Below are positions 1 through 61,058 of a stretch of 61,058 nucleotides of DNA, in pieces (position 1 is the first letter of the stretch; every line of letters begins with the position of its first letter). The notes under the pieces were generated by a model that saw nothing but the letters and a program-made list of their open reading frames with translations, was not told where the DNA came from and made no database searches. The stretch covers positions 1 to 61,058 of the forward strand of contig JBPOIM010000020.1 in the NCBI GenBank assembly GCA_052034485.1. Direction: 5' to 3'. The translations under genes and the position numbers were made by a program. The DNA is from Candidatus Anderseniibacteriota bacterium (GTDB lineage Bacteria; Patescibacteriota; Andersenbacteria; UBA10190).

Positions 1-1179
1 ATATATATCATCAGCTATACATTTCTTGCCTGGGCAGCACTCATTGTTTTAAGTAGAGCAAAGAAACAGGCTCTTTGGGTATCTACTCAAGCCGCACTTT
101 GGATGGTTGCCCTCGGAAGCTTTCAGCTTATTCCTTCTGTGCTATGGCTTCAGGAATTCCCCGATCAAGCATTTGTTGGATCAACGTTTACTTATAATGC
201 GCTGCCGGAAATTTTATTTGGCAGGCATGCCCAAGGTGAGTTTATCCTTCGAGACCAATTAAGTCAGTGGCATGAGTATGGAGCATATATCGGGTACGGA
301 ACGCTTATATTAGCTATTATTGGAGCATCATTTTTAAAGTCTCATAAAGTTGTTCGAGTTCTTGTAACAGGAGTTCTTCTAACCTTGCTTGTATCTTCTA
401 TAGGGCCTTTATTACAACCAATCCTTCAAATAATCCCCTTCATTCCTCGTTCAAATATTTCACGTCTTACTATTTTTTCAGTGCTTTGTTTTGGGCTACT
501 GGCAGGCTTTGGCCTAAAGAGGCTTATGCAGATTCTCCCAAAGCAGTACAAGATTATACCCATTGTAATAGCAGGGTGTGTCGCAATAGATATGCTAAGC
601 CTTGCCTACCCTATTGCGCAGCAAGCATTTGTCGTACCTCCTCTCCGGCAAAAAATTCCGCATGCGGCATATCCTATTGCACACACAACAGAAACATATC
701 CATTTAATAATAAAAAGATAGAAGTGCCACGTTCATATGAACTTTTACTTCAAGGGTATGGAACCTCTTCTTTCTGCTCTGTGCTAGGGCCAAACGAATC
801 GGTGTATGCAGCAACCCCAGGAGATACATTCGCGCCTTTCTTGGAATCAGAAAATCCAGCTGAGCTACATCTTACATATTGGTCGCCTAACTATATATCA
901 TTCAAATACAAGACCGACCAAAGCACTGCCGTTCGCCTACAAACAAACTACGCGAAAGGCTGGAGATCAAGCGGGGCTCCGATAATTCCCACAAAAAGTA
1001 CCCTGATGGTTCAAATACCTTCAGGAAGCGGGAGCGTGACACTTACCTATCGTCCACGAGGAATGATTACAGGAATTATAATCACAATACTCTCGCTATG
1101 TGCTGCAATAGTTCTACTTCTGCAAAAGCGACCGGTATACAGCAACCATACTATCGGCAGCAGCATCCCAGGAAAATAG
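1..1179 (+). CDS. YfhO-like polytopic membrane protein, putative GT-C glycosyltransferase (C-terminal part; 5' end outside window)
   Basis: Frame 1 is open from nt 1 to the stop at 1177-1179 (ORF track starts at ATG 103). Collinear by eye with the C-terminal half of ORF 42893..44725: IPFIPRSNISRLTIFSVLCFGLLAGFG vs LSFIPRSNISRVILLAVIPISLLAGFG, NYAKGW vs NYAIGW, YRPRGM vs YIPRGM, and a final TM helix. Confidence 0.7.
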   Translation: MYIISYTFLAWAALIVLSRAKKQALWVSTQAALWMVALGSFQLIPSVLWLQEFPDQAFVGSTFTYNALPEILFGRHAQGEFILRDQLSQWHEYGAYIGYGTLILAIIGASFLKSHKVVRVLVTGVLLTLLVSSIGPLLQPILQIIPFIPRSNISRLTIFSVLCFGLLAGFGLKRLMQILPKQYKIIPIVIAGCVAIDMLSLAYPIAQQAFVVPPLRQKIPHAAYPIAHTTETYPFNNKKIEVPRSYELLLQGYGTSSFCSVLGPNESVYAATPGDTFAPFLESENPAELHLTYWSPNYISFKYKTDQSTAVRLQTNYAKGWRSSGAPIIPTKSTLMVQIPSGSGSVTLTYRPRGMITGIIITILSLCAAIVLLLQKRPVYSNHTIGSSIPGK

Positions 1180-2241
1180 CGTTGCTCTTTGTTTACCCTG
1201 TTCAATCATGGTTTGACGAAGATCTGTATCACCCATAAGGCTCTCTATACTATTTGCGAAACCTTCTATGTCGGAAGGATTATGGAGCATTGCCGCCCCC
1301 CCTACTACTTCAGGAATAGATGTTGCATTTGAACACACAACTGGGCATCCGGCAGCCATTGCTTCCAGCGGCGTCATTCCGAATCCTTCATAATGAGAGG
1401 GGAACAATAATGCGTCCGCAATATTATACAATTCATTTATTTGCTCTACCGAAATTCTGCCTACAAGATGAACATGCTTTGCAAGCTCAAGCTTATCAAT
1501 AGTCTCAAGTGTTTGTTTTCTTCCTATGTGAAGCCCCGCGTCTCCGACTTTTACTAAAAGAATATCTGGAAATTTTTCCTTTAAGCGATGCACAACTTTT
1601 AGTACAGTTGTAAAATTTTTTCTCGGATGCTCAGAGCCAACGTATACAAGAATTGGCTTCCTTCCTAAAACAGGAAGCCTTTGGGCAAGTTGCTTGTAAG
1701 CTATTGTCGAGTGGAACTTGGGAATGACATGATACGAATCACTAACTCCATTTGGAATAACCTCGATATGCTTTTCAGGAATATGAAAGTGACGGGCTGC
1801 TACGCGCTTTGTATACTCAGATACTGCAATAAGCCTTGTCGCTTTCATGATTCCGCTCATGAGATATTTATTTATAAAATATGCCCGGTAATCCTGCGGA
1901 TCTGTAAGCTCAATAATATCGTGAATAGTAACAATGGATGGTTTTCGTTTTTTTGCGATAAAGGAAAGGGTTTGGTTTGTAAGGTCATATACATCAAATT
2001 CAGGAATTTTTGATGCAAGACGAATCCATGAAATACTCTTTGTACCCAATGGCCCAGGAATTGCGGGGATTGTTTGTGTTGTATGCTCACCTATTCGTAA
2101 TGTATTTGTACTACCATTTATCAAGACTGGAGTTGCAGCTATATCCGTATTTTTTGCAATTCTCTTTCCTATTTCATATGCACGAGCACCTACCCCAGAA
2201 TCTGGTAGCGCATTCGTTATAAGGGCAACGTGCTGCTTCAT
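1114..2241 (-). CDS. glycosyltransferase, GT4 family (GT-B fold)
   Basis: 375 aa. C-terminal GT4 signature HYEGFGMTPLEAMAAGCPVVCSNATSIPEVVGGAA. ATG at 2241. The 3' end overlaps convergent ORF 1..1179 by 66 nt. Confidence 0.85.
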   Translation of the reverse strand: MKQHVALITNALPDSGVGARAYEIGKRIAKNTDIAATPVLINGSTNTLRIGEHTTQTIPAIPGPLGTKSISWIRLASKIPEFDVYDLTNQTLSFIAKKRKPSIVTIHDIIELTDPQDYRAYFINKYLMSGIMKATRLIAVSEYTKRVAARHFHIPEKHIEVIPNGVSDSYHVIPKFHSTIAYKQLAQRLPVLGRKPILVYVGSEHPRKNFTTVLKVVHRLKEKFPDILLVKVGDAGLHIGRKQTLETIDKLELAKHVHLVGRISVEQINELYNIADALLFPSHYEGFGMTPLEAMAAGCPVVCSNATSIPEVVGGAAMLHNPSDIEGFANSIESLMGDTDLRQTMIEQGKQRATLFSWDAAADSMVAVYRSLLQK

Positions 2242-2243
2242 AC

Positions 2244-3356
2244 CTATACCGCAATACGCTTATATACATTCCAAGTATCCTCGGCGACTTTCTGCCAAGA
2301 AAACTTTTTTGCTTGCTCAATGCCTTTTGCAATCATGTCTTTACGAAGCGATTCATCAGCAAGTATGTGCCGCATTTGATCCGCAAGGCGCTCGATAAAA
2401 GCCTCGTCACGCATCCTGTCTTGTATACTTCCGAAAGAAAATGGAACAATACGGCCGGCATCACCCACAACCTCAGGAAGAGGGGCCCCGTTACTAACAA
2501 TTACGGGAGTTCCGCATGCCATTGCCTCTTGGGGAGGAAAGCCCCACCCTTCATAAGCAGAAGGCCATACGAATAGATCTGCCTGAGAATATATTTCTGG
2601 GAGCTCCTCGTAAGAAACATCTTCCCGAAACTCTATTCTATTCTCTAGCCCCATTTGCTTAGCGAGCACTTGTGATGAGTCTTGTTTTTTTGCTGGTCGA
2701 CCGACGATAAGAAGTTTGTGCGGAATATCTTTTGCGATTCGCGCAAAAGCATATATAAGAGACGAAACATTCTTTCTCTGATCTTTCGTACCTACAAATA
2801 AAATATAAGGTGTCTCCTGGTGTTTCTTTTCTCGCGGGTAAAAATGCTCAGAATTAATTGCCAATGGGGTAACTGTAATTTTTTCTTCTGAAATACCAAA
2901 GTGATTCATAATATCGACCTTACTTTGGTGAGAGATAGTAATAATATGATCGGCATGTGTAGCTGCATGTTTCAGTGCCCAAGACCAGTACATCCTACGA
3001 GAAATAGATTGAGTTTCCGGAAGAAGGATTGGAATAATGTCGTATATAGTCACAATGGTTGGAGCAATTTTTACAAGCGGAATAGCTGCTTTTGTATAAT
3101 GAACAACAGAAGGATGCTGTGTACGAATATACGATGCAACAGGCCCAGACAACCAATATGGCACGAAAAGTTCAGATGCCATGGGAATCGTTTTTGTTTC
3201 TACCGATGAAAACAGAGGCTTTTCAACTTCTGGATATACTATTTGAAACTTTTCATCTTGATGTGCAATTAGTAAGTTCCGTATTAATTCATACGTATAC
3301 GTTTTTATCCCACCACCTTTTGCAGCAAGCGCACGAGCCTCAATAATAATATTCAT
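2244..3356 (-). CDS. glycosyltransferase, GT4 family
   Basis: 370 aa. AYEGWGFPPQEAMACGTPVIVSNGAPLPEVVGDAG signature. Only 2 nt separate it from the next gene downstream. Confidence 0.85.
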   Translation of the reverse strand: MNIIIEARALAAKGGGIKTYTYELIRNLLIAHQDEKFQIVYPEVEKPLFSSVETKTIPMASELFVPYWLSGPVASYIRTQHPSVVHYTKAAIPLVKIAPTIVTIYDIIPILLPETQSISRRMYWSWALKHAATHADHIITISHQSKVDIMNHFGISEEKITVTPLAINSEHFYPREKKHQETPYILFVGTKDQRKNVSSLIYAFARIAKDIPHKLLIVGRPAKKQDSSQVLAKQMGLENRIEFREDVSYEELPEIYSQADLFVWPSAYEGWGFPPQEAMACGTPVIVSNGAPLPEVVGDAGRIVPFSFGSIQDRMRDEAFIERLADQMRHILADESLRKDMIAKGIEQAKKFSWQKVAEDTWNVYKRIAV

Positions 3357-4504
3357 AGCCCCAATGTGCTACTACGTATAAGAATATCCTCAATACGCTT
3401 TGCGGTATGCTCAATATAATAACGCGCTACGTCCTCTTTATTCCTTCTTCCCATAGTTTGTCGCAGTACGGGGTTCTCAAGAAGCTTTACTATAGCCTCC
3501 TGAAGCCCTTTCTGGTCATGCGGAGCTACAAGAAGTGCATTTTCCCCAGAGACCAAAAAGTCTCGTTGTCCGCCATCGTTTGCCGCAATTATTGGAAGGC
3601 CTGCCTGCATCGCCTCCAGAAATACAATCCCAAACCCTTCATGCTGGGCCGCCGAAACATACATATCAGCAAGAGAAAGAAGTTGATTCTTTTGAATCTC
3701 CCCAACTTGACCCATAAGGTGAACGCGTCCCTGAAGATTATAATCACGAATCTTCTGCTGCAGCCCTTCTTTCATTGGTCCATCCCCAATAATCACAAGA
3801 GTCGCTTCTGGAACCTTCCTCCACGCAGAAAGGAGAACATCATACCCCTTTCTTGGAACAAGTCGACCAATAGAAACAGCAACAATAGCTTGCACTGGAA
3901 TGTCAAAATCCTTTCGAGAAGCACTAGGAATACCTTCACGAACACGTAGCCCGATAGGAACAACGGTAATTGGCTGCCTTACCCCGTGAAGCTCGATTGT
4001 TCGAGTCTTTGTATCGTGCGATATGGCTGTTCTTGCAGAAGCAGCTTTTGCGATCCATCGAATAATAATTCTGAAAAATATATTTCTATGAGGCGATATG
4101 CCTTTTGAGGGGTCGTACACATCTCCGCCGATAAATGTCACCACAAAAGGAATTCGAAACAACTTCGAGAGAAGTGTGGCGGGCAGCCCGGAGGGCACAA
4201 CGAATGGAGCATAGAGTACATGAAACGAGATACTTCTCATCAGAGAAATGCCTGCAAAAAATGCAGCCGGGGCAAACGTAAACAAAGAGCGAAGAGTAGC
4301 CGTAGGAAGAGAAGTTCTCCCCCATACTGGTACACGATGAATATGGATATTTTCTATAACTTCATTTTTGGGTAATCCGTGAAATGCTGTAGTCAAAACA
4401 TGCACCGTATGCCTTTTTGCAAGTTCACGAGCAATATCTGCCGTAGCAACACCTCCTCCTCCACCCAGGGGCGGGTATTCAAAGTTTATAATGAGGATAT
4501 TCAT
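3353..4504 (-). CDS. glycosyltransferase, GT4 family
   Basis: 383 aa. N-terminal NFEYPPLGGGGGVAT glycine loop and C-terminal QHEGFGIVFLEAMQAGLPIIAANDGGQRDFL. 4-nt overlap with the downstream GT4 gene. Confidence 0.85.
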   Translation of the reverse strand: MNILIINFEYPPLGGGGGVATADIARELAKRHTVHVLTTAFHGLPKNEVIENIHIHRVPVWGRTSLPTATLRSLFTFAPAAFFAGISLMRSISFHVLYAPFVVPSGLPATLLSKLFRIPFVVTFIGGDVYDPSKGISPHRNIFFRIIIRWIAKAASARTAISHDTKTRTIELHGVRQPITVVPIGLRVREGIPSASRKDFDIPVQAIVAVSIGRLVPRKGYDVLLSAWRKVPEATLVIIGDGPMKEGLQQKIRDYNLQGRVHLMGQVGEIQKNQLLSLADMYVSAAQHEGFGIVFLEAMQAGLPIIAANDGGQRDFLVSGENALLVAPHDQKGLQEAIVKLLENPVLRQTMGRRNKEDVARYYIEHTAKRIEDILIRSSTLGL

Positions 4505-4507
4505 GGA

Positions 4508-6538
4508 TCATTGAGCGGTAAAGAGTGGATTCTGAATGGTTAATGTATCAGACCCGGTATGAGAAAAAGAAAATGTAGTTACACCCGGTGGTACGGATTG
4601 AGTATACACGACACGATTGCCTTCTTTTTTTTCAGAAAGAATGTTTCCTGCCGCATCTTTCATAATTAATCGTGAACTCTCTGGAGGAAGCGTCACTGCG
4701 AAAGAAACAGTTTTTTGAGAGCTGGTAATATTTACAACATCAACAGAAGCAACAGATGGAATTTCTGCAAAAGTTTCACCCTCTTTATCTCGTCGCACTC
4801 CTTCCCAGCCATCCCTTCTAATAAGAAACAGCCCGTCGGTTTGAGGTTTTTTCCCGTTCCATGTATACAACATCGCGTCCCCAAAAGAACTAGAGCTAAA
4901 GACCCCTGGCGAGCTCAAGAACGAACTAATTGCATCGTTTTGCGATGCATTAAGAGAATCGTTGTGAACAATAATTGCCCCAACGTGCATCCAGGCGAGT
5001 ACATCAGGCAGCGTTTCTGACAAATCTTGCCCAAAAAATTCGCTTCTTCGGTCAGCAAGATCCGTTGTTCGTACGTATAGTAACTGTCGAAGCGCTGGAG
5101 CAGATCGCTCTAAGTCAAAAATATCAGGAGCTTCTCCTCTTTCAAGAGCTATATTGCCTAGCACTTCTTTTTTATGAAAAGCGCTTGCATACAATGCGCG
5201 AGATGCGGCCGTATAGTTTGTTGCAGCTGGGATTTCGATAATGCGCGGCTCCTGAACTGTTTGCAGCCCCTGGTATACGGGCGAAAGGACAGCAGACTGA
5301 GTCGGAAATGGGAAGAACGCGAATTCAACAAGGATCGCACATGCAATAAGCACAGAAATACGAATACTATGCTTATTCGTTGCAAGAACCCAGCCAAATA
5401 ATACCACCACGGAAAAACCAACAATTACCCCCGCTCGAGATACCACGCGAATCGCAGAGAATACTGGCAAATGTGCCAGAAACGCGTATGGAAGCGGTAT
5501 GGACGTTTCATTCCCAAAGAGATGCAAAACCGGACCAAGAGCAATGAGTCCAAAAATAATAATGGAAGATATCCAAAGTCGTTTTTGTTTTACGGGAATA
5601 TGACGATGAAAAAATAAAATACCCAGAATAATAGTTATGCCCAAATACTGAACCGACTCCGGAATATTTCCGGTAAAATACTGTCCAAATAATCCATGAG
5701 AAATATCTCCCCACAAAGGGTGAAATGGCGGTGGCGTAATAAACGCAAAAAGATCTGCAGAAAATCGGATCGTTTGCTGAATACCAAGATCAAGCGCTCC
5801 TGTCTCCCCCGAGGCTAGCTTAAGGGTCGGAATAAATGGAACAACGATACCAAGAAATGCAATTCCTATAAGAAGTATAGTAATTGGTAAATGTTTTTTC
5901 ACCGAAGCAATGACTTCTTTTCTGTAAAAGAAAAAAGCAACGCAACAAAAAATTCCAAGCCATAAAATATAATGATGTTCCATCCAAGCCTGAATAATAA
6001 GCAACACTCCAAGAATTATGGCGTACATTGCCTTACGAGAACGTGCGAGCGCCAGAAATGCTGTACAGATAAAAGGAATCCATGCTATTTGCATTGCCCC
6101 GAAGTGCCCAAGAGAATGCGCAATGTGATATGGCAAGAACATATATGCGATTCCAGAGAGCATCGGTGCGGAGGAAAATAGTTTTTCAGTATTTGTAAGA
6201 GCCTGAATAAACAGCGCCATCGCATACCCAGCAAGAACAAACTGAATAAGCCAAACAATATTATATGCGACTGGTTCACCAAATAGAACATGAAACCCTA
6301 TCCACGGCCATACAGAAAGGTTGGCAAGTCGAGGCTCTCCGGAGCCGGTTACATCCTGAAGAAACGCCTGCATTCCACCATCAGCCTTCACCTGCATTCT
6401 CCACATGGTTTGCCACGGATCACCACCAGTGCCAGCTATCGTAGTATGTAAATGAAAAACAAGAAAAAGGTTAGCAACAATAACTAAAAACGCAAAAACT
6501 CCAATGGCTTTACTATGTTGCAATACAACCTCATTCAT
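4508..6538 (-). CDS. large polytopic membrane protein, GT-C-like (family unassigned)
   Basis: 676 aa. Many hydrophobic helices in the first ~420 aa, GGDPWQTMW right after TM1, and a soluble C-terminal ~230 aa. Start overlaps the stop of the upstream GT-C gene by 8 nt (ATGAATGA). Confidence 0.5.
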   Translation of the reverse strand: MNEVVLQHSKAIGVFAFLVIVANLFLVFHLHTTIAGTGGDPWQTMWRMQVKADGGMQAFLQDVTGSGEPRLANLSVWPWIGFHVLFGEPVAYNIVWLIQFVLAGYAMALFIQALTNTEKLFSSAPMLSGIAYMFLPYHIAHSLGHFGAMQIAWIPFICTAFLALARSRKAMYAIILGVLLIIQAWMEHHYILWLGIFCCVAFFFYRKEVIASVKKHLPITILLIGIAFLGIVVPFIPTLKLASGETGALDLGIQQTIRFSADLFAFITPPPFHPLWGDISHGLFGQYFTGNIPESVQYLGITIILGILFFHRHIPVKQKRLWISSIIIFGLIALGPVLHLFGNETSIPLPYAFLAHLPVFSAIRVVSRAGVIVGFSVVVLFGWVLATNKHSIRISVLIACAILVEFAFFPFPTQSAVLSPVYQGLQTVQEPRIIEIPAATNYTAASRALYASAFHKKEVLGNIALERGEAPDIFDLERSAPALRQLLYVRTTDLADRRSEFFGQDLSETLPDVLAWMHVGAIIVHNDSLNASQNDAISSFLSSPGVFSSSSFGDAMLYTWNGKKPQTDGLFLIRRDGWEGVRRDKEGETFAEIPSVASVDVVNITSSQKTVSFAVTLPPESSRLIMKDAAGNILSEKKEGNRVVYTQSVPPGVTTFSFSHTGSDTLTIQNPLFTAQ

Positions 6539-8063
6539 GGTTTATACTATATACCAAAAACATAGGAACATCCCGTACAGATAAAATGGTTTTTGGCGTT
6601 TCTCCATGAAGTTGTTCTAGCAATAGCCTGGCCGCACTATCAAACCCGGTTCGAGCAGGAAGACTTTCAGGAATAATAAGCTCAGTCACTTCAGGATCAA
6701 GATTTTTTATACTCCCTTCGTTTGGAAGTCCTCGTATATTGCCACGCTTTGTTGCGTCGACATACGGAGCGACTAAGCTGTCCATTGGTATGGAAAAGAC
6801 TGCTTCTGGATCCGAATTATTAATATATTCAGAAATAAGTCGCGAACCATTCCCGACATCTACAAGCAACCTTTTTCCATCGGAAGATGGAAAAAGAATA
6901 TTGTATGAACTAATAACGTGCGGAAAGTATGGCCAAATAAATATTCCCTGTAAGACAATAAGCCCTCCAATCATTATCATCTTATCAACCTTATGCCTCA
7001 TAAGTAAGGTAAGCCAACCGATAATTCCAATGCACGCAAGCATTGCGATTGCGGGCAGATTCTTTCGAGCATGATCGCCGTTAAGATAGATTAGTAGTAA
7101 CCCATGCCAAAGTCCCGCAAGCAAGAGAACATCAAGAGGCGCAAATTGAAATCCATTTTTTCTTATTTCGACAAATCTATGCCAGCAATATAGTAGGCAT
7201 CCCACAAAAGCGAAAGATGAAAGCGTAAATACAAAAAGAGGAGGGTGGTAGCCAGGCCAATAATATATTTCCTGAACCGTTGAATGCAGTTCAGCACGAG
7301 AAAGAACATCAAGGATTCTACGAATTGGATGAAGAATAAAAGGTGGCCAAATGACACACATGAAAACATACGCCGTGCCGAAAAAAACACTCGCCCTTTT
7401 GGCAATTTCTTTATAGGAAGCGCGAGGAATGTAGCTTGCGAGAATAAAAGCAATTGGAGCTGTTATAAGTGCAGGGGATTTTGAAGTAAATGCCAATGCG
7501 AACCAAGCCCCTGCGGCTCCAGTCCAAATAATTGATCGCTTCTCGTATGCCACAACGGCCGAAAGAAGCATTCCAACAACCGAAATCGCCATAAGGACAT
7601 CCACGCTAACAGAGCGAGAGATCCCCCAAATCCACGGCTCAAGCCCAAACAATACAACAAATAACGCTGCCTCAACTTCCCTCTTCTTAAACAGTGCGAC
7701 ATTGGTAATTGTTCCGTATAACAACATCAGAGCAACACTGCATGCAATACCCCAAATATAGCGAGCCCATACTGCTGCCTCCCTCTTATCGTCAAATGAC
7801 CACGCTTCGTATGTGTTCTTCAGTCCATGGCTCCATTGATAGATATTTACAACTGGCCCAACCACAGTCATAAGTGGAATCGCCGGATGATTAGATAGTG
7901 GAAACCGAACAGCGCCGGCAAAATCGCCTGCAAACAAAGAATTCACATATACCTGAGATCGATCAACCCATGGCTGCTCATCCTGAATAAAAAAATTATC
8001 AGGAATAATTAATCGTGGCAGAAAAACTGCGACAATGAATAAAATTTTCCAAATTACTTTCAT
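6531..8063 (-). CDS. GT-C glycosyltransferase, PMT/ArnT-like (GT39/GT83 type)
   Basis: 510 aa, polytopic. TM1 is followed by LPRLIIPDNFFIQDEQPW (acidic DE loop-1 motif). ATGA-type 4-nt overlap with the upstream methyltransferase gene. Confidence 0.7.
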   Translation of the reverse strand: MKVIWKILFIVAVFLPRLIIPDNFFIQDEQPWVDRSQVYVNSLFAGDFAGAVRFPLSNHPAIPLMTVVGPVVNIYQWSHGLKNTYEAWSFDDKREAAVWARYIWGIACSVALMLLYGTITNVALFKKREVEAALFVVLFGLEPWIWGISRSVSVDVLMAISVVGMLLSAVVAYEKRSIIWTGAAGAWFALAFTSKSPALITAPIAFILASYIPRASYKEIAKRASVFFGTAYVFMCVIWPPFILHPIRRILDVLSRAELHSTVQEIYYWPGYHPPLFVFTLSSFAFVGCLLYCWHRFVEIRKNGFQFAPLDVLLLAGLWHGLLLIYLNGDHARKNLPAIAMLACIGIIGWLTLLMRHKVDKMIMIGGLIVLQGIFIWPYFPHVISSYNILFPSSDGKRLLVDVGNGSRLISEYINNSDPEAVFSIPMDSLVAPYVDATKRGNIRGLPNEGSIKNLDPEVTELIIPESLPARTGFDSAARLLLEQLHGETPKTILSVRDVPMFLVYSINHE

Positions 8064-8851
8064 GCAACGTGAGCTACTGCAATAAAGTCGAGAGAATTTT
8101 GAACATTGTCACTTCCAACGGTAAAGTTTTTTGATGTTATATCGGATACTTCTTTTGCGTGCTTGCGAAAACTTGCTTTTTTAATCAAGAAATATGACAC
8201 AAACGCATATACATCAAGAAGAATTGGACGTGGCAGCCACTCTCGGGCTTTCAGGAAATCTAACTTTAAAATTTTATCTCCTATTTTCTGCTTACTGGTT
8301 CGATAGTCAATAACCTTCTTATCACCAAAAACTCCTAAAATTTCTGAATTAGAAAAATGCCGTGAAAATAAACTCCGTATTTCTTCATAGCCCACCTCAT
8401 GAACATGGTAAGGATTAAAACTATGAAACACGTCTGTATTTGGAGTACTAACGATAATTACCCCACCAGGCTTAGTAACGCTCTCCAGCGCCTTAAGGAA
8501 TGCATCGTGATCCTGAACGTGTTCAATGGTCTGAAAACAGCAAACCACATCAAATTTCTCACCATGAAAAATTTCAGGAGCTTGAAACAAATTTCCCTGT
8601 ACATAAGAAACGTTCGCGTTTCCGTATTGCTCCCCCGCCAGAGAAACAGCCTGCGCATTATAATCAAGCCCAACAGCTTTGGTCGCCACCTTCCCAAGCA
8701 CAGAAGTGCCGTACCCCTCACCCGAAGCTACGTCTAAGACGGTTTTTCCTTCTGCGTACCTCGCAGCAAATTCATACGCAACCAAGCTTTGTTGATACGT
8801 AACGTTAAACATCTTTTCCGGTAAAATGCGTTCCCCACTATATGTAGACAT
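8060..8851 (-). CDS. class I SAM-dependent methyltransferase
   Basis: 263 aa. Motif I VLDVASGEGYGTSVLG, then GLDYN, FDVVCCFQTIEHV and KPGGVIIVSTPN. Hydrophobic segment PILLDVYAFVSYFLI near the C-terminus. Confidence 0.85.
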   Translation of the reverse strand: MSTYSGERILPEKMFNVTYQQSLVAYEFAARYAEGKTVLDVASGEGYGTSVLGKVATKAVGLDYNAQAVSLAGEQYGNANVSYVQGNLFQAPEIFHGEKFDVVCCFQTIEHVQDHDAFLKALESVTKPGGVIIVSTPNTDVFHSFNPYHVHEVGYEEIRSLFSRHFSNSEILGVFGDKKVIDYRTSKQKIGDKILKLDFLKAREWLPRPILLDVYAFVSYFLIKKASFRKHAKEVSDITSKNFTVGSDNVQNSLDFIAVAHVA

Positions 8852-8934
8852 ATATCAAGATCAAAAAATAAAACCCCAATAATCTTAACAATAATCCATG
8901 AATTACACGCTTGCCAGCAATTCCATTGGTAGAA

Positions 8935-8940
8935 TAGGAT
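8935..8940 (+). promoter_or_regulatory. -10-like hexamer TAGGAT at -12..-7 of ATG 8947 (TAGAAT also at -17..-12)
   Basis: Read directly: ggTAGAATAGGATacataaATG. Weakest member of the recurrent geometry. Confidence 0.3.
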
Positions 8941-8946
8941 ACATAA

Positions 8947-10134
8947 ATGAGACATGTAGGAATTGGACACCTGAAAATATCAAGAAAGGGTAAAAAATAT
9001 GTCAATGAAGCCATGAAAAATAACAGGCTTTCATACGGACCTTTCACAGAGCGGTTTGAATCTACTTTTGCCTCACTACATGGATCAAAATATGCAATCG
9101 CCTCAAGCAGTGGTACTGCTGCCCTCCAAATAGCCCTCGCAGCACTCAAGGAACGCTACAAATGGCCTGACGGTTCAGAGGTCATTGTCCCAGCAACAAC
9201 ATTTATAGCTACATCAAATGTGGTTTTATATAATAACCTTGTTCCGGTTTTTGTAGATATTGAGCCAAATTATTACGAAATAGACCCTTCTCTCATTGAG
9301 AAGCATATTACGAAGAAAACAAAAGCTATCATTCCGGTACATTTATTTGGCCAGCCAGCAGACATGGGGCCAATTATGAAGATTGCGAAGAAGCATAAAC
9401 TTCGCGTCGTCGAAGATTCTTGCGAAACAATGCTTGCCTCGTATAACGGGAAATCTGTTGGATCCTTTGGGGATATTGGCTGCTTTTCTACATACGTAGC
9501 GCACCTCCTTACAACTGGAGTTGGAGGACTAAATACTACAAATGACCCAAAACTGGCAATTATATTGCGATCACTAGCAAACCATGGCAGAGATTCGATT
9601 TATCTCAATATAGATGACGATGACAATGTAGGAAAACAAAAATTTCATATGATCCTCAAAAAGCGCTTTTCTTTTGTGCGACTAGGACAAAGCGCTCGGA
9701 TAACGGAGCTTGAAAGCGCACTTGGGCTTGCGCAATTGGAGGACGAGTTTAAGGATCAAATTAAAAAAAGAAGAAGCAATGCAAAAATACTAAACAACCT
9801 GCTTGAACCGCTATCTGACATAATTCAGCTACCAAAAATTCGCCCAGGAAATCAACATTCATTTATGATGTACCCCCTAGTTCTTAAGAACGAGAGAAAG
9901 GAAAGGCTTGTTGAGTACCTTGAAGACCGTGGTGTTGAGACAAGGGATCTGCTCCCGCTCATTAATCAGCCAGTCTATAAATCACTCTTTAAATTACGTG
10001 AAAAAGACTATCCTGTGTCCCAATGGCTCATTCGGTCTGGTTTTTATATCGGGTGCCACCACGGACTCACAAAAAAAGACTTAGCCTATGTAGCCTCCCT
10101 TCTTTATTCATTCTTTGGTAGAAAGAATGTATGA
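8947..10134 (+). CDS. DegT/DnrJ/EryC1-fold PLP/PMP enzyme; Lys->His variant, so a nucleotide-sugar 3-dehydratase (ColD/E1-like) is more likely than an aminotransferase
   Basis: 395 aa. SSSGTAALQIALAAL and VIVPATTFIATSNVVLYNNLVPVFVDIEP are typical of the family. At the position of the Schiff-base lysine (consensus SF..xK....GEGG) the protein reads FSTYVAHLLTTGVGG, with His186 (codon 9502-9504) 7 residues before the GG pair. Confidence 0.6.
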   Translation: MRHVGIGHLKISRKGKKYVNEAMKNNRLSYGPFTERFESTFASLHGSKYAIASSSGTAALQIALAALKERYKWPDGSEVIVPATTFIATSNVVLYNNLVPVFVDIEPNYYEIDPSLIEKHITKKTKAIIPVHLFGQPADMGPIMKIAKKHKLRVVEDSCETMLASYNGKSVGSFGDIGCFSTYVAHLLTTGVGGLNTTNDPKLAIILRSLANHGRDSIYLNIDDDDNVGKQKFHMILKKRFSFVRLGQSARITELESALGLAQLEDEFKDQIKKRRSNAKILNNLLEPLSDIIQLPKIRPGNQHSFMMYPLVLKNERKERLVEYLEDRGVETRDLLPLINQPVYKSLFKLREKDYPVSQWLIRSGFYIGCHHGLTKKDLAYVASLLYSFFGRKNV

Positions 10135-10874
10135 AGGAGCTATCGATAGTCATTCCCACATATAACGAAAAAGACAATATAGCTATTCTTATTCGTGACA
10201 TTGAACAGGCTCTTGATGGAATCGATTTTGAAATCGTTGTTGTGGACGACAACTCACCAGATGGAACAGGCAAAATTGTACAGGAGTTATCAAGCCAAAA
10301 TCATCCCGTTAGACTTCTCACAAAAATGAAGAAAGAAGGTATTGGGGCAGCGTTACGAGAAGGATATCGTTCATGCACAACCCCAATTATCGCCTCCACC
10401 GATGCAGACTTATCCTTTAATCCTCAAGACTTAAAAAAACTCTACAACGCAATAAAGGGCGGACTAGATCTTGTTGTGGGAACGCGACACTCAAAAGGAA
10501 GTTATTACGAAACCCCGAACAGGCAAATATGGATAAAGCACATGGTAAGTCTTTTGGGCAATAGGACGTTAAAGCTACTCACGGGAATACCACTAGAAGA
10601 CTTTAGCGGTAATTTTCGGGCATTCACAAAGCAAACTTGGCAAAAAATAAACACACAAGAAAATACAAACACGCTCTTATTTGAGATGATCCTGAAGGCA
10701 TACGTTACGGGTTGCACCGTAGGGCAAATACCGGTCACATTTCATGATCGTAAATTTGGATCCTCAAAACTCAAGCTCTCACTAGAAGCTCCTAAGTTTT
10801 TTCTCAAACTGTTACGCTATCTCTTTATTTATAGAAAACAGCTTATAAAACGAAGAAGATATCGTATACTATAG
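10131..10874 (+). CDS. polyprenyl-phosphate sugar synthase, DPM1-like GT2
   Basis: 247 aa. LSIVIPTYNEKDNI, EIVVVDDNSPDGTG and STDADLSFNPQDL (DPM1-type DAD..S..P). ATGA overlap with the upstream gene. Confidence 0.8.
   Translation: MKELSIVIPTYNEKDNIAILIRDIEQALDGIDFEIVVVDDNSPDGTGKIVQELSSQNHPVRLLTKMKKEGIGAALREGYRSCTTPIIASTDADLSFNPQDLKKLYNAIKGGLDLVVGTRHSKGSYYETPNRQIWIKHMVSLLGNRTLKLLTGIPLEDFSGNFRAFTKQTWQKINTQENTNTLLFEMILKAYVTGCTVGQIPVTFHDRKFGSSKLKLSLEAPKFFLKLLRYLFIYRKQLIKRRRYRIL
10865..10870 (+). promoter_or_regulatory. -10-like hexamer TATACT at -12..-7 of ATG 10877 (internal leaderless-type promoter candidate)
   Basis: cgTATACTatagcaATG. Lies in the last codons of the upstream gene. Confidence 0.35.
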
Positions 10875-10876
10875 CA

Positions 10877-12571
10877 ATGACCATTCAGAAGAAGCTTCTT
10901 ATTCTTCTTATAGTAACAAGCTTTGCATTGACGACAATTGGAATTGTTCGCTGGAACGCAGGGGCCCCTTACGATACCGCCCATAAAGGAATAGAGACCA
11001 TAGAAGAGGTTCTACAGGGCAATATTCAGCCTTTTTATAGGCACTACAATGGGCAGCCCCCATTTATGGACTGGCTGCTTGCACCAATATTTATAGTATT
11101 TGGCATCAGCCCGTACAGCCTACATTCAGTAGGAATACTGTCTGGAGTACTAACGACTATTCTCCTTTATGTCGTTGGAAAAGAACTGTGGTCAGCGCGT
11201 GCAGGATTGTATGCAAGCCTCTTTGGCACAACGTCGCACTGGTTTCTTCTTGAAACAAGGGAGGGTACCCACAACATCCCTCTTGTTCCAATGCTCCTAT
11301 TTATATTTTGGTGCATTATAAAAATCTACAAAAGCAAAAAGACCACTCAGCGCTATATACTTGCAATTGCGGGAGGAGTAACAGCCGGCTTATTCGGATA
11401 TGTATATTCAGCTGGATGGATTTTTTCTATTTTATTTATTTTTGTATTTCCAGCCCTCCTCCTCATCTCGCTTATAACTTCAAAATTATCAAAACAACGA
11501 TGGCCCCTATTGATTCTTACTACTGCCATGTTTTTAGTGCTATTGCCGTTCATGCAGTTTGTTCTTAAGGATCCCGGATCCGTCACGCTTCATGCAGACG
11601 ATGAAATACGAACAAGAAATTCTGACTATCTCGTTCAAAGGATAATAAAAAATACTGTACCGGTTGTAGGGGCTTTTCTTTATATTCCCATTGGCCCCTT
11701 TTCAAACTGGGAAACTAATAGCCAGGCAAACATAGGCCCCTTTCATATCCCCTTCCCTGTGCCATTTGTCTCGCCAGGGGAAGGCATTCTTCTGTGTATC
11801 GCTTTTTTCTATGTATTTAAAAGCTTGTATACAAAACATCCATTATGGATGCCCCTCTTGCTTACAATTGTCCTAATCCTTGCATTTTCTCCCAATTTAT
11901 TAACAGAAGGAGCTCAGCCACACTACAGAAGGACAGCGGCCTCTATGGCGCCATTATTTTTACTGCTCGGGTACTCAGCATCAACAATTCATCAAAAAAT
12001 TTCCCTAGTATCCAATAAATATAAATGGATGTGGACAACGTTCATCGTGGCCTCAGTTTTATATGGTCCATTCTTATATTTCTTCTACATAATTCCAAGC
12101 CAATGGTTTGCGGATACGTATTTTACAAAGCACGATAAAGTGGCGCCATATCTGTTTGCCCGAGTCGCAGCAGGGCAGAGGGTAACTCTCGCTGGGAACA
12201 CCGCCCACATGAAACCATTTCAATTTTACGCACTTGCAACGCCCCAAGGTCGCCAAGCGTTTCATCTTTTAAATCTCCACACCGAGACACCATTCCCCCA
12301 AGATATTATTAATAAAACAGACGTACTTTTCTACGTATCCCCCAAATGCCAAGAGGCGTCCTTACCAGATTTTCTTCCCAGTCCAATAATTTTAGAAGAC
12401 TCATTTGGCATAAACGCATGCATATTCGATAGGCCAGGCAATCCTCAAGCGTTATTTCATAGTCAGGTACCACTACCGTCTTCAGGCAGCTTAATGAAAA
12501 AATTCCTCAGCTCCCAGAAACCCCTCAAAAAAGCCCCTTCATTCCAGGGACCGATTTTTGGGACAAATTAG
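10877..12571 (+). CDS. GT-C glycosyltransferase, ArnT/PMT_2-like
   Basis: 564 aa, polytopic. QPPFMDWLLAPIFIVFGISPYSLHSVGILSGVLTTILLYVVGKELW resembles the ArnT/PMT_2 N-terminal core. Soluble C-terminal ~150 aa. Confidence 0.65.
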   Translation: MTIQKKLLILLIVTSFALTTIGIVRWNAGAPYDTAHKGIETIEEVLQGNIQPFYRHYNGQPPFMDWLLAPIFIVFGISPYSLHSVGILSGVLTTILLYVVGKELWSARAGLYASLFGTTSHWFLLETREGTHNIPLVPMLLFIFWCIIKIYKSKKTTQRYILAIAGGVTAGLFGYVYSAGWIFSILFIFVFPALLLISLITSKLSKQRWPLLILTTAMFLVLLPFMQFVLKDPGSVTLHADDEIRTRNSDYLVQRIIKNTVPVVGAFLYIPIGPFSNWETNSQANIGPFHIPFPVPFVSPGEGILLCIAFFYVFKSLYTKHPLWMPLLLTIVLILAFSPNLLTEGAQPHYRRTAASMAPLFLLLGYSASTIHQKISLVSNKYKWMWTTFIVASVLYGPFLYFFYIIPSQWFADTYFTKHDKVAPYLFARVAAGQRVTLAGNTAHMKPFQFYALATPQGRQAFHLLNLHTETPFPQDIINKTDVLFYVSPKCQEASLPDFLPSPIILEDSFGINACIFDRPGNPQALFHSQVPLPSSGSLMKKFLSSQKPLKKAPSFQGPIFGTN

Positions 12572-12578
12572 GACTCGC

Positions 12579-13250
12579 CTAGTCTTCCGTTTTGCGAATT
12601 TCTATAACAATAATGCCGAGAATAAGCCCTATAAGCCACGGTCTCAAGAAATACACCTTGTACGGCAAGCCTATTTTTTCTCCTAATTGTACTAACGCTT
12701 TGCGTGAGTAAAATTTTTGGAAATTACGCTCCTGAGACCAAGGCCACAGCGGGCGCATGATGGGTTCGCGAGTAAGAGCGTAATGCAAACTATGCAAGGA
12801 GTAGGCATACGGAACACTCATTACCACTACACCTCCCGGCTTAGTAGCTTTAATATGCTGCTGAACAATATCAATATCACGATCAAAAAAGTGTTCTATT
12901 AAACCCGCACTCCAAACTACATCAAATTCATCCTGAAATGGCACGGAGTTTACATCATCCTTCACAAAGCGTGCGTTCGTAACACCAAGACGCTCCTGCT
13001 CACGACTGGCAATAGCTAGACCTTCCGAGGAAATATCTAATCCGACAGCCTCTTTTATATGAGGTGCGACCATCAATGTAAGTTGCGCTGTGCCACACCC
13101 TAGCTCCAAAGAGCGCCCATTCCTATCAACATGAGGCAAAATCAATCTCCCAAGCATCTTATTGTAGAAAAGTCGGAGACGCGTAATAAAGCTTCCGGCT
13201 GCTGCCGTTTGCCAAACATCGTCCCAAATTTGCTCAGTTTCAATATTCAT
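12579..13250 (-). CDS. class I SAM-dependent methyltransferase
   Basis: The ORF track extends to 13292 from a TTG; the first ATG is at 13250 (MNIETEQ...). LELGCGTAQLT, GLDIS, FDVVWSAGLIEHF and KPGGVVVMSVP. C-terminal hydrophobic tail LRPWLIGLILGIIVIEI. Confidence 0.8.
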   Translation of the reverse strand: MNIETEQIWDDVWQTAAAGSFITRLRLFYNKMLGRLILPHVDRNGRSLELGCGTAQLTLMVAPHIKEAVGLDISSEGLAIASREQERLGVTNARFVKDDVNSVPFQDEFDVVWSAGLIEHFFDRDIDIVQQHIKATKPGGVVVMSVPYAYSLHSLHYALTREPIMRPLWPWSQERNFQKFYSRKALVQLGEKIGLPYKVYFLRPWLIGLILGIIVIEIRKTED

Positions 13251-14577
13251 GAAATACTTAAAACAATATACAATGCCTACCGAAAAGAACAATACGGAGG
13301 TGCAATCCTCCGCTAAGACCCAAGAAGCCCGCGCAGTAACTCAATGTCGCGTATGCAAAAGCAGCGCGTTAAGCCCCGTTTTATCTTTAGGAAAACAATA
13401 TATTTCAGACTTTGTCGACGCAATGGAGGAAAACGCCAGCGCACCCTTAGAGCTGATCATTTGCAACGTAGCTGAAGGTGGCTGTGGATTGCTGCAGCTC
13501 AAGCACACGGCGGATCAACCAGCTCTTTACAGAAACTACTGGTACAGATCCGGAATAAACAAAACAATGAGAGACGCTCTTGCCGACATCACAGCAAAAG
13601 CTTCGCAGATAGCAAACTTAAAAGAGGGTGATTATGTTATCGATACTGGCAGCAACGACAATACTCTCTTAAAGTCATATAACAGGTCCGATATCCACCG
13701 TTTTGGATTTGAACCCGCAACAAATCTTATGCCTTATGCAGAAGATCCAAACATTACAGTCATAAACGACTTTTTCTCCGCGGAACCTTTTCTAAAGCAA
13801 TCAAACGGTAAACAAGCAAAAATTATTACAAGCATTGCAATGTTTTATGACTTGGAAGATCCAAATGCGTTTGTTGCAAATATTGCAAAATGCTTAGCAC
13901 AAGACGGCCTATGGATTATTCAAATGGCTTACCTGCCAAGCATGCTCATTGATAATATTTTTGATAATATTTGCCATGAACACTTGGAATACTACTCACT
14001 CCTCTCCCTAGAAAACCTTCTTTCTCGTCATGGATTAAAGGTTATCGACGTTGAGCTAAATGATGTAAATGGAGGAAGCTATCGAACCTATATAACACAT
14101 GAAGAAAATACCAGCATACACCCAATTACTGGAGCGGAGGATCGCGTAGAAGCACTTAGAAATCAGGAAAGGACTATGCAGCTCGATACACTATCTCCGT
14201 ACATAGATTTTGCAAAAGAAGTTGAAACAATCAAAGAAAAGGTTACTTCTTTCATCAAGAACGAGGTAGAAAACGGAAAGACCGTATATGTATATGGTGC
14301 ATCAACCAAAGGAAATACCTTATTGCAATATTTTGACCTTGATTTTCACACAATCACTGCGGCTGCAGAGCGAAATCCTGATAAATGGGGAAAGAAAACA
14401 GTTGGAACACTCATTCCTATAGTATCCGAAGAAGAAGCTCGTGCAGCAAAGCCTGACTACTTCCTCATTCTACCCTGGCACTTCTTGCCTGAATTCAAAG
14501 AGAGGGAAGCAGCATATCTCAAAAATGGCGGGAAGTTTATTGTGCCCCTTCCCCACTTTCAAATCGTAGAGGCTTAG
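13249..14577 (+). CDS. nucleotide-sugar C-methyltransferase family protein (Cys4 zinc ribbon + SAM domain + C-MT C-terminal domain)
   Basis: 442 aa. CRVC ... CNVAEGGC four-Cys N-terminus, YWYRSGINKTM, IDTGSNDNTLL (GSNDG-type SAM motif) and VYVYGASTKGNTLLQY in the C-terminal domain. Alternative ATG at 13273. Confidence 0.7.
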   Translation: MKYLKQYTMPTEKNNTEVQSSAKTQEARAVTQCRVCKSSALSPVLSLGKQYISDFVDAMEENASAPLELIICNVAEGGCGLLQLKHTADQPALYRNYWYRSGINKTMRDALADITAKASQIANLKEGDYVIDTGSNDNTLLKSYNRSDIHRFGFEPATNLMPYAEDPNITVINDFFSAEPFLKQSNGKQAKIITSIAMFYDLEDPNAFVANIAKCLAQDGLWIIQMAYLPSMLIDNIFDNICHEHLEYYSLLSLENLLSRHGLKVIDVELNDVNGGSYRTYITHEENTSIHPITGAEDRVEALRNQERTMQLDTLSPYIDFAKEVETIKEKVTSFIKNEVENGKTVYVYGASTKGNTLLQYFDLDFHTITAAAERNPDKWGKKTVGTLIPIVSEEEARAAKPDYFLILPWHFLPEFKEREAAYLKNGGKFIVPLPHFQIVEA

Positions 14578-14580
14578 CTT

Positions 14581-15297
14581 CTACGATTTTAGTTTAATTT
14601 TCCACGGTAGAAGGAAAGACTCAAAAATGCGTCTTAAGTTCATTTTTGAACTCCCCTGATGCCTTTCCGGCCAAGCAACTGGATGCTCCGATATACGAAA
14701 ACCACTTCTGTACGCCCGGTACTTAATTTCAAACAAAAATCCATACCCTTCGGTGCGGACACCCTTCATATTTAATTTCCGAAGAGCATCGGTGCGTATT
14801 GCGATAAACCCAGCAGTACAATCAGTTATTGATAGTCCCAGCACGGTACGAACATAGAAATTCGCAAACTTACTCATAATCCTACGCCATAAAGAAATAT
14901 GGGGAAACGATTGCTTTCGAGCATATCGCGAACCAACAACAACATCCGCACCATCATTAAGGAGCCGCAACATGCTAGGCAGCTCTTTCGGTTCATGCGA
15001 AAAATCCGCATCCATAGTTATAACCGCATCATACTGCTCTCCAGAGCATACAAGATTAAACCCATCCATATAAGATTGAGCGAAACCCTTGTTTTTCGTT
15101 CGAACAAGAACGTCAATGCTAGGACTGTGTTCCCGTACGCTTCGCACAACCGTAGCGGTGCCATCCGGAGAATTATCATCAAGCACAAGTACATGAAAAC
15201 GAGAATCAACACCCATAATCCTTTCGAGCGTAATGCGAATATTTGCAGCCTCGTTGTACGTAGGAATTAAAATAATAGTTCTATCTGGAGTAATCAT
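14581..15297 (-). CDS. polyprenyl-phosphate sugar synthase, DPM1-like GT2
   Basis: 238 aa. IILIPTYNEAANI, VLVLDDNSPDGT and TMDADFSHEPKEL. Confidence 0.8.
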   Translation of the reverse strand: MITPDRTIILIPTYNEAANIRITLERIMGVDSRFHVLVLDDNSPDGTATVVRSVREHSPSIDVLVRTKNKGFAQSYMDGFNLVCSGEQYDAVITMDADFSHEPKELPSMLRLLNDGADVVVGSRYARKQSFPHISLWRRIMSKFANFYVRTVLGLSITDCTAGFIAIRTDALRKLNMKGVRTEGYGFLFEIKYRAYRSGFRISEHPVAWPERHQGSSKMNLRRIFESFLLPWKIKLKS

Positions 15298-15361
15298 AGT
15301 GAGGCTATTTCTTTATAAGTATGGCAGACCTAAAAGGGAAATACCACCGATCGCCAGTATT

Positions 15362-15370
15362 TGATAGTAT
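15362..15370 (+). promoter_or_regulatory. extended -10 TGaTAGTAT at -15..-7 of ATG 15377 (leaderless-type promoter)
   Basis: ttTGATAGTATaaaataATG. No SD in the remaining 6 nt. Lies in a 79-nt divergent spacer. Confidence 0.5.
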
Positions 15371-15376
15371 AAAATA

Positions 15377-16999
15377 ATGACACACAAATCCGTAAAATAT
15401 TATCCCATTTTAGCAATTTTGCTCATTGCGCTCGTAACACGCCTCTGGGGTATTAATCATCAAATATATACAGATGAAAATAAAGTAATCACACCATCCG
15501 TATTACTAGCCCAGGGAAAACAAACTCCGATATTGTATCCAAAGGGGTCGTACTATCCCCACTTGTATCATTACGTACTTGGAGCAGCTTTCTTGCCTGC
15601 CGCGCTTGTTGGAGCCACATACCCAAGTCCAGACACCTCGGCAGATACCTATACGCTTATTGCAAGAGTAGTAACAGCCCTGTTTGGTACTGCGACAATA
15701 TACGTTGTATATAGAATCGGAAAAGAGTTACGTAGCTCAAAGCTTGGTATTTTTGCAGCACTCTTTTTAGCCTTTTTACCACTCCATGTAAAATATTCCC
15801 ACTACGCTCATGTAGATATCCCACTCGCATTCTTTACAACGCTAGCAATTTGGTCAGGAATACGCCTCATAAGAACAGGCGAATTACGTTGGTATATTCT
15901 TACGGGAATCTTAACAGGCTTAAGCGGAGCAACTCATTATACGGGACTCACAATAGGCATAGTTCTTTTACTTGCTCACGCAGTAATCATTATACGTAAT
16001 AAAGAGTATTCACTATCAAAAATATTTTCCCGAAAGATAATTCTTGGATTACTAAGCATACCCTTAGCGTTTGTAGTAACAACCCCCTACACAGTAATTA
16101 AATGGAAAGAAAGCGCGAATATCTATCACCAGCTACAGCTTCGTGGAGCAGCTGGGGACTTAGGCTACACTCGCCCAGATTTTATTTGGCCGCTAACAAC
16201 ACTGTCTCCCGACTGGGGAATTCCCTTTACAGTATCTGGCGCTTGGTGGGAATTTAGTCCGTTTATTATGGCGCTCGCAGTCATAGGTGCGTGCATAGCA
16301 ATACTAAAACGCAATTGGTACTTTGCTACAATTATCGGGATCACGGCAATCGTTATGTATATTGCCATCATCGGAAGACTACCGCTTTATGCAATTAAAC
16401 GCTTACTTCCCCTCACTCCCCTCATTTCACTCCTTGCCGCATGGGCGATCTTCCATTTCTCTGAATGGAAAAAACCAAACAATCTCGTAATTCATTCTTT
16501 ATTAGTTGCCGGGGTTTCCGCAATTGTGTTACAAAACCTTGTTTTAGCTATAGGCTTTGATGTTGCATATGCCGGAGGATCCACGCATAGCAATGCAGTA
16601 TCCTTCGCCAAAGAACACATTCCCCATGGAAGTACCATTCTCCAACATACTCCAATCAAGCTAATCGACTGGAATGACCCCAACTACACAACCGTGCGCT
16701 TGGATGAAATATACGCAAATTTTAATGCATTAGACCCCGAAGTTTCCCATGATAGAGCAAAAGATATAACGTATTGGACCCAAGAAAAGAAAGTCCAGTA
16801 CATCGCGATGGATAGCCGCATTGTTGATCGTTACTTTGATGCAACTTCCTCCCGCCTATACCCGGAAACAACCGCTTCCTATAGAGCGTTTTACGAGAAA
16901 ATAAGAAGCCAAGGGAAGCTTGTATATAAAATTGAACCAGAGCTTTGGAAAATCGCGGGGCCTCGTGTAGAAATATATGATATCCGAGACATTAAGTGA
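15377..16999 (+). CDS. GT-C glycosyltransferase, PMT/ArnT-like
   Basis: 540 aa, polytopic. TM1 then RLWGINHQIYTDENKV (DE motif). ARVVTALFGTATIYVVYRIGKEL. Soluble C-terminal ~130 aa. Confidence 0.7.
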   Translation: MTHKSVKYYPILAILLIALVTRLWGINHQIYTDENKVITPSVLLAQGKQTPILYPKGSYYPHLYHYVLGAAFLPAALVGATYPSPDTSADTYTLIARVVTALFGTATIYVVYRIGKELRSSKLGIFAALFLAFLPLHVKYSHYAHVDIPLAFFTTLAIWSGIRLIRTGELRWYILTGILTGLSGATHYTGLTIGIVLLLAHAVIIIRNKEYSLSKIFSRKIILGLLSIPLAFVVTTPYTVIKWKESANIYHQLQLRGAAGDLGYTRPDFIWPLTTLSPDWGIPFTVSGAWWEFSPFIMALAVIGACIAILKRNWYFATIIGITAIVMYIAIIGRLPLYAIKRLLPLTPLISLLAAWAIFHFSEWKKPNNLVIHSLLVAGVSAIVLQNLVLAIGFDVAYAGGSTHSNAVSFAKEHIPHGSTILQHTPIKLIDWNDPNYTTVRLDEIYANFNALDPEVSHDRAKDITYWTQEKKVQYIAMDSRIVDRYFDATSSRLYPETTASYRAFYEKIRSQGKLVYKIEPELWKIAGPRVEIYDIRDIK

Positions 17000-17045
17000 C
17001 ACTTATGGGAATGTATGAATATACTTATACAAACAGTAAAAACTC

Positions 17046-18233
17046 ATGAAATCTAAGCCAAAACGAATTCTAATCCTTGCCCCAACCCCATTCTTTGCCG
17101 ATCGGGGGTGCCATATGCACATTGCAGAGCAAGCATATGCGCTTCAGCGACAAGGATATACTGTTCGTATCGTAACGTATCATTTGGGACGGAATTTGCC
17201 TGATTTAGATATTGCTCGAAGCGTAAAGGCCCCTTGGTATAAAAAACTCGGGCCAGGACCTTCTTGGCACAAGTTTTATGTAGATCCACTATTATTCTTT
17301 ACCGCCTGGAAAAACGCCAAAGAATTCAAACCAGACGTTATTCATGCGCATCTCCACGAAGGCGCAATTCTTGGCTGGGGATTAAAGAAAATTCTCAACG
17401 TGCCACTTATTTTTGATATGCAAGGAAGCCTAACGGGTGAACTTATTGCCCATAACTTCCCTCTTATTAAACCAACCTGGCTCAAAAATTTATGGTATAA
17501 ACTTGAAGAAATTATTGACAACGCAGCAGATGCGGTGCTCGTTCAATCAACGGAAATGAAAGAAGAGTCAGAAACGCGCTTTCACGTTCCTTCATCAAAA
17601 GTCTTCATGGCGTACGATGGAGTAAGCACGCAAGTATTCACCCCAGGGGGACGGGATCCTGAACTCATGGAAAGACTATCTATTCCATCTGACAAAAAAA
17701 TTATTGCCTACTTGGGAGGCTTATCCCCTCATAAAGGAGTAGACATTCTTCTTGAGTCATTTCCCCTTGTGCTTAAAGACGTTCCCAACGCCTTCCTTCT
17801 ACTAATGGGCTACCCAAACGAAGAGCATTACAAGCAAAAAGTAAAAGAAATGGGCCTAGAAGCAAGTGTTCGGGTAACAGGAAAGGTTCTGTACGAAGAC
17901 GCTCCCCGCTATCTGCGCTTAGGAGATATCGCAGTAGCCCCTAAACGCTCCCAGACCGAAGCAAACGGTAAGATATATAACTATATGGCAACCGGACTCC
18001 CCACGATAGCATTCGATACGATTATGAACAGAGAAATACTCGGGAGTCTAGGGATTTATGTTCACGACCTCAGCAATCCCGAAGGATTAGCACATGCAAT
18101 GACAGAACTCCTTAAAGACGATCAAAAGAGAAAAGACTTAGCAAATAGCGTTCGAGACAAAGCCGTAAAAGACTACTCATGGGATGCGGTAGCGTCCCGA
18201 ATTGCCCAGGCATACGCCGCAGCAACAAAATAG
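17046..18233 (+). CDS. glycosyltransferase, GT4-like (GT-B fold)
   Basis: 395 aa. N-terminal ILILAPTPFFADRGCHMHI..., central YLGGLSPHKGVDILL, C-terminal VAPKRSQTEANGKIYNYMATGLPTIAFD. Confidence 0.75.
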   Translation: MKSKPKRILILAPTPFFADRGCHMHIAEQAYALQRQGYTVRIVTYHLGRNLPDLDIARSVKAPWYKKLGPGPSWHKFYVDPLLFFTAWKNAKEFKPDVIHAHLHEGAILGWGLKKILNVPLIFDMQGSLTGELIAHNFPLIKPTWLKNLWYKLEEIIDNAADAVLVQSTEMKEESETRFHVPSSKVFMAYDGVSTQVFTPGGRDPELMERLSIPSDKKIIAYLGGLSPHKGVDILLESFPLVLKDVPNAFLLLMGYPNEEHYKQKVKEMGLEASVRVTGKVLYEDAPRYLRLGDIAVAPKRSQTEANGKIYNYMATGLPTIAFDTIMNREILGSLGIYVHDLSNPEGLAHAMTELLKDDQKRKDLANSVRDKAVKDYSWDAVASRIAQAYAAATK

Positions 18234-18237
18234 CTAG

Positions 18238-19002
18238 TTATTTTTTCGCTATAGCCAGAATGTTTTTTCGAAATATCTTCGTTTCAGTTCGACCGTAAAA
18301 ACGAAAAATAACATAGAATATCGCATCCAAAATACCTGCAACAAACCGCGAAACTCCATTCACAATTGGATTCTTTGTAACGTAAATATCTGGCCCAATT
18401 ACATGCACCTTTGAGTACTTTGCCATAAACAGTGCTTGTCGAAGACTATTTTCATTAAAACCATTTTGGTGAGTAATGTCCAAATATCGACTGTCATTTC
18501 CAAGCAATGGGTTGCCCATGTTTGGCACTTTAATGAGCACCACTCCCCCTGGCTTTAGAGCATCTCGCATTGCCTCTAACATTGCCCACATTTCTGGCTT
18601 CGTCTGGTGCTCAAGCACATCGTTTAACACAAGCGCATCTGCGGAGTTTTGGTTCTGTTTTAACCACGTAACTATCTCTTCTTCTACAACCGGGAACTTA
18701 TGTTCTTTGCAAAATTCAATTACTTCATGACCAACGTCTACTCCAAGAATATTGTTGTACCCAGCACGCTTAAGGAAGAACAGTACGTGCCCCAAGCCAG
18801 TACCAAGATCTACAATCCTCGCGTTTTTATCTTTTGGTAAATAAGGAAGATAGTTCTTCCGGAAGTATCGCTCCTGAAATAAAAAATTCTCATCATCCTG
18901 GCGACCAGCTCTGCCAAAATGAGTAGAAAGGTAATGCGCGTATGCTTCTCTTACATCCATAAATTGCAGTATGCACAAAGAAGAATTACTTGTCGAGCCC
19001 AT
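18238..19002 (-). CDS. class I SAM-dependent methyltransferase
   Basis: 254 aa. IVDLGTGLGHVLFFL, GVDVG, ADALVLNDVLEH and KPGGVVLIKVPN. Hydrophobic C-terminal segment VSRFVAGILDAIFYVIFRFY. An alternative ATG exists at 18960. Confidence 0.8.
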   Translation of the reverse strand: MGSTSNSSLCILQFMDVREAYAHYLSTHFGRAGRQDDENFLFQERYFRKNYLPYLPKDKNARIVDLGTGLGHVLFFLKRAGYNNILGVDVGHEVIEFCKEHKFPVVEEEIVTWLKQNQNSADALVLNDVLEHQTKPEMWAMLEAMRDALKPGGVVLIKVPNMGNPLLGNDSRYLDITHQNGFNENSLRQALFMAKYSKVHVIGPDIYVTKNPIVNGVSRFVAGILDAIFYVIFRFYGRTETKIFRKNILAIAKK

Positions 19003-19010
19003 GCTATACT
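19002..19010 (+). promoter_or_regulatory. extended -10 TGcTATACT at -15..-7 of ATG 19017
   Basis: aTGCTATACTcattttATG. No SD. Confidence 0.5.
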
Positions 19011-19016
19011 CATTTT

Positions 19017-20462
19017 ATGAATCAGAAATACATCCCCTGGCTATATGCCCTTCTTGTGTTAGCGATATTTGCCCCTCGAGTAATTTCTCTTGATGCATTT
19101 ACATCCCCAGACGAACCTCAATGGGAGCGTAATACACAAAATTTTGCAAAAGCGTTAGAAAATTTTGATTTAAAAAACTTGTACCAGCAACCTCACCCAG
19201 GAATTACCACTCAATGGCTTGCGGCCGCTACAATCAACGACACAACATGGGGACAAAAACGAATGCCGCTTGCAGTATTTCTTAGTGTAGCTGTTTTATA
19301 TATTGCATACATCATAAAAAAAGAATGGGGAGATACCCCAGCGCTTATTGCCGGTTTTCTCCTTGCCTTAAACCCGCTACTAATTGCGCATTCCAGAGTC
19401 CTTGCTATGGATGCTCTCCTAGGAGTGTTTTGTATCGCGACGGTATTGCATCATATTGTATGGATTGAACACAAAAAACAAAAAGATATTATATTAGCAG
19501 GAGTATTTTCGGCATTGGCAATGCTTTCCAAGCTTTCGGCCTTTGGACTCATCATATACATCCTTCTCGGGAGCATCATTGCCTTCACGAGCAAAAAACT
19601 AACGTGGAAGGATTTACTGAATGGAGCGTGGATATACGCCGCTTCAATCATCGTAGCTTCAGTTATTGCGTTTCCGACACTTTTAACTAATTTCCCATAC
19701 GTCTTAGAAGGTAGCTCGCAATTTTTCCATACAGAGCATTTTCAGCAAAAAGTGCATGCGCTTGGGCCATGGTGGTATCCGCAAGCATTTTTACTTTGGA
19801 CAACCCCTCTTCAGCTACTTGGGATTCTGCTTATCCCCCTTGCAGTAGCAAAGCACTCCAAACACCGCCTGCCTATTCTTATGGCATTTCTATTTTGCAT
19901 TATATTCTTTCTAGAAATCCAATATTCCATTAAAAAGGGAGACCGCTACATGCTCCCCGTATTTATAGGTTTTGATATAATAACGGCCTTTGTATTTACT
20001 TTACAGTCTAAAAAATATGCAAAAATTGCATTGGCAGCATGCGCAGTAGGCATTATATGGCAAGGATATCAGGTATGGGACCTCCACCCATACGAACTTG
20101 CATACCGCAATCCGTTCTTTGCTTCTATTGCAAAGGGTCGCACCATGGGCTGGGGAGAGGGCCTAGATGTAGCGGCAGATTATCTTAATCAAAAAGAGCA
20201 CCCCGAAAACCTCCTTGTGGCGTCATACTATGAAAGCTCTTTCGCATATCACTTTAAAGGCAAATTTACCTCAGCAGAACGCCTCGGAAAAGAAACGGCC
20301 GAAGAAATAGGGGCAGATTATGTTGTGCTATACAGAACCATGGAAGGGCGAGCCGAAAACCGCTGGGAAACAAAAGTACTTGCTGCATACAAGGACAAAA
20401 CTCCAGAAAAAGTTATCACACTAAATAACGAAGAATACGTCTGGATATACAAAGTGAAATAG
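19017..20462 (+). CDS. GT-C glycosyltransferase, PMT/ArnT-like (WGEGL paralog family)
   Basis: The ORF-track start 18990 is a TTG; the first ATG is 19017, 6 nt downstream of TGcTATACT. APRVISLDAFTSPDEPQW, HPGITTQW, KKGDRYMLP and GWGEGLDVAADYL. Confidence 0.75.
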   Translation: MNQKYIPWLYALLVLAIFAPRVISLDAFTSPDEPQWERNTQNFAKALENFDLKNLYQQPHPGITTQWLAAATINDTTWGQKRMPLAVFLSVAVLYIAYIIKKEWGDTPALIAGFLLALNPLLIAHSRVLAMDALLGVFCIATVLHHIVWIEHKKQKDIILAGVFSALAMLSKLSAFGLIIYILLGSIIAFTSKKLTWKDLLNGAWIYAASIIVASVIAFPTLLTNFPYVLEGSSQFFHTEHFQQKVHALGPWWYPQAFLLWTTPLQLLGILLIPLAVAKHSKHRLPILMAFLFCIIFFLEIQYSIKKGDRYMLPVFIGFDIITAFVFTLQSKKYAKIALAACAVGIIWQGYQVWDLHPYELAYRNPFFASIAKGRTMGWGEGLDVAADYLNQKEHPENLLVASYYESSFAYHFKGKFTSAERLGKETAEEIGADYVVLYRTMEGRAENRWETKVLAAYKDKTPEKVITLNNEEYVWIYKVK

Positions 20463-20464
20463 TT

Positions 20465-22009
20465 CTATTTTCTCTTATAGATTACGATATCTCGAGAAGC
20501 TGGGTTTGGTATTGTTGCAATAGGACTAAAGTCCTCTTTTAAAACATTGCGAAGATCGGCCGTGGCTTCTGTGCCAGCGTTGAAATACACATCATTCGTG
20601 CGCCAATCAACAACAATCCAATTAACATCCCTCTGGACAAGTCCGGCAACCGTATCAAAATCCGGAAGAAATACTTTTCGAATTTCTGATGGCAAATATC
20701 CCGCCCTCTCCGAAAGGTACCATCCAGGATGCGTATACCCGCCATACAATGGAAGATACGATAAGTATGCGTAGGCTGGCTGAGCAGTAAATATAGCTTC
20801 TTTTGGCACAACATTTTCTTTCAAAATCTGCGCCACCTTAAGAGCAGCCTGCACCTCTACCGTGCCCCTATACTGAGCAATGGGTATGCGCTGGTATGTT
20901 GTTACCAAATCTATAGCAAAGAGAATTGCAAAAATACCAAAAATAACCACTTTCCCCTTTATTTTATTAGCCATACTACCAACAGAGCTAATAAAAAGAG
21001 CTGCTGCTAATGCGAGTGCCGGAGTTGATTCGAGAGGGTAAAATGGCGTAGGGCTCCTCCCCCATCCCTTATAAAAAACAATAAAGCTGCCAACCCAAAC
21101 ACAGACAACAAGCACAACGCTTTTGGGCCAGGCATTTTTTCGAATTGCACTATAAGCAACAAGCACTGGCAAAAGAAGTGCGGGTATTAAAATACTTAAT
21201 CCATCCAACCGGAGCGGAAGTGCCGCATTGTACAACCCATCAAAAAACGAAACCGGAGCGGAATTTGAATATACTTGTCGTTGCTTATTTGCTATTAAAG
21301 TAGCGTCAGCATTAAAGAAAAAGGCTGTTTTTGGCCAACCATACAGAGGATACACAACACTAAGTGTTACAAGAATCAACACGACTCCAGATATACAAAA
21401 TCTTGCAAGCGCCTTCCATCGATCGGCACGCATAAGAATAAGCAGAAGGAGCGTTGGCGCAAAAGCTACTGCACTGGCACGCATAAGCAACGCTGCCCAC
21501 AATAATGCTGCCGCAACAGGAATATAAACTATTTGCTTGCGTAAAAACAGGAAGGCAAGAAGGACGCAACAAAGCTCAAGCGGAATATGGGTAATATTTG
21601 ACGTAAGACTTACAACAACTCCAGATACCCCCCATAGGAGCGCAGCTATCATTGAGGCACGCTTCGATAAAGAAAACGATCGTGCCAAGTGCCAAATAAT
21701 AAAAATAGAAGCAATATGCGCAAATGAGGCAAAAAGACGCGTAACAAGTATCGATCGCCCAAACACTTGTTGCCAACCATGAAAGATAACCAACCAAAGA
21801 GGCCCCTTTGTACCACCAAATTCTCGAAATGGTAAAAAGTGAGGAGAAATTTGGGCAGCATCCTGCATATAGGCACTCTCATCTTCAATAATATTTAGTC
21901 GAGGAATCAAATAAAGATGAAGGCAGAACGAGATAAAGGCTATTCCCAATAGAGCCTGATACTCCCTTTTATGAAGAAAAGACGTAAGAAAGGTTATAAT
22001 TTTTTTCAT
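20465..22009 (-). CDS. GT-C glycosyltransferase-like polytopic membrane protein
   Basis: The ORF track extends to 22090; ATG 22009 (MKKIITFL...) avoids overlap with the divergent gene and sits 6 nt downstream of TGgTACGAT. IPRLNIIEDESAYMQDAAQISPHFLPFREF. C-terminal AIFTAQPAYAYLSYLPLYGGYTHPGWY is shared with ORF 27462..29840. Confidence 0.7.
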   Translation of the reverse strand: MKKIITFLTSFLHKREYQALLGIAFISFCLHLYLIPRLNIIEDESAYMQDAAQISPHFLPFREFGGTKGPLWLVIFHGWQQVFGRSILVTRLFASFAHIASIFIIWHLARSFSLSKRASMIAALLWGVSGVVVSLTSNITHIPLELCCVLLAFLFLRKQIVYIPVAAALLWAALLMRASAVAFAPTLLLLILMRADRWKALARFCISGVVLILVTLSVVYPLYGWPKTAFFFNADATLIANKQRQVYSNSAPVSFFDGLYNAALPLRLDGLSILIPALLLPVLVAYSAIRKNAWPKSVVLVVCVWVGSFIVFYKGWGRSPTPFYPLESTPALALAAALFISSVGSMANKIKGKVVIFGIFAILFAIDLVTTYQRIPIAQYRGTVEVQAALKVAQILKENVVPKEAIFTAQPAYAYLSYLPLYGGYTHPGWYLSERAGYLPSEIRKVFLPDFDTVAGLVQRDVNWIVVDWRTNDVYFNAGTEATADLRNVLKEDFSPIATIPNPASRDIVIYKRK

Positions 22010-22015
22010 GTTTTC

Positions 22016-22024
22016 ATCGTACCA
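22016..22024 (-). promoter_or_regulatory. extended -10 TGgTACGAT at -15..-7 of ATG 22009 (minus strand)
   Basis: Reverse complement reads TGGTACGATgaaaacATG. Confidence 0.45.
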
Positions 22025-22030
22025 CAAGCA

Positions 22031-22039
22031 TGATATGCT
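22031..22039 (+). promoter_or_regulatory. extended -10 TGaTATGCT at -15..-7 of ATG 22046
   Basis: caTGATATGCTgtgcccATG. Back-to-back with the minus-strand element at 22016-22024. Confidence 0.45.
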
Positions 22040-22045
22040 GTGCCC

Positions 22046-22753
22046 ATGTATGAGAAGATCAAACAGCAATGGAACAAATCTTCGGACCACCTCTCTGGAT
22101 CAGATGCCTTTTGGGAAAGAAGTGCGCTCGGTCTATCCCTTCTCGTAGACTTCAAGAAAGTTTTGACTAAAGAGAACATTCATGGCAAATTGCTCGACGC
22201 TGGTGCCGGCAAGCTTTCGTATAGACACCTCGTACGCCCCCTCTGCACCGAATACAAAAGCATGGATTTCCAAAAGACCCACCCAGAACTCGATTACCAA
22301 TCAGATATTCAAGACATGCCCCTTGAGAACGAATCTTTTGACACCGTGCTATCTGCGGAAGTATTAGAGCACGTACCCGACCCAGAGAAAGCTCTACGAG
22401 AAATATATCGAGTTTTAAAACCAGGAGGAAAGCTAGTTATGTCCATTCCTCACCTTATGTATCTCCATAATGAGCCATACGATTTTTATCGATATACCCA
22501 ATATGGATTGCGAACCCTACTGGAGCGCGTCGGCTTTACTGTTGAATACTTGAAACCATCTGGAAGCATCTTCTCTTTTCTACAAGGAATTATTGCAACA
22601 ACTTTTATAGGGCTAACATACAATATTCCAATCATTTGGGAGATTACTTTTCTTCTGAGCAAAAATACCAGCAAGATCGCCATCTGGCTAGACAATCACA
22701 CCGACAAAAAGAAGATTTTTGCGCTCCACTTTATTGCCGTTGCTCGCAAATAG
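22046..22753 (+). CDS. class I SAM-dependent methyltransferase
   Basis: The ORF-track start 22040 is a GTG; ATG at 22046. LLDAGAGKLSY, FDTVLSAEVLEHV and KPGGKLVMSIPH. Hydrophobic C-terminal segments IFSFLQGIIATTFIGLTY and IPIIWEITFLL. Confidence 0.8.
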   Translation: MYEKIKQQWNKSSDHLSGSDAFWERSALGLSLLVDFKKVLTKENIHGKLLDAGAGKLSYRHLVRPLCTEYKSMDFQKTHPELDYQSDIQDMPLENESFDTVLSAEVLEHVPDPEKALREIYRVLKPGGKLVMSIPHLMYLHNEPYDFYRYTQYGLRTLLERVGFTVEYLKPSGSIFSFLQGIIATTFIGLTYNIPIIWEITFLLSKNTSKIAIWLDNHTDKKKIFALHFIAVARK

Positions 22754-22762
22754 TACGCGCAT

Positions 22763-24355
22763 ATGAAATTGCTTGGCCTCCTCTCCAAAGAATATAAGCT
22801 CGACATCATTCTCATTGTAATCCTTGCGATACTGGCCCTTGCCGTAAGAATCCCAATAGCAGCAGAAAGAAAAATCATGCCCGCAGGCGATGCATTCAAT
22901 TTTCAGCATATCGCTAGCGCTATCCAGTACGGAAAGTACCCAATAAAAGAAAAACGACTCCCGAGCTACCCAGTATTTATTCTCATGGGAAGATCCATAG
23001 GGCTCGACCCCATCAGAACAAGCATTGGAATAAGCATTGTTGCATCGACTGGAACAATTCTCGCGCTTTACGGCCTGGGAAGAGTTTTTGGATTTAACCG
23101 AGCTGTCCTTGTTGGAGTTCTAGGTCTTGCTATTTTTGATGAACTCCTCGTAATTAACGGGATACGACCATTGGCAGACGGTTTATTTGTATTTTTTGTA
23201 GCAACAACATTCTACATGACCGCTCTTTTTCTTCGATACCCAGAATACGCATCGCCTCGCCTCAAGCTACTCTACAGCATTGTTATTACCTTTCTTATGT
23301 TTACTCGCTACGAAGGATTTCTTATTGCCGGACTCACAGCGCCTTTTCTTTTTATAAAACTCCCCTGGAAAGAAGTGGGGAAAATGGCACTCATTCCCAC
23401 AATCGCAATTATTCTTTGGATTCCTGCCTATAAGTCAATCCATGGATCCGTAGCAGGTCTTTCGTACATCACAGACGCAACAAGTTCAGATGGTGGGTTT
23501 GGAGAACTCAGCTTACTTCCAGACAATCTTAACAGACTACTCAATGGTGCGGGCTGGAGAGTTGCATGGAGCTACCCACAAGAGGTATTTGAAAAAGGAT
23601 TTTCAATAGATGCGACATACGAATTAATATCATCTCCTTTTTGGTGGATGGGAGTTCTATCAATTATTGGTCTATTGTACATACTCGCTATCGGCAGGTC
23701 TGCCGGACTCACAATTATTCTAGCTGGAATAGGGTACGCACTCCTCCTTTCCTGGTGGTGGGTATATAGCAGGTACGTAGCACCGTTATCAATATTATTT
23801 TACTTCGGAGCCGCTGGTGGATTAACTCTGGTAACACAAACAATCCAACTTCTATTGGAAAAATTTTCCAAAAAAGTGGCTGCAATAAGCTTTCTCGCAC
23901 CCCTCGTTCTTGTTCCAATACTTCTTACGGAAATCCCAACTATGCACAACCGAGCAATGGGGCGCGCATGGGAGTCCAACAGAAAAGGATATTCATTATA
24001 TGAAGCAATGGTTGCTACTGCGAAAAAAAGTGGCCCTATAGTATACCCAACGGAAGAACACGCAAATGCGACATTATTTTTTGGACAAATTGATAAACCA
24101 CGCTCCGCAGCAAATCCGGCAAAAGGAATGTATTTATCACGATTCCCAAAAGCAACACCAAACGAACTATTTGAAATACTTGCAGTCGAAAAACCGAGAT
24201 TCTTCATTGAAACAGATTACGACGAGAGGATTCCGAACCTTTTATTCCTCATGAAGAAACATAAGATTATTACAAAAGACAATGTATACCAAGAAACCCT
24301 ATGGGACACCCTTGATACAGAAACAACCCATGTATATGAACTCAATTGGCCCTAA
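22763..24355 (+). CDS. large polytopic membrane protein, GT-C-like
   Basis: 530 aa. TM1 then PAGDAFNFQHIASAIQYGKYPIKEKRLPSYP, paralogous to SGGDAYNYLFITKAI...KRLPGYP of ORF 40640..42889. Soluble C-terminal ~130 aa. Confidence 0.55.
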   Translation: MKLLGLLSKEYKLDIILIVILAILALAVRIPIAAERKIMPAGDAFNFQHIASAIQYGKYPIKEKRLPSYPVFILMGRSIGLDPIRTSIGISIVASTGTILALYGLGRVFGFNRAVLVGVLGLAIFDELLVINGIRPLADGLFVFFVATTFYMTALFLRYPEYASPRLKLLYSIVITFLMFTRYEGFLIAGLTAPFLFIKLPWKEVGKMALIPTIAIILWIPAYKSIHGSVAGLSYITDATSSDGGFGELSLLPDNLNRLLNGAGWRVAWSYPQEVFEKGFSIDATYELISSPFWWMGVLSIIGLLYILAIGRSAGLTIILAGIGYALLLSWWWVYSRYVAPLSILFYFGAAGGLTLVTQTIQLLLEKFSKKVAAISFLAPLVLVPILLTEIPTMHNRAMGRAWESNRKGYSLYEAMVATAKKSGPIVYPTEEHANATLFFGQIDKPRSAANPAKGMYLSRFPKATPNELFEILAVEKPRFFIETDYDERIPNLLFLMKKHKIITKDNVYQETLWDTLDTETTHVYELNWP

Positions 24356-25334
24356 AAATATTCTCGTAACTGGTGCGGCGGGTTTTGTTGGAAGCTATTT
24401 AATTGCGGAACTTTCCAGACAATACCCAAAAGCAAAAATTCACGGCACATTGCGCCCAAAAGAATCTACCGACAACCTAAAAGACATAGAAGCAACCTAC
24501 GAACTCCATGAGCTAGACATAACGGACGCCCCTTCCGTGTATTCCCTCATAGAGGCAATACATCCCGACAGTATCTTTCATCTTGCTGCCCAAAGCTATG
24601 TGAGAACATCTTGGGAATCTCCCCAAGCGACTATTACAACAAACATCTTGGGAGAAGCTAATCTTCTTGAAGCGGTTCGCCTGCTAAAAACAAAAAGGTA
24701 CAACCCGCCAATTGTCCTTGTGTGCTCTTCGGAAGAATACGGGATGGTTCCAAAGAAAAGCATACCGATTACAGAAGAAGCCCCACTATCCCCTCTCTCC
24801 CCTTATGCTGTGTCCAAAATAGGTCAGGACTTCTTAGGCTTTCAGTATTTTAAAACATATGGGCTCAATACGATCCGACTTAGGGTGTTTAACCACACTG
24901 GCCCAAAGCGCCCTACAGCTTTTGGAGATAGTCACGTTGCCCATGAAATAGCCCTCATAGAAGCGGGTTTACGAGATGCCATTATTACGTATCGAGACTT
25001 AACAGCTATTCGAGATTATTCAGACGTACGAGACATCGTGAAGGCGTACGTGGCTGCGGCAAAATATTGCAAACCAGGAGACGTATATAATGTATGCTCA
25101 GGCAAAGGAACTTCTATAAAACAAATCTACGAAACGCTTATATCCCTTTCTAATACAAAGAAAAAAATTCGCCTCAAAGCAGACCCCAGTGGCCCACGAC
25201 CAACAGACGGCGGAGTTATTATTGGAAGCAATAAAAAATTCACAAAGCGAACATCGTGGAATCCGGAAATAGATTTCTTAAAACAAACATTACCGGATAT
25301 CCTTGAATATTGGAGAAACCAAATAGCACTATGA
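24336..25334 (+). CDS. extended SDR of the GDP-mannose 4,6-dehydratase / GDP-4-keto-6-deoxymannose reductase (GMD/Rmd) type
   Basis: ILVTGAAGFVGSYL, CSSEEYG, SPYAVSK (YxxxK) and VFNHTGPKRP. The ORF track starts at 24282, inside the upstream gene; ATGs at 24330 and 24336 give a normal N-terminus. The stop overlaps the next start (ATGA at 25331-25334). Confidence 0.7.
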   Translation: MNSIGPKNILVTGAAGFVGSYLIAELSRQYPKAKIHGTLRPKESTDNLKDIEATYELHELDITDAPSVYSLIEAIHPDSIFHLAAQSYVRTSWESPQATITTNILGEANLLEAVRLLKTKRYNPPIVLVCSSEEYGMVPKKSIPITEEAPLSPLSPYAVSKIGQDFLGFQYFKTYGLNTIRLRVFNHTGPKRPTAFGDSHVAHEIALIEAGLRDAIITYRDLTAIRDYSDVRDIVKAYVAAAKYCKPGDVYNVCSGKGTSIKQIYETLISLSNTKKKIRLKADPSGPRPTDGGVIIGSNKKFTKRTSWNPEIDFLKQTLPDILEYWRNQIAL

Positions 25335-27454
25335 AGCTTTCAATACTCGTCCCCGTATATAACGATAAAGACTATATTCAGCAGACCATAAATCAGATTA
25401 AGGCTGTTACATTTCCTGTTCCCTACGAAATTATTGCTGTGGACGATGCCTCTACGGATGGAAGTAAAGAAATACTAGAGTCAATCTCCGGAATTACGAA
25501 AATCTTTCATAAAAAAAATACGGGGAAAGGAGGCGCGATAGCAACTGGGTTGAAACATGTAACCGGTGACATTGTGGCTATTCAAGATGATGACTGCGAA
25601 TATGACCCCGCTGTTCTTCCGTCGTTAATCCAACCCATACTTAGGAATGAGGCCGATGTTGTATATGGATCTAGATTCCTCCAAAAAAACTCAATGTTTT
25701 TTATTCAAAAACTAGAAAATATCGCCATTACAACACTCGCAAACATATTAATTGGGCAAAAATTAACAGATATAGAAACTGGCCATAAGGTATTTACTCG
25801 CAATATCGCAAATAAAATCACCCTTATTAAAAAGGGATTTGAGTTTGATATGGAAATAACACTTCAATTCTTACGCAATAATGCAAAAATTAAAGAACTT
25901 CCAACAAAATATACTGCCAGAACACACGCTCAGGGTAAAAAAATCACATATAAAGATGGCATACGTTCCATATTTACCCTATTTCGCCTCGTGCCAGCGC
26001 AGCGTATTAAGGCACTTGCAATTTGGATAACATTTTTATGCATGGTTTTCATTCCTCGACTATGGGGGCTAGGCCACATCCTCACGATAGACGAACCACT
26101 CTGGTTATCTCGGGGCGCAACATTCATTAATGCTTTTTCTACAGGGAATTTCGCAAGAACCCTAGTTGCGGGTCAGCCCGGAGTTACAACTGCGTGGCTT
26201 TCTGGCCTATCGTCTCCATGGCACTCTCTTGCAGCAGGGCAAGCTTCCATAGGCATAGCAACGGGAATATTAATTCTTCTGAATACATATTTTTTGCGAC
26301 GCGTAATTGGCAACACTTGGGGGCTAGTAACTGGAATGCTTCTTGCGCTTGACCCGTTCCTCCTAGCGCATAGCAGAATTGTTCACACAGACGCACTTCT
26401 TGCATTGTTTTACTTAGCATCCATTACGGGAATTTTTGCGGCATTCGCAAAAAAGAATCCGATAAAGCGATATATCATAGCAAGCGGCGCACTTGGGGCT
26501 GGTGCGATCCTCACGAAAGTTTTTGGAATTCTTCTTATTCCAACGGTAATAGGCATCATCTTCTTCTATACTTGGAAGAAGCGCCTGGGGATTCAAACCG
26601 TAGTTCAATATACCGGTATTTGGCTTTCTACATTTGCACTGATTACTTTTCTTGCTTGGCCCGCACTTTGGGTTAGCGCAAACAATGTATATGAACTCTT
26701 ATTCTCTCGAGCATCTCTTCATGCAGGAGGAACAAGAACAGAAGAAACAACCGCTACAGATTGGTACTATGCAAGAGAAGCGCTGTTTAGACTATCCGTA
26801 CCCACTACAATCTTACTTCCATTCGGGTTATGGCAAATACTAAAAAATAGAAAGCAGTCGAAACAACACATCACTCTTCTTCTTGCTGGATTATTTTTCT
26901 TCGCCATATTAAGCACTGGTTCCGACAAAAGCGATCGCTATCTTTTATTCTTTCATCTAACGCTAATTTGTATAGCTCCGCTAGGTATGCAAAAAATTAT
27001 ACAAATATTACAACAAAAAAACCTTGGTCAGTGGGCACCACTTATAATCATTCTCCCAATCCTCTATCTCGCAGTAGACAACGTAAGACTGTATCCATAC
27101 TATCTTGCACACTACAACAGGCTATACCCCATTGAAAAAACCCATAAGCTTGGTTGGGGAGAGGGGCTTGAACAAGCTGGGCTTTGGATGAGCACGCACC
27201 ACCCAAAGGCAAAAGTTCTCTCCTATTACCCAAGAGTATTTAGCTACTTCTTTCCAGGGGACGTTGAAACAATTACCCATATCGATGACGCAAACGGAAA
27301 CTATGCAATTCTATACCGATCAATGTTTGAGCGAGGAGAGGACTCCGGAGAAACAGATATTTTGAATGAGTATCTAAACTCTTCAAAATACAAACCAGAA
27401 CACACGATCTACATCAATGGACTCCCGTACGCCTGGATTATTCCGCTTACGTAA
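25331..27454 (+). CDS. in-frame fusion: DPM1/GtrB-like GT2 (polyprenyl-phosphate sugar synthase type) + PMT/ArnT-like GT-C domain
   Basis: N-terminal ~220 aa: LSILVPVYNDKDY, IIAVDDASTDGS and IQDDDCEYDP. From about nt 26000 the protein is polytopic, with IPRLWGLGHILTIDEPLW (D-E at 26090-26095), QPGVTTAW, DKSDRYLL and GWGEGLEQAGLWM, as in stand-alone paralogs. One continuous frame. Confidence 0.8.
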   Translation: MKLSILVPVYNDKDYIQQTINQIKAVTFPVPYEIIAVDDASTDGSKEILESISGITKIFHKKNTGKGGAIATGLKHVTGDIVAIQDDDCEYDPAVLPSLIQPILRNEADVVYGSRFLQKNSMFFIQKLENIAITTLANILIGQKLTDIETGHKVFTRNIANKITLIKKGFEFDMEITLQFLRNNAKIKELPTKYTARTHAQGKKITYKDGIRSIFTLFRLVPAQRIKALAIWITFLCMVFIPRLWGLGHILTIDEPLWLSRGATFINAFSTGNFARTLVAGQPGVTTAWLSGLSSPWHSLAAGQASIGIATGILILLNTYFLRRVIGNTWGLVTGMLLALDPFLLAHSRIVHTDALLALFYLASITGIFAAFAKKNPIKRYIIASGALGAGAILTKVFGILLIPTVIGIIFFYTWKKRLGIQTVVQYTGIWLSTFALITFLAWPALWVSANNVYELLFSRASLHAGGTRTEETTATDWYYAREALFRLSVPTTILLPFGLWQILKNRKQSKQHITLLLAGLFFFAILSTGSDKSDRYLLFFHLTLICIAPLGMQKIIQILQQKNLGQWAPLIIILPILYLAVDNVRLYPYYLAHYNRLYPIEKTHKLGWGEGLEQAGLWMSTHHPKAKVLSYYPRVFSYFFPGDVETITHIDDANGNYAILYRSMFERGEDSGETDILNEYLNSSKYKPEHTIYINGLPYAWIIPLT

Positions 27455-27461
27455 AACCAGC

Positions 27462-29840
27462 CTATCTTCTCCTGTACAAAGTATATGTATCTCCGGCTTC
27501 GGAGTTACTCACTGACCCTATTTCCTCAAAGTCGGTATTGAGAATGTTTCTTCGATCTGGGTAACCATCAAAATATATCTCATTTGTCCTACTTTCCATG
27601 AGAATAAAGTTGACTTTCGTTCGCAGATATTCAGTCAAATCTTCTGGAGTAATAAATAAAAGGTCGCGTAATTCTTCCGATATAGTATGAAATCGCGCCT
27701 CCCTATACCAACCAGGATGAGAATATCCAAATATAATACTCCTATGGGAGAAACTTGTTGCAACTGGTTGAGCAGTAAATATTGCCTCATTATGAGGAAC
27801 ATTCTTTTCAATAAGACGCACAATATCAACAAGACTTTCCTGGGATACGGTTCCCGTATGAGGATAGATTAATGCCATTGCATATCCCTGGTATATAAGA
27901 GCACCTCCCACAAATACCGTAACTGCTCGTAAAGCCCAAGACATCCACTTCGGTTTAATCTTACCCCACACATCAAAGAGGAATTGATACCCAACACCAA
28001 ACAATAAGGCCAATTGTGGAATAAATTCCGTAAGATAACTTTGTCTAAATCTCCCCCAATGAGCATACGCCATAGTAGTAATGCCAAGCCATAACAGGGT
28101 AAGAAAAGGAACTTTCCATGATGGAAGATATTCTTTAGCAACCGATTTCTTTGCATATAAAATGGTTGCCATTGCGGTCATCAGAGGTAGCCCAATAACC
28201 AGATACGCAATGAAAAATGTAGTTGAAGTAAACCCTTTCGGAAGCAGGAAATTAGTATCGTATAAATGCACAAGCACTTCCCTATTAATAAGAAAGAGAA
28301 CGAAAAGTATACTAAATATAGACAACACTCTTCGGGGGTTGATATACATGATCGGAACGATAAAAAGTGGAACAAGTAATAATGCCCCCGATCTCCATAA
28401 AACCCGAGACTCTATTGTAAGCGAACGTATAATTGACTCATTTTGCGCATCCCGAGTCTCAGATATATCCTGGCGGTTTTGAGATATAAGAAAAGCTTCC
28501 ATATTCATAGTAACCGCAGCCTTTGGTAGACCTATAGCGCCAATAAGAAGCAAAAACGTAACAATAAATGCTGAAATACCTGTGCCAACATATACAAGAG
28601 CAAGGCGAAAACGTTCTTTTTTTGAGGCATACAATAATAGTGCAAGCACTCCAATTATTGCTGGTAGGGCGGAAGTAATGCGAATAAGAAACCCTGCCGT
28701 AAACACAAGCGCAGCACTCACAGCAAGCTGACAAGACGCCCTCTTAGCGGCACGGGTAGCGAGCAAGAGTCCAAATATTGAAACCGCTATGCTCGTCGAT
28801 CCTAGCAGGAGAGGCGTTGTAAGGGCGACAGATGCCGGAATCAATGTAAATGCAAAGAGCGATAGAACTCTGACCTTCGGACTAATATTAAACTCTTTAA
28901 GAAGCCCCCAAAACCACCAAGCCCCCAACGCCCAACTTAACGCAGGGAATAGCCTCCAAGTAACTACTGCATGGGGCACAACAAAGCTCCAAAGCCAAAG
29001 TAGACCAAGATACAGCGGGCCTTTTGTAAGAAAATCTCGAAAGGGCATCAACTGCGAGGAAGTTTGCAAAGCGTCCTGAATATATGCCCCCTCATCGATA
29101 ATTAATGGAGTAAAAACAGAGAGCAAAATATGCAACATCACCCCAAATACAATAAAAATAGAAACAAGAACCTTTTCCGAAACAGAAAATTTCCGCAGCA
29201 GTACATACCCAAACACAGCAATAACCCCCATCCACATGCTTTGATACTCCCAAGAGGCAAGCCCACCAAAATATCTGCCAATGTCTGAATTTTTATTAAA
29301 AAGTCGAGAACCAGCCCAAACTTCAGAAAACGCTAGGTTACCCTTCAATACGCGACTGTTAGCATATGCGGCCCCCTCCGTGTATGCCTGAGCATCCTGC
29401 TCCCGATATACCCAAAAGGATTTCGAAGAAGCATGAGGAGCTTCCAGCACCCATAATAATTTTTCAGGCACTGACCATAAAGGAGAAAAGGTAAACGTCG
29501 CTTTTTCATCTTGAAACGTAAAAGCCGGCTTTGCGATAAGATCTGGCCCATTTAGGGACTTTTTTATATGCAAAACAAGCGGAGTGGGAGCGTCCGCAGA
29601 ACTCCCAATAGAAACAGTAACCCCCTTCAGGCCAGAATGGGGTATAAACTCCTGAGCAACGACCGTTTTATCGCCAAAATATACTCTATCCCCCTCTCCA
29701 GGGGGCGCAAGAATATTTCTATGAAAATCTATAGGAATGAGAAAGTATCCCAGGCCCCACAATACCCCCAGCGCAACAATAAAGAGGATAGGATATTTTT
29801 GAATCAAGCGGGTCAATCTGGAAAAAAGGAGGAATTTCAT
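27462..29840 (-). CDS. GT-C-like polytopic membrane protein with N-terminal extracytoplasmic module
   Basis: 792 aa. TM1, then a ~140-aa soluble module (VVAQEFIPHSGLKGVTVSIG...LVLHIKKS...TFTFSPL...LLWVLEAP), then a polytopic core with PLIIDEGAYIQDALQTSSQLMPFRDF. C-terminal AIFTAQPVATSFSHRSIIFGYSHPGWY. Confidence 0.7.
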   Translation of the reverse strand: MKFLLFSRLTRLIQKYPILFIVALGVLWGLGYFLIPIDFHRNILAPPGEGDRVYFGDKTVVAQEFIPHSGLKGVTVSIGSSADAPTPLVLHIKKSLNGPDLIAKPAFTFQDEKATFTFSPLWSVPEKLLWVLEAPHASSKSFWVYREQDAQAYTEGAAYANSRVLKGNLAFSEVWAGSRLFNKNSDIGRYFGGLASWEYQSMWMGVIAVFGYVLLRKFSVSEKVLVSIFIVFGVMLHILLSVFTPLIIDEGAYIQDALQTSSQLMPFRDFLTKGPLYLGLLWLWSFVVPHAVVTWRLFPALSWALGAWWFWGLLKEFNISPKVRVLSLFAFTLIPASVALTTPLLLGSTSIAVSIFGLLLATRAAKRASCQLAVSAALVFTAGFLIRITSALPAIIGVLALLLYASKKERFRLALVYVGTGISAFIVTFLLLIGAIGLPKAAVTMNMEAFLISQNRQDISETRDAQNESIIRSLTIESRVLWRSGALLLVPLFIVPIMYINPRRVLSIFSILFVLFLINREVLVHLYDTNFLLPKGFTSTTFFIAYLVIGLPLMTAMATILYAKKSVAKEYLPSWKVPFLTLLWLGITTMAYAHWGRFRQSYLTEFIPQLALLFGVGYQFLFDVWGKIKPKWMSWALRAVTVFVGGALIYQGYAMALIYPHTGTVSQESLVDIVRLIEKNVPHNEAIFTAQPVATSFSHRSIIFGYSHPGWYREARFHTISEELRDLLFITPEDLTEYLRTKVNFILMESRTNEIYFDGYPDRRNILNTDFEEIGSVSNSEAGDTYTLYRRR

Positions 29841-29889
29841 AGCCTATCTACCTTGTAACATAAGCTTTACCTCAATACAAAAACCCGTT

Positions 29890-29895
29890 TATACT
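29890..29895 (+). promoter_or_regulatory. -10 hexamer TATACT at -12..-7 of ATG 29902
   Basis: cgttTATACTacgcctATG. Lies in a 61-nt divergent spacer. Confidence 0.45.
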
Positions 29896-29901
29896 ACGCC
29901 T

Positions 29902-30417
29902 ATGCAAGCAAGGACAAAAAAGGAATTTATCGTCGTTGCACTTGGAGGAATAATATTGTGTTCTATTGGATTATATAGTTCTCTTTATGCTCGATCCGTC
30001 GTACGTGACGATATTCGAAAACAAGATATAACAAACCTTAAGCGAGCAATAGAACAATATAATAATGCCCACGCTTTTTATCCCACCCCCCCTTCGGGTT
30101 CGTCGGAATGCTCAAAAAGTTCCCCTCAAGACTGGCTTTTAGGAGAAGACTCTTCTCTTCTAAAAGAGCATTTTATTGATGCTATTCCTCACGATACTCG
30201 GGAATCAAAAGGATTTGCATATATGTACTGTCCCACAGTAATAAGCAAAGGGCATACGACCGGCTTTTATTTACAGGCGCAGTTCGAATCAGATCAGGCG
30301 GAGGGAGTGTTTTTTGACGACGACGAACATAGAAAGTTTGGCTATCGAATACTTAATAACAATGATACAAAACTCTACCGTGTTTGCGGCGGAGACGATC
30401 ATCAATGTAATAAATAA
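29902..30417 (+). CDS. small membrane-anchored protein with type IV pilin / pseudopilin-like domain (degenerate signal)
   Basis: 171 aa. N-terminal hydrophobic helix FIVVALGGIILCSIGLY followed by ARSVVRDDIRKQDITNLKRAIEQYNN (pilin-like AR..RD..R..D...L..A.E.Y pattern). Four Cys in the C-terminal half. Lacks the G/FTLIE prepilin cleavage motif. Confidence 0.45.
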   Translation: MQARTKKEFIVVALGGIILCSIGLYSSLYARSVVRDDIRKQDITNLKRAIEQYNNAHAFYPTPPSGSSECSKSSPQDWLLGEDSSLLKEHFIDAIPHDTRESKGFAYMYCPTVISKGHTTGFYLQAQFESDQAEGVFFDDDEHRKFGYRILNNNDTKLYRVCGGDDHQCNK

Positions 30418-30423
30418 TATTCT

Positions 30424-31461
30424 ATGAAAAAAGTTCTTATAACAGGCGGAGCAGGATTTTTAGGAATTAACCTTGTTCGACATCTCTTATCTCGTGGATA
30501 CGAAGTTATATCATACGACTTCGCCCCATTCGACTACCCAGAAAAAGATTCGATTACCGTTATAACAAAAGATATTCGAAATAAAAAAGATCTAGATGCC
30601 GCAATGGAGGGTGTAGATTTTGTCGTGCATTGTGCCGCTGCCCTTCCCCTATACTCAAAAGAGGATATATATACCACTGACGTAGACGGTACTCGAAACG
30701 TACTAACTTCAGCATTTGAGCATGGCGTACAGCGGATTGTACATATTTCCTCAACTGCAGTATACGGAATTCCAGACCACCACCCACTATATGAAAACGA
30801 TAAACTTATCGGCGTGGGTGCGTATGGAGAAGCAAAAATTTTAGCCGAAGAAGTGTGCGAAGATTTTAGAAAAAACGGTAAATGGGTTTCCGTATTACGA
30901 CCTAAGTCATTCGTGGGCCCAGAACGTCTCGGAGTTTTTGCACTCCTCTATGACTGGGCATACACAGGGCATAACTTTCCTATGATTGGAATGGGGCATA
31001 ATCGCTACCAACTTCTCGACGTAGAGGACTTATGTGAAGCAATTTATATCTGCCTTACAACACAAGAAGATACCGCAAACGACACCTTCAATATTGGAGC
31101 AAAAGAATACACAACAATGAAAGAAGACTATCAGGCCGTACTCGACGAAGCTGGATATAAAAAACATATTATTGGATTCCCGGCAGCTCCAATGATATGG
31201 GCACTTCGCTTGCTAGAAATGCTTCATATATCCCCACTATATAAATGGGTCTACGAAACTGCTGCGGTTGATTCGTTTGTATCAATAGAAAAGGCAGAGA
31301 AAGTTCTTGGATATAAACCAAAATACTCTAACAAGCAGGCACTCGTAAGAAACTACAAGTGGTACATTGCGAACCTGCAGTCATTCCAAAGCGCAAGTGG
31401 AGTAAGCCATCGAGTGCCTTGGAAGCAAGGGGCATTAGGAATCGTGAAGCATTTATTTTAA
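30424..31461 (+). CDS. NAD-dependent epimerase/dehydratase-family SDR
   Basis: 345 aa. VLITGGAGFLGINLVRHLL, HISSTAVYG and YGEAK (YxxxK). No TDE dehydratase triad. Confidence 0.75.
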   Translation: MKKVLITGGAGFLGINLVRHLLSRGYEVISYDFAPFDYPEKDSITVITKDIRNKKDLDAAMEGVDFVVHCAAALPLYSKEDIYTTDVDGTRNVLTSAFEHGVQRIVHISSTAVYGIPDHHPLYENDKLIGVGAYGEAKILAEEVCEDFRKNGKWVSVLRPKSFVGPERLGVFALLYDWAYTGHNFPMIGMGHNRYQLLDVEDLCEAIYICLTTQEDTANDTFNIGAKEYTTMKEDYQAVLDEAGYKKHIIGFPAAPMIWALRLLEMLHISPLYKWVYETAAVDSFVSIEKAEKVLGYKPKYSNKQALVRNYKWYIANLQSFQSASGVSHRVPWKQGALGIVKHLF

Positions 31462-31464
31462 TAT
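31459..31464 (+). promoter_or_regulatory. -10-like hexamer TAATAT at -12..-7 of ATG 31471
   Basis: tttTAATATttagatATG. Overlaps the stop codon of the upstream gene. Confidence 0.3.
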
Positions 31465-31470
31465 TTAGAT

Positions 31471-32436
31471 ATGAGCATACTCATCACAGGTGGAGCCGGT
31501 TTTATTGGATCGCATGTAGCACACCACCTTCTCTCGAGGGGCGAAGATGTTGTTATTATCGATGACTTTAATGACCGCTATGACCCTCGGCTCAAAGAGG
31601 CACGTATTGCTCATATGTTTACCGATCTTCCCAAGCAGCCCGTGCTCGTTCGAGGAGATATAACAAACGAAGATATTCTTAGTGATATTATGCAAAAGCA
31701 TACTGTCACCTCCGTCATACACCTTGCCGCGTGGGCAGCCATTCCTCGAAGCATCGAATCTCCGCTCATATATACCCACGCAAACGTAACAGGGACTGCG
31801 GCTGTATTAGAAGCCGCAAGAAAGCACAATATTCAAAAAATTGTTATCGCATCGAGTTCGTCAGTATATGGAGGCATTACAGAACTCCCTTTTCGAGAAG
31901 ACATGAACATCATGCACCCAATCGCTCCCTATGCTGCTACAAAGGTTGCAACAGAGGCATTAGCGTATACCTGGCATCACTTATATAAGATTCCGACAAC
32001 ATGTTTGAGATTTTTTACCGTATATGGCCCGTGGGGTAGGCCAGAAATGGCTCCCTTTGCCTTCACTCGAGCAATAGACTCTGGCACAGAAATTGAATTG
32101 CGAGGAGAAACTACCTCTCGAGACTTTACATATATCGATGACATTGTCCAAGGAGTTGTTAGTTCAATGGATAATGCAAACGAATACCATGTATATAACC
32201 TTGGAGAATCAGACGGCGTACCTCTGCCAAGACTTATTGCAGCCTTTGAGCAAGCAATTGGAAAAAAGGCGAATGTAAAAATAGTCCCATTACAACCCGG
32301 CGAACTCCCTAAAACCCTCGCAGACATCTCCCTAGCAAAAAAAGATCTTAACTATAACCCAACCACTTCAATAGAAGACGGCGCCAAGAACTTCGTTGCA
32401 TGGTATCGAGAATGGCATGAAACTATTTTCAACTGA
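31471..32436 (+). CDS. UDP-glucuronate 4-epimerase-like SDR
   Basis: 321 aa. ILITGGAGFIGSHVAHHLL, IIDDFNDRYDPRLKEARI, SSSSVYG, YAATK and the hallmark RFFTVYGPWGRPEMAPF. Confidence 0.75.
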   Translation: MSILITGGAGFIGSHVAHHLLSRGEDVVIIDDFNDRYDPRLKEARIAHMFTDLPKQPVLVRGDITNEDILSDIMQKHTVTSVIHLAAWAAIPRSIESPLIYTHANVTGTAAVLEAARKHNIQKIVIASSSSVYGGITELPFREDMNIMHPIAPYAATKVATEALAYTWHHLYKIPTTCLRFFTVYGPWGRPEMAPFAFTRAIDSGTEIELRGETTSRDFTYIDDIVQGVVSSMDNANEYHVYNLGESDGVPLPRLIAAFEQAIGKKANVKIVPLQPGELPKTLADISLAKKDLNYNPTTSIEDGAKNFVAWYREWHETIFN

Positions 32437-35239
32437 TAAAACAAGGGAACACCTCATTCCTGTAGGCATTGTAGTTATTACATGGCTAATTTTCTTTTTG
32501 CCCATCCTCTTAGGAATACGAGCGTATTTTTTAGATGATCTAAAAATTATCTACTACCCATTAGAGGTCATATACGCACAGGCCCAGCATTCTTGGCAGC
32601 TTCCTATGTGGTCAAACGAATTTGGTTTTGGACAGCCAATCATCGCTTGGGGCCAACTTGGGTTTTTTACACCACTACATCTTATTCTTAGGGCCTTATA
32701 CATACCCCCTATTGCGCTTCTGCAAATCTCCGTTGCTGCATACTTCCTATTTGGAAGTATTGGAATGTACTTATTTTTAATACGAAGGAAGATACATCCC
32801 GCAGCTGCCACACTGGGAGCCATATTATTTTCATATTGCGGGTTTCATATAGGGCACTTAAACCATGTAAATTTCTACACAAGCACAATGCTATTGCCAT
32901 GGCTGCTCATCGTTATCGACTCCATACTAAAGAAAAGTTCCCTTTCTACCGCCACAACACTAGCAATCATTGCTGCAGCAATCACTGTAAGCGGACAGCC
33001 TCAAATTATCTTTTATACATTCTGTATCGCAGCAATAATTGGAATTGCGCTATATACAGAACGCCCCCGAATAAAGCCCCTTCTTTGGATACTGTATGCT
33101 GGGATTGTCTCTTTTCTACTTTCCTCATTTGCATTACTACCCTTTAAAGAGTTTCTTCCCTCAACAGAACGGGGGAGTTCACTCCCAATGCAGGAACTAT
33201 TTGAGTTCAGCTACCCTCCATACGATACTATCACTTTGATTTTTCCGTACTTCTTTGGGGACCACGCGAACTATTCTGGGCCAAAAGGATTCCAAGAGCT
33301 TGCTGCATATGTCGGCATTATTCCTCTTATGCTAGCGGGAGTTTCGCTCATTCGATGGAAATCTCACACAAGAGAAAAAATAGCAGGCATTACACTAGCC
33401 CTCATTGGCGGAGCATTATCGCTAGGAAAATACTCTACCATCTATACCTACCTCGTAGACCAACATATCGTAACGAGCATTGGCGTTGTAGGGAGATTTG
33501 TATTCTTTTTTGATATCGGAATACTCCTGCTTGCCGCTATTGGACTTCACGAGCTGTATACCGCAACAAAAGTATCCATCAAGCAAAAAATAGCGTCTAT
33601 AGGCGCTTCACTACTTCTTCCAATTTGCCTTATTGGTATTCCATTCGGAATATATGCATCGTATACCCCTGAGGCATGGCGAAGATTCCAAGAACTTTTT
33701 TCAGTACACGCAGTATCGTTTTGGATTATCGTAATCGGCATTATTGGCGTTTTGACCTACATTATATGTAAAAATATAAAAGGAAAATATGCCACAGTAC
33801 TTCCGTGGGTACTTCCTGTACTCTCGTCTATCACCCTATTACTGTATGGCTGGAACTACAATCCAACAGCATCTGCGTCAGAAGCATACGCGCCCTCTCC
33901 ATTTACAACAAACCTTCTACAATACAGAGAAGAAACAGGGCTGCCAGCACGATTATACTCAGCAACACATCTCCCTGTTACAGGCAACCCGCACGTAGAA
34001 GTATTCCTTTCCGATAAAATATCCCCTTCGTTTACTGTATTTCAGCCGTTAAATATTGAGAAAAATAATCTTCGCTGCCTTACAATCCCCATTCAATCAA
34101 GCACGCTAGACGATACAAAAATGCTGATCACAATTCGAACTGGATTCACTGGTAAGATATGGCACACCCAAACAGTTTCCTCCGAGGACGCATTTAAGCA
34201 TACAGAGCAGCGTATTTGCTTCCCAGAAATACCAGAAAGTGACCGAGACGATCTCATGCTATCGTTTTCAAGCAACGAAGAAACGAGCATGCAAGTATTT
34301 GTAACTGCAAATAAAAGCGATAGTACTCGAGTATATTTCGTTCGAGTAAAAAATCCGAATACAGAACAACTCGCACGGTCACTAAAGCCTCTCTCGGTGC
34401 AATATACTCCGGAATTCCCAATCGTAAGCGACGTCGAAGCTTCTCTTATGATGCGTCATATTCAAGCTGTTGCAGGATCCTCAAGCGCTCGCTGGATTGG
34501 AGCATTATCTATTAAGCCATACAGAGAATTTGTTGATTCATTTTTTGCTAATGACTCTGACCCATTTGACGGAGACGGTATCCATGCACTTACAAGAAAT
34601 AAAAAGCTTGTAGATATGGTTGGGATTACCCATTTTGCACAATCGCTAGAGTACGGCCAAACCAACGACCCTATGCTTACTGCAGGATACACACTTCTCA
34701 ATGAAGCAGATACGGGGGATTCCATTATTCGACTATACAAAAACCCAAAAGCATACCCAAAAGCATTTATGGTACCCAATGCAGAATTTGTAGCAGCAGA
34801 TGATGAGGTGCGCTTTAAACTACGAGACCCAAATTTCGACCCAAAGACACTTGCCTATATATCCGGACCAATCCCCCCATCAACACCGCCCAAGACATCA
34901 TTGGCAGGCTTTTCTGGATCCGCAACAATAAAAACATACACCAATACAAAAGTGGAAGTTGAAACCACCGCAAATAAAGAATCGTTTCTTATCGTAAACG
35001 ACAGCACCACACCACAGTGGCAAACCTTCATTGACGGAGCTCCTGCGCTTCAACTAAAAGCAAATTCTATCTTTAAGGCCGCCCAAGTGCCTGCAGGAAC
35101 CCATACGGTAACTTTTCAGTACATCTCTCCAGCAATACAACAGTCAGAATTGCTCACAGCAATTGGAATACTCCTTAGCATTGGAGGCTATACGTACGCC
35201 CCCGTTGCGCGAAAGATGAAGCAGAAATTATCGAAGTAA
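32417..35239 (+). CDS. YfhO-family polytopic membrane protein (GT-C-like) with large C-terminal soluble region
   Basis: The ORF-track start 32396 is a TTG; first ATG at 32417. IIYYPLEVIYAQAQHSWQLPMWSNEFGFGQPIIAWGQLGFFTPLH. C-terminal FLIVNDSTTPQWQTFIDGAP...VPAGTHTVTFQYISP plus a terminal TM helix, typical YfhO layout. Confidence 0.7.
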   Translation: MKLFSTDKTREHLIPVGIVVITWLIFFLPILLGIRAYFLDDLKIIYYPLEVIYAQAQHSWQLPMWSNEFGFGQPIIAWGQLGFFTPLHLILRALYIPPIALLQISVAAYFLFGSIGMYLFLIRRKIHPAAATLGAILFSYCGFHIGHLNHVNFYTSTMLLPWLLIVIDSILKKSSLSTATTLAIIAAAITVSGQPQIIFYTFCIAAIIGIALYTERPRIKPLLWILYAGIVSFLLSSFALLPFKEFLPSTERGSSLPMQELFEFSYPPYDTITLIFPYFFGDHANYSGPKGFQELAAYVGIIPLMLAGVSLIRWKSHTREKIAGITLALIGGALSLGKYSTIYTYLVDQHIVTSIGVVGRFVFFFDIGILLLAAIGLHELYTATKVSIKQKIASIGASLLLPICLIGIPFGIYASYTPEAWRRFQELFSVHAVSFWIIVIGIIGVLTYIICKNIKGKYATVLPWVLPVLSSITLLLYGWNYNPTASASEAYAPSPFTTNLLQYREETGLPARLYSATHLPVTGNPHVEVFLSDKISPSFTVFQPLNIEKNNLRCLTIPIQSSTLDDTKMLITIRTGFTGKIWHTQTVSSEDAFKHTEQRICFPEIPESDRDDLMLSFSSNEETSMQVFVTANKSDSTRVYFVRVKNPNTEQLARSLKPLSVQYTPEFPIVSDVEASLMMRHIQAVAGSSSARWIGALSIKPYREFVDSFFANDSDPFDGDGIHALTRNKKLVDMVGITHFAQSLEYGQTNDPMLTAGYTLLNEADTGDSIIRLYKNPKAYPKAFMVPNAEFVAADDEVRFKLRDPNFDPKTLAYISGPIPPSTPPKTSLAGFSGSATIKTYTNTKVEVETTANKESFLIVNDSTTPQWQTFIDGAPALQLKANSIFKAAQVPAGTHTVTFQYISPAIQQSELLTAIGILLSIGGYTYAPVARKMKQKLSK

Positions 35240-37243
35240 TCTTGTTTCTAGTTCCGTTGCAAGCTTTCCGTCAGTTCCAATATATTGTAGCTGTATTGCC
35301 AAAGAGCCCAGCTTCTGAGTTGCGTCCGCAATAGATCCTGTTCTTGATATATATATTGGAGTCGATCTCTCAACCGTTGAACTATACCTAATAGAAGCGT
35401 ACGGATCAGTAGCTCCTTGTACTCTCATGCGAATAAAGAGATGATCCCCCTTATTCACTGAAATATTCGATGGCAATCCAATCGGCTCCCAAATCTTATC
35501 TTTAAGCATCGCAAGCGGTATATTTTGAGAAAATATTGGCGTACCCGTAAGACTCCTCGCAACATCGATAATCATCGTGCCCGTACCAGCCTTTCCAAAA
35601 CGAGTAGCAGGAAGAAATTCAAACCCTGCGAAATTTTCATGGTCCGCAACTACTTCCTGTGCAACAACGAGACTGTTATCCATATCCCCTACCGTTTTTG
35701 CATAACTTGGCTTTTCGTATATCCAGGCAAACTCTTTCCCGGCAATGTATACAACATGCACTGGCTCTCTCTTCTTGTAGTACTCATCAATGAAGTCATT
35801 TGCATAATGAGAAGGCTCCCGTCCAAACATATTTCTATACAACACAATAAACTGCACCTGGTTCTGCTCATGAGCATTAATATGAAGAACCTGAGCCGTG
35901 GTAAATGCCTGTAACTCTCCCGGATACCAAGAAGCTGCTGTTGCATGAGGATAATTCGTATTCAACCAGGCCGCCACCTGATCCAGCCCCTCTCCCCATC
36001 CCAGCTCCTGGCTCAAATTATCCGGAAAAAATGGATTGCTATAGGAGATTTCATATGGATGATAAAACGCTACAACCGAAGCGAGGTACAACAAACTTGC
36101 ACTAGTCCCAACAAGCGCCACGTTTCGATAACGCTTAATAAGCGAAAGCGCCCACAATATTCCATATGCCGCAATAATATCGAGGGCAAAGAACGAAGGA
36201 ATAATATATCGATCCCCTTTCTTTGCTCCAAAGGTCATCATTGCGATAAATCCAACAAAGTAAAAAATAACCAACCCCATTTCCTTTGCAGATTTCTTCT
36301 TATACATCGCATATACAAAAGCAATGACCCCCAAAGCACCACCGATCAGCGTTACGGGATTTGATCGAGTCAAAAGGGCCGCAGGATAATGAAACGGATT
36401 AATAGTATACTCTTCATTCATGTCATGAGGAGTGCTCGCGGCGATAGAAACATCTCTCTGCACAACCAATGCATTACCAAGAGGGTTTGGAACCCAAACA
36501 AGAGCGGGCCAAATAATAACGATCATCAACCCAACAATAAGCACCCAGACAATAGCGTCACGTACCCTGCCTACAAGAAAGCTTTTTTGCAAACTCTTTT
36601 TACCGTAATAGATCGCGAGAGTAACAATAATAAAAGGAAAGATAAACACCGCCGGAATTTTAGTAAGAAGCGCGAGTCCTGCAAGAGCAGCAGAAGCAAT
36701 AAGCCAGCCACGCTGCAACGATCTTACGTATACAATCGTGGCAAGCACTGCAAGCGTCAAAAACCCACCCAATAACGCATCAACATGAACAACGCGAGAA
36801 TACCCTATAAGAAAAGGATCTAGAGCAAGAAGAAGAACGGCAAATAATGGAATATCTCTCCGTTTTAAAACAATACGAAGAAGCACGTATAGTGCTGGAA
36901 TAATAAGCGTATTGAGTGCCGCAATAGAAAATTGAGACGCCTTAACAAAATGAAAGAGCGTACTTACCTCAAATGGAATATGAGACGTAAGCATTTTTGT
37001 TGTAATAGCAGCTCCAGCTACCCATAGCGTAGTAACTCCAGGATGCGTTGTTTGTAACATGTCATTAAACCGAAGGTCGTGGAATGCGCGGACAAAATCG
37101 TATGATCTTGCCATCCAGGTCTTCTCATCTGTAGTTAGAAAAGTCCCCAAATTTAAAATCCGAGGAACAAGGGCAACGAAAAGAAGGAGCGCGCAAACCA
37201 TGGTATCAAGACGGTGCGCAAGAAAGATTTTTTTAGCAAACAT
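35228..37243 (-). CDS. GT-C glycosyltransferase, PMT/ArnT-like (WGEGL family) with C-terminal soluble module
   Basis: 671 aa. VPRILNLGTFLTTDEKTW, HPGVTTLW, KKGDRYIIP and GWGEGLDQVAAWL. C-terminal 146 aa: VVAQEVVADHENFAGFEFLP...MIIDVARS...HLFIRMRV. The 3' end overlaps convergent ORF 32417..35239 by 12 nt. Confidence 0.75.
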   Translation of the reverse strand: MFAKKIFLAHRLDTMVCALLLFVALVPRILNLGTFLTTDEKTWMARSYDFVRAFHDLRFNDMLQTTHPGVTTLWVAGAAITTKMLTSHIPFEVSTLFHFVKASQFSIAALNTLIIPALYVLLRIVLKRRDIPLFAVLLLALDPFLIGYSRVVHVDALLGGFLTLAVLATIVYVRSLQRGWLIASAALAGLALLTKIPAVFIFPFIIVTLAIYYGKKSLQKSFLVGRVRDAIVWVLIVGLMIVIIWPALVWVPNPLGNALVVQRDVSIAASTPHDMNEEYTINPFHYPAALLTRSNPVTLIGGALGVIAFVYAMYKKKSAKEMGLVIFYFVGFIAMMTFGAKKGDRYIIPSFFALDIIAAYGILWALSLIKRYRNVALVGTSASLLYLASVVAFYHPYEISYSNPFFPDNLSQELGWGEGLDQVAAWLNTNYPHATAASWYPGELQAFTTAQVLHINAHEQNQVQFIVLYRNMFGREPSHYANDFIDEYYKKREPVHVVYIAGKEFAWIYEKPSYAKTVGDMDNSLVVAQEVVADHENFAGFEFLPATRFGKAGTGTMIIDVARSLTGTPIFSQNIPLAMLKDKIWEPIGLPSNISVNKGDHLFIRMRVQGATDPYASIRYSSTVERSTPIYISRTGSIADATQKLGSLAIQLQYIGTDGKLATELETRLLR

Positions 37244-37288
37244 ATTGTTTGTAATGGTACTAGTAAATCAACGAACAGGTAAACATAA

Positions 37289-38719
37289 TTACCTCTTGAC
37301 AATTCTAAAAAATGGGATATCGGGACATATAGAAGATTCGTCTTTACTATGAGCATCTTCGGGTTTCTTATAAGAAATCGCGAAAGCTGCTTCCGACTTA
37401 TGCTCCCCGTCAACAATTTGAATATCAGGATACTGGTGGCTTAGGTACTGCAAACGGTCAAATATATCTTGAGTTGCAGCAACCATAACCCCCTTCCCGC
37501 GAACGCAGGAAACGAGTGGGCGAATATCAACCAATGCAGAAGCCTTATCATTCCTATTTCCTAAAGAAAACTGATGTAAGCTTCCCCCAGTATACAAAAA
37601 GGGCACGAGCGCAATAGTAGCAGTCCATACCATCAAAAGAATTGCGAGAAGATAAGGAGCCATACGTAAAACTTTTTGTGGAAATACCTTTTCCAACAAA
37701 TCCCCTAATCCAGCACCAGCAAGCAACCATACCCCTAACGAAACTACCGTAAAATACCGTAATGTATAGCGATCAACCATGTAGAGCAATACATATGTAT
37801 GAATCGCAAGGCCAGCGCTAAACACTATATATACAATTCGCTTCCTAAAGAGAACCCCAAGAACTCCACAGCCGATCAAAATGCCAGTAATCCACATAAT
37901 AGCGTCATGGGGAAACTCGACCCCCGTATACCGAGCAACATATGATGAGCCAGATAGGTATAAGGGAATCGCTTCCCAAAAATCTCGTAGCCTACCACTA
38001 AACGTAGCTATTGTTGCAGATCTACTCCCCTGGTCATCTGTTTGAAGCAAAATAACTGTCAGCTGGGTCCCAAAGCCTGCCATAAACCCAATAATAGAAA
38101 GCCACCCAGACGTAAGAACTTCTCGCATGTTTTCCCTCCGAGACGAAGATAAGAAAAGCATCACCGTGGCGCATACAAAAATCGCAATCAGAGTTGGAAG
38201 AAAAATAATATCATTAGATAAGCCCAACCCCGCAACCAAGCCGACCAGTAACCATTTATGCTTCCAAGAACTCATTAGGGAATACATAAGGAGCGCAGCA
38301 AAAAATACATTGAGCGTTATAGCCCACCCAATTCTTTGCTGAAGAAGAAAAATAGGTGAGAACGACAAAGCTACTAAGGCCAATATGCCGACATCTTTTC
38401 CAAATAATTTTCTTAATACCGTGCCCAAAAGAAGAAATGCCGCGACATTAGCAGTAAGCACAACTGCGCGCAATGCAAGTGGCGTATACCCAAATACAGC
38501 CACATAGGGAACGCGAATATAGTCAATGAGCGGTCCAATATAGGACCTTTCCCCTACGATAGTAATGCCATCATGACTCAATAGCTCATACACATTCTCT
38601 CCCTCTGACCCTTCGTCGCCTAGGAGCCCTGGCACTCGGTGTATATACAGTAGATTTGCAATCAAAAAGAGACCCAAAAGAATTCCATACGGAAGCTGAA
38701 AAAACCATGGCCGCTTCAT
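37289..38719 (-). CDS. GT-C glycosyltransferase, ArnT/PMT_2-like
   Basis: 476 aa, polytopic. IHRVPGLLGDEGSEGENVYEL and YVAVFGYTPLALRAVVLTANVAAFLLLGTVLRKLFG. Confidence 0.65.
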   Translation of the reverse strand: MKRPWFFQLPYGILLGLFLIANLLYIHRVPGLLGDEGSEGENVYELLSHDGITIVGERSYIGPLIDYIRVPYVAVFGYTPLALRAVVLTANVAAFLLLGTVLRKLFGKDVGILALVALSFSPIFLLQQRIGWAITLNVFFAALLMYSLMSSWKHKWLLVGLVAGLGLSNDIIFLPTLIAIFVCATVMLFLSSSRRENMREVLTSGWLSIIGFMAGFGTQLTVILLQTDDQGSRSATIATFSGRLRDFWEAIPLYLSGSSYVARYTGVEFPHDAIMWITGILIGCGVLGVLFRKRIVYIVFSAGLAIHTYVLLYMVDRYTLRYFTVVSLGVWLLAGAGLGDLLEKVFPQKVLRMAPYLLAILLMVWTATIALVPFLYTGGSLHQFSLGNRNDKASALVDIRPLVSCVRGKGVMVAATQDIFDRLQYLSHQYPDIQIVDGEHKSEAAFAISYKKPEDAHSKDESSICPDIPFFRIVKR

Positions 38720-38723
38720 ATTG

Positions 38724-40604
38724 CTACAGTATATCTCTTTTCCCTAGAATCCAGTACTCGTACCACAACTGAAAAGATATAAGCGTCCATATCTTTTTTC
38801 GGTGGTCATATGTTTTATCCCTATGCTCGCGCAGCAACCGTTCAACATATGCATATGTAAATACGCCAACAGCTTCGATACGATCCCGAGATAAAATAGT
38901 ATATACAAAAGAGAGAAGTTCTTTTGAAAACCAAGATCCGCTCGGAATACCAAACCCTTGTTTTTTTCGCAAGATAACATCCTCAGAGATTCTTCCCTTC
39001 ATAAGCTCCCGCAATATTCTCTTATTTCTCTTATAGGAATCGGGCAGTCGCAAAACAAACTCAGCAAAATCACTATCCAAAAAAGGAGTTCTTGCCTCTA
39101 GCCCTACCGACATAGTGGCGCGATCAATTTTAACCAAAATATCTCGATTCATGTATGTAGCAACATGATACAAGGACGCTCTATCAAATGAATTTTGAAC
39201 ATGCGGAGAAACAGCAAAATCAACGGACTCAAATAGCTCTCGTATCGATGACTGTTTTTCTGATTTTAATAATTGCAATTGCTCCTGTTCCGTAAAAGCT
39301 CCAAGCCAAACTTGCATATTACGCTCAGAAGGATATGAAGCACCTCTTAAAAAAGACTTCAGTTTAAAATCAAAAGAAAAATATGAATGAGATACTGGTA
39401 TAGAGCGCACCATAGCCTCCGCCGCACTCCATACCCAAGAAGGAATAGCCGCCCCACGCCGAGAGAGCTCATAGGCAGAAAATGTGCCATACCCCCCTAA
39501 AAGCTCATCGCTTCCGTCCCCATCAAGAACCACCTTCATGTGCTCTCGAGCTGTTTTACTTATCATATACGTAGGAAGAAGGGAGATATCGGCAAAAGGC
39601 ACATCCATGTATGGAATAATTTCTTGCAAGGTACTAATGAATTCTTTCGCGCTAAAATTCTTTGCGTGATGAGTAAGAGATAAATCAGATGCAACAATAG
39701 AAGCAATAGGCTCTTCATTAAAACTCTGATCATCAAAAGAAACCGAACAAGAATGAATTTCCCCCTCTTTTCGTATATGACGCATGTACCACGCAATAGT
39801 GCTAGAATCTAACCCCCCACTCAAAAAAAGTCCGACGGGCACATCTGCAACCATTCGCCTTTCAACTGCAACCCCAAGCAACTGATCAAACCTTTTCATA
39901 GCATCTTTAAACGAAAGCGATACCTTGGGCGCAACTTGTGGAGCGGTCCACTTTGCAATACGCCTCTGGGTAGCCCCAATCTCGAATACTTCTCCTGGAC
40001 CAAGGGAAAACACCCCAGAAAATCCCGCGTACGGAGTAGGAACATATTCATGAAGCAAGTATTGAGAAATTTCCTTATTTGAAATTTCAGGATGAATATA
40101 TCCAGAGGCAATTAGAGCCTTAGGTTCAGAGGCAAACAAAAAATTCTCACCAGCCCAAGCGTAAAACAGAGGCTTTTTACCAAACATGTCTGTTGCTAGA
40201 AGAAGCTTCTGGTCTTGGGTATCAAAAAAGGCAAATGCAAACATCCCGCGAAGAAGCGACAACGCATCTCCATGAAATCTCATAAGCATTTTCATGAGCA
40301 CTTCCGTATCCGAATTTGAAACAAAGGTATCTTCGGAAAAATACTTTGATCGCAGCTCGCGATAATTATAAATCTCCCCATTAAAGGTGAGCATGTATCT
40401 CCCATCTTCCGATATAAATGGCTGAGCTCCAGCGGAAGTTACATCAATAATAGAAAGTCTCCTGTGGACAAATCCAATTGATCCCGAAACATAGCTCCCT
40501 TTTCCGTCTGGGCCCCGATGTGCAATGGCCTCCCCCATGCGTTCAAGCGATTGCTTCTCACACAGACCACCTTTCGTATCCCAAATTCCAGCAATTCCAC
40601 ACAT
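38724..40604 (-). CDS. asnB: asparagine synthase (glutamine-hydrolysing)-family amidotransferase
   Basis: Start set at ATG 40604 so that the protein begins MCGIAGIWD (Ntn Cys2 nucleophile); the ORF track adds 20 aa. PP-loop LFLSGGLDSS. About 626 aa. Confidence 0.85.
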   Translation of the reverse strand: MCGIAGIWDTKGGLCEKQSLERMGEAIAHRGPDGKGSYVSGSIGFVHRRLSIIDVTSAGAQPFISEDGRYMLTFNGEIYNYRELRSKYFSEDTFVSNSDTEVLMKMLMRFHGDALSLLRGMFAFAFFDTQDQKLLLATDMFGKKPLFYAWAGENFLFASEPKALIASGYIHPEISNKEISQYLLHEYVPTPYAGFSGVFSLGPGEVFEIGATQRRIAKWTAPQVAPKVSLSFKDAMKRFDQLLGVAVERRMVADVPVGLFLSGGLDSSTIAWYMRHIRKEGEIHSCSVSFDDQSFNEEPIASIVASDLSLTHHAKNFSAKEFISTLQEIIPYMDVPFADISLLPTYMISKTAREHMKVVLDGDGSDELLGGYGTFSAYELSRRGAAIPSWVWSAAEAMVRSIPVSHSYFSFDFKLKSFLRGASYPSERNMQVWLGAFTEQEQLQLLKSEKQSSIRELFESVDFAVSPHVQNSFDRASLYHVATYMNRDILVKIDRATMSVGLEARTPFLDSDFAEFVLRLPDSYKRNKRILRELMKGRISEDVILRKKQGFGIPSGSWFSKELLSFVYTILSRDRIEAVGVFTYAYVERLLREHRDKTYDHRKKIWTLISFQLWYEYWILGKRDIL

Positions 40605-40610
40605 ACTGCA

Positions 40611-40619
40611 ACCATACCA
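40611..40619 (-). promoter_or_regulatory. extended -10 TGgTATGGT at -15..-7 of asnB ATG 40604 (minus strand)
   Basis: Reverse complement reads tttTGGTATGGTtgcagtATG. Confidence 0.45.
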
Positions 40620-40624
40620 AAAAC

Positions 40625-40633
40625 TGGTATACT
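40625..40633 (+). promoter_or_regulatory. extended -10 TGgTATACT at -15..-7 of ATG 40640
   Basis: aacTGGTATACTcgggaaATG. Back-to-back with 40611-40619 inside a 35-nt divergent spacer. Confidence 0.5.
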
Positions 40634-40639
40634 CGGGAA

Positions 40640-42889
40640 ATGGACCCAAAACCTTATATTCCACATATTATTATCGGAAGCATTATCCTTATTGCTATTG
40701 CAGCGTTCCTCCCAGCATCCCAAAACCATATCGTCTCGTATGGGGAAGATACGTACTCCACCCATAAACCCCTCTTTTCATCCCATACAGCAGAAGAGAC
40801 TATTACCACAACAAAAGAGACGGTTGGCTTAGGAGCAATTCTTGTCGACCTTCGCCGAACAAAGGATCTAAAAGATACTCGCGTAGAAATTTTTGACCAA
40901 GAAAGCGGTACCTTATTGCTATCACAATTAATATCTGCAAACTCAATAAAAGACGATGAGTTTGCGTATACTATATTTTCAAACAACCCTATCAGTAAAA
41001 ACAAAAAAATACGTATCGTATTTTCAAGCCCAGACTCTACAATAAAAAATCCAACTGGACTACGCTTTGATCCCGCAAAGAGCATTTTGGCAATCTCGCT
41101 CAAAGAGCGCATACCTCTTTGGCAAGCAGTACAAACAACCATAGCAAACAATATTCAAACGTGGGGATACATCATGCTTGCTGGCGCATTCTCTCTTATC
41201 TGCGCAGCCACAATATTTACTACTTCAAAATACAAAAAAGCATGGGTCGTAATCCTCGGAATATTTCTCGTATTCTCGTTTACGGCTCGGGCTCTTATTA
41301 TTCCAAAATTTGAAGGAGTAAGCGGAGGGGATGCGTACAACTACCTATTTATCACTAAAGCGATAACAAAACTACAAAATCCATTTGCAAACACCAAGCG
41401 CCTCCCAGGATATCCGGCGACACTCGTACCATTTTTTGCATCGGGAGCCTTTAATGAACAAAATATTATGCGATACTCTCAATCGCTTTGGAGTATTGTC
41501 GGGATCGGTCTTATTGTGACAATCGCACGAACAATTGGACTATCTTGGCCTGTTGCACTGCTGGCAGGAACCATTCTCGCCTTTCAAAAAGATTATTACA
41601 TAACCTCTGTACGACCTGAGCCATATTCAATGTATACAGCGCTCTTACTTGCGTCTGTTCTCATGTTCTTATCCTCATATAAAAATCCTCAAAAATGGAA
41701 ATTTGTCTTGTTTGGAATTTTTCTCGGGTACAGCGCACTAACACGACAAGAAGGTTTTGTGCTTGCCGTACTCTTAGGAACATCTTCCTTGATTTATGAA
41801 GGCTATACGCTATACAAGACAAACTGGAAAGGCTCAATTTGGGATTCAGGAAAGCGATTCCTATATATGTATGGTCCGGCATTCATTGTCATCCTTCCAT
41901 TTTTCATTAATAGCGCAATTGCATACGGAAACCCTCTCTACACAAAGTACCTAGAAGGAGAGCGCCTGCAAATCGTGCATTCATATTCAGACTTCGAAGA
42001 TGCTGCCGGAGCATCGTGGGGTGTTATCGATTCAATGTGGAAATCCTCATGGGATCGCCTCGCTCGAATCCCGCTCTCAACACCGGCCTTTCTCTCGTCG
42101 ATAGTTCTATTATGGGCCTGGTATGCAGCATCACAGCATTCATCAAAAAAAGATGTTGCCCGCTTTATTGCAATCATCGCAACACTTGCATGGATCACCA
42201 TTATATACCTGGCGGGAGCGAATAAAGGGCTTGTCACCGAATATATTCCGATCGTTACATCAGCATGGATATTCGCAAGTATTCCGATTTTTATTTGGAA
42301 AACAAAAGTGCCAGGAATATTTCTTACCATCGTACTTATCTCTCAAGCAGGGATTGCATTATGGTTTCACCCATTTGCAAAACATTTCCAGCAATCATAT
42401 CCGTTTATTGTCCTAATGATTGCAACCGCTCTCGTATCAGGTATCGATACAAAAAAGAAGTACATGACAGCAAGCCTTCTTGCCGTATTCTCTCTTCCCT
42501 TTTTTCTTACAGCTTCTTTTCTCCTAAAAAATGTGAACGCTGAAATAGACCAGTACAACGAAGGGGTTGCGGAGGATTCTGTTGTATACCGAGCAACACG
42601 TGCAGTACGCTCGATGCCAGGACCTATTGGATTTGACCAGGCCTACCTTCCAGCGCTTCTCTATTTTGACAACGGGGAAAAGGAAGCGAAGTTTTTCCCA
42701 GGAGAAGAGCACCCTACTCTAGAATTCGAAAAAGCCTGGCTGAAAGACAATAGAATCAAAACTCTCGTAACAATGAGCGGAGATGATATATTTTCAAACC
42801 CAGACCCGTCATGGAAAAAAATAAAGGCATTTAAAGCTGCGGGAAAGCACGAAAAGATTTTTGAAAGTGTTATATACTCAATTCCGTAA
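40640..42889 (+). CDS. large polytopic membrane protein, GT-C-like, with N-terminal extracytoplasmic module
   Basis: The ORF track starts at 40478, antisense inside asnB; ATG 40640 (MDPKPYIPHIIIGSIILIAI...) lies 6 nt downstream of TGgTATACT. TM1, a ~140-aa soluble module, then SGGDAYNYLFITKAI...KRLPGYP and many TM helices. Confidence 0.55.
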   Translation: MDPKPYIPHIIIGSIILIAIAAFLPASQNHIVSYGEDTYSTHKPLFSSHTAEETITTTKETVGLGAILVDLRRTKDLKDTRVEIFDQESGTLLLSQLISANSIKDDEFAYTIFSNNPISKNKKIRIVFSSPDSTIKNPTGLRFDPAKSILAISLKERIPLWQAVQTTIANNIQTWGYIMLAGAFSLICAATIFTTSKYKKAWVVILGIFLVFSFTARALIIPKFEGVSGGDAYNYLFITKAITKLQNPFANTKRLPGYPATLVPFFASGAFNEQNIMRYSQSLWSIVGIGLIVTIARTIGLSWPVALLAGTILAFQKDYYITSVRPEPYSMYTALLLASVLMFLSSYKNPQKWKFVLFGIFLGYSALTRQEGFVLAVLLGTSSLIYEGYTLYKTNWKGSIWDSGKRFLYMYGPAFIVILPFFINSAIAYGNPLYTKYLEGERLQIVHSYSDFEDAAGASWGVIDSMWKSSWDRLARIPLSTPAFLSSIVLLWAWYAASQHSSKKDVARFIAIIATLAWITIIYLAGANKGLVTEYIPIVTSAWIFASIPIFIWKTKVPGIFLTIVLISQAGIALWFHPFAKHFQQSYPFIVLMIATALVSGIDTKKKYMTASLLAVFSLPFFLTASFLLKNVNAEIDQYNEGVAEDSVVYRATRAVRSMPGPIGFDQAYLPALLYFDNGEKEAKFFPGEEHPTLEFEKAWLKDNRIKTLVTMSGDDIFSNPDPSWKKIKAFKAAGKHEKIFESVIYSIP

Positions 42890-42892
42890 TAC

Positions 42893-44725
42893 ATGTTTTC
42901 ATCATTTGCATTTTACGCCGCAGAAGGAGCGCTGACTGGAATTATATTTGGCCTCGGAGCACTACTTATATACATTCTTCCAAAATATAAATGGCTTGGA
43001 GCATCCGTTCTTATAACACTCATAACTCCGCTCGCTCTGTTACCATTTTGGAATTCTTATGGGAACCTTGGAATTTCCGACTGGGACTACTATCTTTCCA
43101 TGCATACAAATTTGCGAAACGCGATTATTCAACATCATCAATTCCCCCTTTGGAATCCATATACTTGCGGAGGCACATCGGCATTAGGAGACCCTGAATT
43201 CCCCGTTTTAAGCCCCTTATTTCTTTTTGAGCTAGCGTTTGGCACACCGCTTGGGCTTATACTTTCAATTTATGCTTCTACAGCCATTGGAGGTCTCGGA
43301 ATGCTTCACCTATCACGAAAACTTGGGATTGGGCCCATTGCTGGTCTTGCATCGAGTCTTGCAATGGCATTTGGAACCGTAAACCTCCTTGAAATAGTGG
43401 AGGGGCATCAAAATATACTAGCTGCCATGTATATACCTTGGGTATTGTATTTTTGGTATCAGGCATACACATCCCAAAAACGAGCACGTTGGCTATCTAT
43501 TATTGGTGCTGCGAGCTGTATGTCTCTTATGTTTTTCCAAGGAGGGATTTACTTGCTCATGTATATGACTGGAACATTTTTGTTTATGCTGCTTGTTGCA
43601 AAACGAAAAACCCAAGCACTTGCGATCACAGCGAGCGCTGGCGTACTTGCTCTCGGGCTCGCCGCAGTAAAAGTTATTCCAGTTGCATACTGGCTGAGCG
43701 AATTTTCCGATAAGGTATATGCAAGCTCTACGTATACAATCTTTTCTCTCGATAAAATATTACTCGGAAGAATCTTGTATGGAGCAGAAAACGTTATTCC
43801 TAACCAAGGAGGTGGTTGGCACGAATACGCTGCATATATTGGCCCGGTTATCCTGACACTTTCTATTTGCGGAGTAATGTTTTACTGGAAGCATCGAATC
43901 GTACGGCTACTTCTGATATCGGCCTGTATTGCAACTCTCATTTCATCTACAGGCCCACTTTTAAAACCAGCGTTTGATCATCTTTCTTTTATTCCACGCT
44001 CAAATATTTCTCGCGTTATTCTACTCGCAGTAATTCCTATTTCTCTTCTTGCTGGATTTGGAACGCAAGGAATAGAAAAACGATCAAAAAAGATGGGTAT
44101 ATTGGCAATCGTATTAGTAACTCTTGCAGCCATAGATTTAATGAGTCTTTCATACCCTATATCGTCACAAGCATTCGTCCTGCCTCACGTAAACCAAGAT
44201 ATACCTCCTGCTCCGTTTCCTATCGCATACAGCCCATACGACTATAAAACACGCTACAACGGAGTGGACTACACCAGAGCATACGACGCCACGCTTCAGG
44301 GATACGGAAACATGACGTACTGCTCCGTTCTTGGGCCGGACCCTTCTGTTGATGTAATTACTGACGAAGGCAGAGGAGGCATACTCTCACTCTCTGGAGA
44401 CAAAGAAGGAACTTTTACAATAAAGTCCTGGACGCCAAACGGAGCAGTCTTTTTAGTACATGCGACAAAACAAACATCCGCAATTCTCAACGCGAATTAT
44501 GCAATCGGCTGGTTTGTTAACGGATCACCCGCAAAAGAAATGCGAAACCGCCCAGGAATCAACATTCCCGCAGGAGACACAACATTACGCTTCTCATATA
44601 TTCCGCGCGGAATGATGTTTGGTATTGGAATCTCTATCGTAACACTGCTTGGGGTGCTTCTGTCGCTATTTAGTAAGGAGAATACTTCTCTTATAGGCAT
44701 CAATATTTTCAAGCGCCGCTCCTGA
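42893..44725 (+). CDS. YfhO-like polytopic membrane protein (GT-C-like)
   Basis: 610 aa. NAIIQHHQFPLWNPYTCGGTSALGDPEFPVLSP. The C-terminal half is paralogous to ORF 1..1179. The 3' end overlaps convergent mreB by 60 nt. Confidence 0.65.
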   Translation: MFSSFAFYAAEGALTGIIFGLGALLIYILPKYKWLGASVLITLITPLALLPFWNSYGNLGISDWDYYLSMHTNLRNAIIQHHQFPLWNPYTCGGTSALGDPEFPVLSPLFLFELAFGTPLGLILSIYASTAIGGLGMLHLSRKLGIGPIAGLASSLAMAFGTVNLLEIVEGHQNILAAMYIPWVLYFWYQAYTSQKRARWLSIIGAASCMSLMFFQGGIYLLMYMTGTFLFMLLVAKRKTQALAITASAGVLALGLAAVKVIPVAYWLSEFSDKVYASSTYTIFSLDKILLGRILYGAENVIPNQGGGWHEYAAYIGPVILTLSICGVMFYWKHRIVRLLLISACIATLISSTGPLLKPAFDHLSFIPRSNISRVILLAVIPISLLAGFGTQGIEKRSKKMGILAIVLVTLAAIDLMSLSYPISSQAFVLPHVNQDIPPAPFPIAYSPYDYKTRYNGVDYTRAYDATLQGYGNMTYCSVLGPDPSVDVITDEGRGGILSLSGDKEGTFTIKSWTPNGAVFLVHATKQTSAILNANYAIGWFVNGSPAKEMRNRPGINIPAGDTTLRFSYIPRGMMFGIGISIVTLLGVLLSLFSKENTSLIGINIFKRRS

Positions 44726-45676
44726 TCCTTTCGCAACACAGACCAATGGGTCGTCTGCAATGTAACAAGGCACTTGAGTTGCCTGAGAGATTAATTCATC
44801 AATATTAGCAAGCATTGCCCCTCCACCACTCACTACAATACCTTTGTCGATAATATCTGCAGCAAGCTCTGGAGGAGTATCCTGAAGAACATATTTAATA
44901 GCCTGAATCACCTCAAGAAGCGGGTCACGAAGCGCTTCGGTAACTTCAAATGAAGAAATAATTGTTTCTTTTGGAAGCCCCGTTGCCAAATCACGACCAC
45001 GGATACTCATAGAATCTGGAGACTCTTCTATCACCGCAGATCCTATTTGCTTTTTAATCTCCTCCGCAGTCATCTCTCCAATTACAACTCCGTATCGCTT
45101 TTTAATATGTTCAGCAATTGCATGGTCAAATACATTACCTCCCACCCGAGCAGAGTGAGCCACAACAATTCCGCCCAATGAGATAACAGCCACTTCGGTT
45201 GTACCTCCCCCAATATCAACAATCATGTGGCCAGAGCTCTCTCCGATAGGGATACTTGCACCAATAGCAGCTGCAACAGGTTCTTTAATTAAATATGCAG
45301 CTTTTGCGCCAGCAGAAAGCGTTGCGTCTACCACAGCCCTTCGCTCAGTGCTCGTAATCCCAGCCGGAACAGAAACAAGGACTTCAGGGCGAAGAAACCG
45401 AACGGATGCCCCCGTTTTCTTCAAAAGATACCGCAGCATTGCTTCCGTGACACGATAATCAGCAATAACACCATCTCGAAGAGGGCGATGCACTACGATG
45501 CTTTCTGGAGTTCTTCCAATCATCGCATATGCGTCATCACCTACCGCTAAAACCGCGTTATCAATTTGAGAAACGGCAACAATAGAAGGTTCATTCAATA
45601 CAATACCCTTCCCAGGCACATACATAATTGTGCTCGTTGTTCCTAAATCAATTGCTATCTTGCGTGTGAGCGCCAC
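44666..45676 (-). CDS. mreB: rod shape-determining actin homolog MreB
   Basis: 336 aa. IAIDLGTTSTIMYVPGKGIVLNEPSIVAV, MIVDIGGGTTEVAVISLGG and VVSGGGAML. GTG start at 45676 preceded by GAAGGAGGAG (45679-45688). Overlaps the murA stop (TAGTG). Confidence 0.9.
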   Translation of the reverse strand: MALTRKIAIDLGTTSTIMYVPGKGIVLNEPSIVAVSQIDNAVLAVGDDAYAMIGRTPESIVVHRPLRDGVIADYRVTEAMLRYLLKKTGASVRFLRPEVLVSVPAGITSTERRAVVDATLSAGAKAAYLIKEPVAAAIGASIPIGESSGHMIVDIGGGTTEVAVISLGGIVVAHSARVGGNVFDHAIAEHIKKRYGVVIGEMTAEEIKKQIGSAVIEESPDSMSIRGRDLATGLPKETIISSFEVTEALRDPLLEVIQAIKYVLQDTPPELAADIIDKGIVVSGGGAMLANIDELISQATQVPCYIADDPLVCVAKGSGAALENIDAYKRSILLTK

Positions 45677-46923
45677 TACTCCTCCTTCGTTACAGATGCC
45701 CCCACCGCTTGCAGGCGATCAACAATATGAGCATATCCTCGCTCAATGATCTCTGCTTGGTCAATAATTGTCGTACCTTTTGCAATAAGTCCAGCAATAA
45801 GCAAGCATGCTCCTGAGCGAATATCGAGACTTGGAATTTGCCTTCCAACAAGAGGCGTTGGTCCATTAATAATCACACGATGCGGATCGCACACAACTGC
45901 CTTTGCGCCCATCTTTTCTAATTCAAATATATGCTTAAACCTTCCCTCATACATAGGGTCATGAATCAAACTACTTCCGGAAGCTTGTGTTGCAATAATT
46001 GCAAACGGAGCTTGAAGGTCGCTCGGCATACCAGGATACGGAAGTACCTGCACGCGAAATGGTTTAAACGTGCTCGGAGAAACGGTAACTGTTGAGCCGT
46101 CTATCTTGTATGCAATACCAATCTCCGTACACTTTTTGAAAAATAGTAAAAGTTGATCCACTGGAACATTAAGAACAGAAATAGTTGACTGCGTTGCCGC
46201 TGCAAGAAGAATAAAAGAAGCAGCCTCAAGCATATCTGGAATATTTGTTACCTCTGCGCCAGAAAGCTTTTCTTTTCCTTTTACAATAATTGTATGGGTA
46301 CCATCTCCGGTTATTTCTGCTCCCATTGCACGCAGCAAATCACAAAGCACCACCACATGAGGCTCTGCTGCCGCAATATGAATTGTTGTAGTACCTGGGA
46401 GCGTTGCCGCTGCAAGAAGAATATTCTCTGTTGCAGTAACTGAGAACTCCTTCAACACCACCACTCCCGCTTTCATACTCTTCCCATCCATTTTCACAAC
46501 ATCCCCTGCAATATCAACAGACACGCCAAGCTGCTCAAATGCATCCACATGCACATCTATAGGACGAGCACCAATAATATCACCACCGGGCAATGGAAGC
46601 GTCGCCGTACGATTGCGCCCAAGAAGCGCCCCAAGAAGTAAAATTGATCCTCGTAATTTTCCAACCGCCTGTGCTGATATTTCGGAAGTACCAACCTCTT
46701 GAGCCGTTACATGAACAGTATCTCCGTCTTGCTCAACTTTTACACCCAGTGAAGTCATAATGTCCTTCATAACAAACAAGTCTCGGATAGGAGGAATATT
46801 ATGAAGAGTGATCGTATCTTCACTTAAGAGCGTAGCTGCCAAAAGAGGTAATGATGCGTTTTTTGACCCATATACCGGTATCTCCCCTGAAAGCCCTCGA
46901 GATTCTTGTATCACCAGTCGCAT
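45676..46923 (-). CDS. murA: UDP-N-acetylglucosamine 1-carboxyvinyltransferase MurA (Asp115 variant)
   Basis: 415 aa. VYGSKNASLPLLAATLL and LPLPGGDIIGARPIDVH (E. coli has PGGCxIGARPVDLH). Asp at residue 115, codon 46579-46581 (gat on the minus strand). Confidence 0.9.
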   Translation of the reverse strand: MRLVIQESRGLSGEIPVYGSKNASLPLLAATLLSEDTITLHNIPPIRDLFVMKDIMTSLGVKVEQDGDTVHVTAQEVGTSEISAQAVGKLRGSILLLGALLGRNRTATLPLPGGDIIGARPIDVHVDAFEQLGVSVDIAGDVVKMDGKSMKAGVVVLKEFSVTATENILLAAATLPGTTTIHIAAAEPHVVVLCDLLRAMGAEITGDGTHTIIVKGKEKLSGAEVTNIPDMLEAASFILLAAATQSTISVLNVPVDQLLLFFKKCTEIGIAYKIDGSTVTVSPSTFKPFRVQVLPYPGMPSDLQAPFAIIATQASGSSLIHDPMYEGRFKHIFELEKMGAKAVVCDPHRVIINGPTPLVGRQIPSLDIRSGACLLIAGLIAKGTTIIDQAEIIERGYAHIVDRLQAVGASVTKEE

Positions 46924-46966
46924 ATCAATTAAGCCTAGCTGATCTAGTAAGAACTTTCAATTGGAG

Positions 46967-46972
46967 TATTAT
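46967..46972 (+). promoter_or_regulatory. -10 hexamer TATTAT at -12..-7 of ATG 46979
   Basis: ggagTATTATgcctatATG. Confidence 0.4.
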
Positions 46973-46978
46973 GCCTAT

Positions 46979-48325
46979 ATGCATCTCTATATTCGAAGGA
47001 CATTACTCGGTATTTCATATACTGCGTTTGTTATTATTGCGCCAATCGTCATTTTATACGCGGTAGGATATCGCCCACAAATATCCTCTCCAATTCCTCG
47101 GGCCGTAGGAGTAATCCTTGCAGACTCCAATCCCCCAAAAGCATCAATTATTATTAACGGAATTGACAAAGGCACTCTTCCGCGAGCAGTACCGAATATT
47201 GAACCAGGAATAACTTCTATTCAAGTAACAAAAGATGGGTATACGTCCTGGCAGAAATCTCTTGAAATCAAATCCGCAGAGGCAACAGATGTTCGATCCA
47301 TCGTTCTTCTTCCATCCTCATTCGACGAAACGAATGTAGTCGCGAACGCGCGAGCATTCTCCCTTTCTCCAAGCGGACTATTTATTGCAACAGCAAACAC
47401 TGACGGCAAACTTCACATTCAAGACATCGAGGGAGCCCCTATCAGCGCAAGCGGACAACTTTCAGGAAGTGCGAATCGAATTGAGTGGTCTCCAGACGGT
47501 ACGTACATCATCGTAGAGTCTGGAAAGCGAGTATATGACCTATTCCACTTCGACCACAACACGCTAGAAAAGGTATCAAGCAAAGCACTCGTGGGAGCAT
47601 CACACATAAGCTGGAGCCCAAGCACAGTTGGTAGCCTATACGGCCAAACACCCGAAGGAGATGTATTCCTTTACTCTATCACCACCGGAGCAAAGGAAGT
47701 AATTGTTAAGAAAGTGAACACATACGAAATAGCGAACAGAATGATCTACTACCAGACATTCCAAAATACTCTCTATGGGTCACCATTGCGCTCCATTGAA
47801 CCAAAAGTTCTCTCTCGGGATACCGGGAAACCACTTGAAAAGATTTCGCTTGGAAACAATGGCAATCTCATCCTGATAGCACACGATGGTCAACTACAAC
47901 TCTTGAAAAACCATGGGGAATTTAAAACCCTCTCCCCCTCCGTAATACATGCATCATGGTCTCCAGATGGCGAACTTATTCTCATTCAAACAGCACCAAC
48001 AGAACTGTATGTATACAATGTTGAAAACGAACGTTTTTTTGCAATTCCTCAAGGAGAGCTTCATTTAGTAACACGCCTATCGCAATCGATTACCAATCCA
48101 CAATGGTTTTCAGATAGTGAACATATTTTCTACCAACTAAATGGCTCGCTCATGTTCTCAGAAGTAGATACCAGAGACCACGCAATTGCGACGCCAATAA
48201 AATCTCTCCCAATACTTGGAAATGTTGCAATCGGAGGAAGCGCAAAAAGTATCTTCTCCATACAGCAAGAAGGAAAGACATCAAATCTCATTCAAACATT
48301 CCTCCAGACAAAAGAGGATAGATAA
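46979..48325 (+). CDS. membrane-anchored PEGA-domain / beta-propeller (TolB-like WD40) protein
   Basis: The ORF-track start 46961 is a TTG; ATG 46979 lies 6 nt downstream of TATTAT. N-terminal TM helix. PEGA-like ASIIINGIDKGTLPRAVPNIEPGITSIQVTKDGYTSW. Repeated WSPDG-type blades (EWSPDGTYI, SWSPSTVG, SWSPDGELI). Confidence 0.6.
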   Translation: MHLYIRRTLLGISYTAFVIIAPIVILYAVGYRPQISSPIPRAVGVILADSNPPKASIIINGIDKGTLPRAVPNIEPGITSIQVTKDGYTSWQKSLEIKSAEATDVRSIVLLPSSFDETNVVANARAFSLSPSGLFIATANTDGKLHIQDIEGAPISASGQLSGSANRIEWSPDGTYIIVESGKRVYDLFHFDHNTLEKVSSKALVGASHISWSPSTVGSLYGQTPEGDVFLYSITTGAKEVIVKKVNTYEIANRMIYYQTFQNTLYGSPLRSIEPKVLSRDTGKPLEKISLGNNGNLILIAHDGQLQLLKNHGEFKTLSPSVIHASWSPDGELILIQTAPTELYVYNVENERFFAIPQGELHLVTRLSQSITNPQWFSDSEHIFYQLNGSLMFSEVDTRDHAIATPIKSLPILGNVAIGGSAKSIFSIQQEGKTSNLIQTFLQTKEDR

Positions 48326-48326
48326 T

Positions 48327-48374
48327 AAAAAAGCCGAGTGAAGTTAGATACTAAGAGTATCAACAACACTCGGC
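48327..48374 (-). terminator. rho-independent terminator downstream of csrA
   Basis: On the minus strand: GCCGAGUG-uuguu-GAUAC-ucuua-GUAUC-uaacuu-CACUCGGC followed by UUUUUU (A-run 48327-48332 on plus). Starts 22 nt after the csrA stop. Confidence 0.6.
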
Positions 48375-48396
48375 ACAACCTCTTCCCCAGGAACGT

Positions 48397-48639
48397 TCAG
48401 GGCTGCTTCTCCGGGGGAAATAATGGCGCATCAACATTTTGAACCTGTTCAGCCTGGTCCTGCCGGATCTGAGCCTGGTCCCGTTGAATCGCATCATAGA
48501 CTTCCTGCCTATGCACAGGAATCTCTCTGGGAGCATTAATTCCGAGACGCACTTTGTAGCCCCGGATATCGACAACGGTGATAACAATATTATCCCCGAT
48601 GACGATACTTTCATCTCTCTGCCGCGACAGCACTAACAT
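48397..48639 (-). CDS. csrA: carbon storage regulator CsrA
   Basis: 80 aa. MLVLSRQRDESIVIGDNIVITVVDIRGYKVRLGINAPREIPVHRQEVY. GGAGGG SD (48647-52) 7 nt from the ATG. Confidence 0.9.
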   Translation of the reverse strand: MLVLSRQRDESIVIGDNIVITVVDIRGYKVRLGINAPREIPVHRQEVYDAIQRDQAQIRQDQAEQVQNVDAPLFPPEKQP

Positions 48640-48721
48640 GGTGATTCCCTCCTGGAAAAATGGGGGGTGAAGAGAGCGAGCCTCGATTGCTCACTCGGAG
48701 GATTGGAAAGAACGTGCGTCA

Positions 48722-48751
48722 AAAATAACACACGTACTTATAAATTGTCAA
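48722..48751 (-). promoter_or_regulatory. candidate sigma70-type promoter of csrA: TTGACA - 18 nt - TATTTT
   Basis: Reverse complement of 48722-48751 reads TTGACAatttataagtacgtgtgtTATTTT. Starts 2 nt after the stop of the upstream SDR gene. Predicts a ~75-nt leader. Confidence 0.35.
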
Positions 48752-48753
48752 TA

Positions 48754-49749
48754 CTACCAGTACTTTTCCTTGTTTTCCTTATAGTACGCGACCATCCTCT
48801 TAATGCCCTCCTGGAGAGGCACAGAGGGCTTCCAGGACGTTATACTCTGAATTTTCGTAGTATCCGCAACATAGTTGCCGGTCTCATTTTTTTCATAATC
48901 CTCTGGCCAAGGAATGTGAGCCTTTGTACCAGATCCAACTTCCTTCAAAATGGCATCTACCATGGACACGAACGTAATCCGTTCGTGTGTCCCAATGTTA
49001 TATACTTCACCCTTTTCTCCATGAAGCGTTAGCTCGATAAAAGCATCAACAATATCATCGATGTATAAATAATCACGCTCTTGCTCCCCATCCCCAAACA
49101 CCGTGATAGTTTTGTTTTCCATTGCCTGACGAATAAACCAGCCAACTATAGAATACTTTCCGTGCTTCATTTGCTGCCCAGGTCCATATGGATTTGGAAT
49201 ACGAATAGAAATCGTATCAATACCAAACGTGTGCGTATAGTACTTGTAATACTTTTCTGCGAGTAACTTATGAATGCCGTACAGCGATAGGGGTTCAGTT
49301 GGATGACTTTCCGAAACAGGAACTGTGAGAATTTTCCCATATACCATACGAGATGAGGAAAAGAGTATCTTTGCAGCAGGTGCATGCTTTCGAACTGCCT
49401 CAAGTACCGTAAGGTGCCCCTTCCCGTTAAACTCCAGGTCCAAGAAAGGATCGTCTTTAGAATCAAGGTAGCTTACCTGCGCCGCAAAGTTATAAATAAT
49501 ATCCTTGCCTGCAACAATCGTATCCATAAGCTCCTGATCCCGAATATCCCCTTCAATAAACTGAATCTTGTCTCGTATTGGCTCAAGATTAAATGCATTC
49601 CCTCCATACAATACAAACATAGCATCAAGAACCGTTACCTCCGCACCAAGCTCGACAAGCTTTCGGGCAAGATTACTCCCAAGGAACCCTGCTCCTCCGG
49701 TAATCAGAACCTTCTTCCCTGCAAAAAATGTTTTGCTATCTTTTTTCAT
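48754..49749 (-). CDS. NAD-dependent epimerase/dehydratase-family SDR
   Basis: 331 aa. VLITGGAGFLGSNLARKLV, SSSRMVYG and YGIHK (YxxxK). No TDE triad, so not called rmlB. Confidence 0.75.
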   Translation of the reverse strand: MKKDSKTFFAGKKVLITGGAGFLGSNLARKLVELGAEVTVLDAMFVLYGGNAFNLEPIRDKIQFIEGDIRDQELMDTIVAGKDIIYNFAAQVSYLDSKDDPFLDLEFNGKGHLTVLEAVRKHAPAAKILFSSSRMVYGKILTVPVSESHPTEPLSLYGIHKLLAEKYYKYYTHTFGIDTISIRIPNPYGPGQQMKHGKYSIVGWFIRQAMENKTITVFGDGEQERDYLYIDDIVDAFIELTLHGEKGEVYNIGTHERITFVSMVDAILKEVGSGTKAHIPWPEDYEKNETGNYVADTTKIQSITSWKPSVPLQEGIKRMVAYYKENKEKYW

Positions 49750-50878
49750 GAGCTTTTATGAGCTTATCATATCGATCCATAATATTCTTCCAGTCGTACT
49801 CCAACGCGTATTCACGGCTCTTGTGCCCCATAGAAGTTCTCAACGCTTCATCATTAATAAGTTTCACCATTCGGTCAGCAAGAATATTTACGTCATCACC
49901 CAAAATCAAATATCCGTTTTCTCCTTCATGCACAATTTCATTATTTCCACCCACGTTGCTCGCAATAATAGGAAGCCCAGCACCCATTGCTTCCAAAATA
50001 ACAGAGGGCATACCTTCCGAAAGCGAAGTGAGTACAAAAATATCTGCGTACTGGTACGACTTTTCTAGCTGATCATACGGGACCATTCCAACATACGATA
50101 TTAAATCACTCACATGAAGCTCTTCGGCAAGCGCATCAAGTTCAGCGCGGTGTGCCCCCGTGCCAACAACCTCAACTTCAAACGGAACTTGTACCTTTTC
50201 TCGAACCAATGGCAACGCGCGAACCACACGATGGAATCCTTTTCGAGGAATAAGTCTTCCAATAAAGAGAATTTTCACTTTTGGATTCTTCGGTCGGTCA
50301 ATGGGGCGAAATCGATCCGTCTCTACACCATTCGGAATAGTATAGAACTCTGAATGCGGATCTGCCTGCATTGCAAGCCTCTGAAGATCATCTGAACAGA
50401 CAGATCGGAATGACGCTTTTCTCCAAATAGCTTTGAGCAACGGTGTAATAAATGGGTAAATTTTCGTAAAACGTGAAGGATTTGCATTTGGAATATCCGA
50501 CCCACCAAAATACACTCCGTAAGGAATTCCTTTTATAAAATAGAGAATCCATGCAACCCACCCTGCCGGTACCGCAAAAAACGCAAAGGTAAAATCAACC
50601 TTGTTCTTCAACGTAAAGAATAACGCGTACACAAGAGCTGAGACTCCAAAACTAATCAATTCAATAACAGAGCTATAGTCTTTGTATTTTCGAAGTGCAG
50701 GAATACGAATAACAGTAGCTCCATCAATCACTTCACGATGTGGCAGTTTTTTATATCGCGATGTAATAAGCGTTACCTTGTGCCCGGCTCGTACTAAGTA
50801 TCGAATTGCATATTTCGTAACGGTAGAACCGCCACCACCGATAGGGGGAAATTCATTGTTGATAAAGAGAAGGTTCAT
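49736..50878 (-). CDS. glycosyltransferase, GT4 family
   Basis: 380 aa. N-terminal NNEFPPIGGGGSTVT loop (as in ORF 3353..4504) and C-terminal LTSLSEGMPSVILEAMGAGLPIIASNVGGNNEIV. Confidence 0.85.
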   Translation of the reverse strand: MNLLFINNEFPPIGGGGSTVTKYAIRYLVRAGHKVTLITSRYKKLPHREVIDGATVIRIPALRKYKDYSSVIELISFGVSALVYALFFTLKNKVDFTFAFFAVPAGWVAWILYFIKGIPYGVYFGGSDIPNANPSRFTKIYPFITPLLKAIWRKASFRSVCSDDLQRLAMQADPHSEFYTIPNGVETDRFRPIDRPKNPKVKILFIGRLIPRKGFHRVVRALPLVREKVQVPFEVEVVGTGAHRAELDALAEELHVSDLISYVGMVPYDQLEKSYQYADIFVLTSLSEGMPSVILEAMGAGLPIIASNVGGNNEIVHEGENGYLILGDDVNILADRMVKLINDEALRTSMGHKSREYALEYDWKNIMDRYDKLIKAHEKR

Positions 50879-50887
50879 AGACCCTTT

Positions 50888-51823
50888 TTAAAAGCCCTTG
50901 GTATCTTTGATAGAGTAGGGTTTCTTTTCTGCGTAATACGTATGCGCCACAATGTCGGCAAGCACCCCAGAAAGCAGGAATTGGAACCCAAGCAATACAA
51001 GCAATACCGCAAGGAGAGGAGAGGACCTTCCCGACAATGCAATCAATCGGAACAGCCAGAGAATCCCGAGCGTTCCTCCGAGCAAAAACCCTGTGAGGAT
51101 AAATACCGCCCCAATAGCTCCGAAGAAATGCATCGGTCGTGCAGAATACTGAATCCAAAACTTTACAATCAATAAATCTAAAAATCCTTTCAGCTTTTTT
51201 CGAACATTATATTTTGTTGTACCAGTCGTACGAGGATGATGGCGAACAACCATCTCCCCAACGCGAAAACCTTTCCAAGAAAGTAGTGCGGTAATATATC
51301 GGTGCATTTCACCATACAGCTCTAGGTCTTCGAGTGCTTCTTTGCGATAAACCTTCAAACTGCACCCCTGATCATGAATCTTTTCACCTGTAACCTTTTT
51401 GCGAATCCAGTTTCCGATTTTACTTCCCAGCTTTAGCACGCTTTTATCCTGACGTTCTTTTCTCCAGCCAGATACAACATCAAGATCCTCGTCTCGTAAC
51501 TTTTGGATCATCGCAGGAATATCCTCTGGGTCATTTTGCAAATCAGCATCCATTACGATAACAACGTCTCCCGTTGCCGCAGAAAAACCTGCAGACCACC
51601 CCGCAGTTTGGCCAAAGCTCCTTCTAAATCGAATAACTTTTACATGGCTATCCGCCGAAGATAGTTCGGATAAAATACTATATGTAGAATCCGTACTACC
51701 ATCATCAACAACAATAAGCTCCCATGCTCCGTCCATTTTCTCAAAAACTCGCTTCGTAGCCTCGTAGAGAGCCTTAATTGACCCCTCTTCGTTGTGTGCT
51801 GGTACGACAATGCTATAGTCCAT
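50888..51823 (-). CDS. polyprenyl-phosphate glycosyltransferase, GtrB/ArnC-like GT2 with two C-terminal TM helices
   Basis: 311 aa. YSIVVPAHNEEGSI, LIVVDDGSTDST, RFRRSFGQTAG and VMDADLQNDPEDI. C-terminal helices FFGAIGAVFILTGFLLGGTLGILWL and LLAVLLVLLGFQFLLSGVLA. Confidence 0.8.
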   Translation of the reverse strand: MDYSIVVPAHNEEGSIKALYEATKRVFEKMDGAWELIVVDDGSTDSTYSILSELSSADSHVKVIRFRRSFGQTAGWSAGFSAATGDVVIVMDADLQNDPEDIPAMIQKLRDEDLDVVSGWRKERQDKSVLKLGSKIGNWIRKKVTGEKIHDQGCSLKVYRKEALEDLELYGEMHRYITALLSWKGFRVGEMVVRHHPRTTGTTKYNVRKKLKGFLDLLIVKFWIQYSARPMHFFGAIGAVFILTGFLLGGTLGILWLFRLIALSGRSSPLLAVLLVLLGFQFLLSGVLADIVAHTYYAEKKPYSIKDTKGF

Positions 51824-51829
51824 AGAGAA

Positions 51830-51858
51830 AAACTACACTAATATGTATAATTTGTCAA
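51830..51858 (-). promoter_or_regulatory. candidate promoter TTGACA - 17 nt - TAGTTT, with the -10 at -12..-7 of ATG 51823
   Basis: Reverse complement reads TTGACAaattatacatattagtgTAGTTTttctctATG. Lies in the 57-nt spacer between rmlA and the GtrB-like gene. Confidence 0.45.
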
Positions 51859-51880
51859 ATACCCTGAGCATGTCGAAGGG

Positions 51881-52759
51881 TCAATTCTCTTCAGCAACCT
51901 CAAGAAGGTACGATCCATACCCGCTTTTAAGGAGCCCTTGGGCAATTTCAACAAGCTGTTCCTTGGTAATATATCCCATCCTATACGCAACTTCCTCAAT
52001 ACAGCCGATCTTTAATCCCTGGCGCTGCTCCACAATCTGCACAAAGTTACTTGCCTGCAATAACGACGAGTGCAACCCCGCATCAAGCCAAGCAACTCCG
52101 CGAGGAAGCGCCGTAGCATACAAATTTCCCGCTTTCAGATAGGCATTGTGCAAATCAACCATTTCGAGCTCTCCTCGAGCAGACGGAGTGAGCTGTTTTG
52201 CGTACTCTACAACTTTGTTATCAAAAAAGTACAACCCCAAAATAGCATAAGGAGACTTTGGATGCTCTGGCTTCTCTTCAATCGAAATCACTTTTCCGTT
52301 TGCATCAAATTCAATAACCCCGGAACGCTCAGGGTCAGGAACATGGTATCCAAAAATCATATGTCCACCATCTGTTTCAATCTTCTTTCGTGCATCCTGT
52401 ACGATTCCAGAAAGGCCGCTTCCATATAGAATATTGTCACCTAACATCATGGCAACACTATCGTCTCCGATAAAATCTGCGCCAAGAATAAATGCTTCCG
52501 GTAATCCATTCGGCTTTTCTTGAACCTTGTATGTAAATTTCAGTCCTATACTCGAACCGTCCCCAAACAACGATTCAAATATCGGCAAATCTTTTGGAGT
52601 AGAGATAATCAAAAACTCACGGATACCCGAAAGCATCAGTGTAGAAATTGGGTAATAAATCATCGGCTTGTCATACACCGGAAGGAGCTGTTTGCTTACT
52701 GCTCGAGTAAGAGGGTAGAGCCTTGTACCCGAACCGCCTGCTAAAATAATGCCTTTCAT
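51881..52759 (-). CDS. rmlA: glucose-1-phosphate thymidylyltransferase
   Basis: 292 aa. [54 protein letters not shown], near-collinear with E. coli RmlA as I remember it. Confidence 0.9.
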
Positions 52760-52780
52760 AGATAGAAAAAGTATAATCCG

Positions 52781-53767
52781 TTATGCCGATTCCCCCAAAT
52801 GAATATGAGGTGCCAAATAGTCCTGCACATATTCTCGTATCGCATCATCAAGAGAGTAATTTTTGGAAATATCAAAGCCAGCAGAAACCAACTTTGACAC
52901 ATTTGCCTGCGTAAAGTACTGATACTGCTCCTTAAGCCCATCAGGCATATCGATAAATTCAATTTTTTCTGGCTTATCGGCGGCAGCAAACAATGCCCGA
53001 GCAACATCAAGCCAACTTCGCGCAATACCCGTACCAACGTTATATATTCCATTTGCTTCCGGAGTATCCAGAAAAAAGAGTGTGGCTCGAACGGCATCCT
53101 TCACGTAAATGAAGTCGCGCTGCTGTTCTCCGTCACCATATTTATCTTTATATGATTTAAATAATGTAATTGGCTTTCCCTCTGCAACGTCAGGATATTT
53201 AAGCGCTATCACACTCTTCATTGTTCCTTTATGCCATTCGTTTGGACCAAATACGTTAAAATAGCGAAGCCCCACAACAGAATCAAGATACCCACCATCG
53301 CGCGCCCATATGTCTACATCCAGCTTAGATTTTCCGTATAGGTTTAATGGCTCAAGGTCGTTAAAGAGTGCATGATCGTCTTTGTACCCATTACTACCGT
53401 CACCATACGTTGCAGCACTCGATGCGTATACGCAGCGTACACCCCTGTCTGCACACCAACGAATAATATCTTTGCTATATTCAACGTTATTATCGAGTAA
53501 GTAATCCCAGTTTTTTTCTGTCGTTGAGCTACATGCCCCCAAGTGAATAATCGCCTCTATACCCTCGCCATCAAGCTCACCTGCAAGTAATTGTTCTCGA
53601 AAATCAGCAATACCAATAAGTTGATCATGGCGCAAATGGCCAACATTGTGTTCCTTCTCGTCATCGTCTATCTCATCAACAATAATAATATCTTCCCTTC
53701 CTCGCGCATTGAGCGCCCACACTACCGCGCTTCCAATAAATCCTGCTCCACCCGTTACAACAATCAT
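52781..53767 (-). CDS. hldD: ADP-L-glycero-D-manno-heptose 6-epimerase
   Basis: 328 aa. MIVVTGGAGFIGSAVVWALN and IIHLGACSSTTEKNWDYLLDNNVEYSKDIIRWC...VYASSAATYG, matching the RfaD/HldD pattern. Confidence 0.85.
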   Translation of the reverse strand: MIVVTGGAGFIGSAVVWALNARGREDIIIVDEIDDDEKEHNVGHLRHDQLIGIADFREQLLAGELDGEGIEAIIHLGACSSTTEKNWDYLLDNNVEYSKDIIRWCADRGVRCVYASSAATYGDGSNGYKDDHALFNDLEPLNLYGKSKLDVDIWARDGGYLDSVVGLRYFNVFGPNEWHKGTMKSVIALKYPDVAEGKPITLFKSYKDKYGDGEQQRDFIYVKDAVRATLFFLDTPEANGIYNVGTGIARSWLDVARALFAAADKPEKIEFIDMPDGLKEQYQYFTQANVSKLVSAGFDISKNYSLDDAIREYVQDYLAPHIHLGESA

Positions 53768-54267
53768 AATGATTTAATTTTTTCAATAATTTCACTGGTT
53801 GATAAATTAGGACGCCGCGCAACGGTATATCCCACAACTCCTAGTTGCTGCATCATCGGATACTCTACCCACGATTCTTCAGAACCATGGTCTGAACCAT
53901 TTACATGAACATTCGGACGTATTGCAGGAAGAAACGACCCATGCGGTTCTTCGGAATACATCCCCTCGATAATTACCACATAATCCACGCACACAAGCGC
54001 AGCCAAAAGAGCCGCACGCTCCGCCTGAGGAATGATTGGCCGAGTTGGACCCTTACCAGAACGCACAGACTCATCGGAATTAAGTCCTATAAATAACACG
54101 TCGCCTTGCTTTTTTGCTTCTTCTAGAAAATCCAAATGCCCAGCCTGTAGCAAGTCAAACGAGCCATTTGCAGTAACAATTTTCTTCCCCTGAGAGCGAA
54201 GCTCTTCCGCCTTTTGAGAAGCTTGTTCTAGCGTCAATATTTTTTCAGTTCGCCACAGGTGTTCCAT
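53764..54267 (-). CDS. hldC: D-beta-D-heptose 1-phosphate adenylyltransferase (RfaE domain II type, stand-alone)
   Basis: 167 aa. VTANGSFDLLQAGHLDFLEEAKKQGDVLFIGLNSDESVRSGKGPTRPI (cytidylyltransferase-fold HxGH-like motif). 4-nt overlap with hldD. Confidence 0.8.
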   Translation of the reverse strand: MEHLWRTEKILTLEQASQKAEELRSQGKKIVTANGSFDLLQAGHLDFLEEAKKQGDVLFIGLNSDESVRSGKGPTRPIIPQAERAALLAALVCVDYVVIIEGMYSEEPHGSFLPAIRPNVHVNGSDHGSEESWVEYPMMQQLGVVGYTVARRPNLSTSEIIEKIKSL

Positions 54268-54307
54268 ATTATGTATGTGTACTATATACCGTACAACAAA
54301 AAAAGGG

Positions 54308-56563
54308 CTACCTTCCAGGAAGGCCCCTCATGTCTACTACGATATCATTGCCAGACACCTTGGGTTCCTCCTCCACAAAATAGAGCTTCTGAAAGGAAAC
54401 AGGAGTAAACAAATGAAATAAGTTTGTTGTAACCGTCCCTCGTATATCGTGAGGAACTCCAACAATATATACATCACCAACAGATGTTTTCCCGTGCGCC
54501 GCTTCTTGAAAACGTATTACGGCTGTTTGAGTAACATTGCTTACATCACGATACGCCTGAGAAAAGTCTGGGAGCCTCGTTACCCATAGCGCGTAACACA
54601 ATCCAACTGCTACAATCGTATACTCGAATATTTGTCGCGCCTTCGGAGATTGCGCAACAAGATGCACGAACGACATACTAGTAAAGCCCACAAGCATAGC
54701 AGGCCCCCATACAGACAAGCTAAGCCAACGCAAATTCCATACATCGGGTATCAACAGTACTGGCATAAGCATAAGTACCCACCATGACCCCGCAAACAAC
54801 GTAATGGTACGGGCATGTACATTCTTTCTCCACAGCACCAACAGACCTATGTATATCGCAATGCATATAACCCCTGGGTAATATGGTCCCTCATCAACTT
54901 TTGCAAAAAATGACGCATATGCCCCTTCAATACCAGAAAAAATTGACTGAAGAGTACTATTTTTTACCCATAGCCACTTTTCTGCAGACCATGCGCTATA
55001 CACAATCGTATTTCTCGCAATAACATCAGGAGACACCCGAATAGAATATGAACTATCCTCAATGGGGTAATGCGGCAACGTTGGGTCATACACCGCTACG
55101 GTTCGAATAACAAAATATACCCCTACGCATACCGTCAGTATTGCAAAGGGAACTATGCGCGACATAATAAATTTCTTTTGGAATAATCGCTTTCGCGTAA
55201 ACAGTGCGTCCAAAAGAACTATCATCGGAAGAAGAAACACTGCGTTTTCTTTTGAGAATAGCGCGAGCACATATGCAATACCCACAGCCCAAAACCAAGT
55301 CTTTTTCGCAGTTGCAAGGTACACCGTATAGAACAAAATTGTTGCCAATATAAAGAATGCAGCAATAGTGTCTTCTGTTGTGCTCCACCAAAATGCACTA
55401 CTTACATGACTAGAATGAGCCACCCATAACACTGCAGCCAAAAAGCTCATTGCGTAGTTTCGGAGAAACAGCCAAGACAACAAGAATAACAAACTTGCGG
55501 TTGCGGCCAATACAAGAAGGGCAAAAAAGTGATACCAAAATGCCTGTATGCCAAATAGCATCCATATAGCCCACGGGAACATCGAAAATGATATTGGCCG
55601 ATAAAATATAATCGGAGTTACGTTTAAATTATATGGGTCCCTATATGCATGGTTTGTAAACCATAGCTGCAGAGGGTTGGAAGCGAGCGCTTCAATGCGC
55701 ATCAATTTAAAATGATCATCTTGCCAATGAAATAGCTGCGTTGCCGACGAATAAAACGCTGGCACAATACATAACAGCACAACAATCCATAAAGCACCCT
55801 GCTTCCAAGAAAACTGATCCCAAGTTTCTTTCCAAAACCTTTCACTATCAAGCTTCTCAGAAAATCGCCATCCAATGCCAAGGACAAGGGTCGCACATAC
55901 TGCAAGAATTATCCCAACCCATACGAGCGTATGCTGTGGATGATTCATCCATTGCCACACGAGCGCAAGTATCGTTGGCCGCTCATACACAACAACCCCT
56001 AAGTCCCCCGGCCGTTCTTTGTTATTTATAACTAACGACCCCTCTTCTAAGTTTGTGCTATCGAGTTGGTATGAAAGATGAAGTGCCCTAGCAGAAGAAA
56101 GCCCTGGTGCCTCAAGCAAGAAATCAAGCTGCTTGCCCATTTTCTTAATAACTTCAAATTCAAAATACAATGTATCGTGATCAGGAAGCCCCTTAAGAAG
56201 TCTCGGATCGTATACATGGCTTGGCGCTTGCCCCCGTGCCAGATGCACACTTGAAGCGACTGTTCGTATATCACTGTCGCTTCCCGCTTCGCGAACATGC
56301 AGGATAAGCTCTTGATCAGGAGCAATACCCTTCGCCGTATCGTATGCAAACGCAATACCCGCAACATCCCCTCGGACAAGAAGACGCTGTCCAGCGACAG
56401 TACTACCAAATGTTTTTGTAAGATGTGTTCCGTCGGGAGAATTTACAGTAAGCGGCACCAAAAATGGCCGCTTATACCCTCCAGCAAAAAAAGATACTAC
56501 AAGCGCAAGCAGACAGATGGCAACACATACCGTGATAATCGTACTGCGTGCCCCCAACTTCAT
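54308..56563 (-). CDS. GT-C-like polytopic membrane protein with N-terminal extracytoplasmic module, embedded in the heptose operon
   Basis: 751 aa. TM1, a ~170-aa soluble module (VAGQRLLVRGDVAGIAFAYD...LILHVREAGS...LYFEFEVI...DFLLEAPG), then a polytopic core with FHWQDDHFKLMRIEALASN and ALFSKENAVFLLP. Confidence 0.6.
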   Translation of the reverse strand: MKLGARSTIITVCVAICLLALVVSFFAGGYKRPFLVPLTVNSPDGTHLTKTFGSTVAGQRLLVRGDVAGIAFAYDTAKGIAPDQELILHVREAGSDSDIRTVASSVHLARGQAPSHVYDPRLLKGLPDHDTLYFEFEVIKKMGKQLDFLLEAPGLSSARALHLSYQLDSTNLEEGSLVINNKERPGDLGVVVYERPTILALVWQWMNHPQHTLVWVGIILAVCATLVLGIGWRFSEKLDSERFWKETWDQFSWKQGALWIVVLLCIVPAFYSSATQLFHWQDDHFKLMRIEALASNPLQLWFTNHAYRDPYNLNVTPIIFYRPISFSMFPWAIWMLFGIQAFWYHFFALLVLAATASLLFLLSWLFLRNYAMSFLAAVLWVAHSSHVSSAFWWSTTEDTIAAFFILATILFYTVYLATAKKTWFWAVGIAYVLALFSKENAVFLLPMIVLLDALFTRKRLFQKKFIMSRIVPFAILTVCVGVYFVIRTVAVYDPTLPHYPIEDSSYSIRVSPDVIARNTIVYSAWSAEKWLWVKNSTLQSIFSGIEGAYASFFAKVDEGPYYPGVICIAIYIGLLVLWRKNVHARTITLFAGSWWVLMLMPVLLIPDVWNLRWLSLSVWGPAMLVGFTSMSFVHLVAQSPKARQIFEYTIVAVGLCYALWVTRLPDFSQAYRDVSNVTQTAVIRFQEAAHGKTSVGDVYIVGVPHDIRGTVTTNLFHLFTPVSFQKLYFVEEEPKVSGNDIVVDMRGLPGR

Positions 56564-56575
56564 ATCAAAATATCG

Positions 56576-57109
56576 TTATGGAACTATAATGCGAGCCGCC
56601 TCAAGTAAGGAACCGACTATAGCATCTGGCTGCTCAGAAAGATCTTCTTGTTTCCAATATTCACTTCGAATAAGCGCTGTTTTTGTACCGAGGTTTTTCC
56701 CAAATGCCATGTCAGCTTCTTTATCACCAACGGTCCAGCTATGCACATAATCAATTTCACCTAAGGTTTTTTCTATTTGTTTTGCCATTCCGATATCGGG
56801 CTTCCTACAATCACACGTATGCTGATCTCGCCCATGCGGACAAAACGCAATTGCATCAATATGGATACCCCTTTTCCATAATTCCTCATTCATAAACTGA
56901 TGCAGCGTATGCATTTGCTCCTCCGTATACAACCCGTGTGCAATACCGGACTGATTTGTCACAACAGCGAGCGCGTAACCTTCGCGCTGCAGAAGCTCAA
57001 GCGCATCTACTGCACCCTCTACCCACTCCCACGCATCAGCCTTATGCACGTACCCACGATCCACATTCAACGTGCCATCGCGATCTAAAAATACGACTCG
57101 CCTAGACAT
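56576..57109 (-). CDS. gmhB: D-glycero-D-manno-heptose 1,7-bisphosphate 7-phosphatase (HAD-IIIA)
   Basis: 177 aa. VVFLDRDGTLN (DxDGT nucleophile motif), VVTNQSGI, and CPHGRDQHTCDCRKP (zinc-binding Cys/His cluster typical of GmhB). Confidence 0.8.
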   Translation of the reverse strand: MSRRVVFLDRDGTLNVDRGYVHKADAWEWVEGAVDALELLQREGYALAVVTNQSGIAHGLYTEEQMHTLHQFMNEELWKRGIHIDAIAFCPHGRDQHTCDCRKPDIGMAKQIEKTLGEIDYVHSWTVGDKEADMAFGKNLGTKTALIRSEYWKQEDLSEQPDAIVGSLLEAARIIVP

Positions 57110-58103
57110 GATGCTCTTCTATGGTGTGCAGCAGCTCTTCTTGAGTAATGCCAACAGCACCTGTTTTTCGCGCTACGGTTGCCCCTGCAGCATTTCCAAT
57201 TTCCGCAGCCTCGGAAAGCGTCGCACCAGAGAGCATAGAAAGTAAAATAGCCACCGCAGCAGTATCTCCGCAGCCAGACGTATCAATCACCTCGTTATCT
57301 TTTATATACACAGTCGGAATATAATCTCCAGCTCCATTTTTATCTTGAACATACATACCTTCCCCGCCAAGCGTTAAGAAGGCGGTTGTATCAAAAGAGG
57401 TTGCAACCATAGCCGCTAACTCGTGCGCTTTCTTCCCACCGTTTTCATGCTGATTAATCCCAAGATATTCGTGTGCCTCTTTTCTATTCGGAGACATGTA
57501 CGTTGCTCCAGTAAAATATCCAACGCGAGAAGGTTTCGCATCTACCATCATTGGAATCTTTTTTTCTTTCATTGCCTCCATGAGCGCATGAGCAATAGCT
57601 TCAGAAACAGTTCCCTTCGCGTAGTCAGATACAATAATCGCATCTACAGAAGATGCTTGCTCTTTTAATTGTTCTAAGAGTTTTTCTTCCGCTTCATCCT
57701 GAATTTCCATTACATCCTCATAATCAACTCGCAAAAGTTGCTGACTTCCCACAATGTATCGCTTCTTAATAATGCTTCGCACGTGCTTATCGCGAATAAG
57801 CGTAGCGCTATATCCCTCTTTTTCTGCCGCACCCCCAATTGCATCCGCAATAGCATCATTTCCAACCAACCCAATACAAGAAGCCTGCGCACCTAACATA
57901 CTCGCGTTCTTTGCAGAGTTTCCAGCGCCACCCGTTGCGTCCTCTTCGCGCTTTGCATGCAAAATAGGCACCGGAGCTTCCGGATTTAATCGCTCAACAT
58001 TTCCGTATATATATCGATCTAAAAATATATCGCCAACAACGAGAATTTTTTTCTCACTAAACTGTTCCAATATTTCTTTTGCGCGCTGTGTTGAAATGCT
58101 CAT
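57102..58103 (-). CDS. hldA: D-beta-D-heptose 7-phosphate kinase (RfaE domain I type, PfkB fold, stand-alone)
   Basis: 333 aa. KILVVGDIFLDRYIYGNVERLNPEAPVPIL, ATGGAGNSAKN, and C-terminal DTSGCGDTA (PfkB motif). Confidence 0.8.
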   Translation of the reverse strand: MSISTQRAKEILEQFSEKKILVVGDIFLDRYIYGNVERLNPEAPVPILHAKREEDATGGAGNSAKNASMLGAQASCIGLVGNDAIADAIGGAAEKEGYSATLIRDKHVRSIIKKRYIVGSQQLLRVDYEDVMEIQDEAEEKLLEQLKEQASSVDAIIVSDYAKGTVSEAIAHALMEAMKEKKIPMMVDAKPSRVGYFTGATYMSPNRKEAHEYLGINQHENGGKKAHELAAMVATSFDTTAFLTLGGEGMYVQDKNGAGDYIPTVYIKDNEVIDTSGCGDTAAVAILLSMLSGATLSEAAEIGNAAGATVARKTGAVGITQEELLHTIEEHHV

Positions 58104-58675
58104 AGGGATGGTGTTCGTATTTCATCTTCAAACGATTCGCAAATTACATGAATAGCATGCAAATGCACTTCTTGCATTCGCTCGTTCTTATCAATTGGTA
58201 CTTCAATTGCAATATCTGCCAGCTCTCGAAGCTTTCCTGTTGTACCGGTAAGCGCAATCACCGTCATTCCATTTGCACGAGCAGCCTCAACAGCCTTTAA
58301 GATATTTTCAGAATTCCCACTTGTCGAAAGAGCAACAAATACATCCCCTGCTTTCCCAAGCCCTTCAACCTGCCGAGAAAACACTTCAGAAAATCCAAAA
58401 TCGTTTCCAATGCACGTAAGCGCCGTACCATCTGCCGTAAGCGCCAACATTGGGTATGGCTTTCGATTTTTTCGATACCGCCCAACAAGCTCTTCAGCAA
58501 AATGCTGTGCCTGGGAAGCACTTCCGCCATTCCCGGCAGTATACGCGCTGTAGCCTTTTCCAAATGCTTCATGCAAATGGTCTGCGGCTCTTGCTACTTG
58601 CTCATGAAACGTTGAGTCAAGCGAATCAAGAAGAGCTATAAGCTCTTTTGTATGTTTCTCGAATAATTGTTGCAT
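58100..58675 (-). CDS. gmhA: phosphoheptose (sedoheptulose-7-phosphate) isomerase
   Basis: 191 aa SIS domain. TAGNGGSASQAQHFAEELVGRY, TCIGNDFGFSEVFSRQV and ALSTSGNSENIL. Confidence 0.85.
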   Translation of the reverse strand: MQQLFEKHTKELIALLDSLDSTFHEQVARAADHLHEAFGKGYSAYTAGNGGSASQAQHFAEELVGRYRKNRKPYPMLALTADGTALTCIGNDFGFSEVFSRQVEGLGKAGDVFVALSTSGNSENILKAVEAARANGMTVIALTGTTGKLRELADIAIEVPIDKNERMQEVHLHAIHVICESFEDEIRTPSL

Positions 58676-58684
58676 ATGGGAACA

Positions 58685-59512
58685 TTATACACCTCTTACA
58701 AACGAAGCAAGCGCATCCTGCCATGGCCGCATCTTTGGCCCCTTGGTGTTTAACAAAATGCTATAGGTTGGCCGTTTTGCTGGGCGAGGAAATTCTTCCG
58801 ATGTAACCGGCTTCACACTTACCGCAAGGTTTGGAGTGTGTTCAAAAATCTTTTCCGCAAATTCAAACCAAGAAGCACTTCCGCTATTGGTACCGTGGTA
58901 AATTCCAAATGGATACTTCTCCTCAATAAGCTGCCGAACAAATAGGGAAAGGTCTTTCGTATACGTAGGGGAACCGTACTGGTCTTCAACCACTTGTAAG
59001 TTGCTATTCTTCTGCGCCAAGTCGAGCATGGTAGTAACAAAATTTCTTCCATTTGGGCCATACAGCCACGCAGTGCGTACCAGATAAAAGTTACATCCAC
59101 TCTCTTTCAGTGCGCGCTCTCCGGCTAATTTTGAAGCTCCGTAGGCATTTACGGCAGGGCCAGGAGAGTCTGCTTCTTTGTAGCCCTCTTTTTGCGTGCC
59201 AGGGAATACATAGTCAGTACTAAAATGCACAAGCGTTGCACCCAATTCATGCGCAACCGTTGCGAGGTTTTTGACTCCCGTTTCATTTACTAAGTACGCA
59301 TCTTCTGCATGCTCTTCTGCGCCATCCACATTTGTATACGCAGCAGCATTTATAACCAAGTCCGCAGCGGCTTCCCGAAGTACGGTGCGCACACTCTCGA
59401 TGTTTGTAATATCAATCTCCTCTTTGTCGATTGTAAGAGGATGGTAATCAGCAAATACTTGCGAAAGCATACTCCCCAACATGCCCTTCGCACCAACGAT
59501 CACAAGCTTCAT
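58685..59512 (-). CDS. rmlD: dTDP-4-dehydrorhamnose reductase
   Basis: 275 aa. MKLVIVGAKGMLGSML, INAAAYTNVDGAE, HFSTDYVF and NAYGASKLAGE. Confidence 0.85.
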   Translation of the reverse strand: MKLVIVGAKGMLGSMLSQVFADYHPLTIDKEEIDITNIESVRTVLREAAADLVINAAAYTNVDGAEEHAEDAYLVNETGVKNLATVAHELGATLVHFSTDYVFPGTQKEGYKEADSPGPAVNAYGASKLAGERALKESGCNFYLVRTAWLYGPNGRNFVTTMLDLAQKNSNLQVVEDQYGSPTYTKDLSLFVRQLIEEKYPFGIYHGTNSGSASWFEFAEKIFEHTPNLAVSVKPVTSEEFPRPAKRPTYSILLNTKGPKMRPWQDALASFVRGV

Positions 59513-59530
59513 ATGTATAAAAATAGTAGC

Positions 59531-59586
59531 ATAAAAAACAAAACAAAAAAAGAAAACCGACGAAGAATATTACTTCTTCGTCGGTT
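59531..59586 (-). terminator. rho-independent terminator downstream of the Nudix gene
   Basis: Perfect 13-bp stem AACCGACGAAGAA / TTCTTCGTCGGTT (59555-59567 / 59574-59586) with a 6-nt loop, followed on the minus strand by UUCUUUUUUUGUUUUGUUUUUU. Starts 23 nt after the stop. Confidence 0.8.
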
Positions 59587-59609
59587 CATAAAAGATCAAC
59601 TAACGCATC

Positions 59610-60461
59610 TCACCGAATCTCGTTCTGCTCGCAAAATCGTAGAAACTTTAGGAAAGCGTGTTCCGCTTTCCCGCTCGGATAATTACAATCCGAGTCAAAC
59701 GGATCAAGCGAATGTTCGCGATCATACCAACTTTCCACTTCCCCCAACGGCACACACGTGTAGTCAGTGATGCCCTCCTCAGAAGAACCTTCTTTTGGAA
59801 CTGGCTCACCAACACACAGCACTGCTGTCGCAGAGTGAAATTCCGGAATATTCCCTCCTTGGTATTCTCTGTTTTTTAGAATAGCCATGCGAGAAATTTC
59901 TCGCAATCCGCCAACCTCTTCATACAGCTCTCGCACACCGGCGATTTCCGCACTTTCTTCTCTTTCTCGAATTCCTCCAGCTGTCGTCCAATGAAAACAG
60001 TTGGGGACTCCGGGCCGATACATTTTCTGCATCACCAACTCAAGGTCACAGACCGAGACGCCTGCTTGGTTTAGACTTCGAAGATTCTTCAAAAAGTCTC
60101 CCCCAAGTCGAAGGTCGGCACACTTACTAAGATCTGCTTCAGCAATCCGAATGGGCAACGTAATTGAAGAAAATACCCCACTCGCCCGTACGAAGAAGTC
60201 CACCGGGTGCGGACAGTAAGAATCATCCCCTTGGATATGGCACTGATAGCCCGCGCTGACGATGCGCAAGCCACCGGGAGTCCTTCCTCGAAGCGCACCA
60301 ATCTGAGGCAAAAGCCCCAACAGAGTCTCCATATCTTGTTCATCCAGCCGCATGAGTAATGCGGGGGAGAGAAGCTTCGCGAGCTCCGCCCCATTTTCTG
60401 GCCGAGACAGTTCCTCCCAACGATCAACAACTTCCTGAACATTCGTCGTTACAGTGGGCAT
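59610..60461 (-). CDS. Nudix-box hydrolase with an unassigned ~150-aa N-terminal region
   Basis: 283 aa. Residues 163-185, GIREREESAEIAGVRELYEEVGG, fit Gx5Ex7REUxEExGU in 8 of 9 fixed positions (nt 59907-59975). GGAGG SD at 60471-60475, 9 nt from the ATG. Confidence 0.6.
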   Translation of the reverse strand: MPTVTTNVQEVVDRWEELSRPENGAELAKLLSPALLMRLDEQDMETLLGLLPQIGALRGRTPGGLRIVSAGYQCHIQGDDSYCPHPVDFFVRASGVFSSITLPIRIAEADLSKCADLRLGGDFLKNLRSLNQAGVSVCDLELVMQKMYRPGVPNCFHWTTAGGIREREESAEIAGVRELYEEVGGLREISRMAILKNREYQGGNIPEFHSATAVLCVGEPVPKEGSSEEGITDYTCVPLGEVESWYDREHSLDPFDSDCNYPSGKAEHAFLKFLRFCEQNEIR

Positions 60462-60518
60462 ATATATACGCCTCCTTTCAAATTTTCAAAACAACACGAA
60501 AAACCAGACTAACTACTA

Positions 60519-60548
60519 ATTATAGCACTAAAATGTGCTATTTGTCAA
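60519..60548 (-). promoter_or_regulatory. near-consensus sigma70 promoter of the Nudix gene: TTGACA - 18 nt - TATAAT
   Basis: Reverse complement reads TTGACAaatagcacattttagtgcTATAAT. The -35 lies in the last codons of rmlC. Followed by a ~50-nt leader with AAAGGAGGCG. Confidence 0.55.
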
Positions 60549-61058
60549 ATGTATTTGTTGCCTGTTCGAGTGTTGGGCTTGCAGCGTCTTTATCGGAAAG
60601 AATCGGGGTATTTGTTGGCCAGGTAATGCCAATGGTCGAATCGTTCCAAATAATTCCCCCTTCATGTTCTTTTGAGTACTCATCGCTGCAGTAGTACACA
60701 AATTCAGTATCGTCTTCTAATGCACAAAAGCCATGCGCAAATCCTTTTGGAATATACAACATGTTTTTCTGGTCTGCCGTAAGGGTTGCAGAAACCCACT
60801 TGCCATATGTTGGAGAATTTTTTCGAATATCTACCGCAACATCAAACGCACTTCCGCGAGTAACCTGTACCAACTTTGCCTGCGCCTTGGGAGGAAGCTG
60901 GTAGTGAAGTGCGCGGATCACATCTTTCTTACTTCGGGAATAATTAATCTGCACAAATTGTTCACCAATTCCCGCTGCAGCAAAATCAGAATACTTAAAC
61001 ACTTCTGCAAATGCGCCGCGGTCATCAGGAAACACGCTCGGTTGTACAAGAATTACTT
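60538..61058 (-). CDS. rmlC: dTDP-4-dehydrorhamnose 3,5-epimerase (N-terminus outside window)
   Basis: The frame stays open upstream of the ORF-track GTG at 61035 up to the window edge (..VILVQPSVFPDDRGAFAEVF, the RmlC N-terminal pattern). RALHYQ, RGSAFDVAVDIR, YIPKGFAHGF. Confidence 0.85.
   Translation of the reverse strand, partial: VILVQPSVFPDDRGAFAEVFKYSDFAAAGIGEQFVQINYSRSKKDVIRALHYQLPPKAQAKLVQVTRGSAFDVAVDIRKNSPTYGKWVSATLTADQKNMLYIPKGFAHGFCALEDDTEFVYYCSDEYSKEHEGGIIWNDSTIGITWPTNTPILSDKDAASPTLEQATNTFDK

Follow-up and report, generated by a model that had tools for sequence, protein, structure and literature searches.

What does a bacterium with a small genome build when about half of a long stretch of its DNA encodes GT-C-type membrane glycosyltransferases? 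The stretch analysed here as a whole, referred to as the window, comprises 61,058 nt, is 98.4% coding and carries 49 genes. It is best explained as a cell-envelope glycan locus of an uncultured, small-genome member of the Patescibacteria (CPR), within the Andersenbacteria lineage. A published description of such a locus was not found in the literature.

Gene content of the window

A preliminary description of this DNA listed 16 GT-C genes covering about half of it, and all of them translate: each of the 16 coordinate pairs is free of internal stops and ends on a stop codon, the gene at 1-1179 being cut by the window edge, and together they sum to 29,757 nt (48.7% of 61,058). For five genes, the ATG start chosen in that description sits slightly inside the longest open reading frame, which is a reasonable choice. 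A Kyte-Doolittle scan yields 7-12 hydrophobic segments per GT-C protein. Chance cannot be the explanation for 16 members of the same superfamily among 49 genes. Identity between the paralogues is at most 37% (BLASTP within the window); they are thus old, which rules out both recent tandem duplication and an assembly artefact. The 707-aa fusion protein encoded at 25331 and other proteins were found again in three independent assemblies, on contigs of 61, 79 and 89 kb. The GT-C genes occupy both strands and are split by MreB, MurA and CsrA, so that a common function of all 16 is an assumption.

The numbers first reported for the remaining classes hold, with five GT4 genes, five methyltransferase genes (one of the C-methyltransferase type) and a sugar-nucleotide set of RmlA, RmlC, RmlD, DegT, five SDR epimerases/dehydratases and an AsnB-type amidotransferase (Table 1). 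A heptose-pathway set is also present (SIS/GmhA, PfkB kinase, HAD/GmhB and a cytidylyltransferase-like protein), and the pathways encoded are those for dTDP-rhamnose, a nucleotide-heptose, amino sugars and C-methyl sugars. The window encodes no flippase (GtrA, Wzx, MATE or ABC), priming phosphoglycosyltransferase, polymerase or ligase, and the pathway is therefore not closable from the present sequence.

Table 1. Features of the window in order of position; GT-C proteins are named in the text by the first coordinate of their genes (g1, g4508 and so on)
Position	Strand	Assignment	Evidence or remark
1-1179	+	GT-C candidate, YfhO/PTPS-related-like, C-terminal 392 aa	Cut by contig end
1114-2241	-	GT4 (GT-B, cytoplasmic)	Glycos_transf_1, E 1e-33 to 1e-40 across the three
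2244-3356	-	GT4 (GT-B, cytoplasmic)	Pfam Glycos_transf_1
3353-4504	-	GT4 (GT-B, cytoplasmic)	Pfam Glycos_transf_1
4508-6538	-	Putative GT-C of a previously unclassified family, C-terminal beta-sandwich domain	Model
6531-8063	-	Putative GT-C, PMT_2-like	PMT_2 25.6 bits vs GA 26.1
8060-8851	-	SAM methyltransferase, leads minus-strand operon 8851 to 1114	Methyltransf_31/11 E 1e-18
8947-10134	+	DegT aminotransferase, first of ArnB/ArnC/ArnT-like triad	E 2e-97
10131-10874	+	Short DPM1-type GT2	E 6e-32; top NCBIfam dolichyl-P-hexose transferase, AglJ, ArnC
10877-12571	+	PMT_2 GT-C	PMT_2 53.3 bits
12579-13292	-	SAM methyltransferase	Pfam Methyltransf_25
13249-14577	+	NDP-sugar C-methyltransferase-type protein	Methyltransf_14 E 7e-47, Zn-binding domain
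14581-15297	-	Short DPM1-type GT2	E 3e-30; top NCBIfam AglJ, ArnC, PpgS
15377-16999	+	PMT/PMT_2 GT-C	PMT_2 53.7 bits, PMT 46.1 bits
17046-18233	+	GT4	Profile match
18238-19002	-	SAM methyltransferase	Profile match
19017-20462	+	GT-C, PMT_2/PMT	PMT_2 46.3 bits, PMT 28.7 bits
20465-22009	-	Putative GT-C, PMT_2-like	PMT_2 25.7 bits vs GA 26.1
22040-22753	+	SAM methyltransferase	Profile match
22763-24355	+	Putative GT-C, small divergent PMT_2-related family D	Homologue matches
24282-25334	+	SDR NDP-sugar dehydratase/epimerase	Profile match
25331-27454	+	Fusion of N-terminal GT2 (~residues 1-215) and C-terminal PMT_2/PMT GT-C	Pfam: GT2 121 bits, PMT_2 36.2 bits, PMT 25.7 bits
27462-29840	-	Putative GT-C, ~190-aa N-terminal extracytoplasmic domain	Paralogy to g20465
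29902-30417	+	171-aa single-TM, Cys-containing protein of unknown function	
30424-32436	+	Two SDR sugar epimerases/dehydratases	Profile match
32417-35239	+	GT-C, YfhO family, 940 aa	YfhO 49.2 bits vs GA 28.5
35228-37243	-	GT-C, PMT_2/PMT	PMT_2 32.9 bits, PMT 30.7 bits
37289-38719	-	GT-C candidate	PMT_2 20.1 bits, under GA
38724-40664	-	AsnB-type glutamine amidotransferase	Asn_synthase E 5e-88
40640-42889	+	Putative family D GT-C, ~175-aa N-terminal extracytoplasmic domain	hhalign
42893-44725	+	GT-C candidate, YfhO/PTPS-related-like	Homologue annotation
44666-48639	.	Housekeeping island: MreB, MurA, PEGA+WD40-like membrane protein, CsrA	
48754 (within 48754-54267)	-	SDR dehydratase	
49736 (within 48754-54267)	-	GT4	
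50888-51823	-	Full-length ArnC/GtrB-type GT2, C-terminal TM helices	PDB matches
51881 (within 48754-54267)	-	RmlA	
52781 (within 48754-54267)	-	SDR epimerase	
53764 (within 48754-54267)	-	Cytidylyltransferase-like protein	
54308-56563	-	GT-C candidate, near-orphan, ~180-aa N-terminal extracytoplasmic domain	Model
56576-61035	-	HAD/GmhB-like, PfkB kinase, SIS/GmhA-like, RmlD, Nudix protein, RmlC	

Assignment of the 16 proteins to the GT-C superfamily

Profile searches and predicted models together lend some support to a GT-C identity for all 16 proteins. Six pass the Pfam gathering cut-offs (GA) for PMT_2/PMT or YfhO (PMT_2 26.1 bits, YfhO 28.5), four of them exceeding the PMT (GT39) cut-off as well as that of PMT_2; the assignment of the other ten is sub-threshold, transitive or model-based. 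One of these ten, g4508, has no match in Pfam, NCBIfam or PDB sequences, and its AlphaFold2 model (pLDDT 90.9) resembles AftD (Foldseek E 1e-7), EmbC, STT3, PglB, ArnT and AftA most closely among PDB structures. For the remaining nine, the link is a near-threshold match, a paralogue in the window, a comparison of profiles, the annotation of homologues or a model of moderate confidence. Among them, g6531 matches g35228 (BLASTP 7e-12), g27462 matches g20465 over both of its halves (3e-26 and 9e-18), and g1, whose complete form on the 89-kb sister contig has 775 aa, is 37% identical to g42893 (E 1e-80) and reaches 24.2 bits against the YfhO C-terminus (E 1.3e-5; GA 28.5). The g42893 protein alone gives only a sub-GA DUF6077 match in Pfam, and many of its homologues carry PF09586 (YfhO) or PF10131 (PTPS_related), families that also occur among the homologues of g1.

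Family D, with 79 representatives among 1.84 billion, was recognized through its homologues: g22763 alone has no Pfam match, 21 of 51 homologues match PMT_2 and 11 match PMT, and the top PDB match of the family profile is yeast Pmt2 (E 0.034). Aligned with this profile by hhalign, g40640 gives a probability of 100% (E 5e-45, residues 203-748) and g37289 one of 97.1% (E 7e-11, 349 columns). Two close homologues of g54308 were found, together with remote matches (6e-9) to TPR+PMT_2 proteins; its AlphaFold model has an overall pLDDT of 63, with 10-residue-block means of 40 to 94, mostly 70-94, in the TM core (residues ~210-690), and its top 29 Foldseek PDB matches are all of the GT-C fold. Significant profile and fold matches of the 16 are without exception to GT-C glycosyltransferases or oligosaccharyltransferases; neither kind of search places any of them significantly in another family, be it transporter or ligase.

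The acidic motif of the first external loop, originally claimed for nine proteins, proved to be more widespread, a D, DE, DD or DxD being located 2-9 residues past a TM helix in 14 of the 15 complete proteins. In g10877 it is a single D, and in g42893 the DWD comes after a second helix. These catalytic-type residues follow a TM helix bearing K/R on its opposite side, the membrane side of the loop being an estimate from hydropathy and the positive-inside rule. The acidic residue is kept in every GT-C family with homologues at hand. Across 45 homologues of g4508, G38-G39-D40 and Q43 of the GGDPWQ motif are invariant and P41-W42 at least 90% conserved; in family D, D43, T181, R182 and E184 are invariant, and GGDAYNY and TRQEG of g40640 fall on this D and on the TRxE pattern in the alignment. 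QDEQPW of g6531 is kept in the closest four of its five homologues, the fifth retaining the DE pair only (LDEQRW). Homologues likewise keep TDENK (g15377), DE (g19017), EDESAY (g20465), DEG (g27462), T(A/T)DE (g35228, eight homologues) and the DD past TM1 of g32417 (its homologue); D63-W-D65 of g42893 is nearly invariant, and QDDHF of g54308 is kept, with D282 aligned in the remote matches. GDEGSE follows TM1 in g37289.

Putative donor synthases and their partners

Four GT2 units were detected, as first described; the fourth is no separate gene, consisting of the N-terminal 215 aa of g25331. Three homologues of this fusion in relatives' loci are unfused (~510 aa). In profile searches all four units resemble polyprenyl-phosphate-sugar synthases (ArnC, GtrB, DPM1, AglJ and PpgS), in agreement with the type originally suggested. 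The 50888 protein matches ArnC (9bhc, 3e-46) and GtrB (5ekp, 3e-29) over its full length and has TM peaks at residues 237-273, and AglJ is the top NCBIfam match of the g25331 N-terminal domain (6e-35). All NCBIfam GT2 matches fall far below equivalog cut-offs, so that sugar identities are not assignable from them. The putative synthases are paired with GT-C genes: 10131 with 10877, 14581 with 15377 as a divergent pair, 50888 near 54308, and 25331 by fusion. In the DegT-GT2-GT-C triad (8947-12571) the genes overlap or abut.

A conserved core with variable neighbours

Whether the block is conserved or lineage-specific, a point raised with the preliminary description, was addressed by comparison with 36 related loci. 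Of these, 32 have the genes in the order g4508-GT4-GT4-GT4, the contigs of the remaining four stopping within the GT4 run, and the neighbouring GT-C genes vary around this constant operon. On the sister contig, more GT4 genes and a GT9 gene lie directly past the window edge. Since the core is constant and its GT-C neighbours vary across these 36 species, the locus is best read as specifying a conserved core glycan, decorated in modular fashion on the extracytoplasmic side, rather than as one fixed assembly line.

Relation to known systems

GT-C enzymes such as ArnT, PMT, Emb/Aft and YfhO with CsbB take lipid-phosphate-linked donors at the non-cytoplasmic face, and three-component systems include GtrB/GtrA/GtrC of Shigella and Salmonella O-antigen, CsbB/GtcA/YfhO of Gram-positive teichoic acids and the PPPRS/MATE/GT136 pentofuranose system (PMC5836110, PMC8035078, PMC11127046). 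The window shares with the three-component systems a GT2 synthase encoded beside a GT-C transferase, YfhO-family members, modular, species-variable content and a GT-C protein with a CBM-like domain at its C-terminus (g4508 here, GT136 ORF12 there). However, it has no GtrA, GtcA or MATE flippase gene, and its 16 GT-C proteins and four synthases are not one-to-one; whereas those systems attach a single side-chain sugar to a polymer that is assembled elsewhere, the window is dominated by GT-C genes.

In the Arn (PmrF) pathway, the aminotransferase ArnB, the GT2 ArnC and the GT-C ArnT put L-Ara4N on lipid A. The tightly coupled triad follows this logic and the 50888 protein matches ArnC structures, but the matches lie far below equivalog cut-offs, and ArnA, ArnD and ArnE/F homologues were not found in the window. 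Lipid A synthesis is not known from Patescibacteria, and the acceptor must therefore differ from that of the Arn system.

Mycobacterial and corynebacterial LM/LAM and arabinogalactan are built by PimA/B (GT4), followed by the GT-C enzymes PimE, Mpt, Emb and Aft with polyprenyl-P-mannose or -arabinose; PpgS/Rv3779 adds GalN, and the mycobacterial genes are dispersed over several loci. Together with the ER-lumen ALG/PMT enzymes, this system was originally considered nearest in organisation; points in common are the AftD- and EmbC-like fold of the g4508 model, cytoplasmic GT4 priming ahead of many GT-C steps with few common lipid-linked donors, the scores of the short GT2 proteins against PpgS and a DUF2304 small membrane protein adjoining GT2 in one relative. 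The three-component systems and the ArnB-ArnC-ArnT logic are nevertheless as near: no window protein matches the Emb/Aft (Arabinose_trans) or GT87 families in Pfam, no genes for decaprenyl-phospho-arabinose (DPA) synthesis were detected in the window, GT-C density is far higher (16 genes in 61 kb), and the host belongs to the CPR, with a small genome, and not to the actinobacteria.

A model for the locus and its alternatives

The best explanation, to which we give slightly better than even credence on profile and model evidence, is an envelope glycan locus combining a conserved core with add-on GT-C modules that act outside the membrane. Cytoplasmic GT4 enzymes would build a lipid-linked core at the inner face of the membrane; GT2 enzymes would charge polyprenyl phosphate with single sugars from nucleotide donors; a flippase encoded outside the window would carry the loaded carriers across; and GT-C enzymes, using the acidic residue of their first external loop, would add sugars to the glycan outside. 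The common core is probably made by the 4508-type GT-C and three-GT4 operon, the species-variable GT-C genes probably serving as modules that extend or branch the glycan or add side chains. The expected product would be a heteroglycan of complex structure, methylated in part and possibly amidated, in the form of a lipoglycan or of a polysaccharide linked to the wall. About half of the contig is given to GT-C enzymes, with the makers of their lipid-linked donors alongside, so that assembly or decoration of a complex glycan at the cell surface, outside the membrane, is probable.

The C-terminal beta-sandwich of the g4508 model, which has weak CBM-like Foldseek matches, as in AftD/Emb, hints at a glycan acceptor; the PMT-family matches would suit protein acceptors just as well. 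The GT-C enzymes might be mainly protein O-glycosyltransferases of the PMT (GT39: PMT1/2/4, bacterial Pmt) or TMTC type, with one paralogue per surface-protein set (pili, S-layer, adhesins) or successive sugars added to protein-linked glycans. We consider this rather unlikely, although not only the Pfam PMT scores speak for it: the DE pair past TM1 is like the PMT loop-1 motif, an equivalence that is positional and unaligned as the PMT profile alignments begin past loop-1; the remote relatives of g54308 carry TPR, one source calling them protein O-mannosyltransferases; and the locus includes a surface protein of the PEGA/WD40 type as well as the conserved Cys-containing secreted/membrane protein (29902-30417). 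PMT_2, however, also holds lipid- or glycan-directed enzymes such as ArnT, the TPR or MIR domains that bind acceptors are absent from all 16 proteins (Pfam), the GT-C and three-GT4 core and the AftD/Emb-like beta-sandwich are more typical of polysaccharide assembly, and the sugar-nucleotide repertoire exceeds the needs of known bacterial O-mannosylation.

Stepwise extracytoplasmic assembly, as first proposed, is consistent with the enzymology, but a single line making one product fits poorly with a core and variable GT-C genes split by housekeeping genes. In its ALG-like form, each of the 16 GT-C proteins would add one defined residue, in a set order, to one lipid-linked oligosaccharide, transferred en bloc; many distinct, anciently diverged paralogues at one site, an ER-lumen-like ratio of 4 donor synthases to 16 transferases and a weak STT3 match of g10877 point that way. 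We judge it improbable, as a fixed line would poorly tolerate a GT-C complement that differs between related species, the STT3 match (22.3 bits; GA 24.5) lies below its cut-off with no clear oligosaccharyltransferase in sight, and the window has no flippase. Equally doubtful is the notion that a sizeable share of the 16 consists of GT-C-like membrane proteins without sugar transfer, serving as polymerase/ligase-like proteins, non-catalytic partners, Agl23-like flippase-associated proteins or transferases of non-sugar groups. Such roles would accommodate the ten proteins that miss family cut-offs, the weak matches of g37289 to Agl23 and of one family-D homologue to Wzy_C, and the three proteins with unrelated N-terminal domains of unknown function; against them stand the acidic residue that is invariant, in every family tested, at the catalytic position of GT-C enzymes and the restriction of significant matches to GT-C enzymes.

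Accessory genes in related loci

Several accessory genes of the window recur in relatives. The 29902-30417 protein has no match in Pfam or NCBIfam, and its homologues are encoded close to GT-C genes in related loci L021 and L033. The AsnB-type amidotransferase was found again in related glyco-loci, and the MreB/MurA/PEGA+WD40-like/CsrA block adjoins GT-C genes in relatives too.

Gene content and origin of the locus

All 16 ORFs put forward as GT-C-type glycosyltransferases in the preliminary description translate cleanly and contain 7–12 hydrophobic segments each. Together they cover 29,757 nt (48.7% of the window), in agreement with the earlier estimate of about half, and lie among 49 genes that bring the coding fraction to 98.4%. 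The count of five GT4 genes, five methyltransferases and a set of sugar-nucleotide genes also holds. Four GT2 units are present as described, but the fourth is not a separate gene: it forms the N-terminal domain of a 707-aa protein that continues into a GT-C module (gene 25331; genes are designated by their left coordinate, g1 being the one cut by the window edge). An assembly artefact was ruled out as the source of this fusion, since the same 707-aa protein recurs in three assemblies. Recent tandem duplication of the GT-C genes was likewise ruled out, paralogues being at most 37% identical.

A near-identical copy of the stretch is found on an 89,311-bp contig (CAZJEM010000001.1, MAG GCA_964545025.1; hereafter the sister contig), and homologues of the window genes reside overwhelmingly in MAGs named Candidatus Andersenbacteria or Patescibacteria group. 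Titles of records with near-identical gene sets switch between ‘Candidatus Andersenbacteria’ and ‘uncultured Candidatus Saccharibacteria’, an inconsistency of taxonomic labelling in which the latter name is apparently generic. The G+C content is even across the window (40–46%). The GC skew is below zero in all 2-kb bins (−0.003 to −0.21) regardless of gene strand, and the AT skew follows gene orientation.

Features of the locus, with GT-C proteins ranked from the firmest (tier 1) to the weakest (tier 4) assignment
Feature	Coordinates or gene	Evidence, arrangement or content
GT-C, tier 1	10877	Pfam PMT_2 above cut-off
GT-C, tier 1	15377, 19017, 25331, 35228	Pfam PMT_2 and PMT above cut-off
GT-C, tier 1	32417	Pfam YfhO above cut-off (49.2 bits)
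GT-C, tier 2	4508–6538	Structure: AlphaFold2 model and Foldseek
GT-C, tier 3	6531, 20465, 27462, 22763, 40640, 37289, 42893, g1	Near-threshold score, paralogy or profile
GT-C, tier 4	54308	Remote relatives and moderate-confidence model
ArnB/ArnC/ArnT-like triad	8947–12571	DegT–GT2–GT-C; genes overlap or abut
Divergent GT2/GT-C pair	14581/15377	
GT2–GT-C fusion	25331–27454	
GT2 with GT-C 54308	50888–51823	One minus-strand block
GT-C with extracytoplasmic N-domain	27462–29840, 40640–42889, 54308–56563	Signal-anchor, 150–190-aa N-domain, helical hairpin, GT-C module
Single-TM protein	29902–30417	171 aa, N-terminal TM helix, several cysteines
AsnB-type glutamine amidotransferase	38724–40664	
Cell-shape and wall genes	44666–48639	MreB, MurA, PEGA+WD40-like single-TM protein, CsrA
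Heptose-nucleotide genes	53764–58675	
Nudix protein	59610–60461	283 aa, between RmlD and RmlC; Nudix domain in C-terminal half

Assignment of the GT-C proteins

The alternative to a GT-C identity, that most of the proteins belong to non-glycosyltransferase families, was not borne out, as no protein has a significant match to a transporter or ligase family. Transporter and O-antigen ligase or polymerase families were dropped for the unassigned proteins on the same grounds. Positive assignments differ in strength (see the table). Whole-protein scores were read against the Pfam gathering cut-offs of PMT_2 (PF13231, 26.1 bits), PMT (PF02366, 22.7 bits) and YfhO (PF09586, 28.5 bits). For PMT_2, 6531 (25.6 bits) and 20465 (25.7 bits) fall just under the cut-off, 37289 (20.1) and 40640 (19.4) clearly under it, and 4508, 22763, 27462 and 54308 match neither PMT_2 nor PMT. 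BLASTP links 6531 to 35228 and 19017, and 27462 is a paralogue of 20465 across both halves (3e-26 and 9e-18). In the truncated g1 the YfhO score is below the cut-off (24.2 bits), with the C-terminal part alone aligned. Its paralogue 42893 (37% identical) has no YfhO match in Pfam itself; many of the homologues of 42893, at 45–70% identity, carry precomputed PF09586 (YfhO) or PF10131 (PTPS_related) annotations, and homologues bearing these domains are numerous for g1 too. Four of the 16 proteins are without any Pfam or NCBIfam match, and NCBIfam gave no usable matches for the nine least-classified proteins. Single-sequence searches of the PDB with 15377, 37289 and 10877 returned nothing even at E 10; at the sequence level such a search is too insensitive for these GT-C proteins.

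The family of 22763, here termed family D, is small: a search of 1.84 billion proteins found 79 representatives. PMT_2 matches are found in 21 of 51 members, PMT matches in 11 and GT87 matches in 2, and the best PDB match of the family profile is yeast Pmt2. Shallow alignments built from the fetched loci (Neff ~2) were uninformative in hhalign, and deeper large-database alignments were used instead. With these, 40640 aligns to family D over its full length (100% probability, E 5e-45) and 37289 with 97% probability (E 7e-11). No such link is claimed for 54308, for which the hhalign probability is just 58%.

The GT-C fold was assessed by structure comparison on models of two proteins. The first, 4508, has no sequence match in Pfam, NCBIfam or the PDB, the PDB (E 10) remaining blank also with a 45-sequence profile. 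The AlphaFold2 model of 4508 averages a pLDDT of 90.9, and the best PDB matches in Foldseek are AftD (E 1e-7), EmbC, yeast and human STT3, PglB, ArnT and AftA; with 9–12% identity to AftD and EmbC, this is a likeness at the level of the fold only. A C-terminal β-sandwich gives weak CBM-like matches. The second protein, 54308, has two close homologues and, as remote relatives, TPR+PMT_2 proteins (E 6e-9). Its model reaches a pLDDT of 63 overall, with block means in the TM core mostly of 70–94 and dips to 40; the top 29 Foldseek matches are all GT-C-fold proteins.

Conserved acidic residues after a transmembrane helix

The acidic motif reported earlier for nine proteins proved more widespread: of the 15 complete proteins, 14 have D, DE, DD or DxD at 2–9 residues past a TM helix. 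The opposite flank of this helix is rich in K/R, the membrane side of the acidic loop being estimated by the positive-inside rule. Where an N-terminal domain is present (three proteins), the motif comes after the predicted helical hairpin, an arrangement consistent with an external location.

A lack of conservation among homologues would have spoken against a functional reading; instead, the acidic residues are invariant or conserved in the homologues of 12 of the 14 motif-bearing proteins, a set that comprises every family with homologues at hand (10877 and 37289 lie outside it). In the GGD40PWQ motif of the 4508 family, G38, G39, D40 and Q43 are invariant and P41 and W42 nearly so (45 members). 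The 22763 family has an invariant D43 and T181-R182-x-E184 (51 members), and D63-W-D65 is nearly invariant in the 42893 family. A DE, DD or EDE is conserved in the families of 6531, 15377, 19017, 20465, 25331, 27462, 35228, 32417 and 54308. The loop-1 DE is equated with the catalytic DE of PMT by position only, because the Pfam PMT alignments begin after the loop.

Predicted donor synthases and their GT-C partners

As proposed, the GT2 units are of the DPM1/GtrB/ArnC type: their best matches are known polyprenyl-phosphate-sugar synthases, and each has a GT-C partner (see the table). The product of 50888 matches ArnC (3e-46), GtrB (3e-29) and an archaeal DPMS (3e-18) in the PDB over its full length, and TM peaks at residues 237–273 indicate C-terminal TM helices as in ArnC/GtrB. 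The short GT2 proteins 10131 and 14581, which are devoid of TM helices, and the N-terminal domain of 25331 find their best NCBIfam matches in Dol-P-hexose transferase, AglJ, ArnC, PgfS and PpgS. As scores are far under the equivalog cut-offs, no specific orthology can be claimed for these three. All of them display IPTYNE...DDNSPDGT...DAD motifs, which we take to be DPM1-like. From this genomic context, the GT-C enzymes encoded here are predicted to draw on polyprenyl-phosphate-linked donors.

A conserved core with variable GT-C neighbours

Scanning 185,579 species genomes for the 4508-family motifs yielded 36 loci, all in Patescibacteria. In all 36 the 4508-type GT-C gene is followed by GT4 genes, and the complete GT-C-GT4-GT4-GT4 order is found in 32; of the remaining four, the contigs of L009, L012 and L026 (L0xx designating loci fetched from other genomes) stop inside the GT4 run, and L028 has no third GT4. 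Upstream of this core there is usually a short GT2 gene in divergent orientation. Other GT-C genes near the core number 1 to 5 per ~22 kb, and their families differ by species. Whether the block is conserved or lineage-specific, a point raised in the preliminary description, therefore has a divided answer: the order of the core is constant among the 36 loci and the GT-C neighbours vary, so that this lineage has a conserved core and an expandable set of GT-C modules. Among the loci examined, the window contig is the densest in GT-C genes.

The closest relatives (50–58% identity) share the order 22763-methyltransferase-6531-4508-GT4x3-g1, and another relative keeps 37289-AsnB-40640-42893-MreB-MurA-PEGA/WD40-CsrA ~50–70 kb away from the 4508 core. 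Past the left edge of the window, the sister contig (L040 11063–21128) encodes g1 (775 aa), GT4, GT9, GT4 and GT2, followed by a polysaccharide deacetylase, a 391-aa protein without assignment and a second YfhO-like protein. The GT9 gene, of the heptosyltransferase family, fits the heptose-nucleotide genes of the window.

Proposed pathway and comparison with known systems

In the pathway that we propose, nucleotide sugars (dTDP-rhamnose, a heptose nucleotide, amino and C-methyl sugars) would be made in the cytoplasm, where GT4 enzymes may assemble a lipid-linked core and GT2 enzymes would load single sugars onto polyprenyl phosphate. The charged carriers would cross the membrane through a flippase not encoded in the window, and outside it the GT-C enzymes would pass the sugars on. 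Pfam revealed neither a flippase nor a priming transferase, a polymerase or a ligase among the 49 genes; GtrA/GtcA-family flippases and MATE transporters are likewise missing, and the largest gap without a gene assignment is at most 114 bp. As acceptor we favour a glycan (lipoglycan or wall polysaccharide), on the basis of the β-sandwich of 4508 and the coupling with GT4 genes; protein O-glycosylation is a serious rival as the function of the GT-C enzymes.

The three-component Gtr/CsbB-YfhO/GT136 systems (PMC5836110, PMC8035078, PMC11127046) follow a similar logic, a GT2 synthase being encoded with the GT-C, but Gtr-type systems include a dedicated small flippase whereas the window has no flippase gene. 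The Arn pathway is also alike in logic; however, the window proteins fall well short of the ArnC/ArnT equivalog cut-offs, and ArnA, ArnD and ArnE/F are absent. The layout had been considered closest to mycobacterial LM/LAM/AG assembly or the ER-lumen ALG/PMT enzymes. The mycobacterial likeness stands for the logic and for the fold of 4508 but not for sequence membership: sequence families of Emb, Aft or GT87 were not detected in the window, none of its proteins matches Arabinose_trans, GT87 or related Pfam families, and genes for decaprenyl-phospho-arabinose synthesis were not found. What sets the locus apart is the synthase–GT-C fusion, the excess of transferases over synthases (16:4), the GT-C density and the CPR host.

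The kind of enzyme and the general mechanism are already known. Novelty, so far as the literature could be searched, lies in the scale and the layout, in the host lineage and in at least one GT-C family that lacks a profile: in the literature searched, on Andersenbacteria and Patescibacteria/CPR glycosylation (GT-C, GT39, ArnT, YfhO, COG1807, S-layer), no account of a GT-C expansion in CPR was found, an absence that is not proof. A Parcubacteria genome paper gives just a count of 20 glycosyltransferases and rml genes (PMC5220378).

That GT-C enzymes take up half of a 61-kb contig implies that much is invested in glycosylation outside the cytoplasm. Patescibacteria/CPR bacteria are regarded as living on the surface of host cells, and attachment, host range and phage sensitivity are therefore likely set by their surface glycans; to our knowledge, their cell envelope is essentially uncharacterised. 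It is conceivable, though we would consider it rather doubtful in its entirety, that a small-genome, probably episymbiotic CPR bacterium produces a complex methylated surface heteroglycan for the most part outside the membrane, by means of at least 16–17 distinct GT-C enzymes, a set comparable in number to that of the ER lumen or the mycobacterial envelope but independently evolved. This joint reading would include at least one profile-less family (the 4508 type, conserved across Andersenbacteria and Parcubacteria), a GT2–GT-C fusion coupling donor synthesis to transfer, and species-variable modules that encode surface-glycan differences and thereby control attachment to the host or resistance to phage. 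The testable parts that the locus provides are a conserved core operon, four pairings of a donor synthase with a transferase (one of them a natural fusion) and at least one GT-C family that has a confident structural model but lacks a profile; these parts widen the catalogue of GT-C families missed by current profile libraries.

Other genes of the locus

The extracytoplasmic N-domains of 27462, 40640 and 54308 have no Pfam match and no detectable mutual relation (hhalign probability ≤1%). Nor does the 171-aa single-TM protein match Pfam or NCBIfam; its homologues adjoin GT-C genes in L021 and L033, and a role as acceptor or accessory protein is possible. The PEGA/WD40-MreB pair adjoins the 4508-type core in distant Parcubacteria loci and a 42893 homologue in another Andersenbacteria genome (the loci concerned are L035–L038 and L043), which suggests a conserved link of cell-shape and wall-synthesis genes with the glycan locus.

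L044 (GCA_034680565.1, contig JAXOUH010047048.1) encodes at 1–1395 a 464-aa protein with PMT_2 (weak) and GtrA_DPMS_TM matches, apparently a GT-C with a flippase-like module joined to it, and a small DUF2304 membrane protein beside a GT2, upstream of the 4508 homologue; both are absent from the window. The AsnB-type amidotransferase recurs in L011, L014, L015, L018, L020, L026, L028, L043 and L044, a possible sign that a sugar acid or another envelope component is amidated. The Nudix protein, whose N-terminal 130 aa are without assignment, may be a nucleotide-sugar hydrolase.

Follow-up and report, generated by a model that had tools for sequence, protein, structure and literature searches.

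Candidate -10 promoter boxes set directly before start codons suggest leaderless transcription in an envelope-glycosylation gene cluster of a Patescibacteria bacterium

The window, a 61,058-nt stretch of DNA analysed at its full length, carries a large envelope-glycosylation ("sugar-coat") gene cluster of an ultra-small, uncultured, Andersenbacteria-like member of the Patescibacteria (CPR), the genome of which has 0.8 Mb and 43% GC. As the start set we used the first ATG of 47 long ORFs, picked motif-blind and comprising 23 transcription-unit heads and 24 operon-internal genes. The initial annotation had placed TAnnnT hexamers at -12 to -7 of twelve ATGs, and each coordinate was confirmed base by base. 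The same held for the TGn extension on 6 of the 12 boxes, for TATACT boxes farther upstream of ATG 38719 (-14 to -9), 52759 (-16 to -11) and 42893 (-20 to -15), and for the GGAGG sites of mreB, csrA and the Nudix gene. Two additional genes, 38719 (TACTGT) and 58675 (TAATGT), had a box at the same position. Table 1 lists the boxes by spacing, that is, the nucleotides between the -10 hexamer and the start codon; spacing 6 corresponds to a hexamer at -12 to -7.

Table 1. Candidate promoter boxes before start codons in the window, with three Shine-Dalgarno (SD)-led genes for contrast
Element	Gene	Box and start	Span	Strand	Check	Remarks
TAGGAT-6-ATG	DegT-type aminotransferase	hexamer 8935-8940, ATG 8947	8935..8949	+	base by base	TTGCCA (8911-8916) 18 nt before TAGGAT, -35 match 5/6
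TATACT-6-ATG	GT-C glycosyltransferase	hexamer 10865-10870, ATG 10877	10865..10879	+	base by base	
TGaTAGTAT-6-ATG	GT-C/PMT	box 15362-15370, ATG 15377	15362..15379	+	base by base	
TGcTATACT-6-ATG	GT-C	box 19002-19010, ATG 19017	19002..19019	+	base by base	box begins on first base of divergent gene's start codon; spacer 14 nt
TGgTACGAT-6-ATG	GT-C	box 22016-22024, ATG 22009	22007..22024	-	base by base	
TGaTATGCT-6-ATG	methyltransferase	box 22031-22039, ATG 22046	22031..22048	+	base by base	
TTTACC-18-TATACT-6-ATG	171-aa membrane protein	hexamer 29890-29895, ATG 29902	29890..29904	+	base by base	
TAATAT-6-ATG	epimerase	hexamer 31459-31464, ATG 31471	31459..31473	+	base by base	9 nt from upstream gene
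TATACT-8-ATG, also TACTGT-6-ATG (overlapping)	GT-C	ATG 38719	38717..38733	-	sequence	
TGgTATGGT-6-ATG	asnB	box 40611-40619, ATG 40604	40602..40619	-	base by base	back to back with box of ATG 40640, 35-nt spacer
TGgTATACT-6-ATG	749-aa protein	box 40625-40633, ATG 40640	40625..40642	+	base by base	
TTGAAA-17-TAGGCT-8-ATG	murA	ATG 46923	46921..46960	-	sequence	
TATTAT-6-ATG	PEGA/beta-propeller protein	hexamer 46967-46972, ATG 46979	46967..46981	+	base by base	
TTGACA-17-TAGTTT-6-ATG	GT2	promoter 51830-51858, ATG 51823	51821..51858	-	base by base	-35 match 6/6
TATAAT-8-ATG, also TAATGT-6 (overlapping)	SIS isomerase	ATG 58675	58673..58689	-		not listed in the initial annotation
TATAGT-7-ATG	676-aa membrane protein	ATG 6538	6536..6551	-		inside upstream ORF
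TATTTT-7-ATG	rmlD	ATG 59512	59510..59525	-		3' of strong terminator-like hairpin 59554-59587
GGAGG 4 nt before GTG	mreB (contrast)	GTG start	45674..45685	-		SD-led, coupled to murA
TTGACA-18-TATTTT, long leader, GGAGG 8 nt before ATG	csrA (contrast)	ORF 48397-48639	48637..48751	-		
TTGACA-18-TATAAT (12/12), leader, AAAGGAGG 9 nt before ATG	Nudix gene (contrast)		60459..60548	-		

At the 47 motif-blind starts, TAnnnT occurred at exactly -12 in 14 genes, while the remaining offsets from -45 to -6 averaged about 1.2 genes. Against the window background of 1.8% per position, this count has a binomial probability of 7e-14, rising to 3e-9 if the background is generously set at 4%, and only 1 of 315 internal in-frame ATGs had the motif at -12. 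Box counts at spacings 6, 7 and 8 were 14, 2 and 4, so that 20 of the 47 genes, all with ATG starts, had a box at one of these spacings. A motif-free column profile of the same starts peaked at A-11 (28/47), T-12 (23/47) and T-7 (22/47), and TGn preceded 6 of the 14 boxes against an expected 1/16 (p = 1e-4).

Positional enrichment, which the initial annotation had proposed as a genome-wide check, was also found across the genome (797 kb). TATACT-N6/7/8-ATG matched 24, 19 and 20 times versus 10, 8 and 9 in the controls; for the total of 63, the other spacings would predict about 20 (p 2e-14), and 45 of the 63 opened ORFs of at least 80 codons. The claim that the hexamer is fixed at -12 to -7 is too strict, as the three spacings were about equally frequent in the genome; some mRNAs may therefore carry leaders of 1-2 nt. 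TGn was present at 18 of the 45 gene-start TATACT boxes (40%) but at 4 of 86 other TATACT sites (5%), an 8-fold difference (Fisher 7e-7). Among codons lying 6, 7 or 8 nt after TATACT, only ATG was enriched (ATG 11/12/13, GTG 1/0/1, TTG 3/8/4). Outside the window, boxes preceded 13 of 81 flank genes from which TATACT-selected ones had been excluded, in addition to the 45 TATACT gene starts. The share of genes or operons affected, 20/47 genes and 12/23 unit heads in the window, exceeds about 20-25%; the genome-wide fraction is a rough estimate. Compared with a control in which the motif was read backwards, twelve genomes of the same genus gave 418 matches versus 121, and TGnTAnnnT-N6-ATG was in excess by at least 1.5-fold in 82 of 101 genomes across the phylum, the present genome included.

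Boxes at spacing 6-8 were found at 12 of the 23 unit heads versus 6 of the 24 internal genes (p 0.075). Two further heads were SD-led and nine, among them the CATG-sharing pair 13249/13250, had neither signal. The suggestion that most of the small units are leaderless is consequently reduced to about half of them. Operon-internal genes mostly lacked both SD and box, and their starts abutted or overlapped the preceding stop, which makes translational coupling probable. As the box before ATG 10877 lies within the 3' end of the upstream GT2 gene, it would be an internal promoter, and the box before ATG 6538 is possibly another.

The genome encodes a primary RpoD-type sigma factor (RpoD_Cterm, 354.8 bits vs a cut-off of 354). 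Good -35 boxes were seen at 51823, 46923 (5/6), 8947 and 29902, although -35 boxes were not enriched at gene-start TATACT sites (7/45 vs 7/86, p 0.24). A TG placed one base before the -10 hexamer (TGnTATAAT, as in E. coli and Gram-positives) makes up for a weak or missing -35; this fits divergent spacers of 35 nt, in which the -35 positions lie within the partner gene. The 16S rRNA had a canonical 3' end (GGATCACCTCCTTTCTAG), with the anti-SD CCUCC intact. Nevertheless, 43 of the 47 starts had no SD core in the preceding 17 nt; one was seen only at mreB, csrA, the Nudix gene and, as a weak AGGA inside the hexamer, at 8947. GGAG, GAGG and GGAGG were not found in SD range in the twelve genes, which bears out the earlier statement that these lack a GGAGG-like site; a GGAG lies 12 nt before ATG 46979.

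The arrangement was also followed in relatives. In murA, the promoter 6-8 nt before the start was kept in five relatives with its spacing drifting from 6 to 8, for example TTGAAA-17-TATCCT-6-GTG (L085), TTGTCA-17-TACACT-6-ATG (L083), TTGCTG-18-TATTCT-7-ATG (L084) and TAGGCT-6-ATG (L081). Orthologues of the PEGA/beta-propeller gene (46979) had TACACT-7, TACTGT-6 and TAACAT-8, and csrA was SD-led in all four relatives whose locus reaches the csrA start. By these sequence comparisons of murA and csrA, the predicted initiation mode is conserved while the promoter sequence diverges. Against a strain with 95.5% identity, 9 differences were counted in the 675 positions of the 45-nt stretches that precede 15 starts, a pool of intergenic spacers and 3' ends of upstream genes, versus 4.4% overall (p 6e-6), indicating that the 45 nt before these starts are under constraint as judged from the alignment. 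The initial annotation had preferred ATG over upstream TTG or GTG starts in six genes. All ten ATG starts looked up agreed with independent public gene calls, and the start of AsnB is fixed because its N terminus is MCG.

Taken together, the window boxes are likely -10 elements that give leaderless mRNAs, at about a third to 20/47 of the cluster genes. The hexamers would be the -10 boxes of sigma70-type housekeeping promoters, often in the extended TGnTAnnnT form with little or no need for a -35. Since a -10 box 6-8 nt before ATG implies a transcription start at or near the A of the ATG, RNA polymerase would start at or within 1-2 bases of it; this placement, already proposed in the initial annotation, agreed with every sequence-based test run. 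Ribosomes would then load directly on the 5'-terminal AUG with no SD contact, as extrapolated from E. coli, mycobacteria and Deinococcus. We infer both the start site, from geometry alone, and this mode of loading. Such a layout would head about half of the cluster's transcription units and be in use genome-wide, throughout the genus and in most of the phylum, with SD-led initiation retained for a few genes such as csrA, Nudix and mreB, and with operon-internal genes probably translated by coupling.

An alternative that we consider unlikely accepts real promoters but sets +1 a few bases upstream, or derives it from neighbouring boxes, leaving SD-less leaders of about 1-12 nt with an unstructured A/U-rich 5' end and S1-type loading. 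Besides the equal genome-wide frequency of TATACT spacings 6, 7 and 8, it is favoured by a rival, better-looking TGgTAGAAT (8927-8935) at spacing 11 before ATG 8947, by an S1-like ORF at a contig end, and by boxes 9-20 nt before the unit heads 19002, 37243, 52759, 17046, 54267 and 13250; at some heads lacking both an adjacent box and SD, these imply short SD-less leaders. The window peak, however, was sharp at spacing 6 (14 vs 2 and 4), which is the canonical distance from -10 to +1, and enrichment was specific to ATG, which fits a codon that has to stand at the 5' end. Moreover, by convention an mRNA with a leader of 0-5 nt still counts as leaderless.

It is quite improbable that TAnnnT instead serves translation, as a non-SD signal of the GeneMarkS-2 group B kind on mRNAs that are leadered or polycistronic and begin further upstream. 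The scarcity of SD in the window would agree with this, as would a two-hexamer consensus scan, in which promoter-like sites were fewer than in shuffles. So would six boxes (6538, 10877, 31471, 38719, 52759 and 58675) that lie within or closely follow an upstream ORF on the same strand, with gaps of at most 21 nt; for these genes, a polycistronic mRNA with coupling could equally apply, about 1.4 such matches being expected by chance. Yet the conserved positions are those of a -10 box (T-12, A-11, T-7), TGn, the contact of sigma region 3.0, was 8-fold enriched at gene-start boxes, and murA orthologues had -35 boxes at the correct 17-18 nt. Furthermore, 18 of the 24 internal genes had no TAnnnT motif, while those of group B stand ahead of every gene (PMC6028130), and divergent spacers of 35-36 nt leave no room for other promoters. 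Finally, an artefact of AT-rich upstream DNA and of a choice of starts that suits the motif, to which the commonness of TAnnnT (1.8% of positions), the lack of a peak in a motif-centred count of generic TAnnnT and the six ATGs preferred by the initial annotation might point, is scarcely credible, because the peak persisted under the motif-blind rule, adjacent offsets, although equally AT-rich, were not enriched, public gene calls agreed on the starts, and the genome-wide, genus-wide and orthologue tests were independent of the earlier start choices.

Leaderless transcription from start-abutting promoters, the reading preferred here, is a known mechanism in a phylum new to the literature searched. 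Zheng et al. 2011 (PMC3160421) described TA-led genes, in which a TANNNT resembling the -10 peaks about 12 nt (first T) before the start; they interpreted it as a promoter adjoining the ORF, present at more than 20% of genes in the richest phyla. The window boxes share the definition and position of that signal. That survey, however, covered 953 genomes, predated CPR genomes and found the rich groups in Actinobacteria and Deinococcus-Thermus, whereas the present genome has 43% GC and 0.8 Mb and its hexamer is informative in the middle (TATACT-like, often with TGn). GeneMarkS-2 group C (Lomsadze et al. 2018, PMC6028130), which includes Mycobacterium, Corynebacterium, Streptomyces and Deinococcus, matches the window in spacing range and fraction (12/23 heads), but its other genes use SD-type ribosome-binding sites, while the internal genes here mostly lack SD; no mention of CPR or its member groups was found in the main text of that paper. 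Mapped leaderless transcriptomes of M. tuberculosis and M. smegmatis (Cortes 2013; Shell 2015, PMC4633059) and of Deinococcus deserti (de Groot 2014), as cited through PMC6028130, have the architecture that is predicted here, a -10 directly before a 5'-terminal AUG. There it was demonstrated by dRNA-seq, ribosome profiling or proteomics, whereas here it is predicted from sequence; mycobacteria also use GUG, while only ATG was enriched here (with one GTG orthologue, L085 murA). Classical extended -10 promoters, in contrast, drive leadered mRNAs, whereas in this genome the box comes linked to the start codon. The only set of CPR transcription start sites found, for Nanosynbacter lyticus, is an indirect RNA-seq inference (PMC12641261), and no report of leaderless expression in Patescibacteria was found in the literature searched.

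More tentatively, and with slightly less than even confidence, an AUG-abutting promoter may be the default unit start across most Patescibacteria, with SD leaders retained solely by a few genes that are regulated post-transcriptionally or were acquired recently (csrA, the Nudix cassette) and operon-internal genes served by stop-start coupling. If true, the phylum at large would share an initiation regime, perhaps tied to its reduced ribosomes and tiny genomes, and in uncultured CPR genomes the sequence alone would suffice to locate promoters, unit boundaries and true start codons. If the leaderless reading is correct, the mRNAs of much of the envelope-glycosylation machinery, and of about a fifth or more of the genes, would begin at AUG. 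A promoter-at-minus-12 model should then replace SD scoring in CPR start-codon calling, and the finding would bear on heterologous expression of CPR genes. It would also explain, in terms of genome compaction, how divergent genes stand 14-36 nt apart with back-to-back extended -10 boxes and -35 regions inside the partner gene. A large, deep-branching phylum with reduced ribosomes would thus join the leaderless-rich bacteria, Actinobacteria and Deinococcus-Thermus, which is relevant to whether leaderless initiation is ancestral.

The initial annotation had listed twelve TAnnnT hexamers at -12 to -7 from a start ATG, six of them with a TGn extension, together with three more distant TATACT boxes and three contrast genes bearing GGAGG (mreB, csrA and the Nudix gene), and all of these proved exact, coordinates included. 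To avoid circularity, starts were then called by a motif-blind rule, which took the first ATG in each of 47 long non-overlapping ORFs. The first base of TAnnnT fell exactly at -12 in 14 of these 47 starts, at -13 in 2 and at -14 in 4, against a mean of about 1.2 genes at the remaining offsets from -45 to -6; among internal in-frame ATGs, used as a control, TAnnnT stood at -12 in 1 of 315. The binomial p for 14/47 was 7e-14 when the rate across the window, 1.8% per position, was used, and 3e-9 at a 4% background. Furthermore, a motif-free column profile of the 47 starts peaked at A-11 (28/47), T-12 (23/47) and T-7 (22/47), which are the best-conserved positions of the sigma70 -10 box. Counting centred on the motif showed no peak for TAnnnT or TGnTAnnnT, either in the window or in the other loci, because these generic forms are too common; the informative forms are perfect TATACT and the gene-centred profile.

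Two other measures did not separate these starts from the rest. A pyrimidine at -1, the Y-1/R+1 sign, was found at 37/45 starts genome-wide and 14/18 leaderless-type starts (-10 box at a spacing of 6-8 nt), but also at 27/29 other starts, and was therefore dropped as evidence. Leaderless-type starts (-2.9 kcal/mol) and other starts (-2.4) did not differ in how strongly their first 35 nt fold, both folding more weakly than internal coding sequence (-4.2 kcal/mol). A two-hexamer consensus promoter scan gave no excess over shuffles (31 versus 45, 25 versus 43 and 30 versus 29). Besides the leadered promoters of csrA and the Nudix gene, it recovered just two boxes, those at 8947 and 29902. Within positions 8000-48000, two-hexamer sigma70 matches lay below dinucleotide shuffles (31 versus 45.1 +/- 6.8; 25 versus 43.0 +/- 6.4), a deficit that may arise because spurious full promoters are avoided within genes.

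The genome-wide test used pattern searches with backwards-read controls on the 797-kb assembly (796,829 bp, 68 contigs, 96.5% complete), of which the window is contig C2. TATACT occurred 386 times and was not over-represented. An ATG followed it at spacings of 6, 7 and 8 nt in 24, 19 and 20 cases, compared with 10, 8 and 9 in the controls and about 7 per spacing expected from other spacings. The positional enrichment was thereby borne out genome-wide for TATACT-N6-8-ATG (63 sites; p 2e-14). The claim that the hexamer is fixed at -12 to -7 was too strict, because spacings 6-8 are all in use genome-wide, although in the window 6 is the prevailing spacing. Of the 63 ATGs, 45 (19/24, 14/19 and 12/20 at spacings 6, 7 and 8) begin an ORF of 80 codons or more, and the enrichment was limited to ATG, with none for GTG or TTG. 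The TGn extension was carried by 40% of the 45 gene-start boxes versus 4.7% of 86 other TATACT sites (Fisher p 7e-7), while -35 boxes were not enriched at gene-start TATACT sites genome-wide; thus, the promoters look mainly of the extended -10 type. Among 81 genes flanking TATACT sites elsewhere, excluding those selected by the query, TAnnnT stood at -12 in 8 and an SD core was present in 18.

By MreB, the nearest relatives are MAGs of Patescibacteria (CPR), the closest labelled Candidatus Andersenbacteria (84-90% identity); AsnB was dropped as a marker, its relatives being spread across many phyla. The gene order csrA-PEGA-murA-mreB is kept in five relatives (loci L081-L085), and in the window and all five a promoter adjoins the murA start despite differing sequences. 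The PEGA gene has the same box-by-start layout in 4 or 5 of the 6 genomes, and csrA is SD-led in all four relatives whose locus includes its start. In the near-identical strain L228, 2 nt are deleted and other bases substituted between the SD and the ATG of csrA, and in another, L230, the public call lengthens the gene to 101 aa. The two strains are 99.1% and 95.5% identical to the window. Public sequencing runs SRR5423073 and ERR14369873 are the source of near-identical contigs. Comparing L230 (95.5%) with window positions 28724-50633, the 45 nt upstream of 15 starts, which comprise intergenic spacers and 3' ends of upstream genes, held 9 differences in 675 (1.3%) versus 4.4% overall (p 6e-6), and none of the 9 lay within a -10 hexamer. 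Substitutions in these two contigs are too few for single motif positions, so that only overall upstream constraint is visible.

Summed across twelve same-genus genomes, TATACT-N6-ATG occurred 418 times versus 121 in the control. Across the phylum, TGnTAnnnT-N6-ATG was at least 1.5-fold over control in 82 of 101 genomes (median 2.2-fold), a sample in which the organism's own genome and four others from its family are counted. No excess of this pattern was seen in one family (f10: G026, G054, G079 and G102), whose genomes are larger (1.1-1.6 Mb) and whose ratios were 0.6-1.1. A gene-centred profile of 476 genes from 75 other Patescibacteria loci peaked at -13/-12 (38 and 36 versus about 14).

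Promoters, starts and genes discussed, in window coordinates unless a contig of the organism's own genome (G000) is named
Feature	Position or locus	Strand	Layout or remark
murA promoter	window		TTGAAA-17-TAGGCT-8-ATG
murA promoter	L085		TTGAAA-17-TATCCT-6-GTG
murA promoter	L083		TTGTCA-17-TACACT-6-ATG
murA promoter	L084		TTGCTG-18-TATTCT-7-ATG
murA promoter	L081		TAGGCT-6-ATG
murA promoter	L082		TTGCCA-17-cACAGT-6-ATG
csrA, true ORF	48397-48639		frame differs from the longest ORF there (48360-48614)
asnB start	40604		ATG
Methyltransferase gene	8060-8851	minus	no box before ATG 8851
Box near methyltransferase start	8864-8837	minus	TTGATC-16-TATAGT; downstream of ATG 8851; fits in-frame ATG 8812, leader ~17 nt
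Site inside 610-aa gene (42893-44725)	43414-43429		TATACT-7-ATG, in frame; 432 codons left
Divergent methyltransferase genes	13248-13251	both	one CATG common to both start codons
Nearest box to CATG pair		minus	TATATT, spacing 14
Nearest box to CATG pair		plus	aATACT, 14 nt before alternative ATG 13273
Heads with neither signal, box 9-20 nt upstream	19002, 37243, 17046, 54267, 13250
Operon-internal starts, examples	3356, 4504, 8063, 10131, 25331, 53767, 57109, 58103
16S rRNA, complete	G000:C44:4581-6086
16S rRNA, partial match	G000:C20:2895-3738		model positions 9-902
Ribosomal protein S1, best match	G000:C68:11463-12173		rpsA model positions 3-223; 102 bits; ends at contig end

The start codons themselves were examined independently of the boxes. 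Given that the nucleophile of class II amidotransferases is an N-terminal cysteine, AsnB must start Met-Cys; its ATG yields MCG, and the GATase domains begin immediately. In several other genes the Pfam domain starts within the first 2-14 residues. All ten ATG-start proteins that were looked up are exact products of independent public gene calls, near-identical members of their clusters having the same lengths, and longer TTG or GTG alternatives would run into the divergent neighbour. For the minus-strand methyltransferase gene, the sequence suggests that the true start may be the in-frame ATG at 8812. The TATACT site inside the 610-aa gene may have arisen by chance, or it may serve as an internal promoter and start from which a shorter isoform is made.

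Judged by how it is defined and where it sits, the signal is the 'TA-led' class of Zheng et al. 2011 (PMC3160421) and the class with a Pribnow box at 6-8 nt, GeneMarkS-2 group C (PMC6028130), classes experimentally documented in mycobacteria and Deinococcus (PMC6028130). CPR are not mentioned in the main text of either paper, and in the literature searched, no account of leaderless transcription turned up for Patescibacteria (CPR, Saccharibacteria, Parcubacteria, TM7x); the only CPR start-site set found holds 188 sites of Nanosynbacter lyticus, obtained by indirect RNA-seq inference (PMC12641261). The boxes are best read as housekeeping promoters with the -10 positioned to put +1 on the A of the ATG or 1-2 bases from it, and ribosomes would load at the 5'-terminal AUG of the resulting leaderless mRNA. 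The inference of both the transcription start and this loading mode rests on what is established for other bacteria. The genome has a gene for a primary RpoD-type sigma factor (354.8 bits, exceeding the curated cut-off) and one for a further protein of the sigma70 family.

The window is a single large envelope-glycosylation cluster, with many GT-C/PMT_2, GT2 and GT4 glycosyltransferases, methyltransferases, sugar epimerases, rmlABCD, asnB, murA, mreB and csrA. Of its 17 strand switches, 8 are divergent junctions whose spacers measure -2, 14, 35, 36, 55, 61, 79 and 95 nt. Twelve of the 23 unit heads have leaderless-type starts, 2 are SD-led and 9 have neither signal; about half, rather than most, of the small units therefore fit the leaderless description of the initial annotation. 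Some heads with neither signal have a box farther upstream, which implies short SD-less leaders. That the boxes adjoining ATGs are likewise real promoters, but of mRNAs with short leaders rather than none, we regard as less probable than strict leaderlessness. A non-SD translational signal is disfavoured, since the TGn and -35 features point away from it and the motif is absent before most internal genes. The motif-blind starts, the genome-wide counts and the orthologue comparison exclude an artefact of AT-rich DNA and start codons chosen to fit. The leaderless interpretation overall, as read from sequence, is partly supported, with strong statistical and comparative backing.

A promoter at the ATG would explain the 35- and 36-nt divergent spacers, in which two extended -10 boxes lie on opposite strands, 5-6 nt apart, with the -35 positions inside the partner gene; both polymerases can hardly bind there simultaneously. 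In the methyltransferase pair sharing a CATG, neither gene has TAnnnT at spacing 6-8. The 6 boxes at same-strand junctions may be internal promoters, or chance in one or two cases.

The 3' end of the 16S rRNA is the canonical GGATCACCTCCTTTCTAG, and the anti-SD is therefore intact; the partial second 16S match represents an additional gene copy or else a fragment of the assembly. The only clear SDs in the window are those of mreB (GGAGG-4-GTG), csrA (GGAGG-8-ATG) and the Nudix gene (GGAGG-9-ATG), the latter two having near-perfect two-hexamer promoters and real leaders. SD-led initiation is available and sparingly used. At nearly all of the 24 operon-internal starts the distance to the previous stop is -8 to +12 nt, the two overlapping or adjoining; ATGA overlaps are frequent and an SD is mostly absent. 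Such an arrangement, although the anti-SD is intact, points to translational coupling and suggests that operon-internal genes may be translated by SD-independent termination-reinitiation.

Follow-up and report, generated by a model that had tools for sequence, protein, structure and literature searches.

A single gene in the window, the 61,058-nucleotide contig of Candidatus Anderseniibacteriota analyzed here, joins a polyprenyl-phosphate glycosyltransferase of the GT2 type to a GT-C glycosyltransferase. The gene lies at 25331..27454 on the forward strand, in a surface-glycan locus of this uncultivated member of the Patescibacteria, and both parts were recognized from Pfam matches to GT2 and PMT_2, the AF2 model and the orthologs. 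We consider it probable that this is a natural two-enzyme fusion, which would act like a covalently joined GtrB and GT-C pair in extracytoplasmic glycosylation.

Reading frame and domain layout

In the open-frame listing the gene is one uninterrupted frame of 707 amino acids plus the stop codon, as a sequence-only reading of this DNA had claimed, and stops close both other forward frames at the junction (25900-26100). The open frame itself spans 25310 (TTG) to 27454; judged from the orthologs, the true start is the ATG at 25331, because 11 of 11 full-length orthologs begin with MKLSI. This ATG (25331-25333) overlaps the TGA (25332-25334) of the upstream SDR gene as ATGA, and the coupling of the two genes proposed earlier agrees with these positions (25331-25334). 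All motifs that the sequence-only reading had named were recovered in place on the forward strand, namely VPVYNDKDY (25349-25375), AVDDASTDGS (25436-25465), QDDDCEYDP (25583-25609), PRLWGLGHILTIDEPLW (26054-26104, with D-E exactly at 26090-26095), QPGVTTAW (26174-26197) and GWGEGLEQAGLWM (27152-27190).

Pfam matches the GT2 family PF00535 with E 5.5e-35 (aa 4-162) and the PMT_2 family PF13231 with 36.2 bits, above the cut-off of 26.1 (aa 311-443). The PMT Pfam family is also matched, while the curated cut-off of an NCBIfam equivalog is reached by neither half. The AF2 model of the whole chain is confident (pLDDT 91.7, pTM 0.86), and the topology that it predicts is shown to be self-consistent, with the N-terminus inside and the C-terminus outside. 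The protein had been described as polytopic from about nt 26000, and the first transmembrane helix (TM1) is indeed formed by aa 223-244 (25997-26062).

The N-terminal domain

By sequence and structural comparison, aa 1-220 are a cytoplasmic polyprenyl-phosphate glycosyltransferase of the DPM1/AglJ/ArnC/GtrB type lacking transmembrane helices. The GT-A catalytic domain (aa 1-205, 25331..25945, +), predicted to be cytoplasmic and delimited by NCBIfam, the PfDPMS alignment and Foldseek, contains no hydrophobic segment or transmembrane helix of its own. Its top five NCBIfam matches are AglJ, PgfS, PpgS, Dol-P-hexose transferase and ArnC. The best match in both sequence and structure is PfDPMS, a type III enzyme (PDB 5MLZ; sequence E 8e-19, aa 1-218), and DPMS, ArnC and GtrB make up the whole top 15 in Foldseek.

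The motif DDDCEY (aa 86-91, 25586..25603, +) aligns with 89-DADLQH-94 of PfDPMS, the metal/donor-diphosphate motif, so that D86, D88 and E90 correspond to Asp89, Asp91 and Gln93. R115 (25673-25675, +) aligns with Arg117 of PfDPMS, which positions the lipid phosphate (PMC5526996), and the acceptor-loop residues R197 to K203 (25919..25939, +) align with Arg202 and Lys208; the roles of the PfDPMS residues at the metal/donor and phosphate sites are those given in PMC5526996. D86, D88, E90, R115, R197 and K203 are invariant in 12 of the 12 fused proteins, and the alignments show the predicted metal/donor and lipid-phosphate sites to be intact. The domain is followed directly before TM1 by the amphipathic helix YKDGIRSIFTLFRL (aa 207-220, 25949..25990, +; DSSP on the model), whose hydrophobic moment of 1.44 is the highest among the helices tested. 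This helix lies where DPMS and GtrB have their interface helix and aligns after the A-loop of PfDPMS. The DXD motif, the equivalents of Arg117, Arg202 and Lys208 and the amphipathic interface helix are common to both proteins, whereas Arg131 and Ser135 of PfDPMS are replaced by Gln126 and Asn130.

The GT-C domain

The C-terminal part, aa 223-707, has an 11-helix GT-C fold. Its membrane domain (aa 223-587, 25997..27091, +) contains 11 transmembrane helices according to the AF2 model and the PMT_2/PMT matches. When the C-terminal part was compared with the PDB by Foldseek, all 44 matches ahead of the first non-GT-C protein were GT-C enzymes (E <= 0.03), including ALG12, ArnT, STT3, AglB, Pmt4, ALG9 and PglB, with TM of about 0.55 (range 0.5-0.58); a sequence profile of the WGEGL GT-C family found no PDB sequence at E<=1. 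The fold is common with the GT-C_A enzymes ArnT (5EZM/5F15), Pmt, ALG12/ALG9 and STT3/AglB/PglB, and the domain resembles them in carrying an acidic pair in its first outside loop; its identity to every solved structure is 10-13%, and its 11 helices and distinct WGEGL-bearing C-terminal domain set it apart. In NCBIfam the best match is TIGR03663, "flippase activity-associated protein Agl23" (E 1.5e-9, 37 bits versus a cut-off of 126).

Alignments and model place the acidic pair, D254-E255, right after TM1, where the first extracytoplasmic loop begins (26090..26095, +); it is invariant among close orthologs and at least 90% conserved in a set of 48 sequences. It is the putative catalytic acidic pair, a role that we assume from the PMT/ArnT families. 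A second strongly conserved motif in the alignments, HSRIVHTDA (aa 347-355, 26369..26395, +), has H347, S348, R349, H352, T353, D354 and A355 invariant or near-invariant, and D254-E255 and HSRxxHTDA are conserved in fused and stand-alone GT-Cs alike.

The chain ends with an extracytoplasmic alpha/beta domain (aa 588-707, 27092..27451, +; DSSP strands and helices at 613-705), for which no Pfam family was found. It carries the invariant motif HKLGWGEGLE, with WGEGL at 27155-27169. WGEGL was looked for in 18 proteins of the window (membrane proteins and GT2s) and occurs in only three, the fusion and the proteins encoded at 19017..20462 and 35228..37243. BLASTP aligned the fusion with the latter at 30% identity over 500 aa (E 2e-49) and with the former at 28% over 481 aa (E 4e-43), in line with the earlier statement that these stand-alone paralogs have the same core; the strand of 35228..37243 is corrected to minus.

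The cassette and its surroundings

Upstream of the fused gene are two further genes that, together with the GT2, constitute a cassette. The second of them (24282..25334, +) encodes an extended-SDR protein resembling NDP-sugar 4,6-dehydratases/epimerases (Pfam GDP_Man_Dehyd, E 4e-67), whose true start is probably M17 or M19 (24330 or 24336). It passes no NCBIfam equivalog cut-off, and the specific sugar is not assignable. The SDR co-occurs with the GT2 in loci L003, L004, L005 and L006, and SDR-GT2 fusions occur elsewhere. The first gene (22763..24355, +) encodes a 530-aa polytopic membrane protein with no match in Pfam and NCBIfam, which is distantly GT-C-like in hhalign against the WGEGL GT-C profile (93.6% probability, E 2e-7, 260 columns). 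It is present in the cassette-bearing loci L003-L006 and absent from the cassette-less loci examined, and from its sequence it is a candidate alternative consumer of the lipid-linked sugar.

On the left, the cassette is flanked by a gene for a SAM methyltransferase (22040..22753, +; Pfam), and in the cassette-less loci L001, L002, L014, L015 and L016 this gene adjoins the stand-alone GT-C gene on its upstream side. On the right, a conserved 792-aa polytopic protein is encoded at 27462..29840 (-), with synteny in all loci; it is a paralog of the GT-C at 20465..22090 (-), with BLASTP identities of 27-29% in two segments (E 6e-26 and 8e-18).

The same pair of enzymes also occurs unfused in the window, in an aminotransferase-GT2-GT-C operon of ArnB/ArnC/ArnT-like layout (8947..12571, +; Pfam and NCBIfam). 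It consists of genes for a DegT aminotransferase (8947..10134, +), a 247-aa GT2 without transmembrane helices (10131..10874, +; NCBIfam Dol-P-hexose transferase, AglJ and ArnC) and a GT-C (10877..12571, +). Three other DPM1/GtrB-like GT2s are encoded in the window, and a search for a GtrA-like gene in the window found none. A small GtrA_DPMS_TM gene is present in the fused locus L003, and across seven loci the presence of this gene does not track the fusion state.

Split, fused and lost forms among relatives

The related loci display four states, namely the GT-C alone, the cassette with split GT2 and GT-C, the fused form, and the cassette without an adjacent GT-C. In the split state the genes for the 530-aa protein and the SDR are followed by GT2 and GT-C as separate ATGA-coupled genes, and L005 is such a locus, with adjacent GT2 and GT-C genes in ATGA overlap. 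The ortholog alignment places the junction of the fused protein at about aa 221-227 (25991..26011, +). This linker corresponds to the ATGA stop/start overlap of L005 and differs in length and sequence among orthologs, with indels of 0-9 aa; stand-alone GT-C orthologs begin about 10 aa before TM1. The fusion would be related to the ATGA-coupled pair by a reading-frame shift that removes the stop. From such a pair in a compact genome, a fusion could arise and persist nearly neutrally.

In the GT-C tree, fused and stand-alone forms interleave. In at least five syntenic sister loci the GT-C persists while the GT2 is missing, and therefore the GT-C does not rely on a fused synthase. One of these stand-alone proteins, P0017, still has part of the GT2 domain at its N-terminus, a scar showing that it derives from a fused ancestor by deletion. 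The cassette is present or absent as a unit and appears to be strain-variable and repeatedly lost. Since the GT2 always accompanies the SDR and the 530-aa protein, and is free-standing in L006, where the cassette has no adjacent WGEGL GT-C, the 530-aa protein may be the main consumer of the GT2 product. Among the fused proteins the N-terminal domains are 66-83% identical and the C-terminal domains 50-62%, and both halves appear to be under selection.

Fusions of this kind have also been formed from other parts. P0121 joins a GT2 of a different DPM1-like lineage to a GT-C of the same WGEGL family, and P0062, P0163, P0197, P0211, P0242 and P0105 are GT2-GT-C fusions with unrelated GT-C parts. 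The subfamily of the N-terminal domain is fused to flippase-like LPG_synthase_TM domains as well. The sequence-only reading had regarded the gene as a Rosetta-stone link between donor synthesis and donor use. That logic holds and is strengthened by the split form in L005 and by P0121, but a dedicated physical link is too strong a claim in view of the five sister loci without GT2, the alternative 530-aa consumer and the free GT2 of L006. The relatives carry the pair split, fused or deleted, and therefore the association of synthase and GT-C, on comparative evidence, is real but optional. That reading knew of no characterized example of this exact architecture; our search of the literature for a published description of a GT2 and WGEGL GT-C fusion likewise found none, and the architecture is sporadic in metagenomes.

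Proposed function and alternative explanations

In the proposed mechanism, the co-translated SDR would supply or modify an NDP-sugar, the sugar of which the GT2 domain would load onto polyprenyl phosphate at the inner membrane face. The lipid-linked sugar would then cross the membrane and be moved by the GT-C domain to a surface glycan or protein, while the 530-aa protein of the cassette probably also transfers lipid-linked sugar. The GT-C helices may in addition give the synthase, which has none of its own, its membrane anchoring.

Two of the alternatives would remove the basis of this mechanism. A single frame could result from an assembly or sequencing error joining two genes, and the split L005 differs at the ATGA overlap alone, so that a frame-shifting error there could mimic a fusion. 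The junction contains neither a stop nor a frameshift, and exactly the same 707 aa are encoded in the independent Logan assembly SRR8893622; the cluster at 90% has three members on different contigs (89, 79 and 61 kb), in eleven further clusters at 55-68% identity (NCBI, JGI, ENA and Logan) the fusion stays in frame while the linker varies in length, and in P0017 the part of the GT2 domain left at the N-terminus is read in frame with the GT-C. With the fusion carried by independent assemblies and diverged clusters, an artefact is essentially refuted and can be practically dismissed. It is very improbable, too, that the N-terminal domain is an ordinary GT2, processive or with a soluble or glycan acceptor, instead of a lipid-phosphate synthase. 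Among its closest sequence relatives there are many GT2-methyltransferase fusions whose function is unknown, the domain reaches none of the NCBIfam equivalog cut-offs, and GpgS, with its soluble acceptor, ranks lower among the Foldseek matches. However, matches to non-synthase GT2s reach the nucleotide-binding half alone (about aa 1-110), whereas those to DPMS, AglJ, PpgS and ArnC also cover the acceptor half, as far as about aa 200-220; the lipid-phosphate and A-loop residues are conserved, the last element of the domain is an amphipathic helix at the membrane, and its subfamily is fused to LPG_synthase_TM and GT-C domains. The grouping with processive enzymes that the earlier reading had named as a possible refutation was not found: NCBIfam, PDB and Foldseek all place the domain with polyprenyl-phosphate sugar synthases.

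The other two alternatives concern what the covalent link does. The GT-C helices might only anchor or activate the GT2, in the manner of GacJ/WpsB, DPM3 or Ppm1-D1, with the catalytic domains acting in different branches: the GT2 sugar would pass to the 530-aa protein, the fused GT-C would use the donor of another synthase, for which the three other GT2s of the window could serve, and the fusion would be a by-product of cassette insertion beside an existing GT-C gene. The coming and going of the cassette as a unit, the GT-C-like nature of its 530-aa protein, L006, and the persistence of stand-alone GT-C orthologs after cassette loss all agree with this, and synthases without transmembrane helices are known to need membrane partners (PMC10821137). 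Chance adjacency is nevertheless a poor explanation for the second synthase lineage of P0121 and the several unrelated GT-C families found fused, the ATGA coupling in L005 suggests co-expression, and the GT-C catalytic motifs are invariant in the fused proteins, so that we rate this explanation as unlikely, though it deserves attention. Less credible still is that the membrane domain mainly or additionally translocates the polyprenyl-phosphate sugar, an activity reported for archaeal Agl23. Agl23 is the best NCBIfam match of the C-terminal part, the N-terminal domain matches the haloarchaeal dolichyl-phosphate hexose transferase model, and the window has no GtrA-like gene; purified Agl23 of Haloarcula hispanica moved lipid-linked oligosaccharide in proteoliposomes (PMC11182771), and it has been proposed that PfDPMS flips its product by means of its own membrane domain (PMC12992685). 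Against this, the Agl23 match is far below its cut-off, the invariant acidic pair and conserved outside C-terminal domain typify active GT-C transferases, and the GtrA_DPMS_TM gene of the fused L003 does not track fusion.

Comparison with known systems

Gtr systems combine a synthase (GtrB/CsbB/GacI), a flippase (GtrA/Wzx) and a GT-C (Gtr*/YfhO/GacL) (PMC11127046, PMC10821137). In these systems and in ArnC/ArnT, as proposed for the fusion, a GT2 inside makes a polyprenyl-monophosphate sugar and a GT-C outside uses it. Unlike them, the fusion combines synthase and GT-C in one polypeptide, with a synthase part that lacks transmembrane helices, and the window has no GtrA-like gene. PfDPMS has a 4-helix GtrA-like domain, whereas the membrane part of the fused protein is a complete GT-C enzyme. 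The Agl22/Agl23 system of H. hispanica comprises an N-glycosylation glycosyltransferase and a proposed hexose-P-dolichol flippase (PMC11182771). These are two different proteins; the matches of the fusion to the Agl23 and haloarchaeal dolichyl-phosphate hexose transferase models are far below the family cut-offs, indicating a distant relationship.

Synthases without transmembrane helices are known with several kinds of membrane partner. Type II DPM1 uses the separate subunits DPM2 and DPM3 (PMC12992685). Ppm1 of M. tuberculosis (Rv2051c) is such a polyprenyl-P-mannose synthase fused to a polytopic membrane protein, and relatives encode its D1 and D2 as two neighboring genes (PMC3485146). Ppm1 thereby parallels the split and fused states of the WGEGL fusion, but its membrane domain lies at the N-terminus, consists of six helices and does not belong to GT-C, whereas that of the fusion is C-terminal and of the donor-consuming class. 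In GacI/GacJ and WpsA/WpsB the GT2 needs a small membrane activator of the GtrA family, which lets the synthase face its lipid substrate, and natural GacJ-GacI fusions exist (PMC10821137); that partner is a small 3-helix N-terminal protein, in contrast to the large C-terminal enzyme of the fusion. Comparable anchoring is achieved by GtrB and PfDPMS through their own helices, and by GacI, WpsA, DPM1 and Ppm1-D2 through partner proteins.

Identification of a genuine fusion gene

The sequence-only reading had described positions 25331-27454 as one uninterrupted frame coupled through ATGA to the upstream SDR gene, and the ORF listing agrees on both points: a single open frame extends from 25310 (TTG) to 27454, and the ATG of the fusion (25331-25333) overlaps the TGA of the SDR gene (25332-25334). 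Because all eleven full-length orthologs start with MKLSI, the ATG at 25331 was accepted as the true start, giving a protein of 707 aa with a GT2 N-domain (aa 1-220) and a GT-C C-domain (aa 223-707). The motif positions claimed before are all exact, including the D-E at 26090-26095. In Pfam, the N-domain matches Glycos_transf_2 (PF00535) at aa 4-162 with E 5.5e-35, and the C-domain, matched at aa 302-443, exceeds the cut-offs of PMT_2 (36.2 bits against 26.1) and PMT (25.7 against 22.7).

An assembly artefact is ruled out, since the identical 707-aa protein is encoded in an independent Logan assembly of run SRR8893622, three proteins, from contigs of 89, 79 and 61 kb, make up the 90%-identity cluster of the fusion, and the same architecture is present in 11 further, diverged clusters with 55-68% identity from NCBI, JGI, ENA and Logan, one of which bears the name Candidatus Andersenbacteria. 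No frameshift or stop was found at the junction, and stops close both other forward frames across 25900-26100. In the alignment, the GT2 part closes with KKITYKDGxxS, followed by a linker varying from 0 to 9 residues and then by TM1, while stand-alone orthologs of the C-part begin about 10 residues ahead of TM1; this pattern is that of a genuine domain junction. Identity among the fusions is 66-83% in the N-domain and 50-62% in the C-domain, and both halves are under purifying selection.

The C-domain also has two stand-alone paralogs in the window, at 19017..20462 and 35228..37243. BLASTP recovered them with 28-30% identity over about 480-500 aa (E about 1e-43 to 1e-49), so that their proposed paralogy holds, with the correction that the second lies on the minus strand. 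Among the 18 window proteins checked (membrane proteins and GT2s), the WGEGL motif occurs only in three, namely the fusion and these two paralogs; GT-Cs of this kind are called the WGEGL family below.

The N-domain resembles lipid-phosphate sugar synthases

The five best NCBIfam matches of the N-domain are AglJ, PgfS, PpgS, the haloarchaeal dolichyl-phosphate hexose transferase and ArnC, enzymes that without exception charge polyprenyl or dolichyl phosphate with a sugar. All five matches stay below the equivalog cut-offs, also those of the named equivalogs AglJ, ArnC, PpgS and PgfS, the best being AglJ with 118 bits against 325. By these profile scores the N-domain is placed in the polyprenyl-phosphate GT2 class but outside every named equivalog, and the possibility raised earlier that it might group with non-synthase GT2s is not borne out, its best matches among characterised enzymes being lipid-phosphate synthases. 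Its best sequence match in the PDB is the dolichyl-phosphate mannose synthase of Pyrococcus furiosus (PfDPMS; E 8e-19, aa 1-218), with ArnC and GtrB next, and the PfDPMS alignment spans both the donor half and the acceptor half, whereas ordinary GT2s align only over the first ~100 residues. Moreover, the AlphaFold model of the full-length protein (pLDDT 91.7, pTM 0.86) has only DPMS, ArnC and GtrB among its top 15 Foldseek matches in the PDB.

We then mapped the active-site residues, using the residue roles reported for PfDPMS, in which Arg117, Arg131, Ser135, Arg202 and Lys208 place the lipid phosphate or close the acceptor loop (PMC5526996). In the alignment, the invariant D86-D87-D88 falls on the PfDPMS DAD motif, and D86, D88, E90, R115, R197 and K203, which correspond to Asp89, Asp91, Gln93, Arg117, Arg202 and Lys208, are invariant in all 12 fused proteins. 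Arg131 and Ser135 are replaced by Gln126 and Asn130 in the fusion, and both of these are invariant as well. Residues 1-222 contain no hydrophobic segment, and the two C-terminal TM helices of the GtrB/ArnC type are lacking; the helices after aa 222 are those of the GT-C. The N-domain instead terminates in a strongly amphipathic helix (aa 207-220, hydrophobic moment 1.44) directly before TM1. Because of the family matches, the span of the PfDPMS alignment and the conserved residues, together with the lack of a hydrophobic segment of its own, the N-domain is assigned as a TM-less synthase domain of the DPM1/PpgS/GacI type, with predicted transfer from an NDP-sugar to polyprenyl phosphate.

The C-domain has a GT-C fold

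In the fold search with the full-length model, GT2 matches filled the list and it was uninformative on the GT-C half, so a separate model of aa 221-707 was made (pLDDT 93, pTM 0.93), which shows 11 TM helices followed by an alpha/beta domain at the C-terminus. Of the Foldseek matches in the PDB, all 44 ahead of the first non-GT-C one are GT-C enzymes, including ALG12, ArnT, STT3, AglB, PglB, Pmt4, ALG9, AftD, DPY19, AftA and Emb, with TM-scores of about 0.5-0.58 at just 10-13% identity, and the following matches fall to a probability of 0.1. The sequence profile of the GT-C family had no PDB entry at E<=1, and the link to solved GT-Cs thus comes from fold comparison alone.

D254 and E255 lie about 10 residues past TM1 and are invariant in the alignments of close orthologs; fused and stand-alone members both conserve them, together with GQPG, HSRxxHTDA, KSDRY and HKLGWGEGLE. 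With a cytoplasmic GT2 and 11 helices, D254-E255 falls into the first outside loop, and the WGEGL domain lies on the extracellular side. Putatively, the GT-C uses a polyprenyl-phosphate-linked donor outside the membrane, on the logic of fusion and gene adjacency.

Gain, fusion and loss of the cassette among relatives

The fused GT2 belongs to a cassette together with the SDR gene (24282..25334) and the gene of a 530-aa protein (22763-24355, plus strand), and syntenic loci from relatives show four states. In the first, five loci (L001, L002, L014, L015 and L016) are without the cassette and have a methyltransferase, a stand-alone GT-C and a 790-aa gene in succession. In the second, L005 has the 530-aa membrane protein, the SDR and a GT2 of 231 aa, with a separate GT-C of 500 aa joined by an ATGA overlap. 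The third is that of the window and L003, where the GT2 of the cassette is in frame with the GT-C, and in the fourth, L006, the GT2 is free, the cassette is followed by a YfhO-like gene and the WGEGL GT-C is not adjacent. Neither Pfam nor NCBIfam has a match for the 530-aa protein, yet hhalign relates it to the GT-C profile with a probability of 93.6% (E 2e-7), and it may represent an unannotated GT-C family, as judged from profiles. It is polytopic, always accompanies the SDR and GT2, and is weakly similar to 40478..42889.

The idea that the fused forms are one clade is rejected by an NJ tree of the GT-C domains with bootstrap values. Fused (F) and stand-alone (S) forms interleave, with 100% bootstrap for each of the groups P0006_F and P0017_S (85% identity), P0002_F with P0015_S and P0016_S, and P0012_F with P0024_S and P0030_S. 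P0017, a stand-alone GT-C encoded at 5001-6563 of L014, carries a GT2 remnant at its start: in the protein alignment its first residues, MEITFKFLQH, align with residues 174-183 of its fused sister P0006, which lie inside the GT2 domain. This start is a deletion scar, left when the cassette was lost along with the greater part of the GT2 domain, and shows that P0017_S descends from a fused gene. A tblastn search of the five cassette-less loci with the window N-domain gave no significant match to a GT2 remnant. It follows from the interleaved tree and the scar that the fusion is old within this clade and that the cassette was lost repeatedly.

To search more widely, a profile built from the 12 fusions was run against 1.84 billion representative proteins. 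Just a handful of the 150 best matches are two-domain proteins, and the others are stand-alone WGEGL-type GT-Cs or stand-alone TM-less GT2s of 220-250 aa. A separate scan of genome contigs used N-domain patterns and counted relatives with that domain only. In P0121 (729 aa), the GT-C part is orthologous and well conserved, and 40% of residues are identical across the whole alignment. The GT2 at its N-terminus has diverged much further, with DCDMTYP in place of the DDDCEY motif, and also groups with AglJ, Dol-P-hexose transferase and DPMS. P0121 thus has the same functional pair, either fused independently or with one domain swapped. Five further proteins, P0062, P0163, P0197, P0211 (from a Diapherotrites archaeon) and P0242, carry a GT2 of the same subfamily attached to unrelated PMT/PMT_2 domains, and in P0105 its partner is a GT22 domain.

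The same subfamily is also found fused to SDR epimerase/dehydratase, LPG_synthase_TM ("flippase-like") and methyltransferase domains, examples being P0266, P0268-P0270, P0274, P0279, P0281, P0282 and P0285. SAM methyltransferases are its commonest fusion partner (~470 aa, many phyla).

Proposed mechanism and alternative explanations

A polyprenyl-phosphate sugar made on the inner face and used by a GT-C outside is a universal scheme, of which Dol-P-Man, Und-P-Glc and Und-P-Ara4N are examples. The fusion consists of a TM-less lipid-phosphate synthase domain with an intact predicted active site, tethered via an interfacial helix to TM1 of an intact GT-C whose putative catalytic loop lies outside the cell. 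In the proposed mechanism, the SDR would provide the NDP-sugar, the GT2 domain would load its sugar onto polyprenyl phosphate, the lipid-linked product would be flipped across the membrane, and the fused GT-C, the 530-aa GT-C-like protein or both would pass the sugar to a surface acceptor. The GT-C helices could replace the membrane partner that TM-less synthases require. Such partners are found in GacI/GacJ and WpsA/WpsB, and natural GacJ-GacI fusions exist (PMC10821137); likewise, Ppm1 of Mycobacterium tuberculosis has its D1 and D2 domains fused, which are split in M. smegmatis (PMC3485146).

We consider it probable that the two fused domains act in sequence on the same lipid-linked sugar. 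The covalent pair and the recurrence of such fusions favor the Rosetta-stone link suggested earlier; what does not stand is a dependence of the GT-C on its fused synthase, since the GT-C persists after loss of the cassette. That persistence fits a fusion serving as an anchor only, with the GT2 product going mainly to the 530-aa protein, an explanation we rate as unlikely. Even if anchoring were a mere convenience, the protein would still be a new architectural class of lipid-sugar synthase beside DPMS types I-III, which are described in PMC12992685.

The question whether the fused membrane domain takes part in flipping can be put at its strongest as a single machine that makes, flips and uses its product: the GT-C would take the polyprenyl-phosphate sugar directly from the attached synthase and provide the path for the headgroup, without a flippase of the GtrA/Wzx type. 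In H. hispanica, Agl23 has been proposed as a hexose-P-dolichol flippase, and when purified it translocated a lipid-linked oligosaccharide (PMC11182771). For PfDPMS, it has been proposed that the membrane domain flips what the enzyme makes, and the Dol-P-Man translocator has been called a long-standing question, membrane crossing of lipid-linked sugars being still largely unresolved (PMC12992685). The Agl23 family (TIGR03663) is the best NCBIfam match of the C-domain, at 37.4 bits, far below the subfamily cut-off of 126.25, and from this score the C-domain would be a distant relative only. A tblastn search of the window found no GtrA-like gene, with the GtrA_DPMS_TM proteins (63-67 aa) from L001-L003 and L016 as queries, and the scanned window ORFs have no match to PF04138 or PF01943; the window is gene-dense, and a flippase could be encoded elsewhere in the genome. 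The fused locus L003 has a GtrA_DPMS_TM gene, and since its presence across loci does not track the fusion state, it gives no argument on flipping. We hold a machine of this kind to be improbable. If it were true, the protein would be a natural minimal system for translocation of monophosphate-linked sugars such as Dol-P-Man.

The GtrA_DPMS_TM proteins are two-helix proteins of 63-67 aa, half the normal GtrA size, encoded on the minus strand at 3487-3678 of L001, 3464-3667 of L002, 855-1046 of L003 and 695-886 of L016. The gene sits between two GT-C genes, adjoins a methyltransferase of ~185 aa in L001, L003 and L016, and is missing in the window near 20462-20465. The protein could be an activator of TM-less GT2s of the GacJ/WpsB type, or half a flippase.

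Compared with a GtrB/ArnC plus GT-C system, the fusion is alike in function, with both domains falling into the corresponding classes, but it differs in being without GtrB's own helices, in having no named equivalog and in having no flippase encoded nearby. Full-text literature searches turned up no account of a synthase naturally fused to a GT-C; a PNAS 2024 three-component paper (PMC11127046) and the lactococcal paper (PMC10821137) mention only other fusions. The architecture is present in public protein collections without a specific name. A monophosphate-linked donor for a PMT_2-type GT-C is no surprise to the specialist; the fusion and its split or deleted relatives are genomic evidence tying the unannotated WGEGL family to such donors, and this covalent pair with its natural variants is a handle on both the translocation problem and the dynamics of cassettes in Patescibacteria. 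The single-chain protein is a compact construct for structural work or reconstitution of coupled synthesis, translocation and transfer. The cassette is also an example of gain, fusion and loss of surface-glycan genes in Patescibacteria. To our knowledge, such cassettes cannot yet be tested genetically in these bacteria.

The surrounding glycan locus

The window is a very large glycan locus with about ten GT-C-like genes, several SDRs, methyltransferases, GT4s and sugar-nucleotide genes. It contains four DPM1/GtrB-like GT2s, namely the fusion, 10131..10874, 14581..15297 (minus strand) and 50888..51823 (minus strand), the last of which (311 aa) has the canonical two C-terminal TM helices of the GtrB/ArnC architecture. 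TM-less, TM-bearing and GT-C-fused variants of one enzyme class thus occur together in one genome region. The unfused equivalent of the fusion is an ArnB/ArnC/ArnT-like operon at 8947-12571, in which a DegT-family aminotransferase (8947..10134), a TM-less DPM1-like GT2 of 247 aa (10131..10874) and a PMT_2 GT-C (10877..12571) follow one another on the plus strand with boundaries overlapping or 3 nt apart, and which probably makes and uses a lipid-linked amino sugar.

For the SDR of the cassette, no specific sugar pathway was assignable by NCBIfam. Its first ATG lies within the end of the 530-aa gene, an overlap of 74 nt (24282-24355), and since its orthologs have 324-331 aa, the real start is probably M17 or M19 (24330 or 24336). 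Downstream of the fusion, a conserved 792-aa protein without a family match (27462-29840, minus strand) is a paralog of the PMT_2 protein at 20465..22090 (minus strand), with 27-29% identity in two segments, and is probably another GT-C by this resemblance; it has an extra N-terminal region of ~220 aa.

A run at 53764-58675 (minus strand) encodes a cytidylyltransferase-like protein, a 751-aa protein without a family match, a HAD phosphatase, a PfkB kinase and a SIS isomerase, which we take to resemble a nucleotide-activated heptose pathway (GmhA/HldE/GmhB-like); an NTP_transferase (51881..52759) and an RmlD-like gene (58685..59512) are nearby. At the left edge, a 358-aa ORF (103-1179, plus strand) shares 38% identity with the C-terminal 340 aa in a 610-aa protein (42893..44725, plus strand) and matches the YfhO model at its C-terminal end; this could be a C-terminal domain that is either truncated or encoded on its own. 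One member of the 90% cluster of the fusion lies on a contig of 61058 bp, as long as the window, which is therefore probably a complete contig. All 2-kb bins of the window (1-61058) have a negative GC skew, with a cumulative value of -3.5.
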